DNA from: an uncultured virus (IMG/VR IMGVR_UViG_2061766007_000865)
Lineage: Duplodnaviria; Heunggongvirae; Uroviricota; Caudoviricetes
IMG/VR virus record: IMGVR_UViG_2061766007_000865
Reading direction: 5' to 3' (one strand)
Length of the DNA stretch: 59,745 nt
Part shown: positions 1-59,745 of the stretch, one piece after another
How positions within the stretch are numbered: the first letter of the stretch is position 1
Layout of the letters: the number at the start of each line of letters is the position of its first letter
Program-made: the position numbers and the translations under genes
The notes under the pieces: model-generated
The model's database searches: none
Told to the model about the DNA's origin: nothing
What the model saw: only the letters and a program-made list of their open reading frames with translations

Positions 1-335
1 CCAGCAAAGGAATTATCTCCGTACCATTCAAAGAACAATGTAATTTCCTCAACACCATTGAAAATACCTTTCTTACCGCTATTGTTTACAATTATCTCCC
101 TCAATACATCTTCATAATGTTCTTTGAAGTATCTAACTGCATCGCCAAAGCCCTCAGTATTTTCATCCACATATTGATGACGTGAACCAAACATGGTGAA
201 TTGCTTTTTTGTTGCTCCCTTTGGAGTATATTTAACTCTAAAGTTCTGCCCATCTAGCTTATTGAAAGCAACGACTTGCTCACCACGAAGTGTACCATCA
301 TCGAAAAACCTAGGTATGCTTCCGTATTCTTTCAT
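1..335 (-). CDS. RNA ligase (Rnl2-like nucleotidyltransferase), truncated by window edge; missing from ORF track
   Basis: Manual translation from ATG at 335 gives MKEYGSIPRF...AFNKLDGQNFRV...FGSR...LFFEWYGDNSFAG, with ligase motif I KxDGxN, GSR and motif III FxEWYG. Confidence 0.75.
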   Translation of the reverse strand, partial: MKEYGSIPRFFDDGTLRGEQVVAFNKLDGQNFRVKYTPKGATKKQFTMFGSRHQYVDENTEGFGDAVRYFKEHYEDVLREIIVNNSGKKGIFNGVEEITLFFEWYGDNSFA

Positions 336-921
336 TTTTCTGTTTTTCTAAAACCTCTTTTATTTTATGGTAATAACCACTAGGAGTACCAGTTCGGAGT
401 TTCTTAAAGCAATGAACAACTGAGTTGTATACATCAGTGTCTTCATCCCAAGTACTAGAGAAGCACCTACCATTTTTAGTCATAACATTACACTCAACAT
501 GATAGATAATCTTATAACTTCTCATATCCATCATAAGTGGCTTTATAGTAATCTTAGCACCTTTCTCCCTCTTTAGTTTGATTAGTTCCTCAGTTGCAGC
601 ATCAAGGTCAGTGTTGACCTCAAAGAAATAGTCCCTAATTGGCTCTAAATCATGGAGATTATTGAAGTCATCCATGATGGTCTTTCCATCATCAGCAGAT
701 TGATAAATCCAGCTAACATGGAAATTATATTTCTTGTATTGTGGTTCAAAAGAATAGATTCCGTCACCAGTATTATACCACATATCATTGCTTCCATATG
801 TACCAAGATTATTTAATCTATTCGTTCTACCGCCAAATGTATATGTGATAAAATAGTTTGTATCAGTATTATCTTGAACTTCCTCTATTTCTCTAAGGTA
901 TCTGTAGTATTTCATTTCCAA
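310..921 (-). CDS. hypothetical protein
   Basis: 203-aa ORF overlapping its neighbours in operon fashion. Confidence 0.7.
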   Translation of the reverse strand: MEMKYYRYLREIEEVQDNTDTNYFITYTFGGRTNRLNNLGTYGSNDMWYNTGDGIYSFEPQYKKYNFHVSWIYQSADDGKTIMDDFNNLHDLEPIRDYFFEVNTDLDAATEELIKLKREKGAKITIKPLMMDMRSYKIIYHVECNVMTKNGRCFSSTWDEDTDVYNSVVHCFKKLRTGTPSGYYHKIKEVLEKQKNERIRKHT

Positions 922-2228
922 GTATGAATGTTTTTATAGCTATACTCTATCTTGGTTAGAATAGGTATCAGAGTGTATATCCACCAAGCAGCTATGCCAT
1001 CTAATATATCTTCAAAGAATGAACTAGTATTATCCACAACCTTAAATTGGTAGTGTTTGAAGTCATATATGAACGAGTTGTCATATGTGTCTTCATTGCT
1101 TATATCGTTGCCAATAAGCAATATTGATACAAGTATATCAAGCACGAGTATAATAATCAAAAGTCCAATACTCTGCCCCTTTGTAAGTTCGTTCTTGATA
1201 TAATCGAAATCCTTAAACTCTTTGCGATGCCAAAGATTGATGTGTTTCTCAAGCCAATCTGGATATTTACTCAAATCCATTCTCGGATGTTCCCTGAAAT
1301 ACCTCTTGGTAGCAACCTCCAATTCTGGTTTATCACACCATGAGAATGGATTACACCAATCTATAGTACCTTTCTTGGTATTGTAGCCAAGACAAAGGAT
1401 GAATTCGTTCTTATTTCCACCTTGCCAATAGGATTTCTGTTTCTCAGATATTTCCACTGGTTTGTCTCTGAACACAAGTACATAGATACGGAACTGCTTC
1501 TTAGCACCATATATCGAATTAATATACTTGTATCTCTTATGGACTGTCTTTCCAGCCTTGAAACCAAGAATCACATCTTGGTCATATTCTCTAACCCTTG
1601 GATATCTGAACAGCCCTAATGAGTCAGCATCCTTATCGCTAATCTCCTCGAACTTGAAGATAGAATGAGACGCAAGTATCTTGTTCTGATAAGTTTCTGT
1701 CCATACATATGCCCTCACATGCTGCGGTGTGCCATCGTAATAGTAATCTTGTGCGTCACCATCGATTTTATAGTAGTCTCTATGCATATCTCGGAACACC
1801 ATCTTTGGATGTCCAAGTTCTGCCATAGCTCTGTCAAATTCGCCCTTATTATAGAAATTACGTTCCCACCCATCAGTGCTTACCCTATATGTCCAATGCT
1901 CTGGATGATAGTCTCTGTAGGAACAATCATATTCCTCTTCGTGCGTAATCGCATTTCCGTCTTTGTCGTAACCATCATGCACTGTTCTAGTACATGTTCT
2001 TTTAACCCATTCATCCCATTCATCATAATGGGTGATTTGGGTAATGTAGCCACCAAGATACTCAGTATCCATCTCATTCACTGCCACCATTGCTGACTTA
2101 AGCGATAGTGTGAATAGTACTGATACACCTACCAAACAAATATATTCCCACCATACAATATACTTCTTAAAGAAGATAAGAAGAATTAATGCAATGAAAA
2201 AGGGTAATAAATAAATAACTATCTCCAT
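912..2228 (-). CDS. membrane protein (two N-terminal TM helices, large soluble domain, C-terminal TM)
   Basis: 438 aa; hydrophobic segments at residues ~1-50 and ~355-375. Confidence 0.75.
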   Translation of the reverse strand: MEIVIYLLPFFIALILLIFFKKYIVWWEYICLVGVSVLFTLSLKSAMVAVNEMDTEYLGGYITQITHYDEWDEWVKRTCTRTVHDGYDKDGNAITHEEEYDCSYRDYHPEHWTYRVSTDGWERNFYNKGEFDRAMAELGHPKMVFRDMHRDYYKIDGDAQDYYYDGTPQHVRAYVWTETYQNKILASHSIFKFEEISDKDADSLGLFRYPRVREYDQDVILGFKAGKTVHKRYKYINSIYGAKKQFRIYVLVFRDKPVEISEKQKSYWQGGNKNEFILCLGYNTKKGTIDWCNPFSWCDKPELEVATKRYFREHPRMDLSKYPDWLEKHINLWHRKEFKDFDYIKNELTKGQSIGLLIIILVLDILVSILLIGNDISNEDTYDNSFIYDFKHYQFKVVDNTSSFFEDILDGIAAWWIYTLIPILTKIEYSYKNIHTWK

Positions 2229-2599
2229 ACTTTGCCGTTTTCTAAAATCACTTTCACGGTTTTCTTTTCCTTGTCAATTAATAGTGCATCCTTACCGCAG
2301 ATAACATCTTTCTCCAATACATTCTCCTCTGGATAGAACTCTGAGATAAAGGCTGAGAATATTTCATAACTGTATCTTCTATGAAAGAACGCTATTCCTT
2401 TATCGTACATCAAGAAATCAGTAAATTGGGTTTCTCCAAAAATATGCATGAGAAGTTTCTTATCAGCCCAATCAAGACCTTCTTTTCGAGTATTCCAGCT
2501 ACTATTTAAGTATTCCTTCCAATAAGGCAATAGTTTGGTTTCCTTAAGGAATCTTAAGGCTATTGACTTATTATGCCTAATGCTAGGGTTATTTACCAT
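2219..2599 (-). CDS. hypothetical protein, paralog family A
   Basis: FLKE..L..YW.EY...G.T.FT.FL...YP...IDKEKK motif shared with 2593, 4203, 4571 and 28653. Confidence 0.7.
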   Translation of the reverse strand: MVNNPSIRHNKSIALRFLKETKLLPYWKEYLNSSWNTRKEGLDWADKKLLMHIFGETQFTDFLMYDKGIAFFHRRYSYEIFSAFISEFYPEENVLEKDVICGKDALLIDKEKKTVKVILENGKVWR

Positions 2600-2955
2600 T
2601 CTATCTTAATTTTTTTCTTTTCTTTGTCAATGGAAACCATGTCTCTGGATGAATCAAATACTAGTTCTTCATAATTAGGGTACATTTTCTTGACATACTC
2701 ACCAAATATCTCGAACAAGCAGTATCCATAAATGGTATCACCATTTTTTTGTTTGTGCTGTAAAACAAAATCAGTAAAACAAGTACACCCTAAAATGTCG
2801 GTTATGGAACACTTTTCGGAATCGACCCAACTCATAGCATTTCTAGTACCATAACAATACTTTATCCATAAACCATATAACCCCACTTCCTTGAGGAAAC
2901 GTGAGGTTATACGAAGATATTCTTGTTTGTCTTTAGAAAAGTTTGACATTATCAT
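2593..2955 (-). CDS. hypothetical protein, paralog family A
   Basis: Same motif: FLKEVGLYGLW...LGCTCFTDF...YP...IDKEKK. Confidence 0.7.
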   Translation of the reverse strand: MIMSNFSKDKQEYLRITSRFLKEVGLYGLWIKYCYGTRNAMSWVDSEKCSITDILGCTCFTDFVLQHKQKNGDTIYGYCLFEIFGEYVKKMYPNYEELVFDSSRDMVSIDKEKKKIKIEW

Positions 2956-3478
2956 CCACTCCAGTTTCCATTACTTGCTTACTTTGACTTGAAGATACTA
3001 CAGTATACTCAATCTCAGACTGGTTGGTTATGAACCAACGTCCAGGATATGTACTACACAGTGTACTATGCTGTCTCTTGATGTCAATCATCCTCTCTTG
3101 TGCATGTTTGAACTGAGTGCGCTGTACCTCGATGGCATCCATCACATCCTTGTAAAGGCTTGAATCGAAGTTAGGATTAGCTTCCTTAATCCATTTCATT
3201 AATGTACCATCACCTTGCGAGTAACGACCACTGATAATGTGAGTGTAAATGGAATCGAATCCCTCACGATACTCTTGAGATACTTGAGCTTTCTGAGAGA
3301 TAATCTTCCACATGGCATCGTGCACACCTTCTACCTTATCACGCTGTGCCTCAGCTTGTTTACGAAGGGACACCTCTTGGTTGTTATAGTTGAAATAACT
3401 ACCCACCCCAATGATTGTACCCAAAGCTACGATAATAATCATAGCAATTACTACGATTGTTTTAACTCCACTATTCAT
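2933..3478 (-). CDS. N-terminally membrane-anchored helical protein (LemA-like architecture)
   Basis: Single N-terminal TM then coiled-coil-like helices; directly downstream of the promoter at 3508-3541. Confidence 0.5.
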   Translation of the reverse strand: MNSGVKTIVVIAMIIIVALGTIIGVGSYFNYNNQEVSLRKQAEAQRDKVEGVHDAMWKIISQKAQVSQEYREGFDSIYTHIISGRYSQGDGTLMKWIKEANPNFDSSLYKDVMDAIEVQRTQFKHAQERMIDIKRQHSTLCSTYPGRWFITNQSEIEYTVVSSSQSKQVMETGVDDNVKLF

Positions 3479-3507
3479 TTTATTTTTAATTTTAAATTAA
3501 ACTCTGT

Positions 3508-3541
3508 TGCAAAGATACGAAAAAATTTCGAGCCTACCAAA
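3508..3541 (-). promoter_or_regulatory. Bacteroidota housekeeping-sigma promoter (-33 TTTG / -7 TAnnTTTG)
   Basis: Minus strand TTTGG-N19-TATCTTTGCA. The same motif and spacing recur at 5846, 14484, 20524, 27104, 30144, 36613, 38823, 41372, 47418, 52159, 58848, 59602 and elsewhere. Confidence 0.8.
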
Positions 3542-3555
3542 AATTTTAGTATAAA

Positions 3556-3882
3556 TTAACGATTATCCTTTTTAACTGCTTTCTTAAACAAGAAATAAGG
3601 GTCGTATGACTCACAGTATGCTGGTCCGTCATAAACAACGCTCCAACCTTGGTCACGATAGACATCCTCGAAATCGAGAAGATGTTCATCAAAGATTTCC
3701 TTTCTTGAGTAATTAGACCTACCTATGACACCCTTAACGATGTCATCTTGCATAATCCTAGCTTCCCTACCATCCCATTCCTTCTTCAGTAGCTCATTGA
3801 CTACCTCGATAACGACACTAGGAAACTCTTCTTTTCTCTGAGCAACAAGCTCATTAGGACTGATTGCTTTAACTTTTGTCAT
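3556..3882 (-). CDS. hypothetical protein
   Basis: 108-aa ORF in a minus-strand operon. Confidence 0.7.
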   Translation of the reverse strand: MTKVKAISPNELVAQRKEEFPSVVIEVVNELLKKEWDGREARIMQDDIVKGVIGRSNYSRKEIFDEHLLDFEDVYRDQGWSVVYDGPAYCESYDPYFLFKKAVKKDNR

Positions 3883-3889
3883 TTTTCAG

Positions 3890-4222
3890 TTATTTAAGAA
3901 CCTCAATAATCTTCTCTAGAACTGCATCACTTACCTCATTAGCCCAGAGGATAGTGCGAGTTGGAACATCAACCCCAAACTCAATGCGTACATCTGAATC
4001 AGTGGCATCAGAGTAATCCTCTTTTGAACAAGTGACTGAAACGTTGTCAATATGGGTGTTGCCCACATACTTGTCAATCTTAAGCTTCTTGATATATACT
4101 CGATTAACGAGTCCATCACGTGTGCAATCTGAACTGATTGCATCTGCTTTGCTATATGCCTCACCATTACTGAGAATAGCATCAAAAATCAAACGAATCT
4201 TTTCAAATCTTCTCATATTCAA
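3890..4222 (-). CDS. hypothetical protein
   Basis: 110-aa ORF in operon. Confidence 0.65.
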   Translation of the reverse strand: MNMRRFEKIRLIFDAILSNGEAYSKADAISSDCTRDGLVNRVYIKKLKIDKYVGNTHIDNVSVTCSKEDYSDATDSDVRIEFGVDVPTRTILWANEVSDAVLEKIIEVLK

Positions 4223-4574
4223 TTTTTATTGTTCTTTTTTCTTTGTCTATACAATTTGATATCATATCATATTTATATGTCATGAATAAGTTGTCTTGCT
4301 TATCATATCGTTGAAAATATGAGGGGTAGAACACAAACAGCCAACACCTGAAATAGTTGTAAAAATTGCCATGTTTTAAGTTTATCCCTTTTTTGCGCCT
4401 CATCCAGTGTGAGATTGTTGTATTTCCAAGATTCTCAATTGGGTTTTCCTTGTTTTCACGGAATGGCATATCGTCCGTAATATCATGGCGGCAATGGTCG
4501 CAATATTCCTTGAATTCGTTATAGAATCCGACTTCTTTGAAGAATCGGACTATCAATTTATACTCTTTAGTCAT
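4203..4574 (-). CDS. hypothetical protein, paralog family A
   Basis: FFKEVGFYNEF...LGNT...YP...IDKEKR. Confidence 0.7.
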   Translation of the reverse strand: MTKEYKLIVRFFKEVGFYNEFKEYCDHCRHDITDDMPFRENKENPIENLGNTTISHWMRRKKGINLKHGNFYNYFRCWLFVFYPSYFQRYDKQDNLFMTYKYDMISNCIDKEKRTIKIEYEKI

Positions 4575-4990
4575 GTTTTTCTCACAATCTCTTTAAAATT
4601 ACCGATTTCCTTGTATTTTCTCATATCAGCGATATAATCACTAGGCACAATACATTCATCACAAATTGCAACTTGTGTGTGAGTCAATAAAAAAGCCCTG
4701 AACCATCTAACTATTGGTGCTTGATATTTAAATCTAACACCCTTCCGATTTAGATAGTCTGTAAAGTTTACGCTGCCAAACACCCTATCTATGGACGTGT
4801 AAACACTTGGGTTGTGCCCACTTAGACTCGTTGATTCTTTAAATTGAGAACCTTTCTCTAGGGTCTTCAGATATTCCTTCCAATACCCTAAAAGACCAAG
4901 TTCCTTTAAAAAATATGTGACGTATTTATACTCTTCTCTAAATCGTTTAGCATCCATATGCCCTAACCTTTCTCCATGTATATCTGCCAA
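4571..4990 (-). CDS. hypothetical protein, paralog family A
   Basis: FLKELGLLGYWKEY...FGSVNFTDYL. Confidence 0.7.
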   Translation of the reverse strand: MADIHGERLGHMDAKRFREEYKYVTYFLKELGLLGYWKEYLKTLEKGSQFKESTSLSGHNPSVYTSIDRVFGSVNFTDYLNRKGVRFKYQAPIVRWFRAFLLTHTQVAICDECIVPSDYIADMRKYKEIGNFKEIVRKT

Positions 4991-5387
4991 ATGAGTCTTC
5001 TAGATATAACTCTGGCCATATATAATTCTTAATTGTAAACGAGAAAGCCGTTCTTCCATCGTTTCTAGCAAACTTAATGGCATTCCCATAATAGGTATAT
5101 ATCCATGTTTCCGTGAACCAGTCAGTGGTTCTCATTCTAACCATTGTAATATCGCAATACCATCCATCCAAGAACTTTATCTCCTTCAACTCGATATTAC
5201 CTACAATGCAGCCGTAATCCATCTGCCATGTGCCTAACAGCTTGTCAGCGCAGAAATAATCACCATTGTACGTAACCTTGGCTTGTTTGCCATCACTCTC
5301 ATGATACCCATCATCGTCCCATTCTGCATAAGGACATTCGCATGAGGCTATCACAATGGCAAATAAAATGAAGATAAACCTTTTCAT
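4947..5387 (-). CDS. putative lipoprotein
   Basis: MKR, hydrophobic stretch, IASC lipobox; LLGTW motif. Confidence 0.65.
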   Translation of the reverse strand: MKRFIFILFAIVIASCECPYAEWDDDGYHESDGKQAKVTYNGDYFCADKLLGTWQMDYGCIVGNIELKEIKFLDGWYCDITMVRMRTTDWFTETWIYTYYGNAIKFARNDGRTAFSFTIKNYIWPELYLEDSFGRYTWRKVRAYGC

Positions 5388-5821
5388 ACCTCGTAAACCC
5401 TTATAATTTTCTTGTCCTTTTTCGCTTGTTCTAGCTTCCGCTTAGCTTGAATCTTATCGTCTTCGTATTTGTCAATCTTCTCCTTTAACTCCTTTAAATC
5501 TGTAGCAGCTAAACGATAAGAATTCTCTCCACATCTAGAGTCAATGTCAACATAGACTAAACCATCGTTTAAGCAGTATTTCGCAATGTCAATCTTATGC
5601 TTCTTATATTTGATTGGGAAAGCCTTAATAACCGACAAATTATATTTAGCATCATCAAGGGTTTCATACTTTATAACACCGCTAAAGTAATCTAAGACTT
5701 GCCATCGTCCATAAACCTTTATATAGCCAATATAAACCTCTTCATAGTTATGCCACTTGAGAAGACCTTTATATTGGATGATGAATCCCTCACCAGTTTC
5801 TACGATTCTAAATTTTTTCAT
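5384..5821 (-). CDS. hypothetical protein
   Basis: Start moved to MKKF (5821), just downstream of the promoter at 5846-5879. Confidence 0.65.
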   Translation of the reverse strand: MKKFRIVETGEGFIIQYKGLLKWHNYEEVYIGYIKVYGRWQVLDYFSGVIKYETLDDAKYNLSVIKAFPIKYKKHKIDIAKYCLNDGLVYVDIDSRCGENSYRLAATDLKELKEKIDKYEDDKIQAKRKLEQAKKDKKIIRVYEV

Positions 5822-5893
5822 ACCTTGTATTTTTTTATTTCTCATTGCAAAGTTACGAAAAAAAATCAAATCTACCAAAAAAATTAATATAAT

Positions 5894-6259
5894 TTAACAA
5901 TTATCTTTGTTCACCTTTAAAGTTTTCTTCATCAGTTTGTTAAGCACTGGGACATATTTGTAACCGTATCTTTTAAGCTTGTCCACAATAAGTCGTATCT
6001 CTTCTTTTGTTGGTTCATAGAAATCCCAATAGTCTATCATGCCCCAAGGATAGTCTTCATAGCCTTCTGAAAAATACCATTCTTTATATTCAACGTCATA
6101 GAAGATGTGTCCATAGATTTTTAATTGTCCATGCTCCATAGCTTTTACTTTTGTGACCAACAATAACCAATCGGAATAACCACCTTTTCCTTTAGCAAAT
6201 GTAATTATACCTCTTGTGTTTATGTTAATATCAACTTTTCTTCTTAACATGTTCTTCAT
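5894..6259 (-). CDS. hypothetical protein, paralog family B
   Basis: C-terminal GYKY...LNKL, shared with the two upstream genes. Confidence 0.65.
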   Translation of the reverse strand: MKNMLRRKVDININTRGIITFAKGKGGYSDWLLLVTKVKAMEHGQLKIYGHIFYDVEYKEWYFSEGYEDYPWGMIDYWDFYEPTKEEIRLIVDKLKRYGYKYVPVLNKLMKKTLKVNKDNC

Positions 6260-6584
6260 ACCCTTCTAACCTGTTAAATTCCTTGTTATACTTCAGAAAC
6301 CCATATATTTCCAATATCCTATCTATCTCCCTATAATCCTCTGCTGTATGGGGTCTTTCAATTTTCACAAGCCTTGAGAAGCCTATAGTAGTGTTTAGTT
6401 CTATGTCCCCATTTAGAATAACTGCAACAAGGCAAGGACATCCACCCCATTCAAATGCTAGCCTCCCTTGTTGGATGCTTCTTGAGGAAGCATCCATGCT
6501 TGGGGAGAAAATCATGAAGTTCCTATACTTTCCTCCACCTTCCAAGTCGTATATGGCTTTATATACTTGTCCTTTCTTCAACAT
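6231..6584 (-). CDS. hypothetical protein, paralog family B
   Basis: LKKGQVYK...IFSP...KYNKEFNRL. Confidence 0.65.
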   Translation of the reverse strand: MLKKGQVYKAIYDLEGGGKYRNFMIFSPSMDASSRSIQQGRLAFEWGGCPCLVAVILNGDIELNTTIGFSRLVKIERPHTAEDYREIDRILEIYGFLKYNKEFNRLEGYEEHVKKKS

Positions 6585-6925
6585 AATACCAATTTATTTA
6601 ATTTCCTATTATATGTTATGCCTAACATGGTCACTACTTTTCTTATATCCCCAAGGTCTTTACTGTCTAAAGGAAGAACTTCACAGCTCTCATAAAATGA
6701 AGTCTGAGCATCTTCACCAATAGCCGTTCCATCAAAGCATATAACGAAATGACAATCAAATGGAGTATATCTTTCCATTCTTGATGACAAATAAGAAAGT
6801 AACTTTAGATTCTCAGTGTCAATATCCTTTATCGGAGAACATATTATATAATTCCTCCACTTACTAGGATAGTATCCTCGAAAGTCATGTCTTATTTTGT
6901 ATACTTTATCCTTCTCCAATATCAT
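6578..6925 (-). CDS. hypothetical protein, paralog family B
   Basis: LEKDKVYK...ICSP...TYNRKLNKL. Confidence 0.65.
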   Translation of the reverse strand: MILEKDKVYKIRHDFRGYYPSKWRNYIICSPIKDIDTENLKLLSYLSSRMERYTPFDCHFVICFDGTAIGEDAQTSFYESCEVLPLDSKDLGDIRKVVTMLGITYNRKLNKLVLC

Positions 6926-7017
6926 GTTGCAAAATTACGAAAAAAAGTTGAGGTGACAAATTTAATTAAGTTTTTTTAACCAATTTGTTTAAAACAGATA
7001 CAAACTTATACCCTCTC

Positions 7018-7545
7018 TCATTTGCCTATAACGTATTTGAGCCATTCAGTGACACTTTTACCATGAACTTCAAGGCAAGCTTGTTTAGCTAGCCTAATAG
7101 CTGTCTTTGCTGCAATTGCAAAGTTATCAAAGCCACGTTCAGTTCTATTCATCATGTAATTGAATGGGTAGTATATATCAAACTCGTATTCATACCAATA
7201 ACCATCCAGATGAATAGCTGGCCTAATGATTATTTTGATATTCCTAACTTTCCTTAACCAATATAGAGCGTTACTTATTCTTTTGTCGTTATCACAGTTA
7301 TCCACTATAACGAAATAGTGGTTAAAGTCTTCTAGTTCAAAATAATCACAGCGACTTAAAGCACTACTTCTTACAACGTAGCCCTCTCTATAGCCATCAA
7401 ATTTCTCCCTTTCCTTCTCATCTATGTCATATATGCAAACTGCTATATAGTATTTCATTGATTCGTACCTCTCAAAAGATTTTTGGCACATAACCAATTG
7501 ATACCTATAAGATGCCATACGAGTGGTAATACCTTTTCTAATCAT
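7018..7545 (-). CDS. hypothetical protein
   Basis: 175-aa ORF coupled to the NADAR gene. Confidence 0.65.
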   Translation of the reverse strand: MIRKGITTRMASYRYQLVMCQKSFERYESMKYYIAVCIYDIDEKEREKFDGYREGYVVRSSALSRCDYFELEDFNHYFVIVDNCDNDKRISNALYWLRKVRNIKIIIRPAIHLDGYWYEYEFDIYYPFNYMMNRTERGFDNFAIAAKTAIRLAKQACLEVHGKSVTEWLKYVIGK

Positions 7546-8048
7546 TTCTTTTCTTCTAATAGCCTATTTCTCACCTCGTCAAGAACTTTCCCCAATAAGT
7601 TCTGACCTTTCCAGTTTTTCTCATCATCAATTAATGGGTCACTTTCATGTAAGCCACACCCCCACAGCTGGTCCTTGGGACTAGATTCGCAAAAGTGTTT
7701 ACCTTCCAACTCTGGATTCAGCAGCAACTCCTTCAACTCTTCATTCTGTGAATACTTGTAGTAGTTGGCATCAACCATGACTTTATAACGCATCTTATTC
7801 CATACCTTATCATCATAGTTTCTAACCATTCTACCAAGAGTCTTTGCCATCTTTGGGCTGTTACCCTCAAAGAGAATCCTCATTGCAATCTCCTTATCAT
7901 CAAAAGCAAGGGCTTTCTCATACATGAAATACTGTTCTGAATTGTAGAAGGTAAGCTTCTTACCATCACGTTCTACAACGAAGTGACAATGGAACCAGTT
8001 TGATGGCCATTCACCCCAAAAGAAAATATGTTTATCAGTTACTTTCAT
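7542..8048 (-). CDS. NADAR (YbiA-like) family protein
   Basis: SNWF, SEQYFMYEKA, KTLGR.V, ESSP.D.LWG.G and GQNLLGKVL..VR motifs. Confidence 0.9.
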   Translation of the reverse strand: MKVTDKHIFFWGEWPSNWFHCHFVVERDGKKLTFYNSEQYFMYEKALAFDDKEIAMRILFEGNSPKMAKTLGRMVRNYDDKVWNKMRYKVMVDANYYKYSQNEELKELLLNPELEGKHFCESSPKDQLWGCGLHESDPLIDDEKNWKGQNLLGKVLDEVRNRLLEEKK

Positions 8049-8575
8049 ATCTTAAGCATTCTAGGATTTAAAAATTATTTTCTTCAATTTATACAGTTTA
8101 TTTGCTTTTTTCAATATCATAATGCAAATATATAAAAAAAACGTGAGATAACCAAATNNNNNNNNNNNNNNNNNNNNNNNNNNNNNNNNNNNNNNNNNNN
8201 NNNNNNNNNNNNNNNNNNNNNNNNNNNNNNNNNNNNNNNNNNNNNNNNNNNNNNNNNNNNNNNNNNNNNNNNNNNNNNNNNNNNNNNNNNNNNNNNNNNN
8301 NNNNNNNNNNNNNNNNNNNNNNNNNNNNNNNNNNNNNNNNNNNNNNNNNNNNNNNNNNNNNNNNNNNNNNNNNNNNNNNNNNNNNNNNNNNNNNNNNNNN
8401 NNNNNNNNNNNNNNNNNNNNNNNNNNNNNNNNNNNNNNNNNNNNNNNNNNNNNNNNNNNNNNNNNNNNNNNNNNNNNNNNNNNNNNNNNNNNNNNNNNNN
8501 NNNNNNNNNNNNNNNNNNNNNNNNNNNNNNNNNNNNNNNNNNNNNNNNNNNNNNNNNNNNNNNNNNNNNNNNNNN

Positions 8576-9840
8576 CAAATAACTCAAAGACATTATTCTC
8601 ATTTTCATCCAAAAGAAGAAAAAAAAGATACTGTTAGAGATTTTTGTATTGAAAATAATATAGTCCCCTTTAGGCCAACATTAATTGAAGATAATCTAAC
8701 ACTAGAAGAATCCCAGATTAAAGAAAAATATTGGTGTGATAAATATGTAGAAAATGGGTGGAAATTACNNNNNNNNNNNNNNNNNNNNNNNNNNNNNTAC
8801 ACACTAGCTCTATAGGCGGCATAGGAATTAAATGGACTGAAGAAAAATGTTATGAAGAAGCAAAAAAATATAGTTTCATTATTGATTTTAGGAATAATGC
8901 TTCACAAGCATATAAAGTCTCATTAAAAAGAGAATGGATAAAAAACTATACATGGCTTAAAAGAAAACATCATGAAAAAAATTATTGGACTTATGAAAAA
9001 TGTTATGAAGAAGCCAAAAAATATAAAGCTCTTAGTACTTTAAGAATTGAGAATGGTACTTTATACGCAAAAGCTTGCGAAAATGGCTGGANNNNNNNNN
9101 NNNNNNNNNNNNNNNNNNNNNNNNNNNNNNNTCTGAGGTAAAGGAATTTAGAGATAACGATGGATTAGTATATGTGTGCGCTTGTAGAAATGGTTGGATA
9201 AATGATTATAATTGGCTAATTAAAGAAAGTGAAAAAAGGAAAATAAACGCAAAAATAAAGAAAGAAGAAAGAAAACGTATTAAAGAAGAAAAACTTAAGG
9301 AGAAAAAACTCAAACTTATTGAAAAAATGCTTTTAAAAGAGAAAAATAAAATCGATGCTGCTGAAAAAAAGAAGATAATAAAAGAAGAACTTANNNNNNN
9401 NNNNNNNNNNNNNNNNNNNNNNNNNNNNAGAAAAGACTAAAATAATTAAGCAACGTGCTTTCGAAAAATTTGGAGATAAAATAGACACATCAATATTAGA
9501 ATATACTGGACCTTTTAATAAAATAAAATTTATTTGTCATAAACATGGTATACAAAAAGCATACCCAGATAAATTTTTAAAAAGCCCTTGTGGGTGTAAA
9601 TTATGTTCTTTTGAACAATCAAAAAAAGGATATATAGGAGATATTGACGAATTAGAAAAGATATTAAGATACACATATGGCGATAAATCTTATATTGATA
9701 GAACTACATTTAAATCATATAGAGAGAAATGTTATGCTTATTTCGAAAAAGGGCAACGATTAGATGAAAATGGAGGTAAATGGATTTATCCAGAAAATAT
9801 AAAACAAGCATATAAAAATAAGTTAAGGAAAAGTCCTTAA
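8576..9840 (+). CDS. GIY-YIG-like homing endonuclease with repeated WTxEKCYEEAKKY units and a C-terminal Zn-binding motif; broken by N-gaps, start in gap
   Basis: Fragments QRHYSH...EESQIKEKYWCDKYVENGWKL, WTEEKCYEEAKKY / WTYEKCYEEAKKY, and ICHKHG...CGCKLC. More AT-rich than neighbours and the only clear plus-strand gene. Confidence 0.65.
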
Positions 9841-9849
9841 CTTATTTTT
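9814..9849. terminator. bidirectional intrinsic terminator between convergent genes
   Basis: Perfect inverted repeat AAAAATAAGTTAAGGA-aaag-TCCTTAACTTATTTTT. Confidence 0.75.
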
Positions 9850-9850
9850 C

Positions 9851-11191
9851 TTATGCAGTTACCTTCAAAAGATACTCACACTTTACCTTATCTCCAAGAG
9901 TCTTACCCCTATCGCAAGAAAGTTTAACAGCGTCCCTCCATTCACGAGATTCAGTGATTCTAAACCCAATAAGCTTTATCACAATATTACTATAAGCAAA
10001 TTTCTTTACTTCAACTGGATAACTACCTCTTATAGTTTTTCCATCCTTTACCTCGTCTATTGCCATTGGAATACCTAATGTCTCGCACCATAGATAACTT
10101 ACGTCAGCACATAAGTGAGTGCCCATTCCCACTGAATCTTTCATACGGCCATTAACCCATTTATGAAGCTCTATGGATTTATCAACATCAAGAGCATTCG
10201 AATAAACAATTGCCTTTGACTTTGGGTCAATTCCAAGTGACTGATACTTTGCAATGATTTTTTCAGTTTGTTCCTTTTCGTCACCACTATCTACACGCAA
10301 ACCATCAAATGTTTTGGCTAAACGTTTTGAAAGGTTATTAAAGAATACTTTATCTCCGAATGCGTCATACAAATAAAGTCCCACACTTCCATCGAAGCAC
10401 TGACTCCACTTGTCCATCACATTATAGTTGCATTCGAATACACCACTAACGCATTCTTCTGCTGAAATAATCTGATGGCTCATCGTACCAATAGGAGTAA
10501 GGTCAAACTCTTTGGCAAACCACACATTTGAAGTACCAACAAATTTACCTTGTTTAGATGGTTCTACAATTGAACCAACATTACTACCTTTTCCACTTTC
10601 AACAGCTTCTTGTGCTGCTTTTAAACCTCTAACAACTTCACGTTGAACATCGAATGAGAAGCGCCTGCGAGTTCCCATGTCACTCCAGCTAACTCCATTG
10701 GCGATTAGCTTATTTCCTTTACTAAAAGCCTCTTGGAAAACAGTATTCATGTTAACCAATATCATATCTCCATTAACAATATGCATCAATTCAGAGATTG
10801 TAGAAAGAATTGGCATTTCCCACATAATAGTGGAATACCATTTACCCTCAATAACGATTGATAAGTAGCCACTTTGGTCTTGTGAAATATGTACCTCAGA
10901 GGGATTAAATCTGAATCCACGAAGGAAATTGTAATACCAATCTGGAAGGAAGTAAATTTTTCTTTTCATAAAGGCAATCTCTTCTTCTGTAATAATAACA
11001 TCCTTCATGCCGTTAATCTGCTCTTGAAGCAACTCGCCAAATCCTTGTGGATAACGAGTGTGATTACGGTCAAAGAATGCATACCTCACCTCTGCACGTG
11101 GATACGTGTGTAAAATGTAATACTGACACGTAAAAGTGTAGAGGTCATTGTCAGTAAAATGCGTAACAATCTGTTTAATTATCTGTTCCAT
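9851..11191 (-). CDS. pncB: nicotinate phosphoribosyltransferase
   Basis: TDNDLYTFT, WEMPILS, DMGTRRRFS, GTSNV, PIGTMSHQ and GLRVDSGD motifs; start set at MEQIIKQ. Confidence 0.9.
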   Translation of the reverse strand: MEQIIKQIVTHFTDNDLYTFTCQYYILHTYPRAEVRYAFFDRNHTRYPQGFGELLQEQINGMKDVIITEEEIAFMKRKIYFLPDWYYNFLRGFRFNPSEVHISQDQSGYLSIVIEGKWYSTIMWEMPILSTISELMHIVNGDMILVNMNTVFQEAFSKGNKLIANGVSWSDMGTRRRFSFDVQREVVRGLKAAQEAVESGKGSNVGSIVEPSKQGKFVGTSNVWFAKEFDLTPIGTMSHQIISAEECVSGVFECNYNVMDKWSQCFDGSVGLYLYDAFGDKVFFNNLSKRLAKTFDGLRVDSGDEKEQTEKIIAKYQSLGIDPKSKAIVYSNALDVDKSIELHKWVNGRMKDSVGMGTHLCADVSYLWCETLGIPMAIDEVKDGKTIRGSYPVEVKKFAYSNIVIKLIGFRITESREWRDAVKLSCDRGKTLGDKVKCEYLLKVTA

Positions 11192-11648
11192 TAGCAATTT
11201 TTTTTTCGAAACGTTTAAATTTGTAATTATATTTTCTTTTTTTTTTAAGTTGGAAAAATACAACAACTTAACTCTTTGTTTACTACTTTTTATGAATAAT
11301 AGTTTATAAGTTCTTTGGCTAAATTNNNNNNNNNNNNNNNNNNNNNNNNNNNNNNNNNNNNNNNNNNNNNNNNNNNNNNNNNNNNNNNNNNNNNNNNNNN
11401 NNNNNNNNNNNNNNNNNNNNNNNNNNNATAGATACACCAATATGATGTTTAATGTTTACAAGATTTGTACCATTTCTAACGTGACACTCAATTACCACAC
11501 ATTTACCCTCATTAATATAATCTGTAACTTGTGTTTCTGTCAAATTTGACAATCTGAAATTTTCGATATTCATCTTATTTGTAATTTTTAATTTTGGGTC
11601 AACTGCGATGTTATTGCCTATTTTTTTTTTTATTGTCTCTATAAAAGT

Positions 11649-12074
11649 TCAAAGTCCTTTTACTTGTTCTACTTCAAATTCTTCTGGTCTTAGTTTTATG
11701 GGTCTAATTACCTTTACACCTTTTACGCCTACAACACAATTCTTGAAATCTCTGCTTCTTAAATGTAGGAGGAGAATGTGTGGGTATGAATGGTGTACAG
11801 CCATATTAGCAACAATCCACCTATTTTCCAACTGGCTTAAATCTACGTTTGTGTCTTTTCCATACTCTGGAATATAACAACAGAGTCTTACATCCCAAAT
11901 ACCACTATATGGGATTCTGTAATGTTCTACATTACCCCAAAAATATTCGTAGGCAGTCTTATATGTTGAGTACTGGCGACCCCCATCAGTGACTTTGACT
12001 ATATCACCAATACAAACCTCTTGGTTTAAAAACACCTCTTTTTTGCCATTATTCAAGTTACCAATGATTTTCAT
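11649..12074 (-). CDS. hypothetical protein, paralog family C
   Basis: IGD.V.V.DGGRQYSTY..A..YFWG...W...NMAVH...RSRD.KNCVV. Confidence 0.75.
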   Translation of the reverse strand: MKIIGNLNNGKKEVFLNQEVCIGDIVKVTDGGRQYSTYKTAYEYFWGNVEHYRIPYSGIWDVRLCCYIPEYGKDTNVDLSQLENRWIVANMAVHHSYPHILLLHLRSRDFKNCVVGVKGVKVIRPIKLRPEEFEVEQVKGL

Positions 12075-12075
12075 A

Positions 12076-12513
12076 CTAGTTTCTTTTTATTTTATACAAT
12101 TTTTCTGTCCATTCATGGGGTGTTGGGTTATTGCATAATTGGTATATTATGCATTTATGTATGGGTGTTCTGTCACGGTAATGATAATCTGCTAGTTTAA
12201 GTGCTTCCTCACCAACAACGCAGTTTTTACCGTCTCTACTTCTTATGTGGTATAATACAGTGGTTCTATAAAACTCGTGGACTGCCATATTAATGATTTT
12301 CCAAAGTTTTGGCGTTTCCTCTATTTTATCCTCATCTCGAAGTCCCCAAGGAAGATAGTAACGTTCTTTATTTCCCCAGAAATATATGAATGCCTCGTCA
12401 TATGTTGAATATTGAAACCCACTATTTATCACTTCCACATAGTCTCCAATGTTGAATTCAGAGTACAGTGTCACTTCTTTCCCATCATTTAGTTTTGCAA
12501 CAATATAACCCAT
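12076..12513 (-). CDS. hypothetical protein, paralog family C
   Basis: Same motif as 11649 and 13535. Confidence 0.75.
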   Translation of the reverse strand: MGYIVAKLNDGKEVTLYSEFNIGDYVEVINSGFQYSTYDEAFIYFWGNKERYYLPWGLRDEDKIEETPKLWKIINMAVHEFYRTTVLYHIRSRDGKNCVVGEEALKLADYHYRDRTPIHKCIIYQLCNNPTPHEWTEKLYKIKRN

Positions 12514-12566
12514 CAGTAACGAAATCCTCTAACTAGTCTTATAATTCTTGTAAACTCTCTCATATC

Positions 12567-13508
12567 TTATTTCTTATTTTCGATATTCTCATGATACCAA
12601 GTATCAAACTCAGTGAACTCCTTGTCGGAGAACTGCTTGCGTACAGCATCATACTCGATGTAATCGCAATACTTCACCTTAACGATGATACGATTACCAC
12701 TACCATTGCAAAGAGGAATAGTAGGACGTGCTACAATACCCTCTTCAATCATGGTTGGGTCGGCAGCTCCCTCAAATTTGGTTGTGAAACCACTACGAAC
12801 CATATCCTCAATGTCACGCAAGGTCATAACACCCAAGAATGGTACTTGCTCAAGACCAAGACCCTTGCACATTGCATCACGATTCTCCTTTGGCAACCAC
12901 CAACCTTGCTGTTTGATGTCGAACACACGGAAACCGTTTCCATTCTGAATGTAGCGAGAACCACACTTCTGAATACCAGTACCGAAATACTCACCATAGA
13001 TGTAGATAGGAACTTCTTCCATTTTCACACTACTATAATTTGGGTCTTTCTTTTTACCCATAAACTCAATAGCCTTTTCCTCTTCCCAATACCCAACATT
13101 CAAATCATCATCAGCCTCAGCAATGTAGAAGGTAATCTTATTGGTTGCCTTGTTCTTCACTGGTGCAAACCTTGCTGACTCCTTTGGGAACATTGCGCAA
13201 AGCTGTGGCTTTATGCGCTCACCAATCTTCTCAAGCATTTCAAACTGTCCATGCTGTGACTGAGCCTTTTCAGTTTTACCCTCAACACGAATCTCACCAG
13301 TTGAAGGGAAGAATGCAATCTTGGAATTTGTACCATCTATTTTACTAGTGGCTTCCCAAAGGTTGTTGAATAGGTATTCAGCCTCCTTGTTTGAGAACTC
13401 ACCAAGGATAATCTTATTCTTGAACTTCAACCAATCCTTATTTGGACAATCCTTACCATCAAACTGGTATCTTTTATAGAGTGTATCAATTTTTGTAAAA
13501 ACTTCCAT
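12567..13508 (-). CDS. RNA ligase (Rnl2-like)
   Basis: Ligase motifs I KIDGTN, III YGEYFG, IIIa VFDI, IV EEGIV and V KVK. Confidence 0.8.
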   Translation of the reverse strand: MEVFTKIDTLYKRYQFDGKDCPNKDWLKFKNKIILGEFSNKEAEYLFNNLWEATSKIDGTNSKIAFFPSTGEIRVEGKTEKAQSQHGQFEMLEKIGERIKPQLCAMFPKESARFAPVKNKATNKITFYIAEADDDLNVGYWEEEKAIEFMGKKKDPNYSSVKMEEVPIYIYGEYFGTGIQKCGSRYIQNGNGFRVFDIKQQGWWLPKENRDAMCKGLGLEQVPFLGVMTLRDIEDMVRSGFTTKFEGAADPTMIEEGIVARPTIPLCNGSGNRIIVKVKYCDYIEYDAVRKQFSDKEFTEFDTWYHENIENKK

Positions 13509-13534
13509 ATTTTTTTTTTTGTTTTTATCTAATT

Positions 13535-13957
13535 TTANNNNNNNNNNNNNNNNNGTGTTACTCTCCCATTTAAAGGGAGTTTATATATCTCTAAGCAGTC
13601 AAATAAGACTCTATTGCGATTATGGAAATTTGTCAATTCAATACCTTTTCCATTAACCACGCAATTCTTGCCGTCTCTACTTCTTATATGGTAGATTATG
13701 ATATTATCTACCTCATGGACTGCCATATTGATAATCTTCCAAGTTTTTGGCATTTCTCCTATTTTATCCTTATTTTGGCCTTCCCAAGGAAGATAGTAAC
13801 GTTCTTTATTTCCCCAGAAATATATGAAGGCCTCGTCATATGTTGAATATTGCCTACCTCCGTCTACCACCCTCACATGGTCTCCTATGCTAAAAGGTGA
13901 CTCTAGCCCTTCTATTATTTCTCCGCTAATTGTTCTTGCTATAATTTTAATCATCAT
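13535..13957 (-). CDS. hypothetical protein, paralog family C
   Basis: Same motif; 70-nt near-identical DNA block shared with the 12076 gene. Confidence 0.75.
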   Translation of the reverse strand: MMIKIIARTISGEIIEGLESPFSIGDHVRVVDGGRQYSTYDEAFIYFWGNKERYYLPWEGQNKDKIGEMPKTWKIINMAVHEVDNIIIYHIRSRDGKNCVVNGKGIELTNFHNRNRVLFDCLEIYKLPLNGRVTXXXXXX

Positions 13958-14481
13958 TAAAACATATTGATTGAATCAAGAGGAACTTCACATAGATATT
14001 TGAGTCCAAAAACAGTGGTAGTGTAGAATAGTTCTTGTTCATTTAGGGAATATGGGTCAATCCATCCATTATCATTCCAATAGTTAACCAAATCAACAAA
14101 CGTTCTACTATCGCAAGTTGATATATTGTGCATTCTGCAATAGATTGCCCATTTAAAACATACTGTACACCATTTACGTGTGAAACTTAAAGGAGGGGTT
14201 GGACTTCCATTAGCCCAATTAAATGATGCAAAAGTAAAAGTCAACGCCCCATATACCTTATAATGATTGTATGGGCTGCGATAATATTCCATCATCAAAC
14301 GTTTGTAAGGTGCGATGATGGAATGTTTGAAGCTAAGCATATCTTCGTCCTTCAAAAAAGACGTTAAAGACGGTGATATGCGATATCTTTGTAGTCTAAC
14401 TTCTCTCATGAAGTCATCAAATAGATGATTGGACTTCAAAAAGAATCTGAATTCGATAAAAACATTGTCATTTATTTCCAT
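13957..14481 (-). CDS. hypothetical protein
   Basis: ORF directly downstream of the promoter at 14484-14517. Confidence 0.6.
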   Translation of the reverse strand: MEINDNVFIEFRFFLKSNHLFDDFMREVRLQRYRISPSLTSFLKDEDMLSFKHSIIAPYKRLMMEYYRSPYNHYKVYGALTFTFASFNWANGSPTPPLSFTRKWCTVCFKWAIYCRMHNISTCDSRTFVDLVNYWNDNGWIDPYSLNEQELFYTTTVFGLKYLCEVPLDSINMF

Positions 14482-14559
14482 GATGCAAAGATACAAAAAA
14501 TGTTTGGAATAACCAAATTCAATGTGTTAAAAATGGTTATTCCTTACTGTTTTGTGTCT

Positions 14560-14781
14560 TTAAAGAAAAATGTCCTTAAGGGGTTGGACTACGTTTTTCC
14601 AACCAAATAGGCGATTTAAAAGTCCCTCGTTTTCAAGGTCACTCACCAATGTTTTAAGCTCCTCTACAAGTTTCTTATTTGCAGCAACTTCCGCAGACAC
14701 AGAGTACAAGGCAGATTCCAATTCATTAATTTTGTCTCTCATGCCTTGATATTCCTTAATATCAATTTCAATTTTAGCCAT
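14560..14781 (-). CDS. small coiled-coil hypothetical protein
   Basis: 73 aa, heptad pattern, overlaps the pncA stop. Confidence 0.6.
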   Translation of the reverse strand: MAKIEIDIKEYQGMRDKINELESALYSVSAEVAANKKLVEELKTLVSDLENEGLLNRLFGWKNVVQPLKDIFL

Positions 14782-15272
14782 TATATTAACTCAACGTTGT
14801 TTTCCTCTAGAATCTTATATGTATCCTCTGGATTTCCAATCGCCGCCGTACAGTCTTTCAATAAACAAGCCTTGGCATTGGTAAGCACTTTCTTGCCGTC
14901 CAAGATGCTATCCTTGACGCAATAGTCTAGTGCTAGAGCGCAATAATGTACTTCTGCTGTGTTGTCAGCCAATGCTTCCAATACTTTCCTAGACTTATCG
15001 TTCTTGAAGATAGAGTATTCCTCATGGTCTTCATTACAGCCCTTGGTAAGTACTGTGTAGTCAGCCTTTGTTTCATCTAGGACATCGAGTATTGGCTGAT
15101 ATATAGCTGCACCAGTTGAGAACTGAACACAATGAGTAGGCCAAATACCGCCATTGTCCTTGAACGAGCAATGGGTGATTGGATGCCAATCAGTGGTGAT
15201 GATAATCGCACCATACTCCTTGTGATGTCCCTTTAGATATTCTACAAGTCTGTCTAGCGCAGCCTTACCGCC
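14781..15272 (-). CDS. pncA: nicotinamidase (isochorismatase family); N-terminus lost in N-gap
   Basis: Manual extension of the 66-aa track ORF gives TTDWHPITHCSFKDNGGIWPTHCVQFSTGA...KG...EEYSIF...ALDYCV. Confidence 0.85.
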   Translation of the reverse strand, partial: GGKAALDRLVEYLKGHHKEYGAIIITTDWHPITHCSFKDNGGIWPTHCVQFSTGAAIYQPILDVLDETKADYTVLTKGCNEDHEEYSIFKNDKSRKVLEALADNTAEVHYCALALDYCVKDSILDGKKVLTNAKACLLKDCTAAIGNPEDTYKILEENNVELI

Positions 15273-15484
15273 NNNNNNNNNNNNNNNNNNNNNNNNNNNN
15301 NNNNNNNNNNNNNNNNNNNNNNNNNNNNNNNNNNNNNNNNNNNNNNNNNNNNNNNNNNNNNNNNNNNNNNNNNNNNNNNNNNNNNNNNNNNNNNNNNNNN
15401 NNNNNNNNNNNNNNNNNNNNNNNNNNNNNNNNNNNNNNNNNNNNNNNNNNNNNNNNNNNNNNNNNNNNNNNNNNNNNNNNNNNN

Positions 15485-16880
15485 TTTAGGATTCCAACCA
15501 TAGCTGGTCGCAAACTATCTATCAACTTGAAACATTCTTCCTTGGTAATCTTCGGATTCTCGAAATAAGCATTCTTCAAGTGCTCCATCATCTTACCTAC
15601 GATTGGACTTCCCTTCTTGAGTTTAAGGTACTTCATAATATCATTACCATTGATAGGTAGTTTAACATTCTTGGACTCTTCAAGCTCGTCTAGTTCTTCA
15701 ATTCTATTGAGAATGTCCAATACTTGCCTTTTCTTTTTATCATAGGTTTGGTACAAGTTATTGGCATTCATCAAGTCAGCCACGTTTCCGATGTTGTCAC
15801 CACACTCGTTGATAAACTTTCTTATCTTCTTGTCTGGTGGAACAATACCATCAGCATAGTTTCTGAAGAATCTATGGTACTTGATTGAATTCTCAACAGA
15901 GCTAATGATTGCATTCGAAAACTTCATTGTCTTCAAGTCACAGCTAGCAATATCAGCGCTGAAAGAGTCTTGGGATACGCCATAGCCGATGATATTTGCA
16001 ATCTTTCCGACATCATGGAACAATGCAGCAAGCCTAACTTCAAGTTGAGGCTGCACCTTATCAAGNNNNNNNNNNNNNNNNNAGTAAGGGCTGGGTTCTT
16101 TGACTCATATACAGTTGTTAAGTCATAGATATCAGGCATAACCTTATTCAAGATACCGCAATACAGCATCTTACGGATGCATGCGGAAGCGTTCTGACTA
16201 GTAAGGATTTTTGAAATCTCCTCTGTTATGAGTTCTTGCGACGCTTTGGTAATGAATTTGGAGTTTCTGATGATTCCTAACCATGTATTCTTTTCAATTC
16301 CCCATCCCAATATTGCTGAGAATCTGATGGTTCTTAGCATCTTAATTGGTGATTCTTGATAGATTTTATCGATTTCCTCATCACCTAATATACTTGCTGG
16401 ACACCGCAGTGTTCTATTCACCATGTCATCTATTCCATATGATGTTGGGTCATATAGATTGTTATTGGTGACACTATAGTATAATGAATTAATCGTTAAG
16501 TCTCTTATAAATGCATCCTCTGTTATGCTACCAAGCTCCTTATCGATTGAATTCTTTTTTGTCTGAGCAATCTCAAGTGTAATATCTGAGAGTTCCTTGT
16601 CATTGCGCAGAACTACTCTTGCAGTGCCGTATTTTGGATACATCACTGGGTTCTTACCAAACTTATAGCTTTTATCCTTTGCAGCCAATAAAGCTGCAAG
16701 ACCTATGCCACCACCTTCACATTCAACAGCAATGTCAATATCCTTGATGGGCAGTTTCAAGAGTGAGTCTCTTATACACCCCCCAACGAGAAAAACACGA
16801 CCATTAAAGGAAGTGGTCTTAATCTCTTTTTGAAGCCTATCTATTAGCTTCTTATGAACTTCATGCGTAAATAATTCCAT
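15485..16880 (-). CDS. CCA-adding enzyme / poly(A) polymerase family nucleotidyltransferase with HD domain (one gene split by the N-gap near 16070)
   Basis: VGGCIRD..L....KDIDI, RDLTINS, LRTIRF and LAALFHDVGK. Confidence 0.85.
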
Positions 16881-16910
16881 TCTATCTTAAAATTGTATCA
16901 CAAAATAAGT

Positions 16911-18494
16911 TTATTTAATTAATTCGATTGGTCTCATAAACTTAGAGAGGTCATGCTCATAGCTATAAACTAGGTCAGAATCGTTTATTTTTATCCCATG
17001 GAGTAACTTATACACTTGTGGGTAATAAGCGGCAGGAACACCCTTTAAAATGCGTCTGTGACCATCTAAGAAGTCTTCCTTCTCATATACGTTTATGAGT
17101 TTATCAGAGAAAGGTCTCTTAAAGGTTCTCATATGGAGTCTGAATTTGTTCACACGGAACTTGAATCCTTCGAATTCCTCGTCCCTAACTGGAAACTTTT
17201 CAAATTCCTTTACAATGTCTTGTCCATCGTATTTCTTAGACCATCCGTTAAACTTGAAGATAACCTCATCAGTCTTAATTGAGAATGGCTCAAGGAAAAG
17301 ATGGTCATCCATTATCCTACCGAACTTATTTGAGATAAATTTTTCAATAGCTGCCAATCTCTTACCATTGAGCTTGCCCAATACCTCTTGTCTCATTTGT
17401 TTTGCCGAAGCGAGGTATTTCACGTTTGTAAAGCTAGCAACGAATTCTTCCCAAGATTCGCAACAACGCACGATGAGTGGGTTAATATAGCGCAAGGCTT
17501 GGAAATTTGCCTTAATCATGTCGTATGATATAAAGTAGCAGCCATCTTGCTGTTCTGTGTATAATTCATTTGAGCCTACAATTGGTTTATAATCCTTCAA
17601 TGGGGAACTATCAGCCAACATTGCCTTATACTCCTCAGAATTGAGTATATGGGCTAGGATTTGGTCTTTAACACTATGTCTGTGCTCAAGGAATTTGTTG
17701 ATATTCTCGCAGAAGTCAGTCTTAATGGTTTCCAAGAGACCAAGATATTTGCTCTCAGCAAGATATTCACCTTCAAGCATCTTGATTCTTTCCTCAAAAT
17801 AGGGGTCTTCAACTGTTGTGATAGGTAATTTATTGTCATGGATAAAAACCCCTCTAAGATTTTTTAATGCCGTCTCAGTGTGCACTCTTCCTAAAAAATC
17901 TTGGAACTGATACACTCGTTCTTTGGATGCCCAAATATTGGTTATATGAGTAGTGATAAGTTCCTTATAATAGTGTTCTGCTTCTTCATTTGTGTCAAAT
18001 ATCTTGACTTCCTTTCTTGGTATATAATGTCCTCCACATGTGAACGTTTCTGTGATGTCATCGTCAAAATATAAGATGACATGCGGTTTGATTGCAATGC
18101 AGTTTCTATCTTGGTCGTGGTATATACATTCCTTAGATGTGGCAATGTTCCGTCCAGCTGAATACTCAGCTATGGGAATATGCGAATAATATCCGCCGTT
18201 TGACATTTCCCCCCAATGGGATTTGATTGCATCTACCATGTCCTTTACGGAGTAATAGTATTTGTTATGCCATCCCCCATATCTTCCATTGCAAGATGAA
18301 TCTAACTTAAATCCATCTTCCTCGAAATGTATGTTCTTCCTAAAGAGTCTGTATATTGTAGTGCCCTTCTTCACCCTAATGAATGGCGCTATGTCTTCAT
18401 CGAAATACTTAGCATTAACAACCCTAATATGTTTAATGTCTTTTCGATTGTATGTTATTGAACTCTCACCCCCTATAAAAGTATCTTTTCCCAT
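16911..18494 (-). CDS. hypothetical protein (527 aa)
   Basis: Long uninterrupted ORF; function not recognised. Confidence 0.75.
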   Translation of the reverse strand: MGKDTFIGGESSITYNRKDIKHIRVVNAKYFDEDIAPFIRVKKGTTIYRLFRKNIHFEEDGFKLDSSCNGRYGGWHNKYYYSVKDMVDAIKSHWGEMSNGGYYSHIPIAEYSAGRNIATSKECIYHDQDRNCIAIKPHVILYFDDDITETFTCGGHYIPRKEVKIFDTNEEAEHYYKELITTHITNIWASKERVYQFQDFLGRVHTETALKNLRGVFIHDNKLPITTVEDPYFEERIKMLEGEYLAESKYLGLLETIKTDFCENINKFLEHRHSVKDQILAHILNSEEYKAMLADSSPLKDYKPIVGSNELYTEQQDGCYFISYDMIKANFQALRYINPLIVRCCESWEEFVASFTNVKYLASAKQMRQEVLGKLNGKRLAAIEKFISNKFGRIMDDHLFLEPFSIKTDEVIFKFNGWSKKYDGQDIVKEFEKFPVRDEEFEGFKFRVNKFRLHMRTFKRPFSDKLINVYEKEDFLDGHRRILKGVPAAYYPQVYKLLHGIKINDSDLVYSYEHDLSKFMRPIELIK

Positions 18495-18579
18495 ATATTT
18501 AATATATTAAATTTGTCATATGCAAATATATGAAAAAAAAATGAGATAACAAAACGTTATCCCATTCCTTTAAATAAAA

Positions 18580-19347
18580 TTAACCGTTATTAACACTACA
18601 TTCGTAGATTGTGACCAATTGGTTAGGGTCTAGGTTCTTTATAAACCTATCATAGAATGTCGTAATCCAATGTTGTTCCCCTTCCTTATCACTATCTACA
18701 TCTACCCATCCGTTTTCGTCTACAAAGGCATAATTCCAGTAAGAGGTACTGTATGTGACGTAATCTTCTTTGCTTTTGAACTTAGAGAAATAGACTGTCT
18801 TATCCTTCATGGACTTATAGACTTGTTCTTCCTCTTCATCAGTAGGTTCTCGTCCTTCCATTACCATTTCCCATGCAGCCTCATATAGTCTTGGTGGCTC
18901 ATTCATGGCTTCCCAATCCACATCACCAACTTTTGCTGAATATACCTCGCTACCATCTTTTAACTTGAGTGGCAGAGAGAAATTCCTACCTATCCTAGCA
19001 GTCTTCCAATGCCCCTCTTTGTTTTCAGTCGAAAGGGCATTGCCATTCTCATCATAGTACATGCCGTCTGTTAACTCTCTGTAGTATTCAAACGGTGTCA
19101 TTTGGTTAAGAATCTTGATTCTAGTTGATAGGTTTTCTTTCACTGAAGGTTCTAGTCCTATCTTATCAGAATTTGATAGGATATTATCTAGAGCCTTGAT
19201 AGAACTATTAAGGTATTTGTCAGCTTTAAGATATTCATATTTGACATAAGGTTCAACCTCTAAATCAAGTGAATATTTAGACATTAACTCCTTGTGATTC
19301 TCTCCAATAATCATCACAGAAAAGAATTTACTATTTGTATTAGCCAT
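18580..19347 (-). CDS. hypothetical acidic protein
   Basis: 255-aa ORF. Confidence 0.75.
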   Translation of the reverse strand: MANTNSKFFSVMIIGENHKELMSKYSLDLEVEPYVKYEYLKADKYLNSSIKALDNILSNSDKIGLEPSVKENLSTRIKILNQMTPFEYYRELTDGMYYDENGNALSTENKEGHWKTARIGRNFSLPLKLKDGSEVYSAKVGDVDWEAMNEPPRLYEAAWEMVMEGREPTDEEEEQVYKSMKDKTVYFSKFKSKEDYVTYSTSYWNYAFVDENGWVDVDSDKEGEQHWITTFYDRFIKNLDPNQLVTIYECSVNNG

Positions 19348-20485
19348 GATTTATTCTGCTATTAATATTAATTAATGCGTTTTCGATATCTTCTAGCGTA
19401 ATTCCGTTGGGTGGAAGGTCTTGACTCACCCTCACTTGGTTTGCTTCTGTTGAGTTGACGTGAAAAATTTGAGACTCCCTAAGTTCTGTTTGGTTGATAC
19501 CTAAAGTTTCGTAGTCTACGCCGACGAAATAATCTGGGGTTTTCACCACTTGTAACATATCACCAAGTGATGCTTGTTCAGCAGTATCAGTAATAAGGAG
19601 TGGTTTCATGATGAGATGCAGTGATTCATAATCATAATCAGTTAACGATATAGAGAAAATATCATTAACTTTCTCTCTATTAACTCTCCCAAATCCCCCA
19701 TATGCCCATACATAGAGTTTTGAATTAGAGTCCATAATCTGCTTATAGATTTCATCCATTATTTCCCTCTCCTTGTAACAATTATGAGCTACATTCTTAT
19801 CATGGCAGAGCCATTTATTCTTCTTATATTGAGATGGGGTGGGATATGCGAAGCTAGGGCAAGTATTTGTAATGACACAGTTGATATCATAGGTGTCAAG
19901 TATCTCTTTCAGTTGCTCTTTATCATAGATAGGCGCTTCATTCTCCCAATATAGTTTCTTACCACCTAGTTTCTCTTGGGTTAATTTCCACTCTTTATCC
20001 ATAGAAACGCTACCGCCAATGCAGAGGCAATTGAATGTTTTCGTTAAAACCACTGAATAATCTGGAATCGTCTTCACATGTTCAAAGTCAATCTCCCTAT
20101 TGTTAAATATTGAGGGGTTATCATTATTACCCCTTACGAAGAGGATGAAACAGTTGTTATCTCCAAGAACTTTATCTAATTTGCCAAATGTTTCCTCGTA
20201 ATATGTCTTGCTTTTGCTACCGATGCCGCAGCTACCACTTACAATTATCACACTGTGATTGAACGCTGAAGAAGTATGTCCATCACTTAAGAAGGTATCA
20301 CTCAGATACATTGGTATTTCACCATCACCATATACTAGTCTCCTTTGTCTCTCGATTTCTTTGGGATGCTCTTCTTTTTTAAAATTGGAAATATTAGATG
20401 TTACTTTCTTGATAAAACCATCTATGCTTCTGATAGTTCCAAACACATAACACTTCTCGATTTCCTTAAAATTATAAACATTCAT
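19340..20485 (-). CDS. calcineurin-like metallophosphoesterase fold, metal ligands degenerate
   Basis: Motif positions recognisable (VFGTIRS, VSGSCGIG, VRGNNDNP, CIGGSVSMD, ITNTCP, WAYGGFG) but the D/H ligands are replaced. Confidence 0.6.
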   Translation of the reverse strand: MNVYNFKEIEKCYVFGTIRSIDGFIKKVTSNISNFKKEEHPKEIERQRRLVYGDGEIPMYLSDTFLSDGHTSSAFNHSVIIVSGSCGIGSKSKTYYEETFGKLDKVLGDNNCFILFVRGNNDNPSIFNNREIDFEHVKTIPDYSVVLTKTFNCLCIGGSVSMDKEWKLTQEKLGGKKLYWENEAPIYDKEQLKEILDTYDINCVITNTCPSFAYPTPSQYKKNKWLCHDKNVAHNCYKEREIMDEIYKQIMDSNSKLYVWAYGGFGRVNREKVNDIFSISLTDYDYESLHLIMKPLLITDTAEQASLGDMLQVVKTPDYFVGVDYETLGINQTELRESQIFHVNSTEANQVRVSQDLPPNGITLEDIENALININSRINHG

Positions 20486-20625
20486 CTTTTGTTAGGTTTA
20501 AGTTTAACACATACGCTTACATATGCAAAGATATGTATATTTTTGTTAATTTCCAAATTTTTGAGTATAAAAAAAGTGATATGCAGAATACACATATCAC
20601 TTTTCTTGTTGTTTATGACTTTGGA

Positions 20626-22670
20626 TTATGATGCAGCCATTGCCATCTCCATTTCTGCCTTGGATGTGCTCTTGGTCTTCTCGAACTTGAAACTGCCGAA
20701 AATCTTCTCATCAGGCTTGATGTAGTCCTCCAACTTAATGCCATGCGCCTTGGCAAGTTTCTTATCCTCTTCTCTTACCACAATATCAGGTCTCTTGCCT
20801 ATAATCTTCAACGCCTCAAGGTTCTTGTTACGGATACAAGCACCAAGTGCAGCACACTCGAAATCATTAACGACATTGATATCAACGTCCCTCTTTGATG
20901 CAAGCGCTTGAACAATCCAAACCATCTTAGGATACTCACATGCAATATTGATTACAGTGTCAGAGTTAAGGTCTTTGGCGTTAAAGTCATATGTATCAGA
21001 CTGCAAGATGATGTTAATCATTTTCGTCAAGTGCTGGTCTTCCTCCTTGTTAATTGATATATCATCGCCGCCATACAGATAGATAAGGGACNNNNNNNNN
21101 NNNNNNNNTCTACGGCTGAAGACTCGAACTTAGGATGGTTCACAATAGCCTCGAACAACTTGAACATGCCAGCATTGATAGCTTGGATTACTGGAATTCT
21201 CTGATTGAACTCATAGTTAACGTTAAAGTCCTTACCTTCCTCCTCAAGGAGCTTCAATGCGCCAAGCTCATCGTTCTCGTCGATAAGCTTATGAATTAAT
21301 ATTTGTGGGTCGATAGCCTCACGACCAAGGTAGTCATCAGAAGTAATGCCAATACTTGACAAGAATTTAGTCTCCCTAATATCATTATTATAGGGGTCAA
21401 ACATATTCTTTAACGATAAACTGCCATATTGGTCTTTCTCATACCGCATTACGATAAGTGACCTATCGTTGTTGTAATTAAGATTGGTATCGAGATACAC
21501 ATACAGCTTGTTGTTATTATCAATAGTTATAGAGCCTCTGTTACCAATAAGGGTGTGAGATATAAGTTTTTCAACCCCCCCTCTTTGGAGAATGTTGATA
21601 ATCATGCGTCCATCTTTCTCATATGCGATGGCATAATGCTCTGGATTACTCTTCACGAGCTTCAAGATGGAATCCATGTCCCAACCATAATTAACGAGTG
21701 GTCTTAGACGCAAGAAGAGAGACATATTACAACCAGCTCTATCAAGTGCTTGCTTGATATTAAGGGTCTCGCCATTCTGAGTGAATCCATCTTTCATTGG
21801 CTGATTGTCGCAAGTCTGTGCACAATACACGCCACGTCCATTCTCGATGGTAAAACCAATGTGTGCAAACGCATCACACTCTTTACGGCCAAAATCGAAC
21901 AAGAAATACTGATTTCTATTACCATCATCAGTTACGTACTGACGGAAATAGCTATCCTCACGGCAAATGCACCATTTTGTACGTCCGTTACCACAAAGTA
22001 GCTTACTTGACTTGAAGGATGGAACATGAACGATAACGAAGTTGCCATTATCGAGCACAACCTCACAGTCAGTTGTAACGTTAGCAATGTATGCCAACAA
22101 GTCTTCCTTATTCCACTCGTATGTGGTTTCAAGACAAGTAGTGATAGCATCTTGGAGATTATCAAGGTTTCTCAATCTAGAGCAGTTGCTGTAGAACTTA
22201 TTCTTGCGGTCATATGGGAGACGATTGAACTTTCTGAAGATGTTAGCCCACTTTTTCACGTTTGTGTTAGAATAACCCTCCATTGCAGTATACTCCTTTG
22301 GGAGTAAGCTGCTAGTAAGCATCTTACGCTGGTCAGTGTTGAAATGGCTGATTGCGTTCTTGATAATCGAGAGATTATCAAGACCTTCCATTTCCTTAAA
22401 TAACTGAGAAATAGCATTCTTTGTTGAATAAGATACAATATTCTGCTTCTCAAGAGATTTCACCAATGTCTGATTGTTGGTTGCCCAGTGATGGATTATC
22501 TCAAGTTCCTCCATGGTCATGGACTTGGAGAAAATCATTTTCACTGCCCAAATCTGATAATTTGGTTTCCCATCGAACATTTCACATACCTTGGTGAACA
22601 ATTTGTTGGTTTCAGGATTGATAGCATACTTATCAATCAAAGGCTGCATTTGTTTCTTGTTGTAAATCAT
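20626..22670 (-). CDS. large protein with T.WCI domain and C-terminal ankyrin-like repeats (two track ORFs joined across an N-gap)
   Basis: GRTKWCI...YFRQYV...QYFLFDF; DFNVN / DFNAKD / DINVVN ankyrin-like units; paralog of 22960-25542. Confidence 0.65.
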
Positions 22671-22768
22671 ATTTTTACTAAGTTATTTTTTTTTTTGTTG
22701 TNNNNNNNNNNNNNNNNNNNNNNNNNNNNNNNNNNNNNNNNNNNNNNNNNNNNNNNNNNTAACAAACC

Positions 22769-22954
22769 TTAAAATAGTGAAAGATATGTTGTCCACAGAA
22801 CCGTCATACCTATCATAAGGAAGATATCAGCATAAGCTCCAGCTTGTGTTTCTTCTTCATGGTAAGCAATAAATCTTACTGCCTTACTGAACTTATAGTT
22901 AACTGAAAAAACAGTGAAGCCTATTGTGATGAAAAGTAAAATCGTTTTAAGCAT
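22769..22954 (-). CDS. small membrane protein
   Basis: Two hydrophobic segments. Confidence 0.55.
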   Translation of the reverse strand: MLKTILLFITIGFTVFSVNYKFSKAVRFIAYHEEETQAGAYADIFLMIGMTVLWTTYLSLF

Positions 22955-22959
22955 AATGT

Positions 22960-25542
22960 TTAAAATTGGTTATCATAATCATCTTCAAGAGCAGGTTCAT
23001 CTACATCTTCAAGAGCAAGTACATCTACGCCTGCAAACTCAACAGGGTTTATAGCATTATTATCAGCTAGAACTCGAATTGTATAAACTCCATTATTTTC
23101 ATCAATTGCATTTATAGTATGAAAATCATGAGAGTTTTCATAAGAAGACATCACATCCTCATAGCGTTTCTTTACGCTCGAAGAGTCTTTTGCTTTGCCT
23201 CCGACGAATTTCTTCAAGTCTTCGTTGCCATAAAAGATTGCGTAATCAATAATACTATAGATGGCATCGTCCAATACTGAATAATCTAATTTGTCTTTAA
23301 GGATGTCAACTAATTGGTTATACAACTGAGCGCCTCTGTGGCCGTTTGCAATAATTCTCAACACCCTATGGAACATGGTGTTATAATCCCTCTTCGGAAG
23401 GCCTTTCTCATTGTCAATAATCATCTTAACGGCAATAAATAATCCCACATATCTAGTGTCATCCATTCCATAATTGCCATCATAGAAGTCCTTGATGTTC
23501 TCTTCACTCACACCCTCGATGTCCTTGAACATAGTGGTCGTTCCACTCAAGCCTATCATACATGTAACAAGGTCTTTGAGAATAGCACCAACATATTCAT
23601 TTGTAATGTAATCAGTTAACTTACCACCATTATCGTACACCAATTTGAGGTAATCGAATGACATGTATTGTTTCACCGTTCTGATAATCATTCGAGTGAA
23701 TGTGTCTTGTCCTATCTCTTTGTTAATCAGCTTATGAAGAACACCCTTAAATCCCTTCCTAAATTCTGTTACACAACTGTCGATGATTTTAGCATGGTAT
23801 GAAAGCAAACCAAGTTTCAACCTTGAATAAGGGTCGTTGACTCTTCTTATTGTGTTATATGGCAAGCCAAATTCAACGAGGTTTGCCTCGAATACGTTAG
23901 TAGAGAGCTGCATCATCCCACTATCATACATACTTAAGCAATACTCTCCATCAGAGCTTCCATCGATGATGGCAAACTGAATCTTGTCAACATCATAGAT
24001 ACTTTTAGTGAAGTCTATGAATAGAATGTGCTGGAACTCCCAATGTTCATTTGGGATAACATTAATATATCTGTCACCAAAGAAGTAACGAATATTCTCA
24101 TCCATGATGGAAAGAACCATCTTACCTTCACTATTCTTAAGGACATCAACATTCTCTCGATTTACACACTCATACAAGTAGTTCATAAGGCTGTCTTCAT
24201 CCCACTTATAAGGTGGCATGTCATATTGAGACACAAGGGTGATATCAATTCCGTCATTGGCAAGTAGTGAATGGATGTCATGTGGGTTCTCATTGAACCT
24301 ATCGATAAAGGAATTAAGGAAGTTTGACTCTTGTATTCCACAACCCATAAGATTCTCATTAATGAAATTATGAGCAGCAGTAATACCCTTGTTATGCATT
24401 ACCGTGAAACCAACAATGGACAGTTTATCATCCTCACGCTTCGAGAAGTCAAAAATCACATATTGCGAGGCTGCACCGTGATGTTTTTCAACATAATTTT
24501 TCCAATATGACTTGTTTTTGGAAATACACCAGTTGGTGGTCTTACCAAGCTGCTTTATGGTTTCGTAATCAAGAACCTTAACAAGCACAATGTCATTGTT
24601 TTCGTAGACCTTTTCGTATTTGATGCCCTCAACGTTCTCAAGGAAGTCCATGAATGATTCCTTACTCCATGAGAAATGTACACTAGTTGCAAAACGAAGC
24701 TGTCTCAATAACTCATCGAAATTAGTAATTGATGACACCTTCTTAATGAAGTTAAGTCTCTTTGCTTCTGAAAGACGTGAAAAACGCAAAAGGGCTTGCC
24801 TATCATTATCTCCCAACTTATTAGTTCTTAATAGTTTCTTCTGTGCTGTGTTGAATGAATTAATTGAATCATTAATTCTTTTCTCCTTTTTTAACTCTTC
24901 TAACTCCTCTATGAGCTTAAAGATGGAGTCTTTTGAAGTATATGCCGTTATTGTGCCCTTCGATAAGTTCTTTGCAAGCTGTTTGTAAGAGTCGTGCCAA
25001 GTGAAGATATTCTTGAGAGTACGCAATGGTATTTTATTCAAGCAGCGAGAAGTTACTGCCCACTGAAAGAAATTCTTAGAGCCATCAGTGTATGCATATA
25101 GTATCTTCAGCATGATGTCTTTCGTGTGAATACCAAACTTATTGGTCAAGTTTGTCACCATCTTATTGTTATCTTTCAAGAACTTTTCGTAATCACTCTC
25201 AAAAGAATCAGGTAGTAAGGTAATCTCGTAGAAATATTCACTTGCATATGATAGGTTATCACTATTAACAGCGATGACACGACGAATATTATCTAGAACA
25301 TCATTTGCATCGAAACGTTCCTTAAAGTCAGCAGATGCGATGATTCTATCACACGTCCACGGAGAACTATGAATGTGATGGTTGAAGATGAACATCATCT
25401 CTCCAAATGAACTACCATTAGGGAATTTGACAACCTTACAAATATCCAATTCATAGTTACTATTCTTCACTAGAATAGTTTTCAAAGAGGTGCCAGACAC
25501 TCTGAATAGGTGCCTGACACTTCTAATACTTGTGCCTATCAT
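22960..25542 (-). CDS. large hypothetical protein with T.WCI domain
   Basis: 860 aa; GKTTNWCISK..SYWKNYV...QYVIFDF. Confidence 0.75.
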   Translation of the reverse strand: MIGTSIRSVRHLFRVSGTSLKTILVKNSNYELDICKVVKFPNGSSFGEMMFIFNHHIHSSPWTCDRIIASADFKERFDANDVLDNIRRVIAVNSDNLSYASEYFYEITLLPDSFESDYEKFLKDNNKMVTNLTNKFGIHTKDIMLKILYAYTDGSKNFFQWAVTSRCLNKIPLRTLKNIFTWHDSYKQLAKNLSKGTITAYTSKDSIFKLIEELEELKKEKRINDSINSFNTAQKKLLRTNKLGDNDRQALLRFSRLSEAKRLNFIKKVSSITNFDELLRQLRFATSVHFSWSKESFMDFLENVEGIKYEKVYENNDIVLVKVLDYETIKQLGKTTNWCISKNKSYWKNYVEKHHGAASQYVIFDFSKREDDKLSIVGFTVMHNKGITAAHNFINENLMGCGIQESNFLNSFIDRFNENPHDIHSLLANDGIDITLVSQYDMPPYKWDEDSLMNYLYECVNRENVDVLKNSEGKMVLSIMDENIRYFFGDRYINVIPNEHWEFQHILFIDFTKSIYDVDKIQFAIIDGSSDGEYCLSMYDSGMMQLSTNVFEANLVEFGLPYNTIRRVNDPYSRLKLGLLSYHAKIIDSCVTEFRKGFKGVLHKLINKEIGQDTFTRMIIRTVKQYMSFDYLKLVYDNGGKLTDYITNEYVGAILKDLVTCMIGLSGTTTMFKDIEGVSEENIKDFYDGNYGMDDTRYVGLFIAVKMIIDNEKGLPKRDYNTMFHRVLRIIANGHRGAQLYNQLVDILKDKLDYSVLDDAIYSIIDYAIFYGNEDLKKFVGGKAKDSSSVKKRYEDVMSSYENSHDFHTINAIDENNGVYTIRVLADNNAINPVEFAGVDVLALEDVDEPALEDDYDNQF

Positions 25543-25551
25543 AATATTAGA

Positions 25552-27078
25552 TTAAAATTTAATATCATTACTGAATTTCTCGCTCACCTCTGTCTCAAAC
25601 AATGAGTAGTCAACATTTGACTTCTCACAGATGTTCTTGATTGCCTCAAGAACCTCATCCTTGATTGCCAAGATATGTCCATCATAACGATTAACAATGT
25701 ACTTAACAATCTCAAAGTTGAGCTGCTCATCCTTGGTAACACTAGTCTTATTGGCATTGTAGCTACTAGTGTAACCGCCACTATAATAGCTTGTGCTTCT
25801 ACGCTTGTTGTCTCCAAGGCTCTCTAACTGCTTGGTATCATCCACATCAGTGCGGATATAGAAGCCACCCTCTTTCTTGTATGTACCCTTAGATGCGCTC
25901 CAACTAGAGGCATGTTTCAAGTAGTGACGTGTGCAACCGATATGGTCAATTAGGGCAATACCCATACCGCAAGCATGGTCCATATGTTCCATAATGATGT
26001 ACTCGCTCTCTGAGTGAGCGTTGTAACCACCATTGCCAAAGTTCATACACATAACGCCAGTCTGCTTACGAATCTCCATCACGTCAGTGATTGGCTCTGA
26101 GTAGAAACAATCTTTAAGACCCCACTCATCACACACTGGTTTCATCCACTTCTCATAGAAGTCATAAGAGAAGAGCTTGACACCAGCACATGACCATGCA
26201 GCACGAATCAAGTCTGGAGAATCATAGCCGATACAGTAGCCAACATCCTTGAACCAATCCTTGTCAAGTTCCTTAGAACCCAAACAACCCACCTCTTCAC
26301 AAAGGAAGAAACAAGCCTTAAGTTTATCAAGGTGTTCAAACATTGAAAGACAGATACAAACGCCTCCCTTATCATCAGCGCCAATACCAATCTTGTCTTG
26401 CCCCTTGGTGTCTACATATACCTTATGTTCGCCATCCTTAGTACGCTCACACTTAAGGTCAAGGTTTACGCCAGCGAAGATATAAGGCTGCTGCTTGTGC
26501 TGAACGCTGTCAAGATGAGAGGTCACACAAGGATAATACTCACCTTCAGCTAGCTTACCTTTGGTAAGATATATGTTTCCGTAATCATCAAATTCATATT
26601 TAATGCCGTTACGTTTTGCAAACTGAATGACATAGACAACCAAACGGAATTCATTATGGCTATCACTAGGAATTGACATTGTTTCAAGAACAAAGTTCTT
26701 ATCCAAATATGCCAAATCCATATCGTCATCGATGGGGTCAGTCACCACTTCAGTCACTTCTACCTCACCTTTTTCATCAGAGGCTTCAGATTCCTTCTTT
26801 GGTTTCTCATGCGATACAATGTCAGTGACAACCATTTCATTATCCTTATTCTCAAGGCGCACCGTTACGATGTCACCAATGATAGGTGTTTCCTTAAACT
26901 TTTCGTAAGGCAATACAGTTCCCTCTTTATTGTCAAAACGGATGGAAACTTCCTTACCAAAGATAATTGAAACAATCTTGCCAGATATCTCTTTAGCGTT
27001 CTTAGAGTTATTATCTCCTTGAGGGGTAGTCTCAATGATGCCCTCTTTCTTCTCATTTAATTCATTAGAGTCATTCAT
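25552..27078 (-). CDS. M28/M20-family zinc peptidase-like protein
   Basis: SHLDSV, GIGADDKGG, EEVG..GS and GYNAH metal-binding motifs; start set at MNDS, downstream of the promoter at 27104. Confidence 0.75.
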   Translation of the reverse strand: MNDSNELNEKKEGIIETTPQGDNNSKNAKEISGKIVSIIFGKEVSIRFDNKEGTVLPYEKFKETPIIGDIVTVRLENKDNEMVVTDIVSHEKPKKESEASDEKGEVEVTEVVTDPIDDDMDLAYLDKNFVLETMSIPSDSHNEFRLVVYVIQFAKRNGIKYEFDDYGNIYLTKGKLAEGEYYPCVTSHLDSVQHKQQPYIFAGVNLDLKCERTKDGEHKVYVDTKGQDKIGIGADDKGGVCICLSMFEHLDKLKACFFLCEEVGCLGSKELDKDWFKDVGYCIGYDSPDLIRAAWSCAGVKLFSYDFYEKWMKPVCDEWGLKDCFYSEPITDVMEIRKQTGVMCMNFGNGGYNAHSESEYIIMEHMDHACGMGIALIDHIGCTRHYLKHASSWSASKGTYKKEGGFYIRTDVDDTKQLESLGDNKRRSTSYYSGGYTSSYNANKTSVTKDEQLNFEIVKYIVNRYDGHILAIKDEVLEAIKNICEKSNVDYSLFETEVSEKFSNDIKF

Positions 27079-27168
27079 TCCTAAAATTTTTTTGATTAAT
27101 TTTTGCAAAGATATAGTATTTTTTTAATTAAACCAAAATATTGATAAAACTTTAACCTTAATTAACAC

Positions 27169-27420
27169 CTATTGTTCCACTATTGCACATTGTACCAAGG
27201 GTGAACGTTTTAACACTGGAGCAATCTGTATTCTGTATTCTTTTCGTTTTCCTATTGTAACAGCCTTTTCGATAGAATCCTTATTAACAATGTTAACACC
27301 TATCTTATATCCAAGGCTCTTGATGAGGCTAATCCTAAAATCCACATCCTTAACATGGTCAACGAAATAACATATATCCCTATAATCTCTCTTAAATTTT
27401 TCGTTTTTGCTTTCCTTCAT
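27169..27420 (-). CDS. hypothetical protein
   Basis: 83-aa ORF in operon. Confidence 0.6.
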   Translation of the reverse strand: MKESKNEKFKRDYRDICYFVDHVKDVDFRISLIKSLGYKIGVNIVNKDSIEKAVTIGKRKEYRIQIAPVLKRSPLVQCAIVEQ

Positions 27421-27776
27421 CTTAGTATAGAATTAAGCAAAATCTTTTTGTCACTAGGGGATAGTCTGAACCACTTGCTTGAGAAAGATGATAATCCGAA
27501 TTTGTTTTTGATTTTTGTCTTCTCCCTATTCGGTATCGAATCGTATGTACGAATCAACTCACCTTTAATCAGAATGTTAGTCTGACTTTTAGAGAGTTTG
27601 GAAAATTCGTTATTCCAGTCAACAGATGGTAAGTGAAGCTTCTCGAAGATATGTTTGTACTTGCGGCTTGAACGAACTTTCTCTGCGCTAGGCTTTGCAT
27701 CCCATTTTTCCTTTGCCCTACTTACAATGGATTTACGTGACAATAATGTTTCTGCAATTACATTGTTTTTGACCAT
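27417..27776 (-). CDS. basic hypothetical protein
   Basis: 119-aa ORF in operon. Confidence 0.6.
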   Translation of the reverse strand: MVKNNVIAETLLSRKSIVSRAKEKWDAKPSAEKVRSSRKYKHIFEKLHLPSVDWNNEFSKLSKSQTNILIKGELIRTYDSIPNREKTKIKNKFGLSSFSSKWFRLSPSDKKILLNSILR

Positions 27777-28293
27777 TATTTTTTCTTCAAGATTTCAAAA
27801 TAGAATGATTTATCGACACCCTCCCATGAACTGACTTGAGCCATTGATTTGTAATATACATACCAATCCTCTTCCTTGTACTCTGGGAACACCACATCAC
27901 CATCAGCATCATCATTGACGATTGTTAATCTCATCTCGTCAACAAGTCCTCTTTCCATGAACTGACGATAAATGCTCTCACCTCCAATAACGAATACTTC
28001 CTTATCTGCGAAGAAAGCATCACATAACTCTACAGCATCTTCAATTGAGTGCACAATGTAAACATTGTCGAACTTTGCGTCAACACCGTACTCTTTATCA
28101 GATGTAATGATAACGTTAACTCTGTCCTTCAATGGTTCACCATTCGGTAACGACTCAAAGGTCTTTCTACCCATGATTATCNNNNNNNNNNNNNNNNNNN
28201 NNNNNNNNCGTTCCCAATGTGATATAAGAGCTTACCCTCATTACCTAGCACCCTTTTTCGATTGATGCAAGCAATAATCTTAAATGTAGTCAT
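27776..28293 (-). CDS. folA: dihydrofolate reductase
   Basis: N-terminus IIACIN...LGNEGKLLYH before the gap; then IMGRKTFESLP..PL.DR.N, VIGGESIY and GDVVFP. Confidence 0.9.
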
Positions 28294-28371
28294 AAAAAAT
28301 ATTTTTAATTAAACTTTATGCAAATATATGGAAAAACGCTGAAAATCCAAAATTCTCAGCGTTAATTAATG

Positions 28372-28656
28372 TTAATGATTAAACAATTTACTCAATAACA
28401 ACTTGTTGAAAAGGGTATTAATCACTTCTGTAAGACCCATGTCCTTAACATCGTCGAACATAATTTTTTCCTTTTCAAGAACCTTTGGTCTATTATCCTT
28501 TGGATAAACGATTGTCTTCCAGTAATTACCCAAATCTTCGATACGGTTATGGTCGTCGAATTTATTGTACCAGACAAGCACTCTTTCAGATGTATAACCA
28601 TATATGTTAAGCAATGATGCTATATACTTTTCATTGAGTTCAATATTAATATTCAT
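28372..28656 (-). CDS. hypothetical protein
   Basis: 94-aa ORF. Confidence 0.6.
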   Translation of the reverse strand: MNINIELNEKYIASLLNIYGYTSERVLVWYNKFDDHNRIEDLGNYWKTIVYPKDNRPKVLEKEKIMFDDVKDMGLTEVINTLFNKLLLSKLFNH

Positions 28657-29105
28657 GATGTTGCGTTTTTAAGTTTAAGCCAATTGTCTATTAATTCAGC
28701 ATAATGGCTGCCAAGACCTCTAACCCACCATCTATGGGCTACTATGTCTCTACTGTGTTGAAAATCATCAAACCATTTATGATATTCATCCTCCCAGAAT
28801 ATACCAAGAAAAGCCGCATATAGATTGTATATATTCTTCATGTCACAAAGACCTTGTGACCAAAGAAAATTACTAAAGTTGCACATTCCTAAAATCTCCA
28901 TGCACCCACTTCTATCCCACCATAGCGGCGTTCTTGTCTTATGGATATTTAGATAGCTTTTAACGAAGTTATGATATTCTCTCGTAGTTATATATTTATC
29001 CCAATAGTGCAAGGTTTTGGTTTCCTTGAAGAATAGTAATGTTACACGCTTATAGTCATTTTCTGTGACGAAAGCTGATTCTTTTATCAAATCCATGTGA
29101 TTCAA
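28653..29105 (-). CDS. hypothetical protein, paralog family A (divergent)
   Basis: FFKETKTLHYWDKY...ILGMCNFSNFL. Confidence 0.65.
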   Translation of the reverse strand: MNHMDLIKESAFVTENDYKRVTLLFFKETKTLHYWDKYITTREYHNFVKSYLNIHKTRTPLWWDRSGCMEILGMCNFSNFLWSQGLCDMKNIYNLYAAFLGIFWEDEYHKWFDDFQHSRDIVAHRWWVRGLGSHYAELIDNWLKLKNATS

Positions 29106-29772
29106 TATGTTGGTCGTTTGTTCTTGTATCTGTAAATTCCTTGTCTCTCAATGATGAGATATACTCATAAAGATTATTCCATATCTCATGGGCATCAATG
29201 AACTTAGGTATATATGTAAGAGCTAGAATAGGATTGTCAATTTTAAATCTCATATCCCATTCTGTAACCTCAAAGTCACCATTGCCTTTATCATACCAAT
29301 GCTTATTGTAAGTTATAGGGCAAAGACACATTGGAGCTTGTGAGATTTTTTCGCCCTTGCCAATATCCCTCTTTTTTACAAGTCCATAATTAAGACACAC
29401 CTTGTTCTCATCCTCATCATCAATATATCTCTCAACTTCGAAATAATAATGATGATAGCCAACCTCAAGAACGAAATAAAGCACATGTCCTTCCTTGATG
29501 TCCTCCAAAGACTTCTTAGAATCACCTTTCTCACCAAGTAATTTCTTGCTCTTCCATCTCTTGATGGTTTTCCTCTTCTCATCGAGATATATGGGCTTAT
29601 TGCAGAACCAATCCTCCACCCTACTATTGTAGAAATGACCCCATCTCTTAGTGGGGTCGATTGGAAACGCATCCCTACGGTCATATACTACTAGTTCATC
29701 TTGCCCATAAACTTGCTGCAAGTAATCATAATAGTCTTTAAACCCCTTTCCCTCTTTACGTAATATTTTCAT
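29056..29772 (-). CDS. hypothetical protein with C-terminal I.SHGFD...SFR motif
   Basis: N-terminal KDYYD; C-terminal IESHGFDKRISFR. Confidence 0.7.
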   Translation of the reverse strand: MKILRKEGKGFKDYYDYLQQVYGQDELVVYDRRDAFPIDPTKRWGHFYNSRVEDWFCNKPIYLDEKRKTIKRWKSKKLLGEKGDSKKSLEDIKEGHVLYFVLEVGYHHYYFEVERYIDDEDENKVCLNYGLVKKRDIGKGEKISQAPMCLCPITYNKHWYDKGNGDFEVTEWDMRFKIDNPILALTYIPKFIDAHEIWNNLYEYISSLRDKEFTDTRTNDQHIESHGFDKRISFRHRK

Positions 29773-29932
29773 ACCATTTTTATTTCTTAATGCAAAGATA
29801 CAAAAAAAAATTGGATTAAGCAAGGACTAATCCAATCTTTTAACGTTATTTAATGAACAAACGCTAGCTGATAATATGTGTTCCATACTACTAGCTAGCG
29901 TTATTTAAACTGTTTGTGTAGTCTAGATTAGA

Positions 29933-30097
29933 TTACTCAGCGACGATAGAATCACCGACTACCTCAAGCGAATCAACGATAGTGTCAACAGCAACGCTGT
30001 CTGAATCGATTGATGTCTGAACTGATGCAGTCTGACCACCGCAAGCTGCAAATGTCATGGCAACGAAAGCCACGAACACAAATAAAATTTTCTTCAT
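29933..30097 (-). CDS. small Bacteroidota-type acidic lipoprotein (not in ORF track)
   Basis: MKKILFVFVAFVAMTFAAC-GGQ...DSDSVAVDTIVDS; downstream of the promoter at 30144. Confidence 0.7.
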   Translation of the reverse strand: MKKILFVFVAFVAMTFAACGGQTASVQTSIDSDSVAVDTIVDSLEVVGDSIVAE

Positions 30098-30165
30098 TTT
30101 CTTTTTTGTTTAATTAAGTTTATTAATTTTATTGTTTTTGGTTTGCAAAGATATCAAAAATATTT

Positions 30166-30585
30166 TTAATAACCAAATAATTCCTCAATTTTTCTAATTT
30201 TTTTTGCATAAAGCTTGTGTAAAAGAGTACATTTCCTCTCCGTATACCCCAAGTTCATGAACCCCTTATCTTTGAAACTGAGACAGAAACCTAGGAAATT
30301 TTTAATTTTCTCTAAACAATAATCATCATATCTATTTGAAAAGCTATGGCACACATAAGATAAACCTATTGCCCATCTTAAATTCAAAAAGTAATAATAA
30401 CCATATCCTTCTTTCGCACCACTCCAACGTATATTGCGATTGAATACATCAAACATTTCGTCCAAATCTGAATAATCTAGAGTTTTTCCTTTAATTCTTA
30501 ATATTGCACTAGTTTGATGGCAATCAGTAAAATGTTCAAAAAGCTTGGCAATTCTAGAAATTAAGCGCTTATCTTGCGTAACCAT
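30166..30585 (-). CDS. hypothetical protein
   Basis: 139-aa ORF. Confidence 0.6.
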   Translation of the reverse strand: MVTQDKRLISRIAKLFEHFTDCHQTSAILRIKGKTLDYSDLDEMFDVFNRNIRWSGAKEGYGYYYFLNLRWAIGLSYVCHSFSNRYDDYCLEKIKNFLGFCLSFKDKGFMNLGYTERKCTLLHKLYAKKIRKIEELFGY

Positions 30586-30611
30586 TGTTAATTGTATATA
30601 ATATGGCGTTT

Positions 30612-31171
30612 TTAATGCTTCTTAATGTTAAAGATTTCCTTGATGCGTTTATCATGATTGAAAGCCCACATGTATTCATCCACATCTTCTAGTTTAATCC
30701 ATTTAATCTCTCCAACTTCCTTTCNNNNNNNNNNNNNNNNNNNNNNNNNTCGTCTGTAGTTGCGTCTTCAATGAATGCTGCGAAACGGAATGTCACATTC
30801 TGCCTATTAGCCTCTGGACTGTCCTCATAGCTTATAAACTCCACAATGTCTTCGTCGATAAGGAGTCCAGTCTCTTCATACAGCTCCCTCATTGCACAGT
30901 CCTTTGTGGTTTCGTTGTAATCTAGATAGCCACATGAGCAGTTCCAAAACCCTATAAAATCAGCAGCTTCTTCACCTCGTTCTGACGCTAGAACGCACCA
31001 ATTTCCTTCTTTGTCTTTACAATATACGAAGATTGCCGATGCCATTGAGCGACTAAACCATCCTAAGAAATGTCCATGCTTATCATAACAAGGTTGGTTT
31101 TTCAAGGCTAATTCGAGAACAGCCTTGTCCTTGTTAGGCTGTTCTTCTAATAATCCATTCAAGTTTTCCAT
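30612..31171 (-). CDS. NUDIX hydrolase
   Basis: Nudix box GYLDYNETTKDCAMRELYEETG; C-terminus EVGEIKWI...WAFNH read in another frame after the N-gap. Confidence 0.85.
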
Positions 31172-31328
31172 TAATTAAATTATTTTTTTCAATGATATTT
31201 TCTGCAAAGATACATAAAAAAAACGAGAAAAGCAAATTAATTAACACTGTTTAACCATTAAAATGGTCAGCGTTTCACAACGCCAACCACCGTATATAAA
31301 ATTCTGATAAAGCCTATAGTTTTCACTT

Positions 31329-31697
31329 TCAACGACTTAGCTTCCTATTGTTGATAGTTGCATTAAGTACAATCAAATACTTATGTAACTGCTCCTTATT
31401 AAGGATGTAAGACATGTGCTTAACATTCTTGTTAATCAAGTTGTTTGTAACAGCCATACGGCTTGTCTCACCATCTTGTACAGCAGCGAACAGTAAGTCA
31501 TTTGACAACTCATGTGTCACTGCCTCAACAGCATCAATCTGGTCACTTGACAACTGAAGGTAGCTAGCCAATCTGCTTGTGTTAACCTTAACATTGTATC
31601 TCTCGATACGTTCAGCCTCTGTTGCGTTAGTATCCTCTGCGAATACATTAACACCCATGGTGAATAGCATCACCAACATAATCAAATACTTCTTCAT
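31329..31697 (-). CDS. secreted helical protein, Bacteroidota type
   Basis: Signal peptide MKKYLIMLVMLFTMGVNVFA. Confidence 0.65.
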   Translation of the reverse strand: MKKYLIMLVMLFTMGVNVFAEDTNATEAERIERYNVKVNTSRLASYLQLSSDQIDAVEAVTHELSNDLLFAAVQDGETSRMAVTNNLINKNVKHMSYILNKEQLHKYLIVLNATINNRKLSR

Positions 31698-32145
31698 AAT
31701 AATTTTCCCTTTCTTTTTTTTAATTCACTTACTTATTTTACTTACTTTTCTTAATTGTGGAAATGAATCGGTACACTTACTTCTATTATGTCTAACCGAT
31801 ACACTCCACATGCACTTACTTGGATATTATTTTCCCAAGCTGTTGTTGTTTCTGACCTTGCACTTCATTTAATATATATAACCCAACTTCACAATGTCAA
31901 CCATCCAAAATATGTTTTTTGCAAAAACCATATACTATTTGACCTATGTCAATTTATAATTGTGTGCGAACACATATTTTGATTAACATTGCAAAGATAT
32001 AAAAAAAACTCTAATATTCAAAATGTTAGGGAGAAAAAAGCCAAAAAAAGGAATAAATATTGATTTAAATCATGACCATTTATGTGTATGAGAAATTAGT
32101 CATATTAACTGAAAAGTCCTATTTTTGTATGAAATTTCAGACACG

Positions 32146-33399
32146 TCATCGCATTTGATAAACGAGTTCTGTCTTGCAATTGTTCATCCAACCATCAATC
32201 GATGGTTGACTTACCCAATCCTTAAATCTAGGATAAGATAGCCATATGCCAAGTCCTTCAGAGTTCCATTTGTAATCCTTGCTTACACATATCTTCTGTG
32301 GAATAGACCCCTTTTGACACCCTAAGAAGTGAATCTTGTTGTCATAGAATACTGTTACGGATATATCCCTTATATTGCCATACACCTCGTCTAGATAAAG
32401 TTTCAAGGGTTCTTTCTTGATTCCACCTTTCTTACCACCACTGTTGATACATACCATGCTAGTATTGAACAAATGATGCACTTCATTACCGCATAGGTTA
32501 ATGGGCTGGGTTGTGCCCACGGCTTGTATTGTAATTCTAGTTTTTAGTCTCCCATCTAAATCGACAATAGCCACATCATATACCAAGTCGTTGAAGTCAA
32601 AATCTAGATTACTTGATAAGTCTTCACAGATTACCCTCTTCTCGTCATAAACCTTCTCTTGGTCACGCCTATCCGCTGGAATCACCATAATTATCCAATC
32701 ATTATAGATATAATCCCTTTCATGAATATTCGTCATGTGATTATCCAAGAATCCATCAGCATAGAAATCGAAACCGACATAATATATACCATTATGCTCA
32801 ATTATTCTTTGTTCGAAATGGTTCTCACTATATAGTTCATTATAATAGGCAAACTGAGGCATTACGCCATCATATTCATCTAAGGATTCAATGAGTACCA
32901 ACGAGTCTATATTGACTATAGGTTCGTATTTCTTCTTAGATTGGTCGTAGAAACTGATGCTTGACATCTTAGAATGTGCATAGAACCAATGCCCAGTAGA
33001 GGTTGGCTCGATATAGTATTGACCTTCATTCTTATATAAAGTCATAACCCAGTAATCACCCTTTGGTATGCTTACCGTATTCGTACCATCATAAAACCCA
33101 CCAAATGTGACTATCACCCCAAATGTCTCAGTATAACTAGGATAATTAGGTGTTTTAAAGCTAGTCCATGTGGTAGTGTCATTATTCAAACCTCTAGTGG
33201 ATGACGGAACTTTGAGAGTCCAGTCACCCCACGTTTGTTCACTATTTGGCTTACCAATATAGTCTTCAAATGCTTTATTGTATGACGTTTCCCTTTGGGT
33301 CAGTGGTTCATCAAGCTCCTTACTGCAAGATAAACATACAACACATAGAGATAAAGAGATTAAAATCTTCCACATGATAAAAGCGATTAAAAGCCACAA
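32146..33399 (-). CDS. lipoprotein with DUF4842/LruC-like C-terminal domain
   Basis: LSC lipobox; CEDL...DFDFNDLVYD and W.SE; paralog of the next gene. Confidence 0.6.
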   Translation of the reverse strand: MWLLIAFIMWKILISLSLCVVCLSCSKELDEPLTQRETSYNKAFEDYIGKPNSEQTWGDWTLKVPSSTRGLNNDTTTWTSFKTPNYPSYTETFGVIVTFGGFYDGTNTVSIPKGDYWVMTLYKNEGQYYIEPTSTGHWFYAHSKMSSISFYDQSKKKYEPIVNIDSLVLIESLDEYDGVMPQFAYYNELYSENHFEQRIIEHNGIYYVGFDFYADGFLDNHMTNIHERDYIYNDWIIMVIPADRRDQEKVYDEKRVICEDLSSNLDFDFNDLVYDVAIVDLDGRLKTRITIQAVGTTQPINLCGNEVHHLFNTSMVCINSGGKKGGIKKEPLKLYLDEVYGNIRDISVTVFYDNKIHFLGCQKGSIPQKICVSKDYKWNSEGLGIWLSYPRFKDWVSQPSIDGWMNNCKTELVYQMR

Positions 33400-33435
33400 A
33401 GTACCTTAATGGAACAATGTGGCTTTGATATTCTA

Positions 33436-34797
33436 TTAATAAACTTCATACCATTTAACAGTTCTGTCGGTAACAAACCTTGGGAACTTAGGATACTTCT
33501 CTTGGATTGGCTGACGTTCTGAACACCACACATATGATTTATCAACGCATAGTTTCTCAGATGCTTCTCCCTTGTTGCTACCCAAGTAAATCTCACCATT
33601 ATTGGTGATTACCTTAATTGGGATGTCCTTAATCGTCTTGGTGTTACTCCAATCAGCATCACCAATCACAGTAGTAAACTGTACATATGGACGAGATGTA
33701 CGACCAGTATTAACCATTGTTCCGCAATCAACACCAAATAGTTGATGTACCTCTTTATCAGCTACATATAGAGGCATTGTACCTCCAGCAGCTCTCAAGG
33801 TAATGTGAGCAACCAACTTGTTAGCATTAAGACTAGCAACCCATTCGTTTGCCAAGGTTGCATCAAACACAACGTCATTGTAGTCGAAGTCACTTCCCTC
33901 ATCAGCAGCCAAGTCTTCAGCTATGATGCGCTTTGCAGCCTTGAATGTTGCTGGACTGATTCTCACAATCCAATCATTGAAGACCCAATCACGTTCAACG
34001 TCCATGTTCTTATTTGACTCTTGCCCCTCTGGATGTGATGCACAGAAGTCAAATCCAACATAGTAATATCCATCAAGAGAAGCGTCGATATCGGCACCAG
34101 CAATGATGATATACTCTGAGTGATATTTGTTGTCTGTGCTGTTGTGGTATGCAAAATCCAATGTACCACTATTAATCATTAAGGTAGCGCCTTCAATGTT
34201 ACCCCACTTCGAGTTGTGGTCTCTATTGTTGAAGTCATTAGCATGCTCCCAACAAGCATTGTTAGGGGGAGTTAATCCACCATCTGCATACTTTACTTGC
34301 AAGTGGTTCATGTGGTCTGAACCAACCACATTTTGTCCAAAACCGTCTTTGTAGCTTGCTTCTCCCTTATATACCTCATATATGAAGTAATCAGTCCAAT
34401 TTACGTTCTCCGTATTAACAGCACCAATACGTTCCTTACTGAACTCTGCAATTACTAGGTTACGTTCACTAGCAGTGACATTAGATGGAATGATAAAATT
34501 GTTCGCCCAATTATTGCGTTCAACATTATGGCTACGAGTGTTGCCTCTAGATGGCAGTATAACATTGATGACTTCATCAGTTGTCCAATCATTCAGCACA
34601 ACTTGGAAGTTCACTAAATCCACAACTTCCACCCCATCAAAACCCCAATCTTGTTTTGAGTCAGGCTTTCCAAACGTTCTCTCAAACGTTAGCACAAAGT
34701 CTTGCTTCTGCTTTTCTTGGTAAGTGATTGTCTCAATCTCATGACTACAAGATGCAACCATAAGAAGTGAAACTAGACATAACATAATTTTCTTCAT
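33436..34797 (-). CDS. lipoprotein with DUF4842/LruC-like C-terminal domain
   Basis: VASC lipobox; AEDL...DFDYNDVVFD, AAGGTMP and WCSE. Confidence 0.65.
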   Translation of the reverse strand: MKKIMLCLVSLLMVASCSHEIETITYQEKQKQDFVLTFERTFGKPDSKQDWGFDGVEVVDLVNFQVVLNDWTTDEVINVILPSRGNTRSHNVERNNWANNFIIPSNVTASERNLVIAEFSKERIGAVNTENVNWTDYFIYEVYKGEASYKDGFGQNVVGSDHMNHLQVKYADGGLTPPNNACWEHANDFNNRDHNSKWGNIEGATLMINSGTLDFAYHNSTDNKYHSEYIIIAGADIDASLDGYYYVGFDFCASHPEGQESNKNMDVERDWVFNDWIVRISPATFKAAKRIIAEDLAADEGSDFDYNDVVFDATLANEWVASLNANKLVAHITLRAAGGTMPLYVADKEVHQLFGVDCGTMVNTGRTSRPYVQFTTVIGDADWSNTKTIKDIPIKVITNNGEIYLGSNKGEASEKLCVDKSYVWCSERQPIQEKYPKFPRFVTDRTVKWYEVY

Positions 34798-34988
34798 AAT
34801 TTTCCCTTTCTTTTATGTTTTTAATAGGTTAGCCTTTCTATGAATTCATCATCGTCTTCTTCCTTATCGAAAGGAATACCTATGTCAAAGATACACCTTT
34901 GACGTAAATTCCTACAATCACACTTGTAGTATAATTGACAAGTTTCGTTACAAATAATCATGAGAATTCAATTTTAAGGCTGTTATTT

Positions 34989-35282
34989 CTATTCATCCTT
35001 CAACTCTTCGTCTATGAGGTCTTTACCTTCTCTACGAAGCTTTTTAATGCGTGTATGGTCATCTGCATCTTCCCACTTAGAAGACCATTTTGTAGAGGTT
35101 TTCTTTAATATCTTAACATAGTTGTCTTCAGTTGAATCAAGTTCTTTCCAATCCTTTGGATGCCTATGCCCTCTTGGTGCGTTTGGGTCATCTACATACC
35201 AACCCATTCGTTCCTTAAGTTTCTCAACATACTTTGTGAAGGTCTTCCACCTTCTATAAGCTCTACCTCTTTTCTTGCTCAT
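34989..35282 (-). CDS. basic hypothetical protein
   Basis: 97-aa ORF. Confidence 0.6.
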   Translation of the reverse strand: MSKKRGRAYRRWKTFTKYVEKLKERMGWYVDDPNAPRGHRHPKDWKELDSTEDNYVKILKKTSTKWSSKWEDADDHTRIKKLRREGKDLIDEELKDE

Positions 35283-35484
35283 AAATATATTGGTTTTACA
35301 AAAAATTCAATAACGAAATGTCTCAAGATGTTCAGTGCCATCATCTAGCTTAACTCCACCATCTTCAATAGGTTTTCCGTTTCTCGACCATTCATCATAG
35401 TTTTGAGCCACATATATAATAAAAAAATTATTATGTCATTCAGAACNNNNNNNNNNNNNNNNNNNNNNNNNNNNNNNNNNNNNN

Positions 35485-35530
35485 ACCTCTTTAGGAGAGA
35501 GGGACGCTTCCAATTACGTGCTAGTGGTGC
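35485..35530 (-). tRNA. tRNA-Arg(CCT), 5' part only (3' end in N-gap)
   Basis: Anticodon arm CCTCT-CT-CCT-AA-AGAGG. Confidence 0.6.
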
Positions 35531-35589
35531 ATTTAAAAAATAAAAGGTTTACCATCCATTCTCCGAAATGATAAACCTTTGTTTGGATT

Positions 35590-36099
35590 CTAGTGCCTAC
35601 CAAGATGGAAACGATGTCCCCCAATGATAGGTTCATCATCGTTAACAGGTTTAGTTTTAGTGTCCTCGAACTGAGACTCTCGCTTCACAAAACGTCCATT
35701 AGCCCCACGAGGCATGGTAGCATCCTTGTAAAGTTCATCCTCTAGAATTGGAGTGCTGTCTTGATTCTCACTAAACTTAGATTGACCATTCATCAGCTCA
35801 GTTACTATACAAAGCAATACCGCAGACGCTACTGGCAGTTCTGGCACATCCTCAATCTTGTAAACATCCCTAGTTCTAAGGTCATATGCCAAGATTGCAT
35901 GGTCATGCCTAGAATCAGCCTTAATTGCACGTACAGTCTCGCCAAGATTGAACTTCTCAGCATCACGAACTGTTGCACACTCCACATGATTCTCAGAGAG
36001 GTGGTAAATCACTAGATTAATGTTGCCTATACAAGAGCACTTGGCAATAATCTCTGCCATTGGACTCTGCCTACGACTAAGTTTCTTGTAATTCCACAT
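35590..36099 (-). CDS. hypothetical protein
   Basis: 169-aa ORF followed by a terminator hairpin. Confidence 0.6.
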   Translation of the reverse strand: MWNYKKLSRRQSPMAEIIAKCSCIGNINLVIYHLSENHVECATVRDAEKFNLGETVRAIKADSRHDHAILAYDLRTRDVYKIEDVPELPVASAVLLCIVTELMNGQSKFSENQDSTPILEDELYKDATMPRGANGRFVKRESQFEDTKTKPVNDDEPIIGGHRFHLGRH

Positions 36100-36199
36100 A
36101 AATCTTTTCGTGTTTTTTTTTTAACAATTAATAAACTAAGGTGGACACTCAAGGTTGAATGCCCACCTTGCTTCACTTTACAATGCCAACAAGAATTGT

Positions 36200-36544
36200 T
36201 TACTTCTTGCTAGTCTTCTTCTCACCCTCGCCGAAGAACTCTTCCATGGTATCCTCAGCAATCTTCAGCTCGATGGTCAACTCGTAAAGGCGAGTCTTAG
36301 CGTTCTGAAGGTCAGATGCCCACTTAGCTGGATTCCAACCCTTCACACCTGGACGGAGTGACTGAGTGGTGTCAGGAGCGAAGTCGGTGAGGTTCTGAAC
36401 CTCAATCTCTACCTCAGCGATGTCGTTCTTCAGTTTCTGAACGATGTTTGCTTGTGCAATCTGAGCTTGAGTGTTAATCTGTGACGCACGTGCAACAAGA
36501 GCCTTAGAGTCATTCTGACTCATCAAATCTAAAAATTTACCCAT
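36200..36544 (-). CDS. coiled-coil hypothetical protein
   Basis: 114 aa, flanked by the promoter at 36613 and a hairpin at ~36138-36170. Confidence 0.7.
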   Translation of the reverse strand: MGKFLDLMSQNDSKALVARASQINTQAQIAQANIVQKLKNDIAEVEIEVQNLTDFAPDTTQSLRPGVKGWNPAKWASDLQNAKTRLYELTIELKIAEDTMEEFFGEGEKKTSKK

Positions 36545-36824
36545 TTTTGTTTGTTTTTAAAAATTAATAATGTTAACTATCTCTAATTTCTATTAGTTGT
36601 TTTGTGTTTCAGTGCAAAGATATAGGTAATTTTCGTAATTTCCAAATTTTAAATGTTAAATATGTGTTAAAAGATTTCCTTGACTTCATAAGATAAATCT
36701 AACCAATCTTGTTCAGCCTCTTTTTCCTTCCAATATTTAGCATTATTGGCTTTTGTCTTTGAAGGGAATGTATCTATTAATTTCCCATTCTCATACAAAC
36801 CACATTTTTTAGGCTTATCTTTTG

Positions 36825-37793
36825 TCATTTTCCAAACATATTAAATGCATCATCTGCCATTTGGCTAACCAAGTCTATCTGTGCTGCTGCTAACTCACTG
36901 CGGTACATTCTTCTAGATTTACGACCTCTCTTTGCCTTATGAGCCTTTACAGCCTTTGTAGCTCTAGAAACAGTCTCTTTCTTGAGTTGTTCATCCTCAC
37001 TAGAGAAACCGATGTGAGTAAACCCTAAGAAACTACCACTCTTCTCAATCTTGCAGAGGTAAACATGGTTAGCACCATACTTGAACTCACCAGTACGTAC
37101 CTTAATCTGCTTGATATATCTTACTGAAGGGTCTTTAATGCTCATTCCAACTGCGAACATCGCATCAAAGAAATTTGTTAGCTTCTTACTACCACTCAAG
37201 CTATTCTGAGTTAGCGGAGAACCCAAGTTTCTCTTTGGAGTATGAGAAAGAACCAAAATGCTAGCACCGTATTTCTTCTTAATGGTGCAAAGCTTCTGCA
37301 TGAGTTTACCAGCTGTGGTAGCGGTATCTTTCATATTGACCAACCAACTGAGGTTATCAACAATCAGAATCTTCGAGTTGTATTTCTTGATGTTGGCTTC
37401 GATTGCATCCATGATGATGTCATCAAAGCTAGCTTTTGTAGTCTCACAATACTCTTTTACCTTATCAGTGTTAAGTTCCACTCGGATGAACCTATCGTTG
37501 AACTTGAAAGTACTCTTATTCTTCTCGTCAGTGTAACGAAGCTCAAACTGCTTCTTGCTTAACTCAAAGTCATAATATAATATGTATTCATCCTTTGGTA
37601 GCTTTTCAGCAATGGCATTACTAATCTGTACGGCAAGAATACTCTTACCGACATTAGCATCTGCAAATAAGCAACACACCTCATTCTCAATCCAGAACTC
37701 CTTATAGAGCTTCTTTGGGTTCTTCTGCCCTTTCGCCACCTCGATTGTCTCGTTGGCTGTCATTGCACTAAAGATGTCTGTTAATTCTGCCAT
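36825..37793 (-). CDS. RecA-fold AAA ATPase (RepA/AAA_25-like)
   Basis: Walker A ADANVGKS, YYDFELS, Walker B LIVDNL, LSHTPK and LSGSK. Confidence 0.8.
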   Translation of the reverse strand: MAELTDIFSAMTANETIEVAKGQKNPKKLYKEFWIENEVCCLFADANVGKSILAVQISNAIAEKLPKDEYILYYDFELSKKQFELRYTDEKNKSTFKFNDRFIRVELNTDKVKEYCETTKASFDDIIMDAIEANIKKYNSKILIVDNLSWLVNMKDTATTAGKLMQKLCTIKKKYGASILVLSHTPKRNLGSPLTQNSLSGSKKLTNFFDAMFAVGMSIKDPSVRYIKQIKVRTGEFKYGANHVYLCKIEKSGSFLGFTHIGFSSEDEQLKKETVSRATKAVKAHKAKRGRKSRRMYRSELAAAQIDLVSQMADDAFNMFGK

Positions 37794-37815
37794 TATTAAT
37801 AAAATAAATGATTAG

Positions 37816-37951
37816 AGTGCGGTAGAGGAATCGAACCTCTGTTTACGGCTTGGAATGCATAATTTTTCAATAATACATCTGCTGTCTATTTCCTAACGGA
37901 AACGTTAAAAAACTTTTTAAACGTTGTCCTAAACCACTAGACGAACCGCAC
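37816..37951 (-). ncRNA. tRNA-like RNA whose anticodon arm is replaced by an ACAGCA-motif helix
   Basis: Acceptor GTGCGGT/ACCGCAC with normal D and T arms; insert contains GTTTCC-gtta-GGAAATAGACAGCAG. Confidence 0.7.
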
Positions 37952-38461
37952 ATGTGTAAATTAGCTGCTAGGGGCAAGCACGTTCTAACGGTTATCCCCT
38001 CTTAACTGAGTACGCCCATAGGTATTATTGCGCAATTATCTCCTATTGCTTTCTCTGCCCTGTGGTAGACCTTTATCAAATTACGTCCGCAACAGCTAAT
38101 TATATTGTTTGTGAACCTACCATTGCTGATAGTGGAGGTGGACTTGCAACCACCATCCCACCCTTTTTCCAAGGGCAGTATTTACGTTAAAGTACCCCAA
38201 ATCACTTTTTTGTTCCCTCACCCTTTAATCTGTCAATTTTTGCGTAATTCATAATTACTTATTCTATATTACTTGTTGCAGAGATAGGATTCGAACCTAT
38301 GACCTCCCTCGAATTACCAAGGGCAAGCTAANNNNNNNNNNNNNNNNNNNNNNNNNNNNNNNNNNNNNNNNAGTATACCTAGAACAAACCCCAATGGTGA
38401 CGAACTTCAAATGGACAACGGCCTATTGCCGATTTGCTCTGTCATCATCAAATGAATGTTG

Positions 38462-38534
38462 TGGACAAGATAGGATTCGAACCTATGACCTCTTGGTAAA
38501 ATCCAAGGCTCTGACCAACTAAGCTACAAGTCCA
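38462..38534 (-). tRNA. pseudo-tRNA (6-nt anticodon loop, mismatched acceptor)
   Basis: GGACTTGTAGCTTAGTTGG...CTTGG-ATTTTA-CCAAG...GGTTCGAATCC. Confidence 0.55.
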
Positions 38535-38899
38535 TTTAAAAAGTCAAAGGAACATCTAAGTTAATACTATATATTACCGTAGAATACGCTCAAACAGCTA
38601 CGTTTAAACCTCATTCATCACGCAGAGGCAATAATATACTTTCTATGTCTAGCTCTCTTTGACTATGGTGGGACCATAGGGATTCGAACCCTTTCCTTGG
38701 TGCTATTACGCCCTTCTATCAGATTTCCTACTACAACTATCTATTACGTAATTCAATAGAAGCCTCAGAAAACATAGTGTGCCATACCATTAACTCACAC
38801 AATAATCCCCATTTATTGGTAATGCAAAGATATAGAACTTATTTGAAAAAACCAAATACTTATCCCAATTATTAACATTAATTATAGGATGTTAACAAA

Positions 38900-39322
38900 C
38901 TACTCCTTATAGATGTGATATGTTTCATGGGTATAATAAGATTTATCCTTATCCTTTCCGCTATAGTCAATTAGATACCTATTCTTACCTAGTTTTTCTA
39001 CCCTGATAAGGACTTGCCTATATGTCTCAATGCCTCCATCGAAATAACTTTCAAAAGCAGAGAATGTCACAATACGTCTATGACTAGATAATGTGCGAAG
39101 CTTATAACAAGATATCCCACAGCCGCTTGGACACATATCCACATATAAACTATCACCAACAAAGGTGAACATTAATTCACCACTCTTGGAAATGTACCTA
39201 CCATCCAAGTTAAGGCCATAAGAGGCGGTAACTCCAAACGTCATAAACATTAAGACAAATAATACCCTAATTAATCTCATAAATCTAAAAATTATAAAGA
39301 TAGGTTTTCCTATATCCACCAT
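38900..39322 (-). CDS. hypothetical secreted protein
   Basis: Hydrophobic N-terminus; exact start uncertain. Confidence 0.55.
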   Translation of the reverse strand: MVDIGKPIFIIFRFMRLIRVLFVLMFMTFGVTASYGLNLDGRYISKSGELMFTFVGDSLYVDMCPSGCGISCYKLRTLSSHRRIVTFSAFESYFDGGIETYRQVLIRVEKLGKNRYLIDYSGKDKDKSYYTHETYHIYKE

Positions 39323-39613
39323 AAAGGTATCCTCTTAACCATCAAGGAACTAGAGCAAGGGGCTAATCCTCGCACCGCATTACTGCTTACCTGCCATTTC
39401 TTACGTGGCTTGCGCTGTCTCACCTATTTCAGCATCCACTATGGATGNNNNNNNNNNNNNNNNNNNNNNNNNNNNNNNNNNNNNTCTGACTAGGCACATT
39501 AACCATTTTTGCTAATCCCCAATGGGGCAGACAACCTCATTACTGCCATCCTCACATTTAGTCACCCCCCAAACATGAGTTTTATGCCATTATGACAAAG
39601 GAAAATGGTTGCG

Positions 39614-39699
39614 TGAGCGTAGTGGGATTCGAACCCACGTAGCCTTATTGCCATAATAGTTTTAGAGACTATCCCAATTGACCACTCTGGCATACGCTC
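39614..39699 (-). tRNA. amber suppressor tRNA (anticodon CUA) with long variable arm
   Basis: Acceptor GAGCGTA/TACGCTC-A; anticodon arm ATAGT-CT-CTA-AA-ACTAT; T arm GTGGG-TTCGAAT-CCCAC. Confidence 0.85.
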
Positions 39700-39702
39700 T
39701 TC

Positions 39703-40209
39703 TTATTCTAAAAGTTTTTTCTTATCATCGTATTTTGCTAGAATTCCCATAACCATCTTGGTTACGCCACTAGCCCCCTTCATAACGAGTTCATACATCT
39801 TCATAACCTCTTCTAGTTTAGTCTCATTGGACTTACCCTTTCCAAATAAGGTGTTCTTAGACTCTGAAATGATTGCCTCAAACGGTCTCTTGAAGCTGGG
39901 ACATTTGTCAATGAGTGGCTGACAATACTCCATGAACTCATTGAGTTCTTCATCCTTATTCTTACGCTTGCGAGGTTTCTTAGGCCAGTAATCGATAATC
40001 AAATCAAAATCATTGTCTATCATGATATTGGTCTTGTCAGTCTCATCCAACTCATTCATCACTTGCTCTTCAACAGTTGTTGGTGGTAAGTCTATTCCAT
40101 GCCATTTCTGAGCTGGAATCTCTACATAGTTATGTTCAATTGGAATACTCTTATGAACAATCCTACGGTCACTAGTAATTGCGTGAAATGTTATAATTGT
40201 TACAGCCAT
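39703..40209 (-). CDS. hypothetical protein
   Basis: 168-aa ORF. Confidence 0.65.
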   Translation of the reverse strand: MAVTIITFHAITSDRRIVHKSIPIEHNYVEIPAQKWHGIDLPPTTVEEQVMNELDETDKTNIMIDNDFDLIIDYWPKKPRKRKNKDEELNEFMEYCQPLIDKCPSFKRPFEAIISESKNTLFGKGKSNETKLEEVMKMYELVMKGASGVTKMVMGILAKYDDKKKLLE

Positions 40210-40551
40210 ATGCCCATATTGATTGTTTTACTTTATGAATATGCTATCACCTACACGATATGACTTATTTGTGTATAATTCATATTCATATACACCTCTT
40301 TTGTTTTGTATTTTAACTACCACATGATATTTTTTGCCATTGTTATTAAAGTAGNNNNNNNNNNNNNNNNNNNNNNNNNNNNNAGTTACGACTACATCAT
40401 CACAACTAACAAATCCCAATGCTGTGCATAGAATTACCATGAAACTATATAACACAAATTTCTTCATATTGATTACCATAAAATTAAATAATACAAATTT
40501 CTTCATATTGCAAAGATACGAAAAATAATTGAAATACTCAAATTATTTAAG

Positions 40552-40962
40552 TTAATCTATGTTAACATAATATGTTCCTACTTGCTTTTTAGTCTTTCTT
40601 ACCAAAGATAAATCATGTTCTCTCTCACTTGGGTCATACACAAACAATAATTCACCTTTTTTTCTATTACGCAATTTAAGAGTCAATCTATGTGGTTTTG
40701 TGACTATTGTTTGTTTGAAACACCCAACATCGGCAATCTTCCATTCCATTGAGCCATATAGTTTATTGCATCTATGATAATCGCTATGAACTATTTCTTC
40801 ATCTAAATATGTTTCCTCACCTAGAGGAAATACAACATCCTTAGAGACACTCACTTGGTCGGCAATTCTAGAACCATAGTCGGTAATTTTAACAATATCA
40901 CCTATTGAAAATTCTAAATAATCCTTAGTTTGAATTCCACATTTTGTTACTATTACTTCCAT
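40552..40962 (-). CDS. hypothetical protein, distant member of family C
   Basis: FSIGDIVKITDYG...WKI...LRNR. Confidence 0.6.
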   Translation of the reverse strand: MEVIVTKCGIQTKDYLEFSIGDIVKITDYGSRIADQVSVSKDVVFPLGEETYLDEEIVHSDYHRCNKLYGSMEWKIADVGCFKQTIVTKPHRLTLKLRNRKKGELLFVYDPSEREHDLSLVRKTKKQVGTYYVNID

Positions 40963-40966
40963 AGCT

Positions 40967-41350
40967 TCAATATGACATTTTATTTGGTATAACGCCCCTC
41001 ACACCACCCCTAGGATTCTCACAATCACCATTATAGCGTGGTATGATGTGTATGTGACAATGCATGATGGTTTGCCCAGCAGCCTCTCCACAATTAGTGC
41101 CTATATTAAATCCATTTGGGTGATATTTGGCGCATAGTATTCTCTTAACAATACCAATTGTCACACCAAGAGATTCAAGCTCAAGAAAATTCAAATCAAA
41201 ATATGTCTCACAATGTCTCTTCGGTATTAATAATGTGTGACCCTCTGAAACTGGATATCCATCCAACATTGCAATCCAAGTTGAATCTTGATATATTATC
41301 CTAGATTTATCAATCTTCTCTTCTATATCACAAAATGTACAACCATCCAT
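40967..41350 (-). CDS. HIT family nucleotide hydrolase
   Basis: CTFC, PVSEGHTLLIPKRH, GFNIG.N.G.AAGQT and HCHIHIIPR. Confidence 0.92.
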   Translation of the reverse strand: MDGCTFCDIEEKIDKSRIIYQDSTWIAMLDGYPVSEGHTLLIPKRHCETYFDLNFLELESLGVTIGIVKRILCAKYHPNGFNIGTNCGEAAGQTIMHCHIHIIPRYNGDCENPRGGVRGVIPNKMSY

Positions 41351-41591
41351 AAAACCAAATCTTTTTCATATTGCAAAGATATAAAAAAATATGAAAATAA
41401 CCAAATTTTTCTTGTTAAAAAAAACAAAAAACGTCATAAGCCACNNNNNNNNNNACAGTGCCATAAGTTTGGTATTTACGCAACGCTAAAATTACCCAAA
41501 TGGCGGTACGTATGGATGAAATGTCTCGAACATTTTGTCAAGCCATTGCCGACTTTTTACGTAGCAACCGATGAACATCCATATATAAATA

Positions 41592-41742
41592 CAAAAGACT
41601 GAGAACATTGTCTTATTGTAGATGCCATTTCACAGTGGTTGGACACTGCTGTTCACACGCTACCTTACGATAGCNNNNNNNNNNNNNNNNNTGAAAACAA
41701 CCAAACACTTACTAGTTTAAACCTTTTTAGGTACAGCATCAT
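41592..41742 (-). ncRNA. 3' fragment of GOLLD-like large RNA (possibly the misplaced end of copy B)
   Basis: Near-identical to 44970-45130, with a compensatory change CAGTG/CACTG vs CAGAG/CTCTG; ends at an N-gap. Confidence 0.6.
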
Positions 41743-41758
41743 NNNNNNNNNNTTGTTT

Positions 41759-42058
41759 TTAGTCTTCGGTAACAACCTTCAACCTTTTGAATAGCTCTTC
41801 GTGTCCGAAAACTGCTAGAGCTGTTACTTTGAAATCGAGGTCAGGTTCTTTGAACTCTGTATACTCAACATCTAAGTTTTCTAGCCTTCTCCTCCACTTA
41901 GGTACATCAGCACTTAAGTAAATCAAATATTCATTTTGCCACTCTCTACTGTGAGGATGTTCTAGCATCCATTGCGCAACTGCATGACCACCTTGTACGC
42001 ATCCGTACACTAGTTTGAGCGACTTGTCAATCAAAACGTATAACTTTCTCTTCTCCAT
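41759..42058 (-). CDS. peptidyl-tRNA hydrolase type 2-like protein
   Basis: KLYVLIDKSL...QGGHAVAQW...EFKEPDL...TALA pattern. Confidence 0.6.
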   Translation of the reverse strand: MEKRKLYVLIDKSLKLVYGCVQGGHAVAQWMLEHPHSREWQNEYLIYLSADVPKWRRRLENLDVEYTEFKEPDLDFKVTALAVFGHEELFKRLKVVTED

Positions 42059-42435
42059 TACTCTTCTGTTGGGTCTGCATACTTGTTATACACCTTGATT
42101 ACTGCGTTCTTGAATGCTGGGATAACATAACTCTCGGTCATGTCACCACCGCTTACACCCCAACGACCACTGTGCAACATCTTGTAACAACGGTTTCTAA
42201 CCTCATCCTCAAGATATGCATCACGGTCTGCACCCTCGATACGATGCTTAAAAATGTAGTAAGCTACATAGTCAGAATGGTCTTTATAAGTCTCTGACTT
42301 AATGAATTCCTTAAACTTAAGATACTGTTCTCTAGTGGTTTCCTTGTCTGTAAAAATTTTCTTTGCCATATTAATATATTCTTTAATTTGTTTGTTATTA
42401 ACTAATGATTTTAACTTTCTCACTACTTTTCCCAT
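42058..42435 (-). CDS. hypothetical protein (start may be MAKK at 42369; in frame with the upstream amber-interrupted leader)
   Basis: ORF translationally coupled to the Pth2-like gene. Confidence 0.65.
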   Translation of the reverse strand: MGKVVRKLKSLVNNKQIKEYINMAKKIFTDKETTREQYLKFKEFIKSETYKDHSDYVAYYIFKHRIEGADRDAYLEDEVRNRCYKMLHSGRWGVSGGDMTESYVIPAFKNAVIKVYNKYADPTEE

Positions 42436-42536
42436 CCAAATTAAGAATACATCAGGACCACGAATCAGTTTCAGCTACGTTGCATTTCCATTGTAACACA
42501 CAATTTTCATACTTTTTACTTTTTTATTAATATTAT

Positions 42537-42770
42537 GTTGTATTTCACTGTAATACTAATACCACATACAGCTTGTTCCTCCTAGTAAAGGAGATGTTTA
42601 TGGTTGTATTTCACTGTAATACTAATACCACATACAACTTTTTCTATTAGTTTATCTGTATTGTCATAGTTGTATTTCACTGTAATATACATACCACATA
42701 CAACTAAGAGGTTTTAATTATGCAGAGAAAGAACGTTGTATTTCACTGTAATATACATACCACATACAAC
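42537..42770 (-). CRISPR. CRISPR mini-array: 4 x 36-bp repeats, 3 x 30-bp spacers
   Basis: Repeats at 42537, 42603, 42669 and 42735 read GTTGTATTTCACTGTAATA(CTA/TAC)ATACCACATACA(G/A)C. Spacers are all 30 bp and unique. The degenerate repeat is the one distal to TnpB; orientation is inferred. Confidence 0.95.
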
Positions 42771-42976
42771 CTATCCAACATAAGTTGTTTATTATCAGTG
42801 ATTTGTGATGTGTATTACGTCCGAAAAATCACTTCTTCGGTGGCAGGATGACCACTTGTCACCCACTTTTTCTGTTTCATCCAAGCACTACTTTTTAGGT
42901 TTATTACTAAACGGTCATCCATAGGAGGCTAGTCCACAGACTTTACTTCCCCACTACACATGGGTAGGCACTATTT
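42771..42976 (-). ncRNA. omegaRNA/reRNA-like scaffold plus CRISPR leader
   Basis: Begins at the TnpB stop. 8-bp long-range pair GGATGACC/GGTCATCC (42913-42920 with 42846-42853), hairpins, and an IHF consensus TATCAGTGATTTG at 42793-42805. Confidence 0.6.
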
Positions 42977-44134
42977 TCACTGTTGTGCTTCAGTTAGAAT
43001 TCTATAACCCTCATTTTTGATATTAATTGCAGCGTTTATATCTCTATCAATACGTTCACCGCAATTAGGGCATATCCAATATCGTTCACTAAGTTTAAGG
43101 TTTTGCTTAACATATCCACAATGGCTACAAGTTTTAGAACTAGGAAAAAACCTATCAATCTCAATAACTTTAACACCATTCCAAGATGACTTATACTGTA
43201 ATTTAGTCTTAATGTCATTAAACGAAGACTCTTGTATACTTTTTGCCAAATGATGATTTTTTACCATCCCTTTGACATTTAAGTTTTCAAGGCATACAGC
43301 ACTAGTTCTGCTATCATAAGCAATGTCGTGTGTAACCTTGTCAATGAACGCTTTCTTCTTGTTATTTATATTATTTTCAAATTTAGCTAGCTTCAACCTA
43401 GCTTTTTCTTTATTCCTAGAACCATTTTTCTTCTTCGATAGCCTTCTGCAAAGCATTCTATATCTTCTGTCATCTTTGCTATTGATTCTCAGTGAATCAT
43501 ATTTAGTCCCATCACTAGTGATAATTGAATTTTTAACGCCTAAATCAATACCAACAACGGTATCATATGTGACTTCTCTTTCTTCAAGTGGCTCTGTTGT
43601 GTCTTTTACCAATATTGAGATAAAGTACTGGTTTGACTTGTTATATGATAATGTTGCTTGTTTAATTTCTCCATTAAATTTTCTATGAAGTCTAACATCT
43701 ATCAAACTTGCTAATTTTGGTATCTTCACCTTGTTCTCGCCCCAGAACACTTTAATTCCTTGGTATGTCGTATATGACCCACTGAAACTCCTTTTTTTGA
43801 AGACTGGCTCTCCAACATCGGTTTTAATGCCTTGCTTTCTAGTTTTACAAGCCTTAAAAAAATTACTGTAGGAAGCATCCAAATATGTAGATGTCCATAT
43901 TAGAGACTTTGCATCAACGCTTTTAAGCCACGATGTTTCATTGGCTTTCTTAAGAGAAGGTAAATCTCTAGCTACATTGTATTGACAGCTTAAGTGCTCT
44001 CCAGTCTCTTTAAAACACTTCTTAATTTTATCAAGAGCATAATTGTAAAACCATCTATTAGCACCTACGTTTTGCCTTATAAACTGTTTTTGCTCCTCAG
44101 TTGGATAAATTCTATACTTATATGCTCTTAACAT
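42977..44134 (-). CDS. tnpB: TnpB / compact Cas12f-like RNA-guided nuclease, CRISPR-adjacent
   Basis: HTH start RAYKYRIYPT; RuvC-I GIDLG, RuvC-II CLENL, Zn finger CSHCG/CPNCG and RuvC-III DRDINAA all intact. Confidence 0.92.
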   Translation of the reverse strand: MLRAYKYRIYPTEEQKQFIRQNVGANRWFYNYALDKIKKCFKETGEHLSCQYNVARDLPSLKKANETSWLKSVDAKSLIWTSTYLDASYSNFFKACKTRKQGIKTDVGEPVFKKRSFSGSYTTYQGIKVFWGENKVKIPKLASLIDVRLHRKFNGEIKQATLSYNKSNQYFISILVKDTTEPLEEREVTYDTVVGIDLGVKNSIITSDGTKYDSLRINSKDDRRYRMLCRRLSKKKNGSRNKEKARLKLAKFENNINNKKKAFIDKVTHDIAYDSRTSAVCLENLNVKGMVKNHHLAKSIQESSFNDIKTKLQYKSSWNGVKVIEIDRFFPSSKTCSHCGYVKQNLKLSERYWICPNCGERIDRDINAAINIKNEGYRILTEAQQ

Positions 44135-44161
44135 AATTATTTTTTTTCTAGTAAATAAAAA

Positions 44162-44218
44162 CGGAAGCTATTTTTTGTTCAGATTTGCAGTCTAAAAATA
44201 CATTGCTGTGAGCTTCCT
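44162..44218 (-). ncRNA. ACAGCA-motif small RNA with anticodon-arm mimic (GCA)
   Basis: Terminal stem GGAAGCT/AGCTTCC followed by CACAGCAA; internal TTAGA-CTGCAAA-TCTGA. Confidence 0.65.
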
Positions 44219-44223
44219 ATTTG

Positions 44224-44304
44224 TCGTGGGTGAGGGATTTGCACCCTCGAACCTTGCGGACTGGCTTATGAGACCAGCGAATTTGACTACTTTTCTAACC
44301 CACT
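44224..44304 (-). tRNA. tRNA-Met(CAT), initiator-like (1:72 mismatch), extra variable hairpin
   Basis: CTGGT-CT-CAT-AA-GCCAG; T loop TGCAAAT. Confidence 0.75.
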
Positions 44305-44312
44305 ATATAAAA

Positions 44313-44557
44313 AAACCTACGGATATACTTTATCAGGAATCTGGCTTTCTCTGCTGAAGACTTATTTTTACCCATCCACTCATGGGAACTTCACAGAGTG
44401 CTTCACACACCATTAGGTAGCATCGAGTGAGATAGTATTCCATACGCTAGTGGAACTATATAGACATTGTTACATACCTCAATCTACATTCTTCTTAGTG
44501 TGTACCCTTGCGACAAATGTACCCACGCTTGTATATCTACGCCTCTATCGTAGGTTT
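44313..44557 (-). ncRNA. unassigned structured RNA (~245 nt)
   Basis: Non-coding; closed by AAACCTACG/CGTAGGTTT with nested GATATAC/GTATATC. Confidence 0.45.
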
Positions 44558-44566
44558 ATATTATCA

Positions 44567-44653
44567 GGGAACTATAAATTTGATAGAATCGAACTATCTG
44601 TTTTCAATTTAGTCAATTAAAAAGTTATCCAAATGAAACTGCTGTAAGTTCCC
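44567..44653 (-). ncRNA. ACAGCA-motif small RNA with T-arm mimic
   Basis: GGGAACT/AGTTCCC followed by TACAGCAG; internal GATAG-TTCGATT-CTATC. Confidence 0.65.
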
Positions 44654-44834
44654 ACAAAAATCATATGGTCTCATATATAATTAAATATTAAGCCACAATA
44701 AAAAACGGTTGGTTATAAACATGACATTTTACAAACCCTAAAGGATTCAAACTTCCAACCCATAACACCTAGTAGCTATCTAGTGCCAAAGTTTAACGCT
44801 TTGTTTACTTGAAAAAGTGCCCCAAAACGGTACG

Positions 44835-44957
44835 CAGGGATAGCAGGATTCGAACCGACAACCTTTCGTAAACAGTCAAAGCATCAATCTGTTCCGAAGT
44901 CGAGATTGTTTATAGCTTAAATCGAAACGAATTACTCTACCGTTGAGCTATATCCCT
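44835..44957 (-). ncRNA. tRNA-like RNA with ~50-nt insert in place of the anticodon loop
   Basis: Acceptor AGGGATA/TATCCCT with D and T arms; insert contains CAATCTCGAC-TTCG-GAACAGATTG. Confidence 0.65.
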
Positions 44958-44969
44958 ATGTTAAAAATA

Positions 44970-45780
44970 CAAAAGACTGAGAACATTGTCTTATTGTAGA
45001 TGCCATTTCGCAGAGGTTGGACTCTGTTGTTCACACGCTACCTTACGATAGCCGTAGACACCATGCACGGAGGTTTTGCGAAAACAACCAAACACTTACT
45101 AGTTTAAACCTTTTTAGGTACAGCATCATAGATTTCAGTTCTTCGCCAAGCTCTTGCGGATTCACAGGATGCCTCCTGTTGACTCAGACGAGTACTTTTA
45201 CTATCTTGTTGGATTCCTTGCGAGTCCCCAACCCCTTCATATTGCAGAAGGATAAGTGCATTTTAGCTGCCTAGTGTCGCACACTTTTGCTACAGATTAA
45301 ATTCCTTCGAACGTCATAATTTCGATTTTAATGTCCAACGGTTATGGAAGACGAGGTGCGACCCATAGCATCCGTACCTTTTGAGTACAGCCCACTATAT
45401 CGCCTCCCTACAAAGACTCACCACAAGTCCAATTGCTATTATGCCCTATCAGCCTTACGGTTCTTGTGTCTTTCCACACAAGACTAGAACATAACTGAAC
45501 CCAACACGCCAACTGGTGACTATTGCATCGAGTTCCATACGACATCTATTGTGTTGCCACTCAACCAAAGACATTTAGCCCTTGGTAGCGTATGGCTATG
45601 GTGTTACCCACGCCATAAACCGTACCGTATGCTTTTCAGTGAAATACATAGGGTTGCCCCCACATATCTGCAACACCTAACCGCTAATTAGTGTCACATT
45701 TATCCCATCACTGGATTATCCTTATTGGCCACGAAAGCTGGCCATTCTCCTCATTTTCAGCCGAAACCTACGATGTGGGA
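44970..45780 (-). ncRNA. large structured ncRNA, GOLLD-like, copy A
   Basis: ~800 nt without a credible ORF inside the tRNA cluster; homologous to 46252-46990 with compensatory base changes. Confidence 0.65.
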
Positions 45781-46068
45781 GTTTGTTGGAAGAGTGGTAT
45801 TTGCAACCACGAAGCCTCCGAAGAGACACATCAAGCACGAACTTGATGCCCATTTGTCTACACCGTTATTGCTAACGTTTCTCCTCTGGTATCTTCCAAA
45901 TAAAAGGTTGGCTTGAACTTCCTTTAACATTACTGGTGTTAGTTAAACTATGGTCAACTCTCCACGAGATTCCTCACTACAAGGATTTTTACGTCCAATG
46001 GGATTTCCACCCACATCTAAGGTTTTTATTAACCAATAATTTTTGATATAAAAGGCTCGAAGCCAATG

Positions 46069-46149
46069 TTGCGGAAGTGGGATTTGCACCCACGAACCTT
46101 ACGGACTAGCTTATGAGACTAGTGAGATTGACTACTCCTCCATTCCGCT
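46069..46149 (-). tRNA. tRNA-Met(CAT), initiator-like, extra variable hairpin
   Basis: CTAGT-CT-CAT-AA-GCTAG; paralog of 44224-44304. Confidence 0.75.
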
Positions 46150-46159
46150 ATCTTAAAAT

Positions 46160-46222
46160 CGGAAACTTTTTCTTTCTGTCTTTTACCTTTTATTACTAAA
46201 TAGTAATTGCTGTAAGTTTCCT
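46160..46222 (-). ncRNA. ACAGCA-motif small RNA
   Basis: GGAAACT/AGTTTCC followed by TACAGCAA. Confidence 0.6.
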
Positions 46223-46251
46223 TAAGTTTTTTTTTAACTTTNNNNNNNNNN

Positions 46252-46990
46252 GGTACAGCATCATAGATTTCAGTTCTTCGCCAAGCTCTTGCGGATTCAT
46301 AGGATGCCTCCTATTAACTCAGACGAGTATTTTTACTCTCTTGTTGGATTCCTTGCAAGTCCCCAACCCCTTCATATTGCAGAAGGATAAGTGCATTTTA
46401 GCTGCCTAGTGTCGCACACTTTTGCTTTAAATTATATTTTATAATTTTAAAGACGACAGGACTCGAACCTGTAACATTCAGATTACGATTCTGATGCTCT
46501 GCCATTGAGCTACACTTCCCAACCAATGGAAGACGAGGTGCGACCCTTAGCATCCGTGCCTTTTGAGCACAGCCCACTAAATCGCCTTCCTATGCCAAGA
46601 CTACCACAGTCTTGTAGCACTAATACCCATTCTCAGCCTTACGGTTCTTAACGCTTATAACATTCATCATGCCTTTCACGTTAAGACAAATGTGTATTTG
46701 AACCCAACACGCCAACTGGTGATTATTGTATCAAGTTCCACAAGGTAATCTATTGTATCACTACTCAACCCAAGCTGTCAACCTAGGTAGCATTCCACAC
46801 GGTTTTACCTACCGAACAGTATACCGTACCTTGTGCTTTTCAGTGAAATGCCCTAGTTTCCTAGAACATCTGAGTCGGTTTAGTTGTCAATATCCGTCTC
46901 ATTTATCCCATCACTGGATTATCCTTCCATCTGGCCACGAAAGCTGGCCATTAAGCCTATACCTTTTGCAAGATACTTCCTCTTGGAAAC
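46252..46990 (-). ncRNA. large structured ncRNA, GOLLD-like, copy B (3' end cut by N-gap), with embedded tRNA
   Basis: Homologous to copy A; carries a tRNA-Thr(CGT)-like element at 46448-46519. Confidence 0.65.
46448..46519 (-). tRNA. tRNA-Thr(CGT)-like element embedded in the large RNA; weak acceptor stem
   Basis: TCAGA-AT-CGT-AA-TCTGA; GGTTCGAGTCC; acceptor mostly G-U pairs and a mismatch. Confidence 0.65.
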
Positions 46991-47238
46991 GGCTTAGTTG
47001 AACGAGGTGAATTTGAATCACCGAAGTCACCGAAGTGACACATTAAGCACGAACTTAATGCCCATTTGTCCACATCTGCCATTGCTGACAGTTCTCCTCT
47101 GGTATCGTTCAAAACTAGTTGGAAGAGGTGGATTTGCACACACCGAAGCTCTCGAAAGAGCACATCAATCACGAAATTGATGCCCATTTGTCTACATCAG
47201 CCTTACGACTGTTCTCCTCTGGTATCTTCCAAATAAAG

Positions 47239-47312
47239 TGGCGGTACACAAGAGTCGCACTTGGTGTTTCTAGCTTATGAGGCTAGCGTGTAATCTGTTT
47301 CACTCTACCGCT
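47239..47312 (-). tRNA. divergent tRNA-Met(CAT)-like
   Basis: CTAGC-CT-CAT-AA-GCTAG; atypical D and T arms. Confidence 0.55.
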
Positions 47313-47328
47313 ATGTTATATAATAAAA

Positions 47329-47397
47329 CGGAAACTGTTTTTCTAGCTGCTTCAAATTACAAGTTTGATACTATAAAATAGTTGCTGTAAGTTTCCT
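47329..47397 (-). ncRNA. ACAGCA-motif small RNA with anticodon-arm mimic (TGT)
   Basis: GGAAACT/AGTTTCC followed by TACAGCAA; internal TCAAA-CTTGTAA-TTTGA; just downstream of the promoter at 47418-47451. Confidence 0.65.
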
Positions 47398-47778
47398 CAT
47401 TTATTTCGTTTTAACTTTGCAAAGATATAGATAATTTTTTTAATTTCCAAATTTTTTAGGAACTTTTTTTCATTTACTTTGCAAATTCTTTCATCTTTGT
47501 CAATTCAGCTAAGTTAGCATCTATATCCATGTCCTTAATACTAAAGTCGAATGTCTCAGCATCAATCTTGGCTATGGCGTTTGACAAAAACTCTCTCGTT
47601 ACATTCTTAAGAGTCTCATAGTATTTCTTACCTACAATGGCTTGAGCCTCACGCTTCTCGTACCCNNNNNNNNNNNNNNNNNNNNNNNNNNNNNNNNNNN
47701 NNNNNNNNNNNNNNNNNNNNCTTACTCATAATATGTTGTTTTTGTTTAACAATCCAAATATTCTTAAAACGCATTAAG

Positions 47779-48139
47779 TGGACTTGGAGGGAGTTGAACC
47801 CTCGTCACAATTACCGACCCATAAAGGATTATACAAGCTTTTAGAAAATTGGTGAGTGGCAGATGCCACTACTCACCGCCGCCTCATTTTGAGAAAACAA
47901 GGAAAACAAAGGGGGGATGACTAAAGTCACCGATTCCACCATCTAGCACGAAGCTAGAAAAAAAGTGCTAGGATGTTCTGTTCCTAAGAGCCTAGCCTCT
48001 CGGCTCACGCTTACGCAGCTATAGCGTACTCGTAAGCAGGAGAATCTACGTTCTCTGCGTTTATTTTTTTTGCTATTTGAAGTGTATGCCCACTGCTTGT
48101 CCTTTACTAGACGCATAACGTTCTATACCATTCAAGCCC
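47779..48139 (-). ncRNA. ssrA: tmRNA copy 1
   Basis: Acceptor GGGCTTG/CAAGTCC-A with G3.U70; T arm GAGGG-TTCAACT-CCCTC; tag (A)AENVDSPAYEYAIAA*. Confidence 0.9.
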
Positions 48140-48149
48140 ATTATGTTTG

Positions 48150-48222
48150 TGTTGAAGAGGTGACTCGAACACCTAACCTACTGAATATCAGTCAGTTGCG
48201 CTACCCATTGCGCCACTCCAAC
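48150..48222 (-). tRNA. tRNA-Ile(GAT)
   Basis: ACTGA-CT-GAT-AT-TCAGT; cloverleaf. Confidence 0.85.
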
Positions 48223-48400
48223 ATGTTCGCACTCTGTAACCANNNNNNNNNNAAACCTAACTCCGTATACTGTAATCCACCAAGAAATCTTCTTGCAATA
48301 AAACTCAATCTTCTTTTTTTGCGGTCTTAACTTTCCTTGTATTACCGTTCTTCCTATCTCAAATAATCTATTCTTGATAAATGCTTTAGGNNNNNNNNNN

Positions 48401-48731
48401 AGATTGTACAAGCTTTAAAGTTTGGAGGGGTGTCAAAGCGCAAGAAACCGCTGGACACTCACTTTCCGCCACCGTGTTTTGTGAAAACAAGGAAAACTAG
48501 GGGGATGACTAGAGTCACCGATTCCACCAGTTAATCTCAATAGACTAACAAAAAGTTGCTAGGATGTTCTGTTCCTAAGTGCCTAGCCACTCGGCTCATG
48601 TTTACGCAGCCATTGCGTACTCATAAGCAGGAGAATCTACGTTCTCTGCGTTTATTTGTTTTTGCTATTTAAAGTATATGCCCACTGCTTGTCTCTTACC
48701 AAACGCATTGCTGTCTAATCCATTCAAGCCC
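48401..48731 (-). ncRNA. ssrA: tmRNA copy 2 (3' end in N-gap)
   Basis: 5' GGGCTTGAATGG; tag (A)AENVDSPAYEYAMAA*; homologous to copy 1. Confidence 0.85.
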
Positions 48732-48747
48732 ATTTGATAAATTTTTG

Positions 48748-48823
48748 TGTTGATGGTAGGACTTGAACCTACGAACCCCCACGGTATCAGCGTGGTGCTC
48801 TAAACCAACTGAGCTACACCAAC
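48748..48823 (-). tRNA. tRNA-Ile(GAT)
   Basis: CCACG-CT-GAT-AC-CGTGG; cloverleaf. Confidence 0.85.
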
Positions 48824-48826
48824 ATC

Positions 48827-49036
48827 TTATATAAATACAGTCTTACTGTTTTTTTCTAATTCCTCAAGCGTTCCATGATAAGTAAAACTATCACTATCAC
48901 TCTTAATGTTCACAAGAGCATTACCTTCGCCATCCTTATGCTGCCAGAACGTCTTGATTGTTGACTTCTTTAATCGTGCTATATTGCCACTTGGAAATGT
49001 TATCTCAAGATAGGCATCTGCATATTCATAATTCAT
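48827..49036 (-). CDS. small hypothetical protein
   Basis: 69-aa ORF between RNA genes. Confidence 0.55.
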   Translation of the reverse strand: MNYEYADAYLEITFPSGNIARLKKSTIKTFWQHKDGEGNALVNIKSDSDSFTYHGTLEELEKNSKTVFI

Positions 49037-49056
49037 ATATAATTATTTCAAAATTT

Positions 49057-49185
49057 CGGAAACGTTTTTAACATTTACGTTGCTCTACTACCTGAGCTAT
49101 AAGGAGCTTACACCCCTTAATGAGACTTGCACTCATGACACACGGCTTACAAGGCTTATTAAAATAACCACTGCTGTCTGTTTCC
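49057..49185 (-). ncRNA. YrlA-like RNA: ACAGCA stem plus circularly permuted tRNA domain
   Basis: GGAAACAGACAGCAG, then T arm ATGAG-TGCAAGT-CTCAT, loop-closed acceptor TAAGGGG/CTCCTTA, D arm GCTC-AGGTAGTA-GAGC, then GTTTCC. Confidence 0.7.
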
Positions 49186-49186
49186 T

Positions 49187-49275
49187 TGGTGCTTGCGGAG
49201 AGGATTTGAACCTTCTGTCTCAGTTCGGCTGTTGTCAGCCTCTGCATGCGTTTATACCTATTAAACTTCTCAAGC
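49187..49275 (-). ncRNA. tRNA-like RNA with encoded CCA and an extended arm lacking a 7-nt anticodon loop
   Basis: Acceptor GCTTGAG/CGCAAGC-ACCA; GGTTCAAATCC; arm ends GGCTG-ACAA-CAGCC. Confidence 0.55.
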
Positions 49276-49495
49276 ATATTCGCACTCTGTACCTATAATC
49301 ACTTACAAGCCATCGAGCACTTGTCTTGCACTAACGTTGTTAAGACCAATATACGCCATTCTTGACCTAAAGTATGGTTACGGATGGGAGTGTGCGTACT
49401 GATAACAAAAATAAATATACAAAAAACACCATGTTTAACTATTTTGAAGCCTACTTGAACGTTTAACCTTTCTTGCTCCCATTCAAGATTGGTTG

Positions 49496-49569
49496 TAGAG
49501 AGTGTGTGATTCGAACACACGACTTCCATCTTGTAAGGATGGCACTCTGACCAGCTGAGTTAACCCTCT
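49496..49569 (-). tRNA. tRNA-Val(TAC)
   Basis: CCATC-CT-TAC-AA-GATGG. Confidence 0.9.
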
Positions 49570-49899
49570 AGCTAAGATAGTTTGTTTTAAGTGTAATTCT
49601 ACCTTTCAAGGAGACCTGAGGTTTCCGAAGATTCCACTATTACAGTTCTCTCCTCCCACTGTTTCTTTGTTTCGGTTAGANNNNNNNNNNTACCTAAAGT
49701 ATGGTTACGGATGGGAGTATCTAAATAAACCAACTGTAACAAGATTAAAAAAGGTAAATCCCACTCCCATTTGGGATACAAAGATATAGATTTTTTTCTT
49801 AATTTCCAAATTTTTTAGAAACTTTTTTTCATTTACTTTGCAAATTCTTAATTCTAGTATTGACCATTAATGCTATATAAGTCACTGAGTTGTGCATTA

Positions 49900-50523
49900 T
49901 CAATTCCCATCTACACTAACCTTAGATTCTGCTAATATTTCCTCATTGAGTTTGTCGAGTTCTAACTCTTCATTCTCGTCATATGTGAAATTGCGATACT
50001 TCTTCTTCTTTTTAATGCTGCAACGTCTCACACATTTTTGAGTGTTGTTTTTACTATCAATGACAGCGTTCTCTCCGAATTCAACTGAGTTTCTACCATT
50101 ACCCCAACGGAATTGAAGCCAACCATCATATTCACCCACGTCCCATTTGTAGCCTTCTGGTACTTCACCCTCTTTTCTGAAGAATATGTCTTTGACCTTT
50201 CTTATATCCTCATTCTTGCTAACATACTTAAGTTGGTCATGTCCCCACTTCACAACTCTCTCTTCCTCAAAATCGAGAATGACGTAACCCCAGAGATATT
50301 CATCTAGATATGACTCATCCCACTCATGATGATAAGTGCTTCTTCCACTACGCCAATCGTATCTAGATAGTTTCTTCGGACTTGGTGTATCAGCATAGAA
50401 TTCCTCTAGAAGCTGAGTCTCTTCCATCGCTTCAGTAAGCGTATCGAATTCTGTCTTATCCTCGTGAAATTCTATTCTGCCCCATTTCTCGAATATCACC
50501 ATATATCTCTTTGTATGCTTCAT
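49900..50523 (-). CDS. hypothetical protein
   Basis: 207-aa ORF. Confidence 0.7.
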   Translation of the reverse strand: MKHTKRYMVIFEKWGRIEFHEDKTEFDTLTEAMEETQLLEEFYADTPSPKKLSRYDWRSGRSTYHHEWDESYLDEYLWGYVILDFEEERVVKWGHDQLKYVSKNEDIRKVKDIFFRKEGEVPEGYKWDVGEYDGWLQFRWGNGRNSVEFGENAVIDSKNNTQKCVRRCSIKKKKKYRNFTYDENEELELDKLNEEILAESKVSVDGN

Positions 50524-51116
50524 TTTTTCTTCTTTTTAACCTTTCTGAAAGATTCCTTTGGGTCAAAACCATGAGAGATAATCTTTACCTCATTATCAAC
50601 CGTGCTATAACCCTTTGTATTACCAAAGACTTCCTTGAAAACCTTCTCTCTAGTCCTAGCAATACCCTTGATTGGAGCAGCAGATATAAATATATCGTCA
50701 AGAATTTTATTCAAAGCTTTTATAAAATTTTCTCTCATTGACATATCACCAATACATATATCCCAAGGTCTTGCATCAAATCCTATCTTAACATCATTAC
50801 AAGATATTGGATAGGTAATCACATAATATTTTGTAAATAGAGTTATACGTATTGTGTGAAACCAAATAGTTGCACTAACTGGAGTTTGTTCCTCATATTT
50901 TACCTTTTGTATTGACTCATAATAGAAGCCTAGTGGTGATTCTTTGACCACATCTTCAGATTTCTCCTTTATCTTGGTAATAGACATACCTTTTGGGAAT
51001 ATTATGCCACGATAAGTAGTCCAAGAAACCCTTGGTTTGCTATCAGCTTTGCTAATCTCACCATAAGCAACCTTGATATGATTTTTGTCAAATACTGTAA
51101 CTTCCATTAGAAACAA
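50520..51116 (-). CDS. hypothetical protein with C-terminal I.SHGFD...SFR motif
   Basis: C-terminal IISHGFDPKESFR. Confidence 0.7.
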   Translation of the reverse strand: MFLMEVTVFDKNHIKVAYGEISKADSKPRVSWTTYRGIIFPKGMSITKIKEKSEDVVKESPLGFYYESIQKVKYEEQTPVSATIWFHTIRITLFTKYYVITYPISCNDVKIGFDARPWDICIGDMSMRENFIKALNKILDDIFISAAPIKGIARTREKVFKEVFGNTKGYSTVDNEVKIISHGFDPKESFRKVKKKKK

Positions 51117-51289
51117 ATCTTTTTTAACATTAGATAATAAGCACTATGTTTGAATCTAATCCCATAGATTTCAACCCACCATGTTAAACGTTTATGATAA
51201 AATTCAATAGTTTTTTTTCTAGGATGTGTTATAACAGTCTTGCCAACTTCGAACAATCTGTTCTTGATAAATGACTTGGGTAGGTTCAT
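51107..51289 (-). CDS. small hypothetical protein; paralog fragment at ~48250-48390
   Basis: PK.FIKNRLFE.G.TVI...IEFY.K...WW motif present in both. Confidence 0.6.
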   Translation of the reverse strand: MNLPKSFIKNRLFEVGKTVITHPRKKTIEFYHKRLTWWVEIYGIRFKHSAYYLMLKKICF

Positions 51290-51504
51290 AGTGTTCGATG
51301 CAAAATTATGTTCTTAACTACAACAATAGGCCATAGAATGGTCATCATTGACAAAATAAAACTAACCATACCCCTTTCCTTCGGCTCTTCATTTCCAAGA
51401 CTCTCAACGTAACTCTTCTCGTAGTATTTCGTGAACCAGTACATTGAGAGCACAACGCCAATGCAGAAATACGAATAAGTGGCGATAAATTCGATAACTG
51501 TCAT
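51286..51504 (-). CDS. small membrane protein
   Basis: Two hydrophobic segments; ILWP motif. Confidence 0.6.
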   Translation of the reverse strand: MTVIEFIATYSYFCIGVVLSMYWFTKYYEKSYVESLGNEEPKERGMVSFILSMMTILWPIVVVKNIILHRTL

Positions 51505-51526
51505 ACTTTTATTTTTTTAAGTTATG

Positions 51527-51612
51527 CTCGCAGGGTGCGATTCGAACACACGGTAGCGCAAAGCTACGGCAGTTTTGGAGACTGCTGGGTTAAACCACTC
51601 CCCCACCTGCGA
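51527..51612 (-). tRNA. tRNA with Trp anticodon (CCA) on a long-variable-arm body
   Basis: GCAGT-CT-CCA-AA-ACTGC; variable arm GTAGC-TTTGC-GCTAC; G73. Confidence 0.8.
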
Positions 51613-51850
51613 ATGTATATCTACATTTCTAGATATTCTTTTAACTCTTCTTTGCTAGTTGGTAGGTCATAATACCTAAACCATTTTCTAATTGCGTTAT
51701 CAGAGATTATGATAATGCATATCTGAATGGATAATTACAATGCTCACACGCAAACACTTCACCTTCCTCGTCGATTGCCTTAGTGATGTCAATCTCATTG
51801 TCTTGACCACACTTTACACATTTCACATATTTCATATAGTATTTTTTTAA

Positions 51851-52132
51851 TTAATCCAAGTACTCATGCTCAAGAAGGTATTTCTCACCTTTCTTTGTTG
51901 CACGATATTTCACTCTCACCACCTTTCCATACTTCTTTCTATATTCTTCTGTGCGGAATGGGTGTCTATCAATCACCTTCTCAACAATATATCCATCCTT
52001 GAGTAATGTTTCAATAGAGAAACTGATACCATAATTGGATATTGTCTTGAGATATGGTAATTTACTTATTTCACTATATGTCATTGGTGTAGCATGGATG
52101 CTAGCCAATATTTTCTCTGTTATTTCTAACAT
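51851..52132 (-). CDS. winged-helix-like small protein
   Basis: MTYSEI...L.KDGYI...Y.ATKKG..YL pattern. Confidence 0.55.
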   Translation of the reverse strand: MLEITEKILASIHATPMTYSEISKLPYLKTISNYGISFSIETLLKDGYIVEKVIDRHPFRTEEYRKKYGKVVRVKYRATKKGEKYLLEHEYLD

Positions 52133-52397
52133 GCTATTCGTAGATTGTATTATTGTGATGCAAAGATACGAAAAAAATCTGAGATAACCAAATTTTTTAA
52201 GATTTATTAATCATCATCACAAAGAAGCGTAGCGGCAGCAACCCATGAACCAAATGAGAAGAATATTGTATGNNNNNNNNNNNNNNNCTTATTGGAGGAT
52301 TGCTATTCATTTATGTACATTACCAATGCTACTACACAACCGACAAAATACGTATACCATAAGAAATTCATAACATTAGTTTTATAATCTGACGCTG

Positions 52398-52469
52398 AGC
52401 CTTATGCCAGAGTTGAACTGACAACTAGCACTTTACGAAAGTGCTGCTCTACCATTGAGCTAATAAGGC
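52398..52469 (-). tRNA. tRNA-Thr(CGT)
   Basis: GCACT-TT-CGT-AA-AGTGC. Confidence 0.85.
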
Positions 52470-52476
52470 AAATTAG

Positions 52477-52564
52477 AGCCTTCGGTTGGATTCGAACCAA
52501 CGGTGGATTACTAGTCCACTCTCGCTTACAAGACGAGTCGTTTAAACCACTCACGCACGAAGGC
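52477..52564 (-). tRNA. tRNA-Thr(TGT) with long variable arm
   Basis: CTCGT-CT-TGT-AA-GCGAG; variable arm GTGGA-CTAGTAA-TCCAC. Confidence 0.8.
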
Positions 52565-52589
52565 GATTTTATTTGCTAAATACTCACTC

Positions 52590-53106
52590 TTATTGATAAT
52601 CACTATCTTGTATGATACCATACTTGTGGAAATACCTCAGTGGTCTCCACTTATGTCCATTCACATAAAAGCCCCACTTGTGCCTTGGTCTACCCTCGAA
52701 CATCAACGTCCAAGCTCCACCTTTCGGTATGTCAAGGTAATGCTGCTGTTCAGCCTTGGAAAACCATATTGACTTGTTCATATGTAAGAAATGACCCCAA
52801 GAGTTGAATATACCCTCCACGTGACATCTTCTCTCATTCTTCCAATATGGTCTCTCGTCATAACCCTCGTTCACGTTGAAGTTGGGGTCTTGATTAGGAA
52901 CTATTGGAACGACGTTATCNNNNNNNNNNNNNNNNNNNNNNNNNNNNNNNNNNNNNNNNNNNNNNNNNNNNNNNNNNNNNNNNNNCTTAATCCAGTGATG
53001 AATTCTGATTGAGAATCCGAAGATGATGAATGTCCACCTTATGAGGTATGGGTCATTCTCATATCCTAGTTTCTCTTTCCACCTTACTTGGAACTTTCCA
53101 AACTTA
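52590..53106 (-). CDS. hypothetical protein, gapped (RW...FSIRIHHW; WTLMF.GRP...WGFY)
   Basis: Coherent reading frame across gaps; start in gap. Confidence 0.55.
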
Positions 53107-53261
53107 NNNNNNNNNNNNNNNNNNNNNNNNNNNNNNNNNNNNNNNNNNNNNNNNNNNNNNNNNNNNNNNNNNNNNNNNNNNNNNNNNNNNNNNNNNNNNN
53201 NNNNNNNNNNNNNNNNNNNNNNNNNNNNNNNNNNNNNNNACTGAGCTATGGAGGCAAGAAA

Positions 53262-53393
53262 GGGTACATAAAACCAACATTTCAACCCCTCCAGTTTATT
53301 TAATTCTCTTTGCGGAGGGGGTGGGAATCGAACCCACGTTACACAAATTGACAGTCTGTTTGAAGTGTAAATTTATACTTGCTGTGTGTACCC
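53262..53393 (-). ncRNA. YrlA-like RNA: ACAGCA stem plus permuted tRNA domain
   Basis: GGGTACA/TGTACCC followed by CACAGCAA; ACAGA-CTGTCAA-TTTGT; T arm GTGGG-TTCGATT-CCCAC; loop-closed CCCCTCC/GGAGGGG. Confidence 0.7.
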
Positions 53394-53528
53394 ACTATTA
53401 AAATCCAAAGTAACCTTCCCTGATATTGAACCTTTGGCATACTATTACAGACTAGTATGTTCTGTTCTAGATTCTTCACCACATAGCACTATGTCTGTAC
53501 ATCTACCATGTGACTTCTCCTAGCATCG

Positions 53529-53600
53529 AGCCTCGTGTCGGACTCGAACCAACAACCTGCTCATTACAAGTGAGCTGCTCTACCATTGAGCTAACGAGGC
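53529..53600 (-). tRNA. tRNA-Thr(TGT)
   Basis: GCTCA-CT-TGT-AA-TGAGC; canonical cloverleaf. Confidence 0.9.
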
Positions 53601-54039
53601 ATGAGTATGCTACTCAAATCCCTTTGGGAACTCTTTCGCATATAATTCTTCTACGTATTCCGACCACTNNNNNNNNNNNNNNNNNNNNNNNNNNNNNNNN
53701 NNNNNNNNNNNNNNNNNNNNNNNNNNNNNNNNNNNNNNNNNNNNNNNNNNNNNNNNNNNNNNNNNNNNNNNNNNNNNNNNNNNNNNNNNNNNNNNNNNNN
53801 NNNNNNNNNNNNNNNGTGGATAGAATATCAACACATCATCTTCAAAACAATCGTACTTTGGGTCATCGTTGAAACGAATGTTTATCTTCTGTACAATTCC
53901 TGGAAGGAAGTTACAAGTCTCTACCCAATCACCGACCTTATAGTCAACATGTGACNNNNNNNNNNNNNNNNNNNNNNNNNNNNNNNNNNNNNNNNNNNNN
54001 NNNNNNNNNNNNNNNNNNNNNNNNNNNNNNNNNNNNNNN

Positions 54040-54078
54040 ATTAAGAGTCTGGTGCATGAACCCTTCTGCCATAGGAGC
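54040..54078 (-). tRNA. tRNA-Lys(CTT), 5' part only
   Basis: CCAGA-CT-CTT-AA followed by an N-gap. Confidence 0.5.
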
Positions 54079-54090
54079 ATATGAAAATTG

Positions 54091-54180
54091 TCCTCCGTGT
54101 TGGAGTCGAACCAACCACACCTAGTTTAAAAGACTAGTGTTCTCGTCTCTTTCGAGCACTCACCGATGAACTAACGGAGG
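54091..54180 (-). tRNA. tRNA-Lys(TTT) with a hairpin inserted in the D loop
   Basis: CTAGT-CT-TTT-AA-ACTAG; D loop contains CTC-GAAA-GAG. Confidence 0.75.
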
Positions 54181-54193
54181 TTAGAAAAATCAG

Positions 54194-54267
54194 TGCGCCC
54201 AGAGGGACTCGAACCCTCGACCCCATGATTAAAAGTCATGTGCATCTACCAACTGAGCTATGGGCGC
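54194..54267 (-). tRNA. tRNA-Lys(TTT)
   Basis: CATGA-CT-TTT-AA-TCATG. Confidence 0.9.
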
Positions 54268-54300
54268 AAATTGCATGTAAGATACATACGTATATTAGTG

Positions 54301-54373
54301 TGCGCCTGAAGGGATTCGAACCCTTGACCCCATGTTTAAGAGACACGTGCTCTACCAGCTAAGCTACAAGCGC
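54301..54373 (-). tRNA. tRNA-Lys(CTT)
   Basis: CGTGT-CT-CTT-AA-ACATG. Confidence 0.9.
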
Positions 54374-54485
54374 ATTTGTTGTATCCTTCCTATGACGCTC
54401 GGAGCTTCAACCTAGTTGACCAGCTGATTGAGCGTCACTTTCGTTTCTGACGTTTATAAACCATTACAGTTCTCATATGCTATTT

Positions 54486-54740
54486 TTATTTATTCCAATT
54501 TTTTGTTATATAATTTGCGTAGTGCTCATATTGATTCATGTAGCAACTACTAGTCTTTCTATCATTCTCTTTACACTCAAACAGGAGCTTGAATATCCTG
54601 TACAGAACCTCGTTAGAGGGTAAATCCTTGTTCGGATTGTCCTTCTGGAATTCTACAAGGGCTGCTTTTCTGCCCTCTTCAAACCCAATTCTATGACCCT
54701 TAACAAGTCCGTTAGCGTATGTCTCATCACGTCTACCCAT
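54486..54740 (-). CDS. hypothetical protein
   Basis: 84-aa ORF in operon. Confidence 0.6.
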   Translation of the reverse strand: MGRRDETYANGLVKGHRIGFEEGRKAALVEFQKDNPNKDLPSNEVLYRIFKLLFECKENDRKTSSCYMNQYEHYANYITKNWNK

Positions 54741-54741
54741 C

Positions 54742-54987
54742 TTATCTAATTTCGATTAATGTATTATTCTCGTTTGCCTTGCGTATCCACCTCATAAGAA
54801 GAAGTGCCTTCTCAGTTGGTTTAAATGCAGCCGTCTCTCCCACATCATGCTTATCTGATAGGTCAATCTCAAGCTGATACTTCTTGTCATCAGTTGATGT
54901 GATGTGGTATACTGCAATTCCTCCAGACATGATATACTGAAGCTGTGCTATACCTTTTACAATCGGTTTAATATCTTGTACAATCAT
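54742..54987 (-). CDS. hypothetical protein
   Basis: 81-aa ORF in operon. Confidence 0.65.
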   Translation of the reverse strand: MIVQDIKPIVKGIAQLQYIMSGGIAVYHITSTDDKKYQLEIDLSDKHDVGETAAFKPTEKALLLMRWIRKANENNTLIEIR

Positions 54988-55220
54988 TGTTTTTGTTTCT
55001 TTTGATAGTCCTTATAATTCTTTGTTCCCCATATGATAACCCAAATTGCAACTAAGACATTTATTGTTCCCAATATAATTTGTTTACCAATATATAAGTT
55101 AACACTAGTTATTAAACTTAATAATGCAATAACATACCATGCAATAGATACTATTAACTTGTTCCTATGCCATGTTAATAATAAGAATGGCAGCATTACA
55201 ATACAAATGATATTTTCCAT
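54984..55220 (-). CDS. small membrane protein
   Basis: Three hydrophobic segments. Confidence 0.55.
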   Translation of the reverse strand: MENIICIVMLPFLLLTWHRNKLIVSIAWYVIALLSLITSVNLYIGKQIILGTINVLVAIWVIIWGTKNYKDYQKKQKQ

Positions 55221-55241
55221 ATAACATCTTTAATTTCTATG

Positions 55242-55325
55242 CGGAGAGAGGTGGATGCGAACCACATGCCGTTAAGCACCATCTTCTTAGCAGGAAGTGA
55301 CCTATCCCCTAGGTTTCTCCTCTCC
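55242..55325 (-). tRNA. tRNA-Ser(GCT), atypical D arm
   Basis: CTTC-CT-GCT-AA-GAAG; long variable arm; GGAGAG acceptor; G73. Confidence 0.7.
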
Positions 55326-55451
55326 ATTGAATCAATTCTTTACATTCCACTATCTTGTACAACTGTAATGTTTCGCCTTGATGATTGATACCGCATATAG
55401 GTATGCTACTAACATTCGTTGCCTACAATAACTTCTCTAGGTTGGTGTCTC

Positions 55452-55724
55452 CTAGTGTGTCCTTCTAGAACGATTATATATTATACTCCTTACATTTTTG
55501 TAATGTATTTTGTATCTATCATAATGTTCACCAAATTTTCCATCTTTCCAAGTATGATATGTGCCACTGAAAATGAAATATTCACCTCTAAACTCCATTT
55601 CTATATTATGACACAAATGATGATAATCTTTTGGTTTCTTGCAGTCATAAATTTCGAAGTATCTAACTTCAATTGGTTGATTGTTTCTTAACCATTCAAA
55701 TTGTTTTTTAGTCATTTCTATCAA
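55452..55724 (-). CDS. hypothetical protein
   Basis: ~90-aa ORF. Confidence 0.55.
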   Translation of the reverse strand: MIEMTKKQFEWLRNNQPIEVRYFEIYDCKKPKDYHHLCHNIEMEFRGEYFIFSGTYHTWKDGKFGEHYDRYKIHYKNVRSIIYNRSRRTH

Positions 55725-55743
55725 CCGCCACCAACTATATTTA

Positions 55744-56133
55744 TTACACCCCTAATGTTGGAAGGGTAGCTTTTCTAATCATTGTTGGTAATAGTTCTCC
55801 ACAAGAAACAAAACCAAACTTACTATAGAATCTCTTCAAGTCACTAACACTTCTATGCTTTGTGTCACAATTGCCTCTTGGCATTGGATGGCATAACAAA
55901 TACATGTTGTGCTCTGGATATAGTTCTATCGCTTTACGAATAAGAGCAGTTCCAATACCTTTGTTGGTATGCTCACTAGATGTCTCAAGACGAACAACCT
56001 TTAACAACTTATTGCCATTACACTTGTCCTTATATCTGTCATATTCAATATCCTCGGACAAAACAATTGCCCCTAAATAAACATCATTTTCATATGCAAA
56101 AATACTATTGCAAGATTTTCTAAATGTTATCAT
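55744..56133 (-). CDS. GNAT family acetyltransferase
   Basis: NKGIGTALI motif A and FYSKFGF; start moved to MITF because the track N-terminus overlaps tRNAs. Confidence 0.75.
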   Translation of the reverse strand: MITFRKSCNSIFAYENDVYLGAIVLSEDIEYDRYKDKCNGNKLLKVVRLETSSEHTNKGIGTALIRKAIELYPEHNMYLLCHPMPRGNCDTKHRSVSDLKRFYSKFGFVSCGELLPTMIRKATLPTLGV

Positions 56134-56159
56134 TATTCTCAATTTATGAGTTAAACTTG

Positions 56160-56250
56160 CGGAGGTGGAGGGATTCGAACCCCCATGCCGACTCATCACC
56201 GACCTAACGGCTTTCAAGGCCGTCCTCTTCACCAATTTGAGTACGCCTCC
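56160..56250 (-). tRNA. tRNA-Ser(TGA)
   Basis: ACGGC-CT-TGA-AA-GCCGT; long variable arm. Confidence 0.9.
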
Positions 56251-56259
56251 ATATCTTAG

Positions 56260-56332
56260 TGGACCATATGGGACTCGAACCCCTACTCCAGCTTGCAAAG
56301 CTAGCGTGTTAGCCAATTACACTATACAGCCC
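56260..56332 (-). tRNA. tRNA-Ala(TGC), divergent
   Basis: CTAGC-TT-TGC-AA-GCTGG; G3.U70. Confidence 0.75.
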
Positions 56333-56461
56333 AAAACGGCACTTGCTCCTTTTCGTGGGTATAGTACCAATGCAACGGCTAGGAAATCACATTTATAATG
56401 TAGGAAACACTAGCAGAGACTTTATAAGTTTCTTTTCCAATAACTCACGTCTGGGATATTT

Positions 56462-57232
56462 TTATAAATTATTTATATATTCAACCAAATCTTTTTTTCT
56501 CCAAGGGAGATTGTTTTTGCAACACCATTTTTTTATTGCATTATCAGACACTCCGTAATATTTTCCAACTTTAATAAAAGAGCCATATATTCTGAACTTA
56601 TCAATAAAATCTTCTATGTTAATTTTTCTTGTTATATTTTTGTTAGTTGCTTCGTTATACTCAACCCCATTTTTTTTGAGAAAAGTTTTGATAACTTTAA
56701 CACTTACATTATACTTTTTGGCAATATCTTTTTTAGATATTTTCTTATCAATGTCATTAACAATTTCAGATAAAATAAGCTTCTCTTTTAACAATTTCCT
56801 ACTTTGTAATCTTTTATTTTTTGCGTTATTATTAAAAAATACTATTTCATTTTCAATTTTCTTTTCATCCCTTTCTAATATTTTCCTTTCTCTTTCTTCA
56901 GCGTGAATTTCCCTATGACAATTTGCACATACCATTATACATTTATCTGCTTCAGCCTTCAATTTTTCTAAACTTCTTGTATCTCCACAAGAAAGCCCAA
57001 AATCCTTTTCATCTGGATTCAAATGATGAAACTCTAAAGCATCAATGCATTTGTCATATCCACACCTTTCGCATTTACCGCCTTTATATTCTACTAATTT
57101 AATCTTATTCCTACGCCTTGTATCGATTACAGCGTCTTTCCTACATTCCTTACATCTATATGTCCCACTTGTAAGCAAAATGTGCTCCGTTAGTCCGTGC
57201 CTAGGACATTCTTTGATAATTGTTTTATTCAT
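56462..57232 (-). CDS. HNH homing endonuclease with C-terminal HTH domains
   Basis: CERCGY...LEFHH...CANCHREIH; AT-rich insertion within the tRNA cluster. Confidence 0.85.
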   Translation of the reverse strand: MNKTIIKECPRHGLTEHILLTSGTYRCKECRKDAVIDTRRRNKIKLVEYKGGKCERCGYDKCIDALEFHHLNPDEKDFGLSCGDTRSLEKLKAEADKCIMVCANCHREIHAEERERKILERDEKKIENEIVFFNNNAKNKRLQSRKLLKEKLILSEIVNDIDKKISKKDIAKKYNVSVKVIKTFLKKNGVEYNEATNKNITRKINIEDFIDKFRIYGSFIKVGKYYGVSDNAIKKWCCKNNLPWRKKDLVEYINNL

Positions 57233-57303
57233 AATAAAAATACTCTTTATTATAAATATAACAAAAACCTTTAAATTAACAATAGTTGTTAATCATTTTT
57301 TTG

Positions 57304-57393
57304 CGTTTGGGGTAGGATTCGAACCTACGGTAAGCCTTTTGAACCTACGGCAAGTTAACAGCTTGCTGCATTTAGCCACTCTGCCACCCAAAC
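57304..57393 (-). tRNA. tRNA-Asn(GTT) with long variable arm
   Basis: GCAAG-CT-GTT-AA-CTTGC; ~21-nt variable region; G73. Confidence 0.8.
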
Positions 57394-57432
57394 TTTTTTG
57401 CTCTGCCTCTGAGCTACGTTCCAGTATGTTTG

Positions 57433-57505
57433 TGGAGCAGAAGAGAATCGAACTCTCCCAGAAACCTTGCAAGGGTCCCTCGCCAGCCTTGGAACATGCC
57501 ACCCC
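57433..57505 (-). tRNA. tRNA-Ala(TGC), divergent
   Basis: GGACC-CT-TGC-AA-GGTTT; G3.U70. Confidence 0.65.
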
Positions 57506-57615
57506 AAATGCGACCACGCAATTTAATTTTCCACAGAGTCGTGACCTAGCTCTGAAACCTTTTAAGCTTGGCATCCTATTTCAACCGATATCAAATCTAG
57601 TAGGACAAGCTTTTG

Positions 57616-57694
57616 TACATGGGGTAGGATTCGAACCTACGTGTGGGATGCTAGTTTGTAATACTAGTTGCTTCAACCACTTGCATACCCATGC
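57616..57694 (-). tRNA. tRNA-Val(TAC) with class-II-like D arm and enlarged variable loop
   Basis: CTAGT-AT-TAC-AA-ACTAG. Confidence 0.75.
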
Positions 57695-57800
57695 ATTCGC
57701 CCCTAATGTCCTATTTTATAACCTCCCTAGGGAAGGAGATAACCGTATTAAGGAACGGTGTGCCACTTGCGCTTGGTGGTGGCGACGTTATAAACCTTTG

Positions 57801-57873
57801 TGTGAGAAGATGGAATCGAACCACCGTTGTCGTAGGGCTTCAACCTACCGCTAAACCTCTCAGCTACTCCCAC
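57801..57873 (-). tRNA. tRNA-Phe(GAA)
   Basis: GTAGG-TT-GAA-GC-CCTAC. Confidence 0.8.
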
Positions 57874-58003
57874 ATATAAAGTTGGAACTCTTGCAAGATA
57901 CATAGTCTTATCTCAGCACCTTTAAGCTTCGGAATATCCGCATCGTGTCGATTCACTTCTAAATTCTACCTCCAACTATATAAGTTCCAACTTTTTTTAA
58001 TTG

Positions 58004-58077
58004 CAGTGACGATGGGACTTGAACCCACGACCCCTAGTGTGACAGACTAGTACTCTAACCAACTGAGCTACGCCACT
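58004..58077 (-). tRNA. tRNA-Asp(GTC)
   Basis: CTAGT-CT-GTC-AC-ACTAG; canonical. Confidence 0.9.
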
Positions 58078-58197
58078 ATGTTGTAGATGCAGCAAGATTC
58101 GAACCTCCGTTTTTTACCATCGTCTCAGATGGTCACTCCCCAAAAGAGTCTTTACACGCATCCATTTACTTTCTTCATACATTTTTTGAAATTTTTG

Positions 58198-58272
58198 TTG
58201 GACGAGGGTCATCGAAGACACCGCCTACAGTTTTTCAGACTGTCGAACAACAACCACCTATTCTATCGTCCA
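58198..58272 (-). tRNA. tRNA-Phe(GAA)-like, degenerate T arm
   Basis: ACAGT-CT-GAA-AA-ACTGT. Confidence 0.55.
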
Positions 58273-58423
58273 ATATACAAGTCAAAAGGTGCTGTGTTGA
58301 GGTCGTAAATTCTCACCCTCTGTGTATCTAGCCCATCGCTCACCACAACTGCTAGCAGGGTACGATTTTCCACATTTAATCTACTTTGGCGCATTTCGAA
58401 CTACGCTTTTTCAAACACCTTTG

Positions 58424-58513
58424 CAGCCCCTATGGGATTCGAACCCACCTGTTTCGCAATTAGCTTTCTCTTGAGTGACAGTCAAGCGTCCACACCAAGC
58501 AGACCCAGAGGCT
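58424..58513 (-). tRNA. tRNA-Asp(GTC) with long variable region
   Basis: CTTGA-CT-GTC-AC-TCAAG. Confidence 0.75.
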
Positions 58514-58552
58514 ATTATTTAGTTTATAAATTAAAATTTACAGTTGTCGTGT

Positions 58553-58852
58553 TTATACGTCTTTATCCTTGAATCCAAATTCATTAAGAAACTTCTTGAA
58601 GTCATTCTCTTCCTCTACGAACTTCCTATTTGTTACATCTGTGCTTCCACTAGTCTTATCGACTACAAGCTCCTCTACGACCTCGAAATGAAGCAAGAAA
58701 TCCTCTGTCTTGATGCCAATGGAATCAACTATCCAATAGTGCGGATTCACCATATTAGCAAGGTATGTTTCCCCCTCTCTGAATGTGAGGTTGTGAGCCT
58801 CAAGTCTCTCTATACATACTGCTACTTTCATTTCGATTATTTTTTTTTGCAA
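58553..58852 (-). CDS. hypothetical protein
   Basis: ~92-99-aa ORF downstream of the promoter at 58848; start probably MKVAV. Confidence 0.6.
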   Translation of the reverse strand: MQKKIIEMKVAVCIERLEAHNLTFREGETYLANMVNPHYWIVDSIGIKTEDFLLHFEVVEELVVDKTSGSTDVTNRKFVEEENDFKKFLNEFGFKDKDV

Positions 58853-59321
58853 AGATACTAATTTTTTTTTTATTGACCAAATTTTTGGTGTTAAAGAATC
58901 TTAAGCACAAAAAAAAAGCTGCTGATTACTTTTTTTAGGAGTTCTCAACAGCTGGGAAAATATATAGTGAAGTAAGTGCCTAGTTTTCTTACATCTTATA
59001 TCACNNNNNNNNNNNNNNNNNNNNNNNNNNNNNNNNNNNNNNNNNNNNNNNNNNNNNNNNNNNNNNNNNNNNNNNNNNNNNNNNNNNNNNNNNNNNNNNN
59101 NNNNNNNNNNNNNNNNNNNNNNNNNNNNNNNNNNNNNNNNNNNNNNNNNNNNNNNNNNNNNNNNNNNNNNNNNNNNNNNNNNNNNNNNNNNNNNNNNNNN
59201 NNNNNNNNNNNNNNNNNNNNNNNNNNNNNNNNNNNNNNNNNNNNNNNNNNNNNNNNNNNNNNNNNNNNNNNNNNNNNNNNNNNNNNNNNNNNNNNNNNNN
59301 NNNNNNNNNNNNNNNNNNNNN

Positions 59322-59577
59322 ACAATGCAAATCTGTTGTATGGGTGTTCCAATACACCCTTTATGGACTTAAGTCCGTACCAATTCTGTGCAGTGTATAA
59401 ATCGTGTCTTACCTTATAAGGAATAAGAGGTATAATCCATAACCATTTCCAAAATCTCCAGTCACCTTTCTTATATTTTTTAGTCATCTCCACTTCAGTC
59501 ACTGGACTAAAAGACACCCTAACAATTGCTTTGTATTTTGCGTTGCCTTCAAGTTCGAAATTGCTATAATCACTCAT
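59322..59577 (-). CDS. hypothetical protein, 3' part in N-gap
   Basis: ORF downstream of the promoter at 59602. Confidence 0.55.
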
Positions 59578-59656
59578 TATTCACTTATTTAAGTTTCACA
59601 ATGCAAAGATATATAAAAAATTCGAGAAATCCAAATTTCTAGCAAACTTTTTTATG

Positions 59657-59745
59657 TATAGGGGGAGGGATTCGAACCCACAAGTGTCTTTCGACACACT
59701 AGTTTCGTAGACTAGGACGGTCATCCAGTTACGTTTTACCCCTAC
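59657..59745 (-). tRNA. tRNA-Arg(ACG) with long variable arm
   Basis: CTAGT-CT-ACG-AA-ACTAG; variable arm GTGTC-GAAA-GACAC. Confidence 0.8.

What the first reader, a model, noticed from the sequence alone, without database searches (positions are those of the whole stretch)
37816..53393. Family of at least seven small RNAs with a covarying stem plus invariant ACAGCA, carrying tRNA-mimic parts (Y-RNA-like system)
Seen: elements at 37879-37904, 44162-44218, 44567-44653, 46160-46222, 47329-47397, 49057-49185 and 53262-53393 all have a 6-7 bp helix followed by NACAGCA(A/G). The helix sequence varies while pairing is kept (GGAAGCT/AGCTTCC, GGGAACT/AGTTCCC, GGAAACT/AGTTTCC, GGGTACA/TGTACCC). The cargo differs: lone anticodon stem-loops (GCA, TGT, GTC), a lone T arm, or a whole permuted tRNA. 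Known: bacterial Y RNAs such as YrlA join a Ro60-binding stem to a tRNA-like module, but their reported motif (GNCGAAN0-1G) is not ACAGCA. Inference: a distinct protein-docking handle displaying tRNA decoy modules, for example against anticodon nucleases or as adaptors for RNA repair/decay. No partner protein is visible in this window.
Basis: partly seen in the sequence, partly recalled or inferred. Interest (0 to 1): 0.85.

Follow-up and report, generated by a model that had tools for sequence, protein, structure and literature searches.

The report
Virus handle RNAs displaying tRNA mimics
A giant rumen phage carries, among its tRNA genes, a family of small RNAs that share one short "handle" and each display a copied piece of a tRNA, and the handle matches one known until now only from small RNAs of social amoebae.

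Summary
All seven sites exist, on the minus strand with the tRNA array. Six are free-standing elements. The seventh is the same handle closed by a tetraloop inside a tRNA-Gly-like gene.

Each element has:
- a 6-7 bp end-joining helix that starts with GG
- then N-ACAGCA-R
- a variable interior
- an A-rich run before the 3' strand
- a U-rich tail

In five related huge-phage records the 5' pattern gave 41 hits, all on one strand, with 0 in the reversed control. An exact 6-nt complement followed in 39 of 40 elements, against 4% of shuffles. Interiors are anticodon stem-loops with fast-changing anticodons, T arms, whole or back-to-front tRNAs and, in one relative, a 23S L1-stalk copy.

It is not a Y RNA system. 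No Ro60 gene was found (0 of 5 records), the Y RNA motif is absent and the YrlA score is below threshold.

The closest known kind is the Class I RNA of dictyostelid amoebae, which has the same design and the same word CUUACAGCAA. It scores below Rfam's cut-off.

Similar units lie in other phages and in a contig of a giant-virus bin. This scan had noted Class I-like handle RNAs before on other DNA (e1-5312764).

The function is inferred: a protein-docking handle presenting tRNA/rRNA baits. Expression is unproven.

The parts
44163..44217 (-). Element A: handle GGAAGCT/AGCTTCC, C-ACAGCAA, lone anticodon stem-loop with loop CTGCAAA (GCA). It lies 5 nt after tRNA-Met 44223-44304.
   Evidence: model R1 54.7 bits, E 1.6e-9
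44567..44653 (-). Element B: handle GGGAACT/AGTTCCC, T-ACAGCAG, cargo with a lone T arm.
   Evidence: R1 31.5 bits
46161..46221 (-). Element C: handle GGAAACT/AGTTTCC, T-ACAGCAA, plain hairpin cargo. It lies 11 nt before tRNA-Met 46068-46149.
   Evidence: R1 49.9 bits
47330..47396 (-). Element D: handle GGAAACT/AGTTTCC, T-ACAGCAA, anticodon stem-loop with loop CTTGTAA (TGT). It is followed by the tRNA at 47239-47312.
   Evidence: R1 72.1 bits, E 2e-13
47420..47427 (-). TAnnTTTG promoter-like box (TATCTTTG on the minus strand), 24 nt upstream of element D. The same box recurs before other units of the array.
   Evidence: That this box is the Bacteroidota -7 promoter element is recalled, not tested.
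49058..49185 (-). Element E: handle GGAAAC/GTTTCC, AG-ACAGCAG. Cargo is a back-to-front tRNA: loop CTTGTAA, T arm, acceptor sealed by about 4 nt, D arm.
   Evidence: weak YrlA match 29.2 bits over the tRNA-like part; R1 20.9 bits
53262..53393 (-). Element F: handle GGGTACA/TGTACCC, C-ACAGCAA. Cargo is a back-to-front tRNA with a complete GTC anticodon arm, T arm and acceptor halves joined by a 20-nt spacer. The next tRNA starts 6 nt downstream and then runs into masked bases.
37815..37951 (-). tRNA-Gly(TCC)-like gene with a 63-nt insert on the 5' side of the anticodon loop. The insert holds the handle with its open end closed (GTTTCC-GTTA-GGAAAT-AG-ACAGCAG at 37879-37903).
   Evidence: ARAGORN with introns; regex: the only closed handle in the window and four related arrays

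Best explanation
These are genes for a family of small structured RNAs embedded in the tRNA array of a huge rumen phage. Each RNA has two parts.

1. A constant handle. It consists of a 6-7 bp helix that joins the two ends and starts with G(G), then one or two bases and the single-stranded word ACAGCA(A/G). An A-rich run precedes the 3' strand and a U-rich tail follows it.
2. A swappable interior copied from RNAs of the translation machine. This can be an anticodon stem-loop, a T arm, or a whole, acceptor-less or back-to-front tRNA. In one relative it is the L1 stalk of 23S rRNA.

The handle has the same design and the same word (CUUACAGCAA) as the Class I RNAs of dictyostelid amoebae.

Proposed working:
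- The units are transcribed with the tRNAs or from their own promoter.
- They are freed by the cuts that RNase P and RNase Z make at the neighbouring tRNAs.
- The handle is a docking site for a single-strand RNA-binding protein. In Dictyostelium that protein is the RRM protein Rnp1A.
- The handle presents the interior as bait: a decoy or sponge for factors that read anticodon loops, tRNA bodies or the L1 stalk. The most likely targets are host anticodon-cutting defence nucleases. The phage's RNA-repair set (RtcB, RNA ligase, CCA-adding enzyme) would work alongside.

Shown: family, structure, strand, place, cargo identity, distribution.
Inferred: expression and processing, protein docking, bait function.
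For: Family and helix:
- 41 strand-pure pattern hits with 0 control hits.
- An exact complement in 39 of 40 elements against 4% of shuffles.
- New stem variants found by model R1 (GGAATC, GGTAAC) still pair. All 41 R1 hits in 212 kb lie on the array strand.
- ACAGCA is nearly invariant. Only 3 units with a changed word were seen (GCAGCAA twice, CCAGCAC once).

Place:
- 22 of 42 elements have an ARAGORN tRNA within 30 nt, with gaps of 4-18 nt.
- 19 of 20 metagenome loci hold a tRNA hit.
- The tail at +2..+8 is 53% T, against 28-29% after 150 standard tRNAs. Base +1 is only G or T in 76 of 76 elements.

Cargo is under RNA-level selection:
- In the anticodon helix, 5 of 5 pairs show changes on both sides, and 0 of 500 shuffles reach the observed score.
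- Loops keep 7 nt and U33 while the triplet changes between close relatives on an unchanged stem (GCA, GTA, CCA, GCT, TGT, GTC).
- The same handle carries an L1-stalk copy (LSU model positions 2131-2210, 53 bits, E 3e-15).
- Standard tRNAs with the same anticodons exist in the same arrays, so the units are not needed for decoding.

Class I likeness:
- The printed D. discoideum pattern is GTTGRCCTTACAGCAA...GTCAACTG.
- The Rfam consensus shows a 6-bp stem, CUUACAGCAA, an A-rich run and a UG tail.
- Class I RNAs bind Rnp1A directly, and a sponge role has been proposed for them (passages).

Conflict context:
- RNA ligase, CCA-adding enzyme and a HIT protein are in the window.
- RtcB is in 4 of 5 related records.
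- A 2026 preprint reports that Cas13b cuts tRNA anticodon loops and isolated anticodon stem-loops (passages).
Against: - No expression data bear on the small units.
- No partner protein was found. RRM_1 is in 0 of 5 records and TROVE in 0 of 5.
- The conserved neighbours o125 and o99 are not universal. o99 was in 2 and o125 in 1 of 5 other records.
- RtcB is missing from one 93%-complete phage with handles and from the giant-virus bin.
- Some cargos (C and others) resemble no tRNA part.
- The decoy idea has no direct test here. No host or host nuclease is known.
- Rfam's Class I model scores the units at only 17.6 and 20.4 bits against a cut-off of 41.5. The shared word could be convergence or chance.
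Confidence: 0.45

Rival explanations
1. The handle is a maturation signal for split genes. It marks interrupted and back-to-front tRNA genes. An endonuclease removes the handle, and RtcB or the ATP-dependent RNA ligase joins the ends. For back-to-front genes this goes through a circle that RNase P and RNase Z reopen at the acceptor. The result is a working tRNA.
For: - One otherwise ordinary tRNA-Gly-like gene carries the closed handle exactly as an intron would, beside its anticodon loop.
- Back-to-front units keep anticodon loops, T arms and acceptor halves. In several the halves are joined by 17-21-nt AU-rich spacers, the length of normal inter-tRNA spacers.
- RtcB is in 4 of 5 related records, close to the arrays. 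An RNA ligase is in the window.
Against: - Most units carry only an anticodon stem-loop, a T arm or non-tRNA hairpins, or an rRNA piece. Splicing cannot turn these into tRNAs.
- The splicing endonuclease family is in 0 of 5 records.
- Standard tRNAs with the same anticodons are present.
- The anticodon changes (GTC, TTT, GTG) on a nearly constant body and discriminator, which does not fit charged decoders.
- The anticodon stem of the permuted Thr/Gly type has only 3-4 of 5 pairs (from the sequences).
Confidence: 0.13
2. It is a true Y RNA system. The handle binds a Ro60/Rsr ring supplied by the host, and the tRNA-like part tethers a nuclease or repair enzyme, as in the Salmonella rsr-yrlBA-rtcBA operon.
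For: - Element E has the YrlA layout (T arm, sealed acceptor, D arm) and a weak YrlA match.
- RtcB co-occurs.
- The control genome Bacteroides thetaiotaomicron has a TROVE gene.
Against: - TROVE is in 0 of 5 phage records.
- The GNCGAAN0-1G motif that defines the Ro60 site is absent.
- The YrlA score is 29.2 against a cut-off of 69, and the handle part does not align.
- Most units have no tRNA-like body.
Confidence: 0.07
3. The units are riboregulators or cis elements. The anticodon-like loop would be a pre-formed seed for loop-loop or antisense pairing. Alternatively the whole hairpin with its U tail would act as a leader, attenuator or terminator for the gene behind it.
For: - The U-rich tail after the helix is specific to the units.
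- Some units sit just behind a promoter or in front of ORFs. The GGAAGCT unit precedes the o125-o99 pair in the window (with a TnpB gene inserted between) and in 5 related records.
Against: - Most units are followed within 6-18 nt by tRNA genes, which must be transcribed.
- The helix has only 2-4 G-C pairs and a 40-200-nt interior, which makes it a poor terminator.
- Three variable bases give no target specificity.
- No conserved complement of ACAGCAA was found on the array strand.
Confidence: 0.1
4. The units act as DNA. They would be inverted-repeat sites of a mobile element or recombinase, with tRNA fragments left by integration events.
For: - tRNA fragments that start in the anticodon loop or T loop recall integrase attachment sites (recalled).
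- A TnpB gene and an HNH endonuclease gene lie in the array.
Against: - The repeat arms differ freely in sequence between copies while pairing is kept.
- Orientation is strictly that of the tRNA genes.
- The anticodon helix covaries.
- TnpB is next to only one unit and is absent at the same place in four relatives.
Confidence: 0.03

Closest known systems
Class I RNAs of dictyostelid social amoebae (Rfam RF01414 Dicty_Class_I_RNA; Aspegren 2004; Kjellin 2021, PMC7919456)
   Same: - A short stem joins the 5' and 3' ends. Its sequence is free and its pairing is kept, and the first G is invariant.
- A conserved single-stranded word lies directly after the 5' strand. The same 10 letters, CUUACAGCAA, occur in the commonest phage variant.
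- An A-rich run precedes the 3' strand.
- The interior is variable.
- Members number many per genome and are 40-80 nt long.
   Different: - The hosts are viruses with tRNA arrays, not amoebae.
- There is no DUSE promoter.
- Interiors are recognisable tRNA or rRNA copies and can reach 220 nt.
- The stem is often 7 bp, with one base fewer before ACAGCAA.
- Rfam scores are 17.6-20.4 bits against a cut-off of 41.5.
- Kjellin et al. report no Class I RNA outside Dictyostelia. Viruses are not named among the genomes in the passages read.
YrlA / bacterial and phage Y RNAs (Rfam RF02553; Chen 2014, PMC4201824)
   Same: - Modular build: a terminal stem with a conserved word on its 5' strand, plus a tRNA-like module with T arm, sealed acceptor and D arm (element E).
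- Found in phages.
- RtcB is in the neighbourhood, as in Salmonella.
   Different: - No Ro60 gene (0 of 5 records).
- A different word.
- Many copies per genome, inside tRNA arrays.
- Most members lack the tRNA-like body.
- Anticodon loops are present, which YrlA lacks.
Circularly permuted tRNA genes of Cyanidioschyzon merolae and some archaea (recalled; not read here)
   Same: The 3' half comes before the 5' half, and a helix is formed by the outer flanks (E, F and relatives).
   Different: - No splicing endonuclease (0 of 5 records).
- The flank helix carries a conserved word that is also used with non-tRNA cargo.
- Ordinary genes for the same anticodons exist.
Handle-less back-to-front tRNA mimics in phage tRNA arrays, noted earlier in this scan (e1-5785234, e1-5889490, e1-6093666, e1-5345352)
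   Same: A sealed-acceptor tRNA mimic occupying a slot of a phage tRNA array.
   Different: Those had no handle and no anticodon. Here the handle is the constant part and anticodon loops are kept.

Membership tests
Dictyostelid Class I RNA (RF01414) | Short (6 bp) stem joining the 5' and 3' ends, with pairing kept through compensatory changes and the 5'-most G invariant | tested here: met
   G at position 1 in 76 of 76 elements. Exact 6-nt complement in 39 of 40 against 4.1% of shuffles. Stem variants GGAAAC, GGGAAC, GGAAGC, GGGTAC, GGATAC, GGAATC, GGTAAC, GATTAC, GTTTAC and GAAAAC all pair.
Dictyostelid Class I RNA (RF01414) | Conserved ~11-nt single-stranded word next to the 5' strand (CCTTACAGCAA in the printed D. 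discoideum pattern and the Rfam consensus) | tested here: met
   ACAGCA in 76 of 76 and a final A in 93% of the collected elements. That set was chosen by this word. CTTACAGCAA is the commonest form. Spacing is one base shorter than in Dictyostelium.
Dictyostelid Class I RNA (RF01414) | Variable interior; length 42-65 nt (some to 85) | tested here: inconclusive
   Units with short cargo are 51-78 nt. Units with tRNA or rRNA cargo are 87-220 nt.
Dictyostelid Class I RNA (RF01414) | Conserved ends: start AAG, end CUGU | tested here: inconclusive
   AA precedes the first G in 75-79% of elements. The base after the stem is G (53%) or T (47%). TGT follows the stem in 2 of 5 units of the giant-virus-bin contig and 2 of 4 units of record G162, where a third begins TGA. 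It is seldom seen in the rumen clade.
Dictyostelid Class I RNA (RF01414) | Rfam gathering score of 41.5 bits | tested here: not met
   Best scores are 17.6 bits (G003; the hit is exactly a handle unit) and 20.4 bits (L168). Only 1 of 20 loci was listed at E<=10. There was no hit on element D.
Dictyostelid Class I RNA (RF01414) | DUSE promoter about 60 nt upstream | tested here: not met
   Units lie 4-18 nt from tRNA genes or about 24 nt behind a TAnnTTTG box.
Dictyostelid Class I RNA (RF01414) | Bound by the RRM protein Rnp1A | not testable with these tools
   RRM_1 is in 0 of 5 phage records. The control genome B. thetaiotaomicron has RRM_1 genes.
YrlA / Y RNA (RF02553) | Encoded beside a Ro60/Rsr (TROVE) gene on the same strand | tested here: not met
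   TROVE in 0 of 5 related records, with positive controls. None in 67 window ORFs.
YrlA / Y RNA (RF02553) | GNCGAAN0-1G motif near the 5' end (Ro60 site) | tested here: not met
   The 5' strand carries (N)N-ACAGCAR instead. Motif definition.
YrlA / Y RNA (RF02553) | tRNA-like domain with T arm, sealed acceptor and D arm | tested here: met
   Met for element E (alignment) and for the permuted units of relatives. Not met for A, B, C and D.
YrlA / Y RNA (RF02553) | Rfam gathering score of 69 bits | tested here: not met
   29.2 bits for E only.
Permuted / intron-bearing tRNA genes spliced by protein enzymes | Splicing endonuclease (tRNA_int_endo) present | tested here: not met
   0 of 5 records, with 4 archaeal controls positive. 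The bulge-helix-bulge motif itself was not examined.
Permuted / intron-bearing tRNA genes spliced by protein enzymes | A ligase for the cut ends | tested here: met
   RtcB in 4 of 5 records. RNA_ligase family ORF at window 12567-13508.

The most novel reading that the evidence does not exclude
The handle (end-joining stem plus CUUACAGCAA) is one RNA adaptor shared by huge phages, giant viruses and dictyostelid amoebae. It docks on a partner common to these systems. Viruses use it to present interchangeable copies of tRNA anticodon arms, tRNA bodies and the ribosomal L1 stalk as baits against host tRNA-directed defences. The 'Dictyostelia-only' Class I RNAs would then be relatives of this viral class, acquired from viruses or the reverse.
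Probability: 0.3. Interest if true: 0.9.

Novelty: new variant of a known kind. Interest (0 to 1): 0.8.

Why it matters
- Class I RNAs are abundant and affect development in Dictyostelium, but how they work is unknown. They were reported as confined to that group (passages of PMC7919456). A viral family with the same handle and readable interiors (anticodon loops, tRNA bodies, L1 stalk) gives a concrete hypothesis for the whole class: the handle docks and the interior is bait. It also gives bacterial systems in which to test that hypothesis.
- For phage biology it would add an RNA-based way of dealing with tRNA-directed host defences, beside spare tRNAs and RNA repair enzymes.
- The anticodon triplet changes fast on a fixed scaffold. 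This marks which tRNAs are contested.
- The family also explains part of the dark matter inside tRNA arrays of huge phages.

Tried and rejected
- **Second helix (P2).** A helix between the U-rich 5' and A-rich 3' spacers was not supported. The best run averaged 3.97 bp against 3.70 bp in shuffles.
- **Pairing partner for ACAGCAA.** TTGCTGT is not conserved on the array strand of the window or four relatives.
- **Expression.** Contigs of four rumen RNA libraries were laid on 44100-49300. They cover the GOLLD-like RNAs and the tmRNA deeply. They touch elements B, D and E only through a few low-depth contigs (depth 2.6-10). Contigs show neither ends nor strand, and DNA carry-over cannot be excluded, so there is no verdict.
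- **Whole genome.** None is held.
- **Named relatives.** No DNA match in GenBank phages. One 27% protein match to a 635-kb uncultured phage.
- **Cellular genomes.**
  - The commonest variant has 0 hits in one genome each of 185,579 species.
  - Model R1 gave 0 of 5 at E<0.2 and 1 of 151 Bacteroidales genomes at E<=0.01.
  - That one hit lies in what reads as a gene on the opposite strand, in a 3-kb locus with no tRNA, and is probably chance.
- **Partner genes.**
  - TROVE, tRNA_int_endo and RRM_1 were each in 0 of 5 records.
  - o125 and o99, which follow the GGAAGCT unit in the window and in 5 related records, are absent from most other handle-bearing records.
- **First IMG/VR scan.** The 14-mer was too short. 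Most of the 118 loci were chance.
- **Rows left out of alignment A1.**
  - Units over 80 nt.
  - The doubtful 46-nt hit in L149.
  - Nine loci: L174, L176, L184, L206, L192 and L213 look like chance hits; L175, L198 and L199 are probably real but have other cargo.
- **Giant-virus contig.** I could not place the handle-bearing contig within the bin. Two flanking ORFs gave no viral marker.

Full report
**Setting**

The window is part of a very large phage.
- All 23 tRNA/tmRNA genes found by ARAGORN lie on the minus strand between 38.4 and 58.5 kb. Rfam confirms 21 tRNAs and a tmRNA.
- The box TATCTTTG (TAnnTTTG on the minus strand) recurs before many units. I recall this as the Bacteroidota -7 promoter element.
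- DNA runs that hold the stretch are labelled bovine gut or rumen.
- The nearest relatives are IMG/VR contigs of 317 and 412 kb. Nothing similar is in GenBank phages.
- All elements of the finding must be read on the minus strand.

**The observation**

Read that way, the six free-standing elements have one plan:
- a 5' strand GG-R-W-R-C-(N)
- one or two bases
- ACAGCA-A/G
- an interior of 33-110 nt
- an A-rich run
- the exact complement of the 5' strand

The limits are A 44163-44217, B 44567-44653, C 46161-46221, D 47330-47396, E 49058-49185 and F 53262-53393.

The seventh site is different. At 37879-37903 the two strands of the same helix are joined by GTTA, followed by AG-ACAGCAG. This hairpin sits inside a tRNA-Gly(TCC)-like gene (37815-37951) as a 63-nt insert on the 5' side of the anticodon loop. 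It is the only closed handle in the window and four related arrays.

**Is it more than chance?**

- The word alone is not enriched (18 seen, 14.2 expected). The composite is.
- The 5'-only pattern GGRWRCNNACAGCAR was searched in five related records. It gave 7, 10, 10, 7 and 7 hits, all on one strand per record, none on the other strand and none for the reversed control.
- One of the 41 hits lies in the RNA-ligase gene and is probably chance.
- Of 40 elements defined by the 5' pattern alone, 30 have an exact 7-nt and 39 an exact 6-nt complement within 30-260 nt. Shuffled strands gave 0.8% and 4.1%.
- Model R1 was built from 50 short units. It found 41 matches at E<=1 in 212 kb, all on the array strand, including stems outside my pattern (GGAATC, GGTAAC) that also pair.
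- The word is nearly invariant. Only three units with a changed word were seen (GCAGCAA twice, CCAGCAC once).

**Flanks**

- The two bases before the helix are A in 75% and 79% of 76 elements.
- The base after the helix is G or T in 76 of 76.
- The next seven bases are 53% T, against 28-29% after 150 ordinary tRNAs of the same arrays.
- The five bases before the 3' strand are 57-84% A.
- A second helix between the U-rich and A-rich spacers is not supported.

**Place**

- The units occupy tRNA-like slots. 22 of 42 have an ARAGORN tRNA within 30 nt (9 upstream, 16 downstream), with gaps of 4-18 nt. This is a lower bound, because ARAGORN misses several odd tRNAs here.
- 19 of 20 metagenome loci with a unit hold a tRNA hit.
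- Others follow a promoter-like box. Element D lies 24 nt behind it, and several metagenome copies are placed the same way.
- Cuts by RNase P and RNase Z at the neighbouring tRNAs would therefore free the units with only a few extra bases. This step is inferred.

**The interior**

It is a module taken from translation RNAs.
- Lone anticodon stem-loops. The aligned loop column of the 50 short units reads CTGCAAA 11 times, CTTTTAA 6, CTTGTAA 5, CTGTAAA 3, and others.
- Lone T arms (B).
- Whole or acceptor-less tRNA cores.
- Back-to-front tRNAs with the acceptor sealed by about 4 nt (E type) or joined by 17-21-nt spacers (F type).
- Some plain hairpins (C).

The anticodon helix covaries at 5 of 5 pairs, and 0 of 500 shuffles reach the observed score. 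P1 in that alignment was selected for pairing and is not independent there.

Between close relatives the stem stays the same while the triplet changes: GCA, GTA, CCA, GCT, TGT, GTC. The loop keeps 7 nt and T at its second place.

F-type relatives carry GTC, TTT or GTG on similar bodies.

Ordinary tRNAs with the same anticodons are present in the same arrays.

In record G003 the same handle encloses an 80-nt copy of the 23S rRNA L1 stalk (LSU model positions 2131-2210, 53 bits, E 3e-15). A related unit in G002 has no Rfam match. The cargo is therefore not restricted to tRNA.

**Distribution**

- The commonest variant, with a 28-58-nt interior, occurs at 9 loci of IMG/VR. These include further contigs of 345 and 388 kb.
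- It occurs at 52 loci of metagenome contigs. together gave 46 distinct sequences, of which I judge 6 to be chance.
- It occurs in none of the genomes of 185,579 prokaryote species.
- Model R1 found nothing credible in 156 Bacteroidales genomes.
- A looser pattern is strand-biased in three more viral records: 0/6, 5/0 and 2/0.
- It is also strand-biased in a record that IMG/VR labels a giant-virus bin: 7/1, control 1/0. In a 3-kb stretch of that bin, five units (stems GGTAAC, GGAAAC, GATTAC, GTTTAC, GAAAAC) alternate with four tRNA genes. One unit carries a T arm.
- The bin has NCLDV capsid genes, but on other contigs. That this contig belongs to a giant virus is therefore unverified.

**Comparison with Y RNAs**

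Chen et al. 2014 (passages) define YrlA by a gene next to rsr, a GNCGAAN0-1G motif in the 5' strand and a tRNA-like domain.
- Only the last feature is met, and only by E-type units. YrlA scores 29.2 bits against 69, and the alignment covers the T arm, sealed acceptor and D arm but not the handle.
- TROVE is absent from 5 of 5 records, two of them 95-100% complete.
- The family works somewhat like a Y RNA (stem plus module). It is not a member.

**Comparison with Class I RNAs**

That led me to test them here.

Kjellin et al. 2021 (passages) describe them as follows:
- 42-65-nt RNAs with a 6-bp stem joining the ends
- free stem sequence with compensatory changes and an invariant first G
- a conserved 11-nt single-stranded motif next to the 5' strand
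- a variable interior
- ends AAG and CUGU
- direct binding by the RRM protein Rnp1A
- a possible sponge role
- no member outside Dictyostelia

I did not see their figures or supplements. The letters of the motif come from two other sources:
- the pattern printed by Mosig et al. 2006: GTTGRCCTTACAGCAA, gap, GTCAACTG
- the Rfam consensus: a 6-bp stem, CUUACAGCAA, an A-rich run before the 3' strand, then UG

The phage consensus is GGAAAC-TT-ACAGCAA ... A-rich ... GTTTCC-(G/T), preceded by AA. It shares the stem design, ten letters of the word, the A-run and part of the flanks.

Rfam's model nevertheless scores the units only at 17.6 and 20.4 bits against a cut-off of 41.5. Both hits coincide exactly with units, and there was no hit on D. 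The DUSE promoter does not apply.

I therefore file the family as a new viral variant of the Class I kind, not as a member by Rfam's rule.

**How it may work**

Shown: a constant handle under selection for pairing and for a single-stranded word. Its interiors are under selection to look like anticodon arms and other parts of translation RNAs. Their anticodons turn over fast and are redundant with real tRNAs.

Inferred: the handle docks a protein and the interior is bait.

The conflict context fits tRNA-directed defence:
- The window encodes an RNA ligase, a CCA-adding enzyme and a HIT protein.
- RtcB lies near the arrays in 4 of 5 close records and in one more distant phage. It is missing from another 93%-complete phage and from the giant-virus bin.
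- A PTH2-like hydrolase (o99) follows the GGAAGCT unit in the window and in 5 related records.
- A 2026 preprint reports that Cas13b cuts tRNA anticodon loops and isolated anticodon stem-loops (passages). I recall Cas13b as typical of Bacteroidota.
- Reviews list phage tRNAs that evade PARIS, Septu and retron nucleases (passages).

No partner was identified. RRM_1 is absent from the phages, though present in a Bacteroides control.

**The main rival**

The handle could instead be a maturation signal for interrupted and back-to-front tRNA genes.
- For: the intron-like insert in the tRNA-Gly-like gene, the spacer-like linkers and the ligases.
- Against: the many units whose cargo can never become a tRNA, and the absence of a splicing endonuclease.

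**What remains open**

- Whether the small units are expressed as discrete RNAs
- Their true ends
- Their partner
- Whether the likeness to Class I RNAs is descent, a shared partner or chance

Noticed in passing
window 44962-45900 and 46237-47230 (minus strand); fragment at 41584-41742: Two GOLLD-like large RNAs score below Rfam's cut-off (72.1 and 51.2 bits against 150; E 4e-17 and 7e-11). They share long repeats. A 3' fragment is duplicated at 41584-41742 (95-100% identity). Contigs of four rumen RNA libraries cover both copies at summed depths of hundreds to thousands.
   Followed up: partly
window 42977-44134 (minus) and 42536-42790: A 385-aa TnpB/Cas12f-like ORF (OrfB_IS605, Cas12f1-like TNB) lies next to four 36-nt direct repeats at 66-nt spacing, a CRISPR-like mini-array. 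The block sits between element A and the o125-o99 genes. It is absent at that place in related phages.
   Followed up: partly
L155:16871-16950 (record G003), inside the handle unit L155:16832-17051: An 80-nt copy of the 23S rRNA L1 stalk (LSU model positions 2131-2210, 53 bits) is displayed on the same handle. No function is known for such a mimic.
   Followed up: partly
window 41759-42058 and 42058-42435 (minus): A two-gene pair follows the GGAAGCT handle unit in the window and in 5 related records. o99 looks like a PTH2-type aminoacyl/peptidyl-tRNA hydrolase (phrog_3668 'hydrolase', E 1e-6; Atlas 0.96, with PTH2 on 18-29% of cluster members). o125 is unknown.
   Followed up: partly
window 44223-44304, 46068-46149, 51526-51612, 52476-52564, 57303-57393, 57615-57694, 58423-58513: tRNAs for Met, Trp, Thr, Asn, Val and Asp are 80-91 nt long with long variable arms, which is unusual for these identities. 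The two Met genes have a TGCAAAT T loop.
   Followed up: no
window 39613-39699 and 38461-38533: A CTA-anticodon (amber suppressor type) tRNA, and a tRNA whose anticodon ARAGORN calls as 'tt'. The odd tRNA recurs in G001 and G002. ORF lengths give no sign of stop-codon recoding in this window.
   Followed up: partly
window 47776-48139 and about 48400-48740: A tmRNA gene (68.8 bits) is followed by a second, divergent tmRNA-like copy that gets only weak matches (tmRNA_permuted, 32 bits).
   Followed up: no
window 44274-44621: A stretch between tRNA-Met and element B has no ORF and no Rfam match. RNA-library contigs cover it at summed depths up to about 330. It may be another structured RNA.
   Followed up: no
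window 7542-8048, 9851-11440, 30689-31171, 12567-13508, 15265-16880, 40967-41350: Genes for NADAR, NAPRTase and NUDIX (NAD salvage) plus an RNA ligase, a CCA-adding enzyme and a HIT protein. This is a counter-defence and RNA-repair toolkit upstream of the array.
   Followed up: no
window 45782-45862, 46994-47074, 47116-47196: Three copies of an 81-nt tRNA-like repeat (69-80% identity) precede the GOLLD-like RNAs. Neither ARAGORN nor Rfam calls them as tRNAs.
   Followed up: no

Follow-up and report, generated by a model that had tools for sequence, protein, structure and literature searches.

A putative split omegaRNA, with a tracrRNA-like scaffold and a CRISPR-like array, behind a tnpB gene of a Lak-like rumen megaphage

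A tnpB-like gene, a structured non-coding RNA and a short CRISPR-like array follow one another on the minus strand of the DNA analysed here, a window of 59,745 nucleotides from an uncultured virus (IMG/VR record IMGVR_UViG_2061766007_000865). They are probably a single-copy TnpB system that a Lak-like rumen megaphage has domesticated, its ancestral omegaRNA now divided between a tracrRNA-like scaffold and an array. In this model, in which RNA ends and processing, trans pairing, cleavage activity, targets and the route of spacer acquisition are inferred, the ~190 nt after the stop codon would retain helices P1-P6 of the omegaRNA core and serve as the scaffold. The 3′ end of each 36-nt repeat would now consist of what were the final 11-14 nt of the omegaRNA, ending ACAAC. 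Segment 42818-42804, just 3′ of the GNRA hairpin P6, would pair with the middle of the repeat, and this pairing would put the repeat tail and the next spacer in the places that tail and guide occupy in an unsplit omegaRNA. Guided in this way, the 385-aa TnpB, its RuvC intact, would cleave spacer-matching DNA beside a TAM/PAM.

The gene (product P0001, 385 aa; 42977..44134, minus strand, stop codon TGA at 42979-42977) is followed by a 206-nt non-coding stretch (42976-42771) and by the array (42770-42537). The open reading frame stops ahead of the scaffold, with an overlap of 0 nt. Pfam domains HTH_OrfB_IS605, OrfB_IS605 and Cas12f1-like_TNB were identified in P0001, which is collinear with ISDra2 TnpB from end to end (residues 3-376, E = 1.6e-54). 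In the protein alignment, D197, E283, D365 and four cysteines were invariant across the family; we take these to be the RuvC acidic residues and the zinc-finger cysteines, respectively. P0001 has the architecture of TnpB (OMEGA, IS200/IS605), with HTH/WED, split RuvC and zinc-finger parts. All 12 readable reading frames in the family were complete, at 384-414 aa. Proteins of loci L009 and L010 carry an insertion of ~20 residues after an LSKKK motif (alignment columns 258-277), absent from the 385-aa window group; those of L033 and L037, which lie outside the alignment showing this insertion, have similar lengths (406 aa). An enlarged bridge helix is mentioned for one TranC clade in the available part of a preprint (10.1101/2025.09.28.678669 or 10.64898/2026.03.27.714800). 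The same neighbour genes flank the module in the window and in the close relative L001. Two small open reading frames (125 and 99 aa; 41759-42435, minus strand) with no Pfam match lie just downstream of the array and occupy the same place in L001.

Judged from the comparison of related sequences, the stretch 42976-42771 is a real omegaRNA-type scaffold, as the preliminary description of this locus had proposed. In an alignment of 14 scaffolds, P1 and P5 were found by RNAalifold, and P2, P3, P4 and P6 were added by the analyst. The covariance model R1 (155 positions) was built from the six-helix structure of the homologous loci; it gave 175 bits for the core in the window (P1-P6; 42819..42971, minus strand) and 148-176 bits for family members. 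Across the 14 scaffolds, 90.7% of cells were paired, compared with 79.6% in shuffles, and 13 pairs had changed on both sides. None of 500 shuffles reached any measure, and slid controls gave 37-47%. In this respect the locus has the structured omegaRNA that TnpB (OMEGA) systems encode where the gene ends or just behind it. The fold of 42735-43030 had a z-score of -0.74.

The helices, all on the minus strand, differed in how much they contributed. P1, found by RNAalifold, is a long-range helix (42885..42969; 42969-42964 with 42891-42885) enclosing P2-P4. Its outer pair was GC in seven sequences, CG in four and UA in three; most of P1, and the whole of P3, never vary and are uninformative on covariation. 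P3 is a 4-bp hairpin (AGUC/GACU, loop UGYG; 42931..42942) whose stem is identical in 14 of 14 rows. P4, a 5-bp hairpin (42899..42912) after the invariant CUAUGGAUGA, showed a compensatory change from U-A to C-G within the close group; 70% of its cells were paired by alignment count, and other lineages have, by eye, hairpins of different sequence there. P5, a 7-bp hairpin (GGGUGAC/GUCAUCC, loop AAGUG; 42846..42864, 42864-42858 with 42852-42846), had changes on both sides in six of seven pairs, with 88.8% of cells paired and all seven pairs kept in 11 of 14 rows. P6 is an 8-bp hairpin with a GNRA-type loop, GUGA (42821..42840); 90.3% of its cells were paired, and it was kept with changes in other lineages. 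Its loop reads GUGA or GCGA in 11 of 14 rows and GCAA in L025 and L030, and L009 has no such loop.

This structure replaces part of the anatomy given in the preliminary description. Its quoted strings are all present on the minus strand (GGATGACC at 42920-42913, GGTCATCC at 42853-42846 and GTAATACACATCACA at 42818-42804), and its CCGAAG/TTTCGG hairpin (inside 42840-42821) is P6. The first two strings had been read as an 8-bp pseudoknot. A perfect helix of at least 8 bp was present in 61 of 300 sequences made by dinucleotide shuffling of this 206-nt stretch, indicating that such a pairing is at chance level. Over the 14 scaffolds 75% of its cells were paired, none of the eight pairs showed compensatory change and the third pair was broken in 10 of 14 rows; the pairing was perfect in the window and three close relatives, and only two of eight pairs were left in L009 and L010. 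The complementarity arises because the upstream block resembles the 5′ strand of P5. GGTCATCC was rejected as a pseudoknot strand, being the 3′ strand of P5, a covarying local hairpin that competes for it, and GGATGACC (42913..42920) is invariant or nearly so in the 14 rows, within the single-stranded CUAUGGAUGA block. The GGTGACA/TGCCACC hairpin whose loop was to hold the pseudoknot (42863-42857 with 42845-42839) pairs at six of seven positions, with one A-C mismatch; at 59.8% of cells paired, it is not conserved. A canonical omegaRNA pseudoknot could not be located by eye, because the candidate partners are invariant. The proposed IHF site (42793-42805, plus strand) fared no better. IHF consensus matches numbered 12 in the window, where 12.1 ± 3.9 were expected, and 48 of 100 shuffles reached 12. 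Its core was kept, by eye, in only three of ten linkers (the window, L001 and L028), which is not the pattern of a conserved leader site.

The kinship of the scaffold was examined with R1 beyond the family. Matches were obtained directly behind a 37%-identical TnpB paralog in the phage genome G002 (45.8 bits), behind a second TnpB copy in L003 (43.4 bits) and in L013 (31 bits). As R1 matches RNA beside transposon-type TnpB copies, the scaffold is homologous to their guide RNAs. Two further scaffold-like matches in G002 (C1:303819-304099 and 311680-311838) lie one behind a truncated, 88-aa TnpB remnant and the other with no adjoining gene. With Rfam, only tRNA and tmRNA reached gathering scores in the whole window, permissive thresholds on 42450-43150 gave three chance-level matches only, and no CRISPR-repeat or omegaRNA family was found in seven related loci.

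Evidence on expression was slight. Sigma-70-type promoter sites were not enriched (11 in the window; 8.9 ± 3.1 expected); one of them, on the minus strand at 43026-42999, is suitably placed for transcription to begin near 42990, but this is not evidence that it does. The locus was present in four metatranscriptome runs from four studies, and in two of them separate contigs span only 42741-42985 and 42741-42971. These scaffold-only contigs, which carry neither strand nor ends, are a weak hint of abundant scaffold RNA. They share a stop at 42741, within repeat 1, and the best explanation of it is that assemblies break at repeats. With a single depth value for each contig, gene and scaffold cannot be ranked, and uncovered parts are uninformative.

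The array (42537..42770, minus strand) has four 36-nt repeats (42770-42735, 42704-42669, 42638-42603 and 42572-42537) and three 30-nt spacers (42734-42705, 42668-42639 and 42602-42573), with a period of 66 nt. The distal repeat is degenerate (it starts GCTG), as is usual across the related loci. The repeats are, by eye, palindromic at their ends and fold alone as hairpins; 36-nt repeats with such ends, together with 30-nt spacers, presumably resemble those of some Bacteroidota class 2 systems. Among 50 spacers from 13 loci, 49 were unique, 44 measured 28-31 nt and six measured 18-21 nt. Direct repeats, together with unique, similarly sized spacers that change from one close relative to the next, are the features of a CRISPR array, and the locus has them; four repeats and three spacers follow the scaffold in place of the single flank-derived guide of TnpB (OMEGA) systems. 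Spacers 5 and 6 of L037, when shifted by one position, have 18 of their 19 nt in common. The only spacer common to L025 and L034 is the scaffold-proximal one, and their arrays diverge beyond it; acquisition at the leader end would give the opposite pattern.

The candidate anti-repeat (42804..42818, minus strand) begins 3 nt after P6 and would pair with repeat positions 18-23 and 7-12. In the window it amounts to two 6-bp helices (GTAATA:TATTAC and ATCACA:TGTGGT), and the first 16 nt after P6 gave a shuffle P of 0.23 (range over tests 0.13-0.28, with 6-7 contiguous bp). The anti-repeat proposed in the preliminary description is weak for the window alone and gains meaning only across the family, where, in each lineage, the bases immediately downstream of P6 are complementary to the central part of that lineage's repeat. 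Helix lengths are 6-7 bp for the window group, 8 bp for L010, 8-10 bp for L033 and L037, 9 bp for L030 and 10 bp for L029. In nine of ten rows the helix end lay 11-14 nt, or in the case of L010 19 nt, from the repeat 3′ end. L009 has an 11-bp helix that uses the 3′ half of its P6 equivalent.

Cognate helix scores for the five repeat classes were 7, 10, 9, 10.5 and 7, compared with a mean of 6.1 and a maximum of 8 for the 20 non-cognate pairs. The cognate assignment was the single best of 120 permutations (combined shuffle P ~1e-4), in a test that is partly post hoc, as its window (-12..+18 around the P6 end) was set after the L009 duplex had been seen; under the first, narrower window L009 scored 4 (no match). 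Co-folding of scaffold with repeat gave a divided result. The duplex at 42818-42804 was recovered in the window, in L001 (15 pairs) and in L028 (19 pairs). Trans pairing was not chosen in L029, L033 and L037, where a partial repeat copy within the linker offers the post-P6 segment a partner in cis. By whole-scaffold duplex energy (duplexfold), the cognate repeat was no better than shuffled repeats in nine of ten rows, the exception being L009. A tracrRNA-like role is the best reading of the scaffold, from the covariation, the kinship with transposon-type RNAs and the cognate test across the family.

In the tail alignment, segment 42784..42803 (minus strand; R0) is repeat-like and ends ACAAC, like every repeat, and at the place corresponding to R0 L030 carries a copy of the 3′ part of its own repeat. 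Partial repeat copies occur in the linkers of L029 and L030. The 13-nt junction between R0 and repeat 1 (42771..42783, minus strand) is partly conserved among lineages (scaffold alignment columns ~243-256) and resembles, by eye only, the 5′ half of the repeat. In L027, which has no array, the 14 nt downstream of P6 form a tail that ends GCAAC, beyond which the sequence is unrelated; in L042, a transposon-type copy, the tail after P6 is short and ends GAAC. Several repeats share with L027 the AAGGUA that precedes this ending. The orphan scaffold of L027 (oriented 558-740; L027:504-686:-) lies directly behind a tRNA gene and is neither preceded by tnpB nor followed by an array.

The association of gene, scaffold and array was found in 13 loci, the window included, on rumen-type phage contigs, with the same order and spacing and five repeat classes. 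This is an effector-array link conserved across relatives, as in TranC and type V-U systems. A 24-nt scaffold motif matched 14 metagenome loci, all of them true; arrays accompany 12 of these, L027 lacks one and L038 is truncated by the end of its contig, and three of the 14 repeat viral-contig loci. The same motif gave no match in 185,579 species genomes. A looser 17-nt motif gave eight matches in viral contigs, five of them unrelated and three true, and was rejected. A protein scan of viral contigs identified L001, whose contig measures 409.5 kb; its gene is 92% identical, its scaffold is near-identical and it has four repeats. Its downstream genes are the same as in the window, and all three spacers are different. 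L009 and L010, at 39-46% protein identity, also have a scaffold and an array.

In a tree of 20 rows (midpoint root for drawing only; L031 and L034 left out), the 11 array-linked proteins grouped in a single clade (100/100 support), with eight transposon-type relatives and L002 outside it. The latter, on a viral contig (750-1150), has a second kind of TnpB and array, with a different, GC-richer scaffold and 37-nt repeats (11-bp hairpin, 73-74-nt period); its protein lies outside the studied clade on a long branch. The 35 protein clusters closest to P0001 (62-93% identity) were all metagenome-only, the only name among them being 'putative transposase' (5 of 35), and identities beyond these were at most 46%. 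At the DNA level, relatives of the window in the phage collection were limited to distant matches in the tnpB of Lak megaphages of Prevotella and of a small number of other phages.

Of the related phage genomes, G001 (409.5 kb, rated 100% complete) has one copy of the array-linked tnpB and one 32% paralog, and neither Y1 TnpA nor Cas1. Judged from G001, the system would have neither the TnpA partner nor the several copies of a mobile element. G002 (335 kb, 96% complete) has, besides the array-linked gene, four other TnpB copies (the 88-aa remnant and three full-length) and a Y1 TnpA. Cas1 (PF01867) was found in none of three related phage records, G001 and G002 among them, with the control positive in 7 of 14 genomes. 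As two near-complete relatives have no Cas1 and 49 of 50 spacers are unique, supply of spacers in trans by host Cas1-Cas2 is possible.

No target was recognised. Searched against the phage collection, the window array gave no credible protospacer (best E 0.07) and the L009 and L028 arrays none. In the window and the other studied loci there were no matches apart from the arrays themselves, and there were none in G001-G003. Against 401 sampled genomes from the family of G005, with two candidates per genome considered, there were 13 single matches, none of them a target: 12 fell within the final repeat plus the A/T-rich DNA that follows it, and the thirteenth spanned a spacer-repeat junction. 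A similar repeat was not found in 401 sampled Bacteroidaceae-family genomes, by a search weakly sensitive for 36-nt repeats.

The module lies among tRNA genes. The window has 22-23 of these (38461-58513), including one with the amber-reading anticodon CTA (39613-39699), and a tmRNA (47778-48139), all on the minus strand; related loci are likewise tRNA-flanked. The CTA tRNA, the tmRNA and the more than 20 tRNAs fit an alternatively coded Lak-like megaphage. A 123-nt tRNA at 44835-44957 was called by Rfam (42.8 bits) and is absent from the ARAGORN list; its extra length suggests an intron or insert. A direct repeat of ~160 nt (41584-41742 and 44962-45129, 95-100% identical, the first copy partly N-masked) brackets the whole module, including the two small open reading frames, array, scaffold, tnpB, a tRNA-Met and the long tRNA-like gene, and could be a duplication or recombination boundary. 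Three repeat families 590-592 nt apart, with 80-90% identity (47871-48142 and 48461-48734), show that much of the tmRNA region is present a second time in diverged form, a copy called by neither Rfam nor ARAGORN. A 57-nt A/T-rich element containing TTGCAAAGATA was found at 38813-38869, 40499-40555, 41362-41418 and 47408-47464. It is located at the upstream (higher-coordinate) ends of the minus-strand genes 40228-40506 and 40967-41350, and on the minus strand it resembles what we take to be a Bacteroidota promoter motif.

Among known effectors, P0001 is much nearer to plain TnpB than to LaTranC, the only TranC compared, since LaTranC aligned only at residues 247-373 (E = 3e-27) and ISDra2 TnpB over its full length. 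Cas12f proteins are larger in size, and the solved ones matched P0001 weakly and partly (E = 1e-10 to 1e-12). The arrangement as a whole resembles TranC, for which 'functional RNA splitting' of an omegaRNA into tracrRNA and crRNA has been proposed (Jin et al., Cell 2025, as given in PMC13565253). In the portions of the sources available to us, TranC systems likewise have a compact TnpB-derived effector, a downstream array, a split omegaRNA/reRNA and no adaptation genes nearby (PMC13565253, 10.1101/2025.09.28.678669, 10.64898/2026.03.27.714800). Their arrays, as described there, are short, with 32-38-nt repeats, as is the window's array with its 36-nt repeats. One of them, CauTranC9, appears in the excerpted preprint text as phage-borne and free of domain expansions (10.1101/2025.09.28.678669 or 10.64898/2026.03.27.714800). 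Types V-U6 to V-U45, as outlined in the accessible sections of Altae-Tran et al. 2023 (PMC10691335), are independent TnpB branches with downstream short arrays, most of them without cas1, cas2 and cas4; the present TnpB branch is similar in its downstream short array and in the lack of Cas1 in its relatives.

ISDra2 TnpB, as far as the available parts of PMC10097598 and PMC8612924 describe it, is similar in domain order and length and in having its guide RNA encoded on the 3′ side; that RNA likewise has several stems, with a short tail ahead of the guide. Here, in contrast, reading frame and scaffold do not overlap, an array replaces the single flank-derived guide, the complete relative G001 has one copy and no TnpA, and the pseudoknot was not located. 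In the ISDra2 complex, as summarised in the text available from PMC10097598, a crRNA-like 3′ segment is joined by a loop to a tracrRNA-like part, and the guide-adjacent tail forms a pseudoknot with an upstream strand. By analogy, the geometry in the window would fit this complex, with the duplex after P6 replacing the lost covalent link. TnpB homologs of 401 and 433 aa with all RuvC motifs and adjoining arrays are reported for viral contigs from landfill, including huge phages, in the part of PMC12607003 available. That part gives proximity alone, whereas for one rumen lineage we describe a scaffold RNA, covariation and a candidate repeat/anti-repeat relation. Our search of the literature on Lak or megaphage TnpB with CRISPR arrays and on TranC returned no paper on this rumen lineage. 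The clade may already be numbered among TranC 1-24 or V-U6-45.

Other explanations of the locus were weighed against the split omegaRNA. The array could be an omegaRNA array that owes nothing to Cas1-Cas2, its units turning over by duplication, recombination or TnpB-linked guide capture and serving in homing or in competition between related phages. The lack of Cas1 in G001 and G002, the six short spacers, the near-duplicate spacers of L037, the scaffold-proximal unit shared by L025 and L034 and the partial repeat copies in the L029 and L030 linkers are all in keeping with this, and irregular omegaRNA-like arrays and serial duplication of omegaRNA segments are mentioned in the accessible portion of PMC10691335. 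However, spacers of 28-31 nt in 44 of 50 cases and unique in 49 fit a ruler-type integrase better than duplication, and no spacer matches the related phage genomes G001-G003; we consider this explanation unlikely. A still less probable one is that gene and array are chance neighbours, an ordinary IS200/IS605 tnpB with its omegaRNA having come to lie beside an unrelated array that serves another effector, for example one of the host. The end-palindromic, self-folding repeats would suit such an effector, and PMC10691335, in the sections available, leaves room for insertion next to a pre-existing array. Chance would hardly account, though, for a constant order and spacing in 13 loci, five repeat classes and one protein clade, nor for repeat 3′ ends that match the tails of unsplit relatives and a post-P6 segment that changes together with the repeat. 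The single copy without TnpA in G001 also argues against it, as does the failure to find a similar repeat in the 401 Bacteroidaceae-family genomes, at the low sensitivity of that search.

The least credible of the alternatives is the anatomy of the preliminary description, with a pseudoknot between 42920-42913 and the loop of the 42863-42839 hairpin and an IHF-bent leader used by Cas1-Cas2. Its 8-bp complement is perfect in the window and three close relatives, and the IHF consensus does match at 42793-42805; against these stand the complete lack of compensatory pairs, the poorly conserved hairpin, the frequency of such helices in shuffles and an IHF motif that is no commoner than expected by chance and persists in 3 of 10 linkers. 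Comparison has already largely refuted this anatomy, and neither the pseudoknot with its hairpin nor the IHF site should be retained. The core interpretation, a scaffold turned tracrRNA-like, is probably right, yet it is already-known biology. A bolder extension of the split omegaRNA model would be a megaphage-only, expansion-free TnpB clade that displays the split in natural stages, has no Cas1 of its own and borrows host adaptation with repeats shaped for acceptance. The stages would be the orphan unsplit scaffold of L027, the scaffolds ending in R0, the fused repeat 3′ part of L030 and the arrays of 2-10 repeats. We regard this extension as doubtful, albeit somewhat less so than the other alternatives. 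If true, it would be a phage CRISPR system parasitising host spacer acquisition, with an effector that, at 385 aa, would be among the smallest natural CRISPR effectors.

The current picture of these systems is unchanged by the locus, because TranC and type V-U systems, including phage-borne ones, have already been described. What the locus offers is a comparative natural series from a transposon guide RNA to a tracrRNA with CRISPR repeats. As the protein has not grown at all, it is a useful test bed for the published model of RNA splitting, and the 385-aa protein itself is a candidate for a very small programmable nuclease. Lak-like rumen megaphages carry such systems inside tRNA gene regions, which raises the questions of what they target and how their spacers are loaded.
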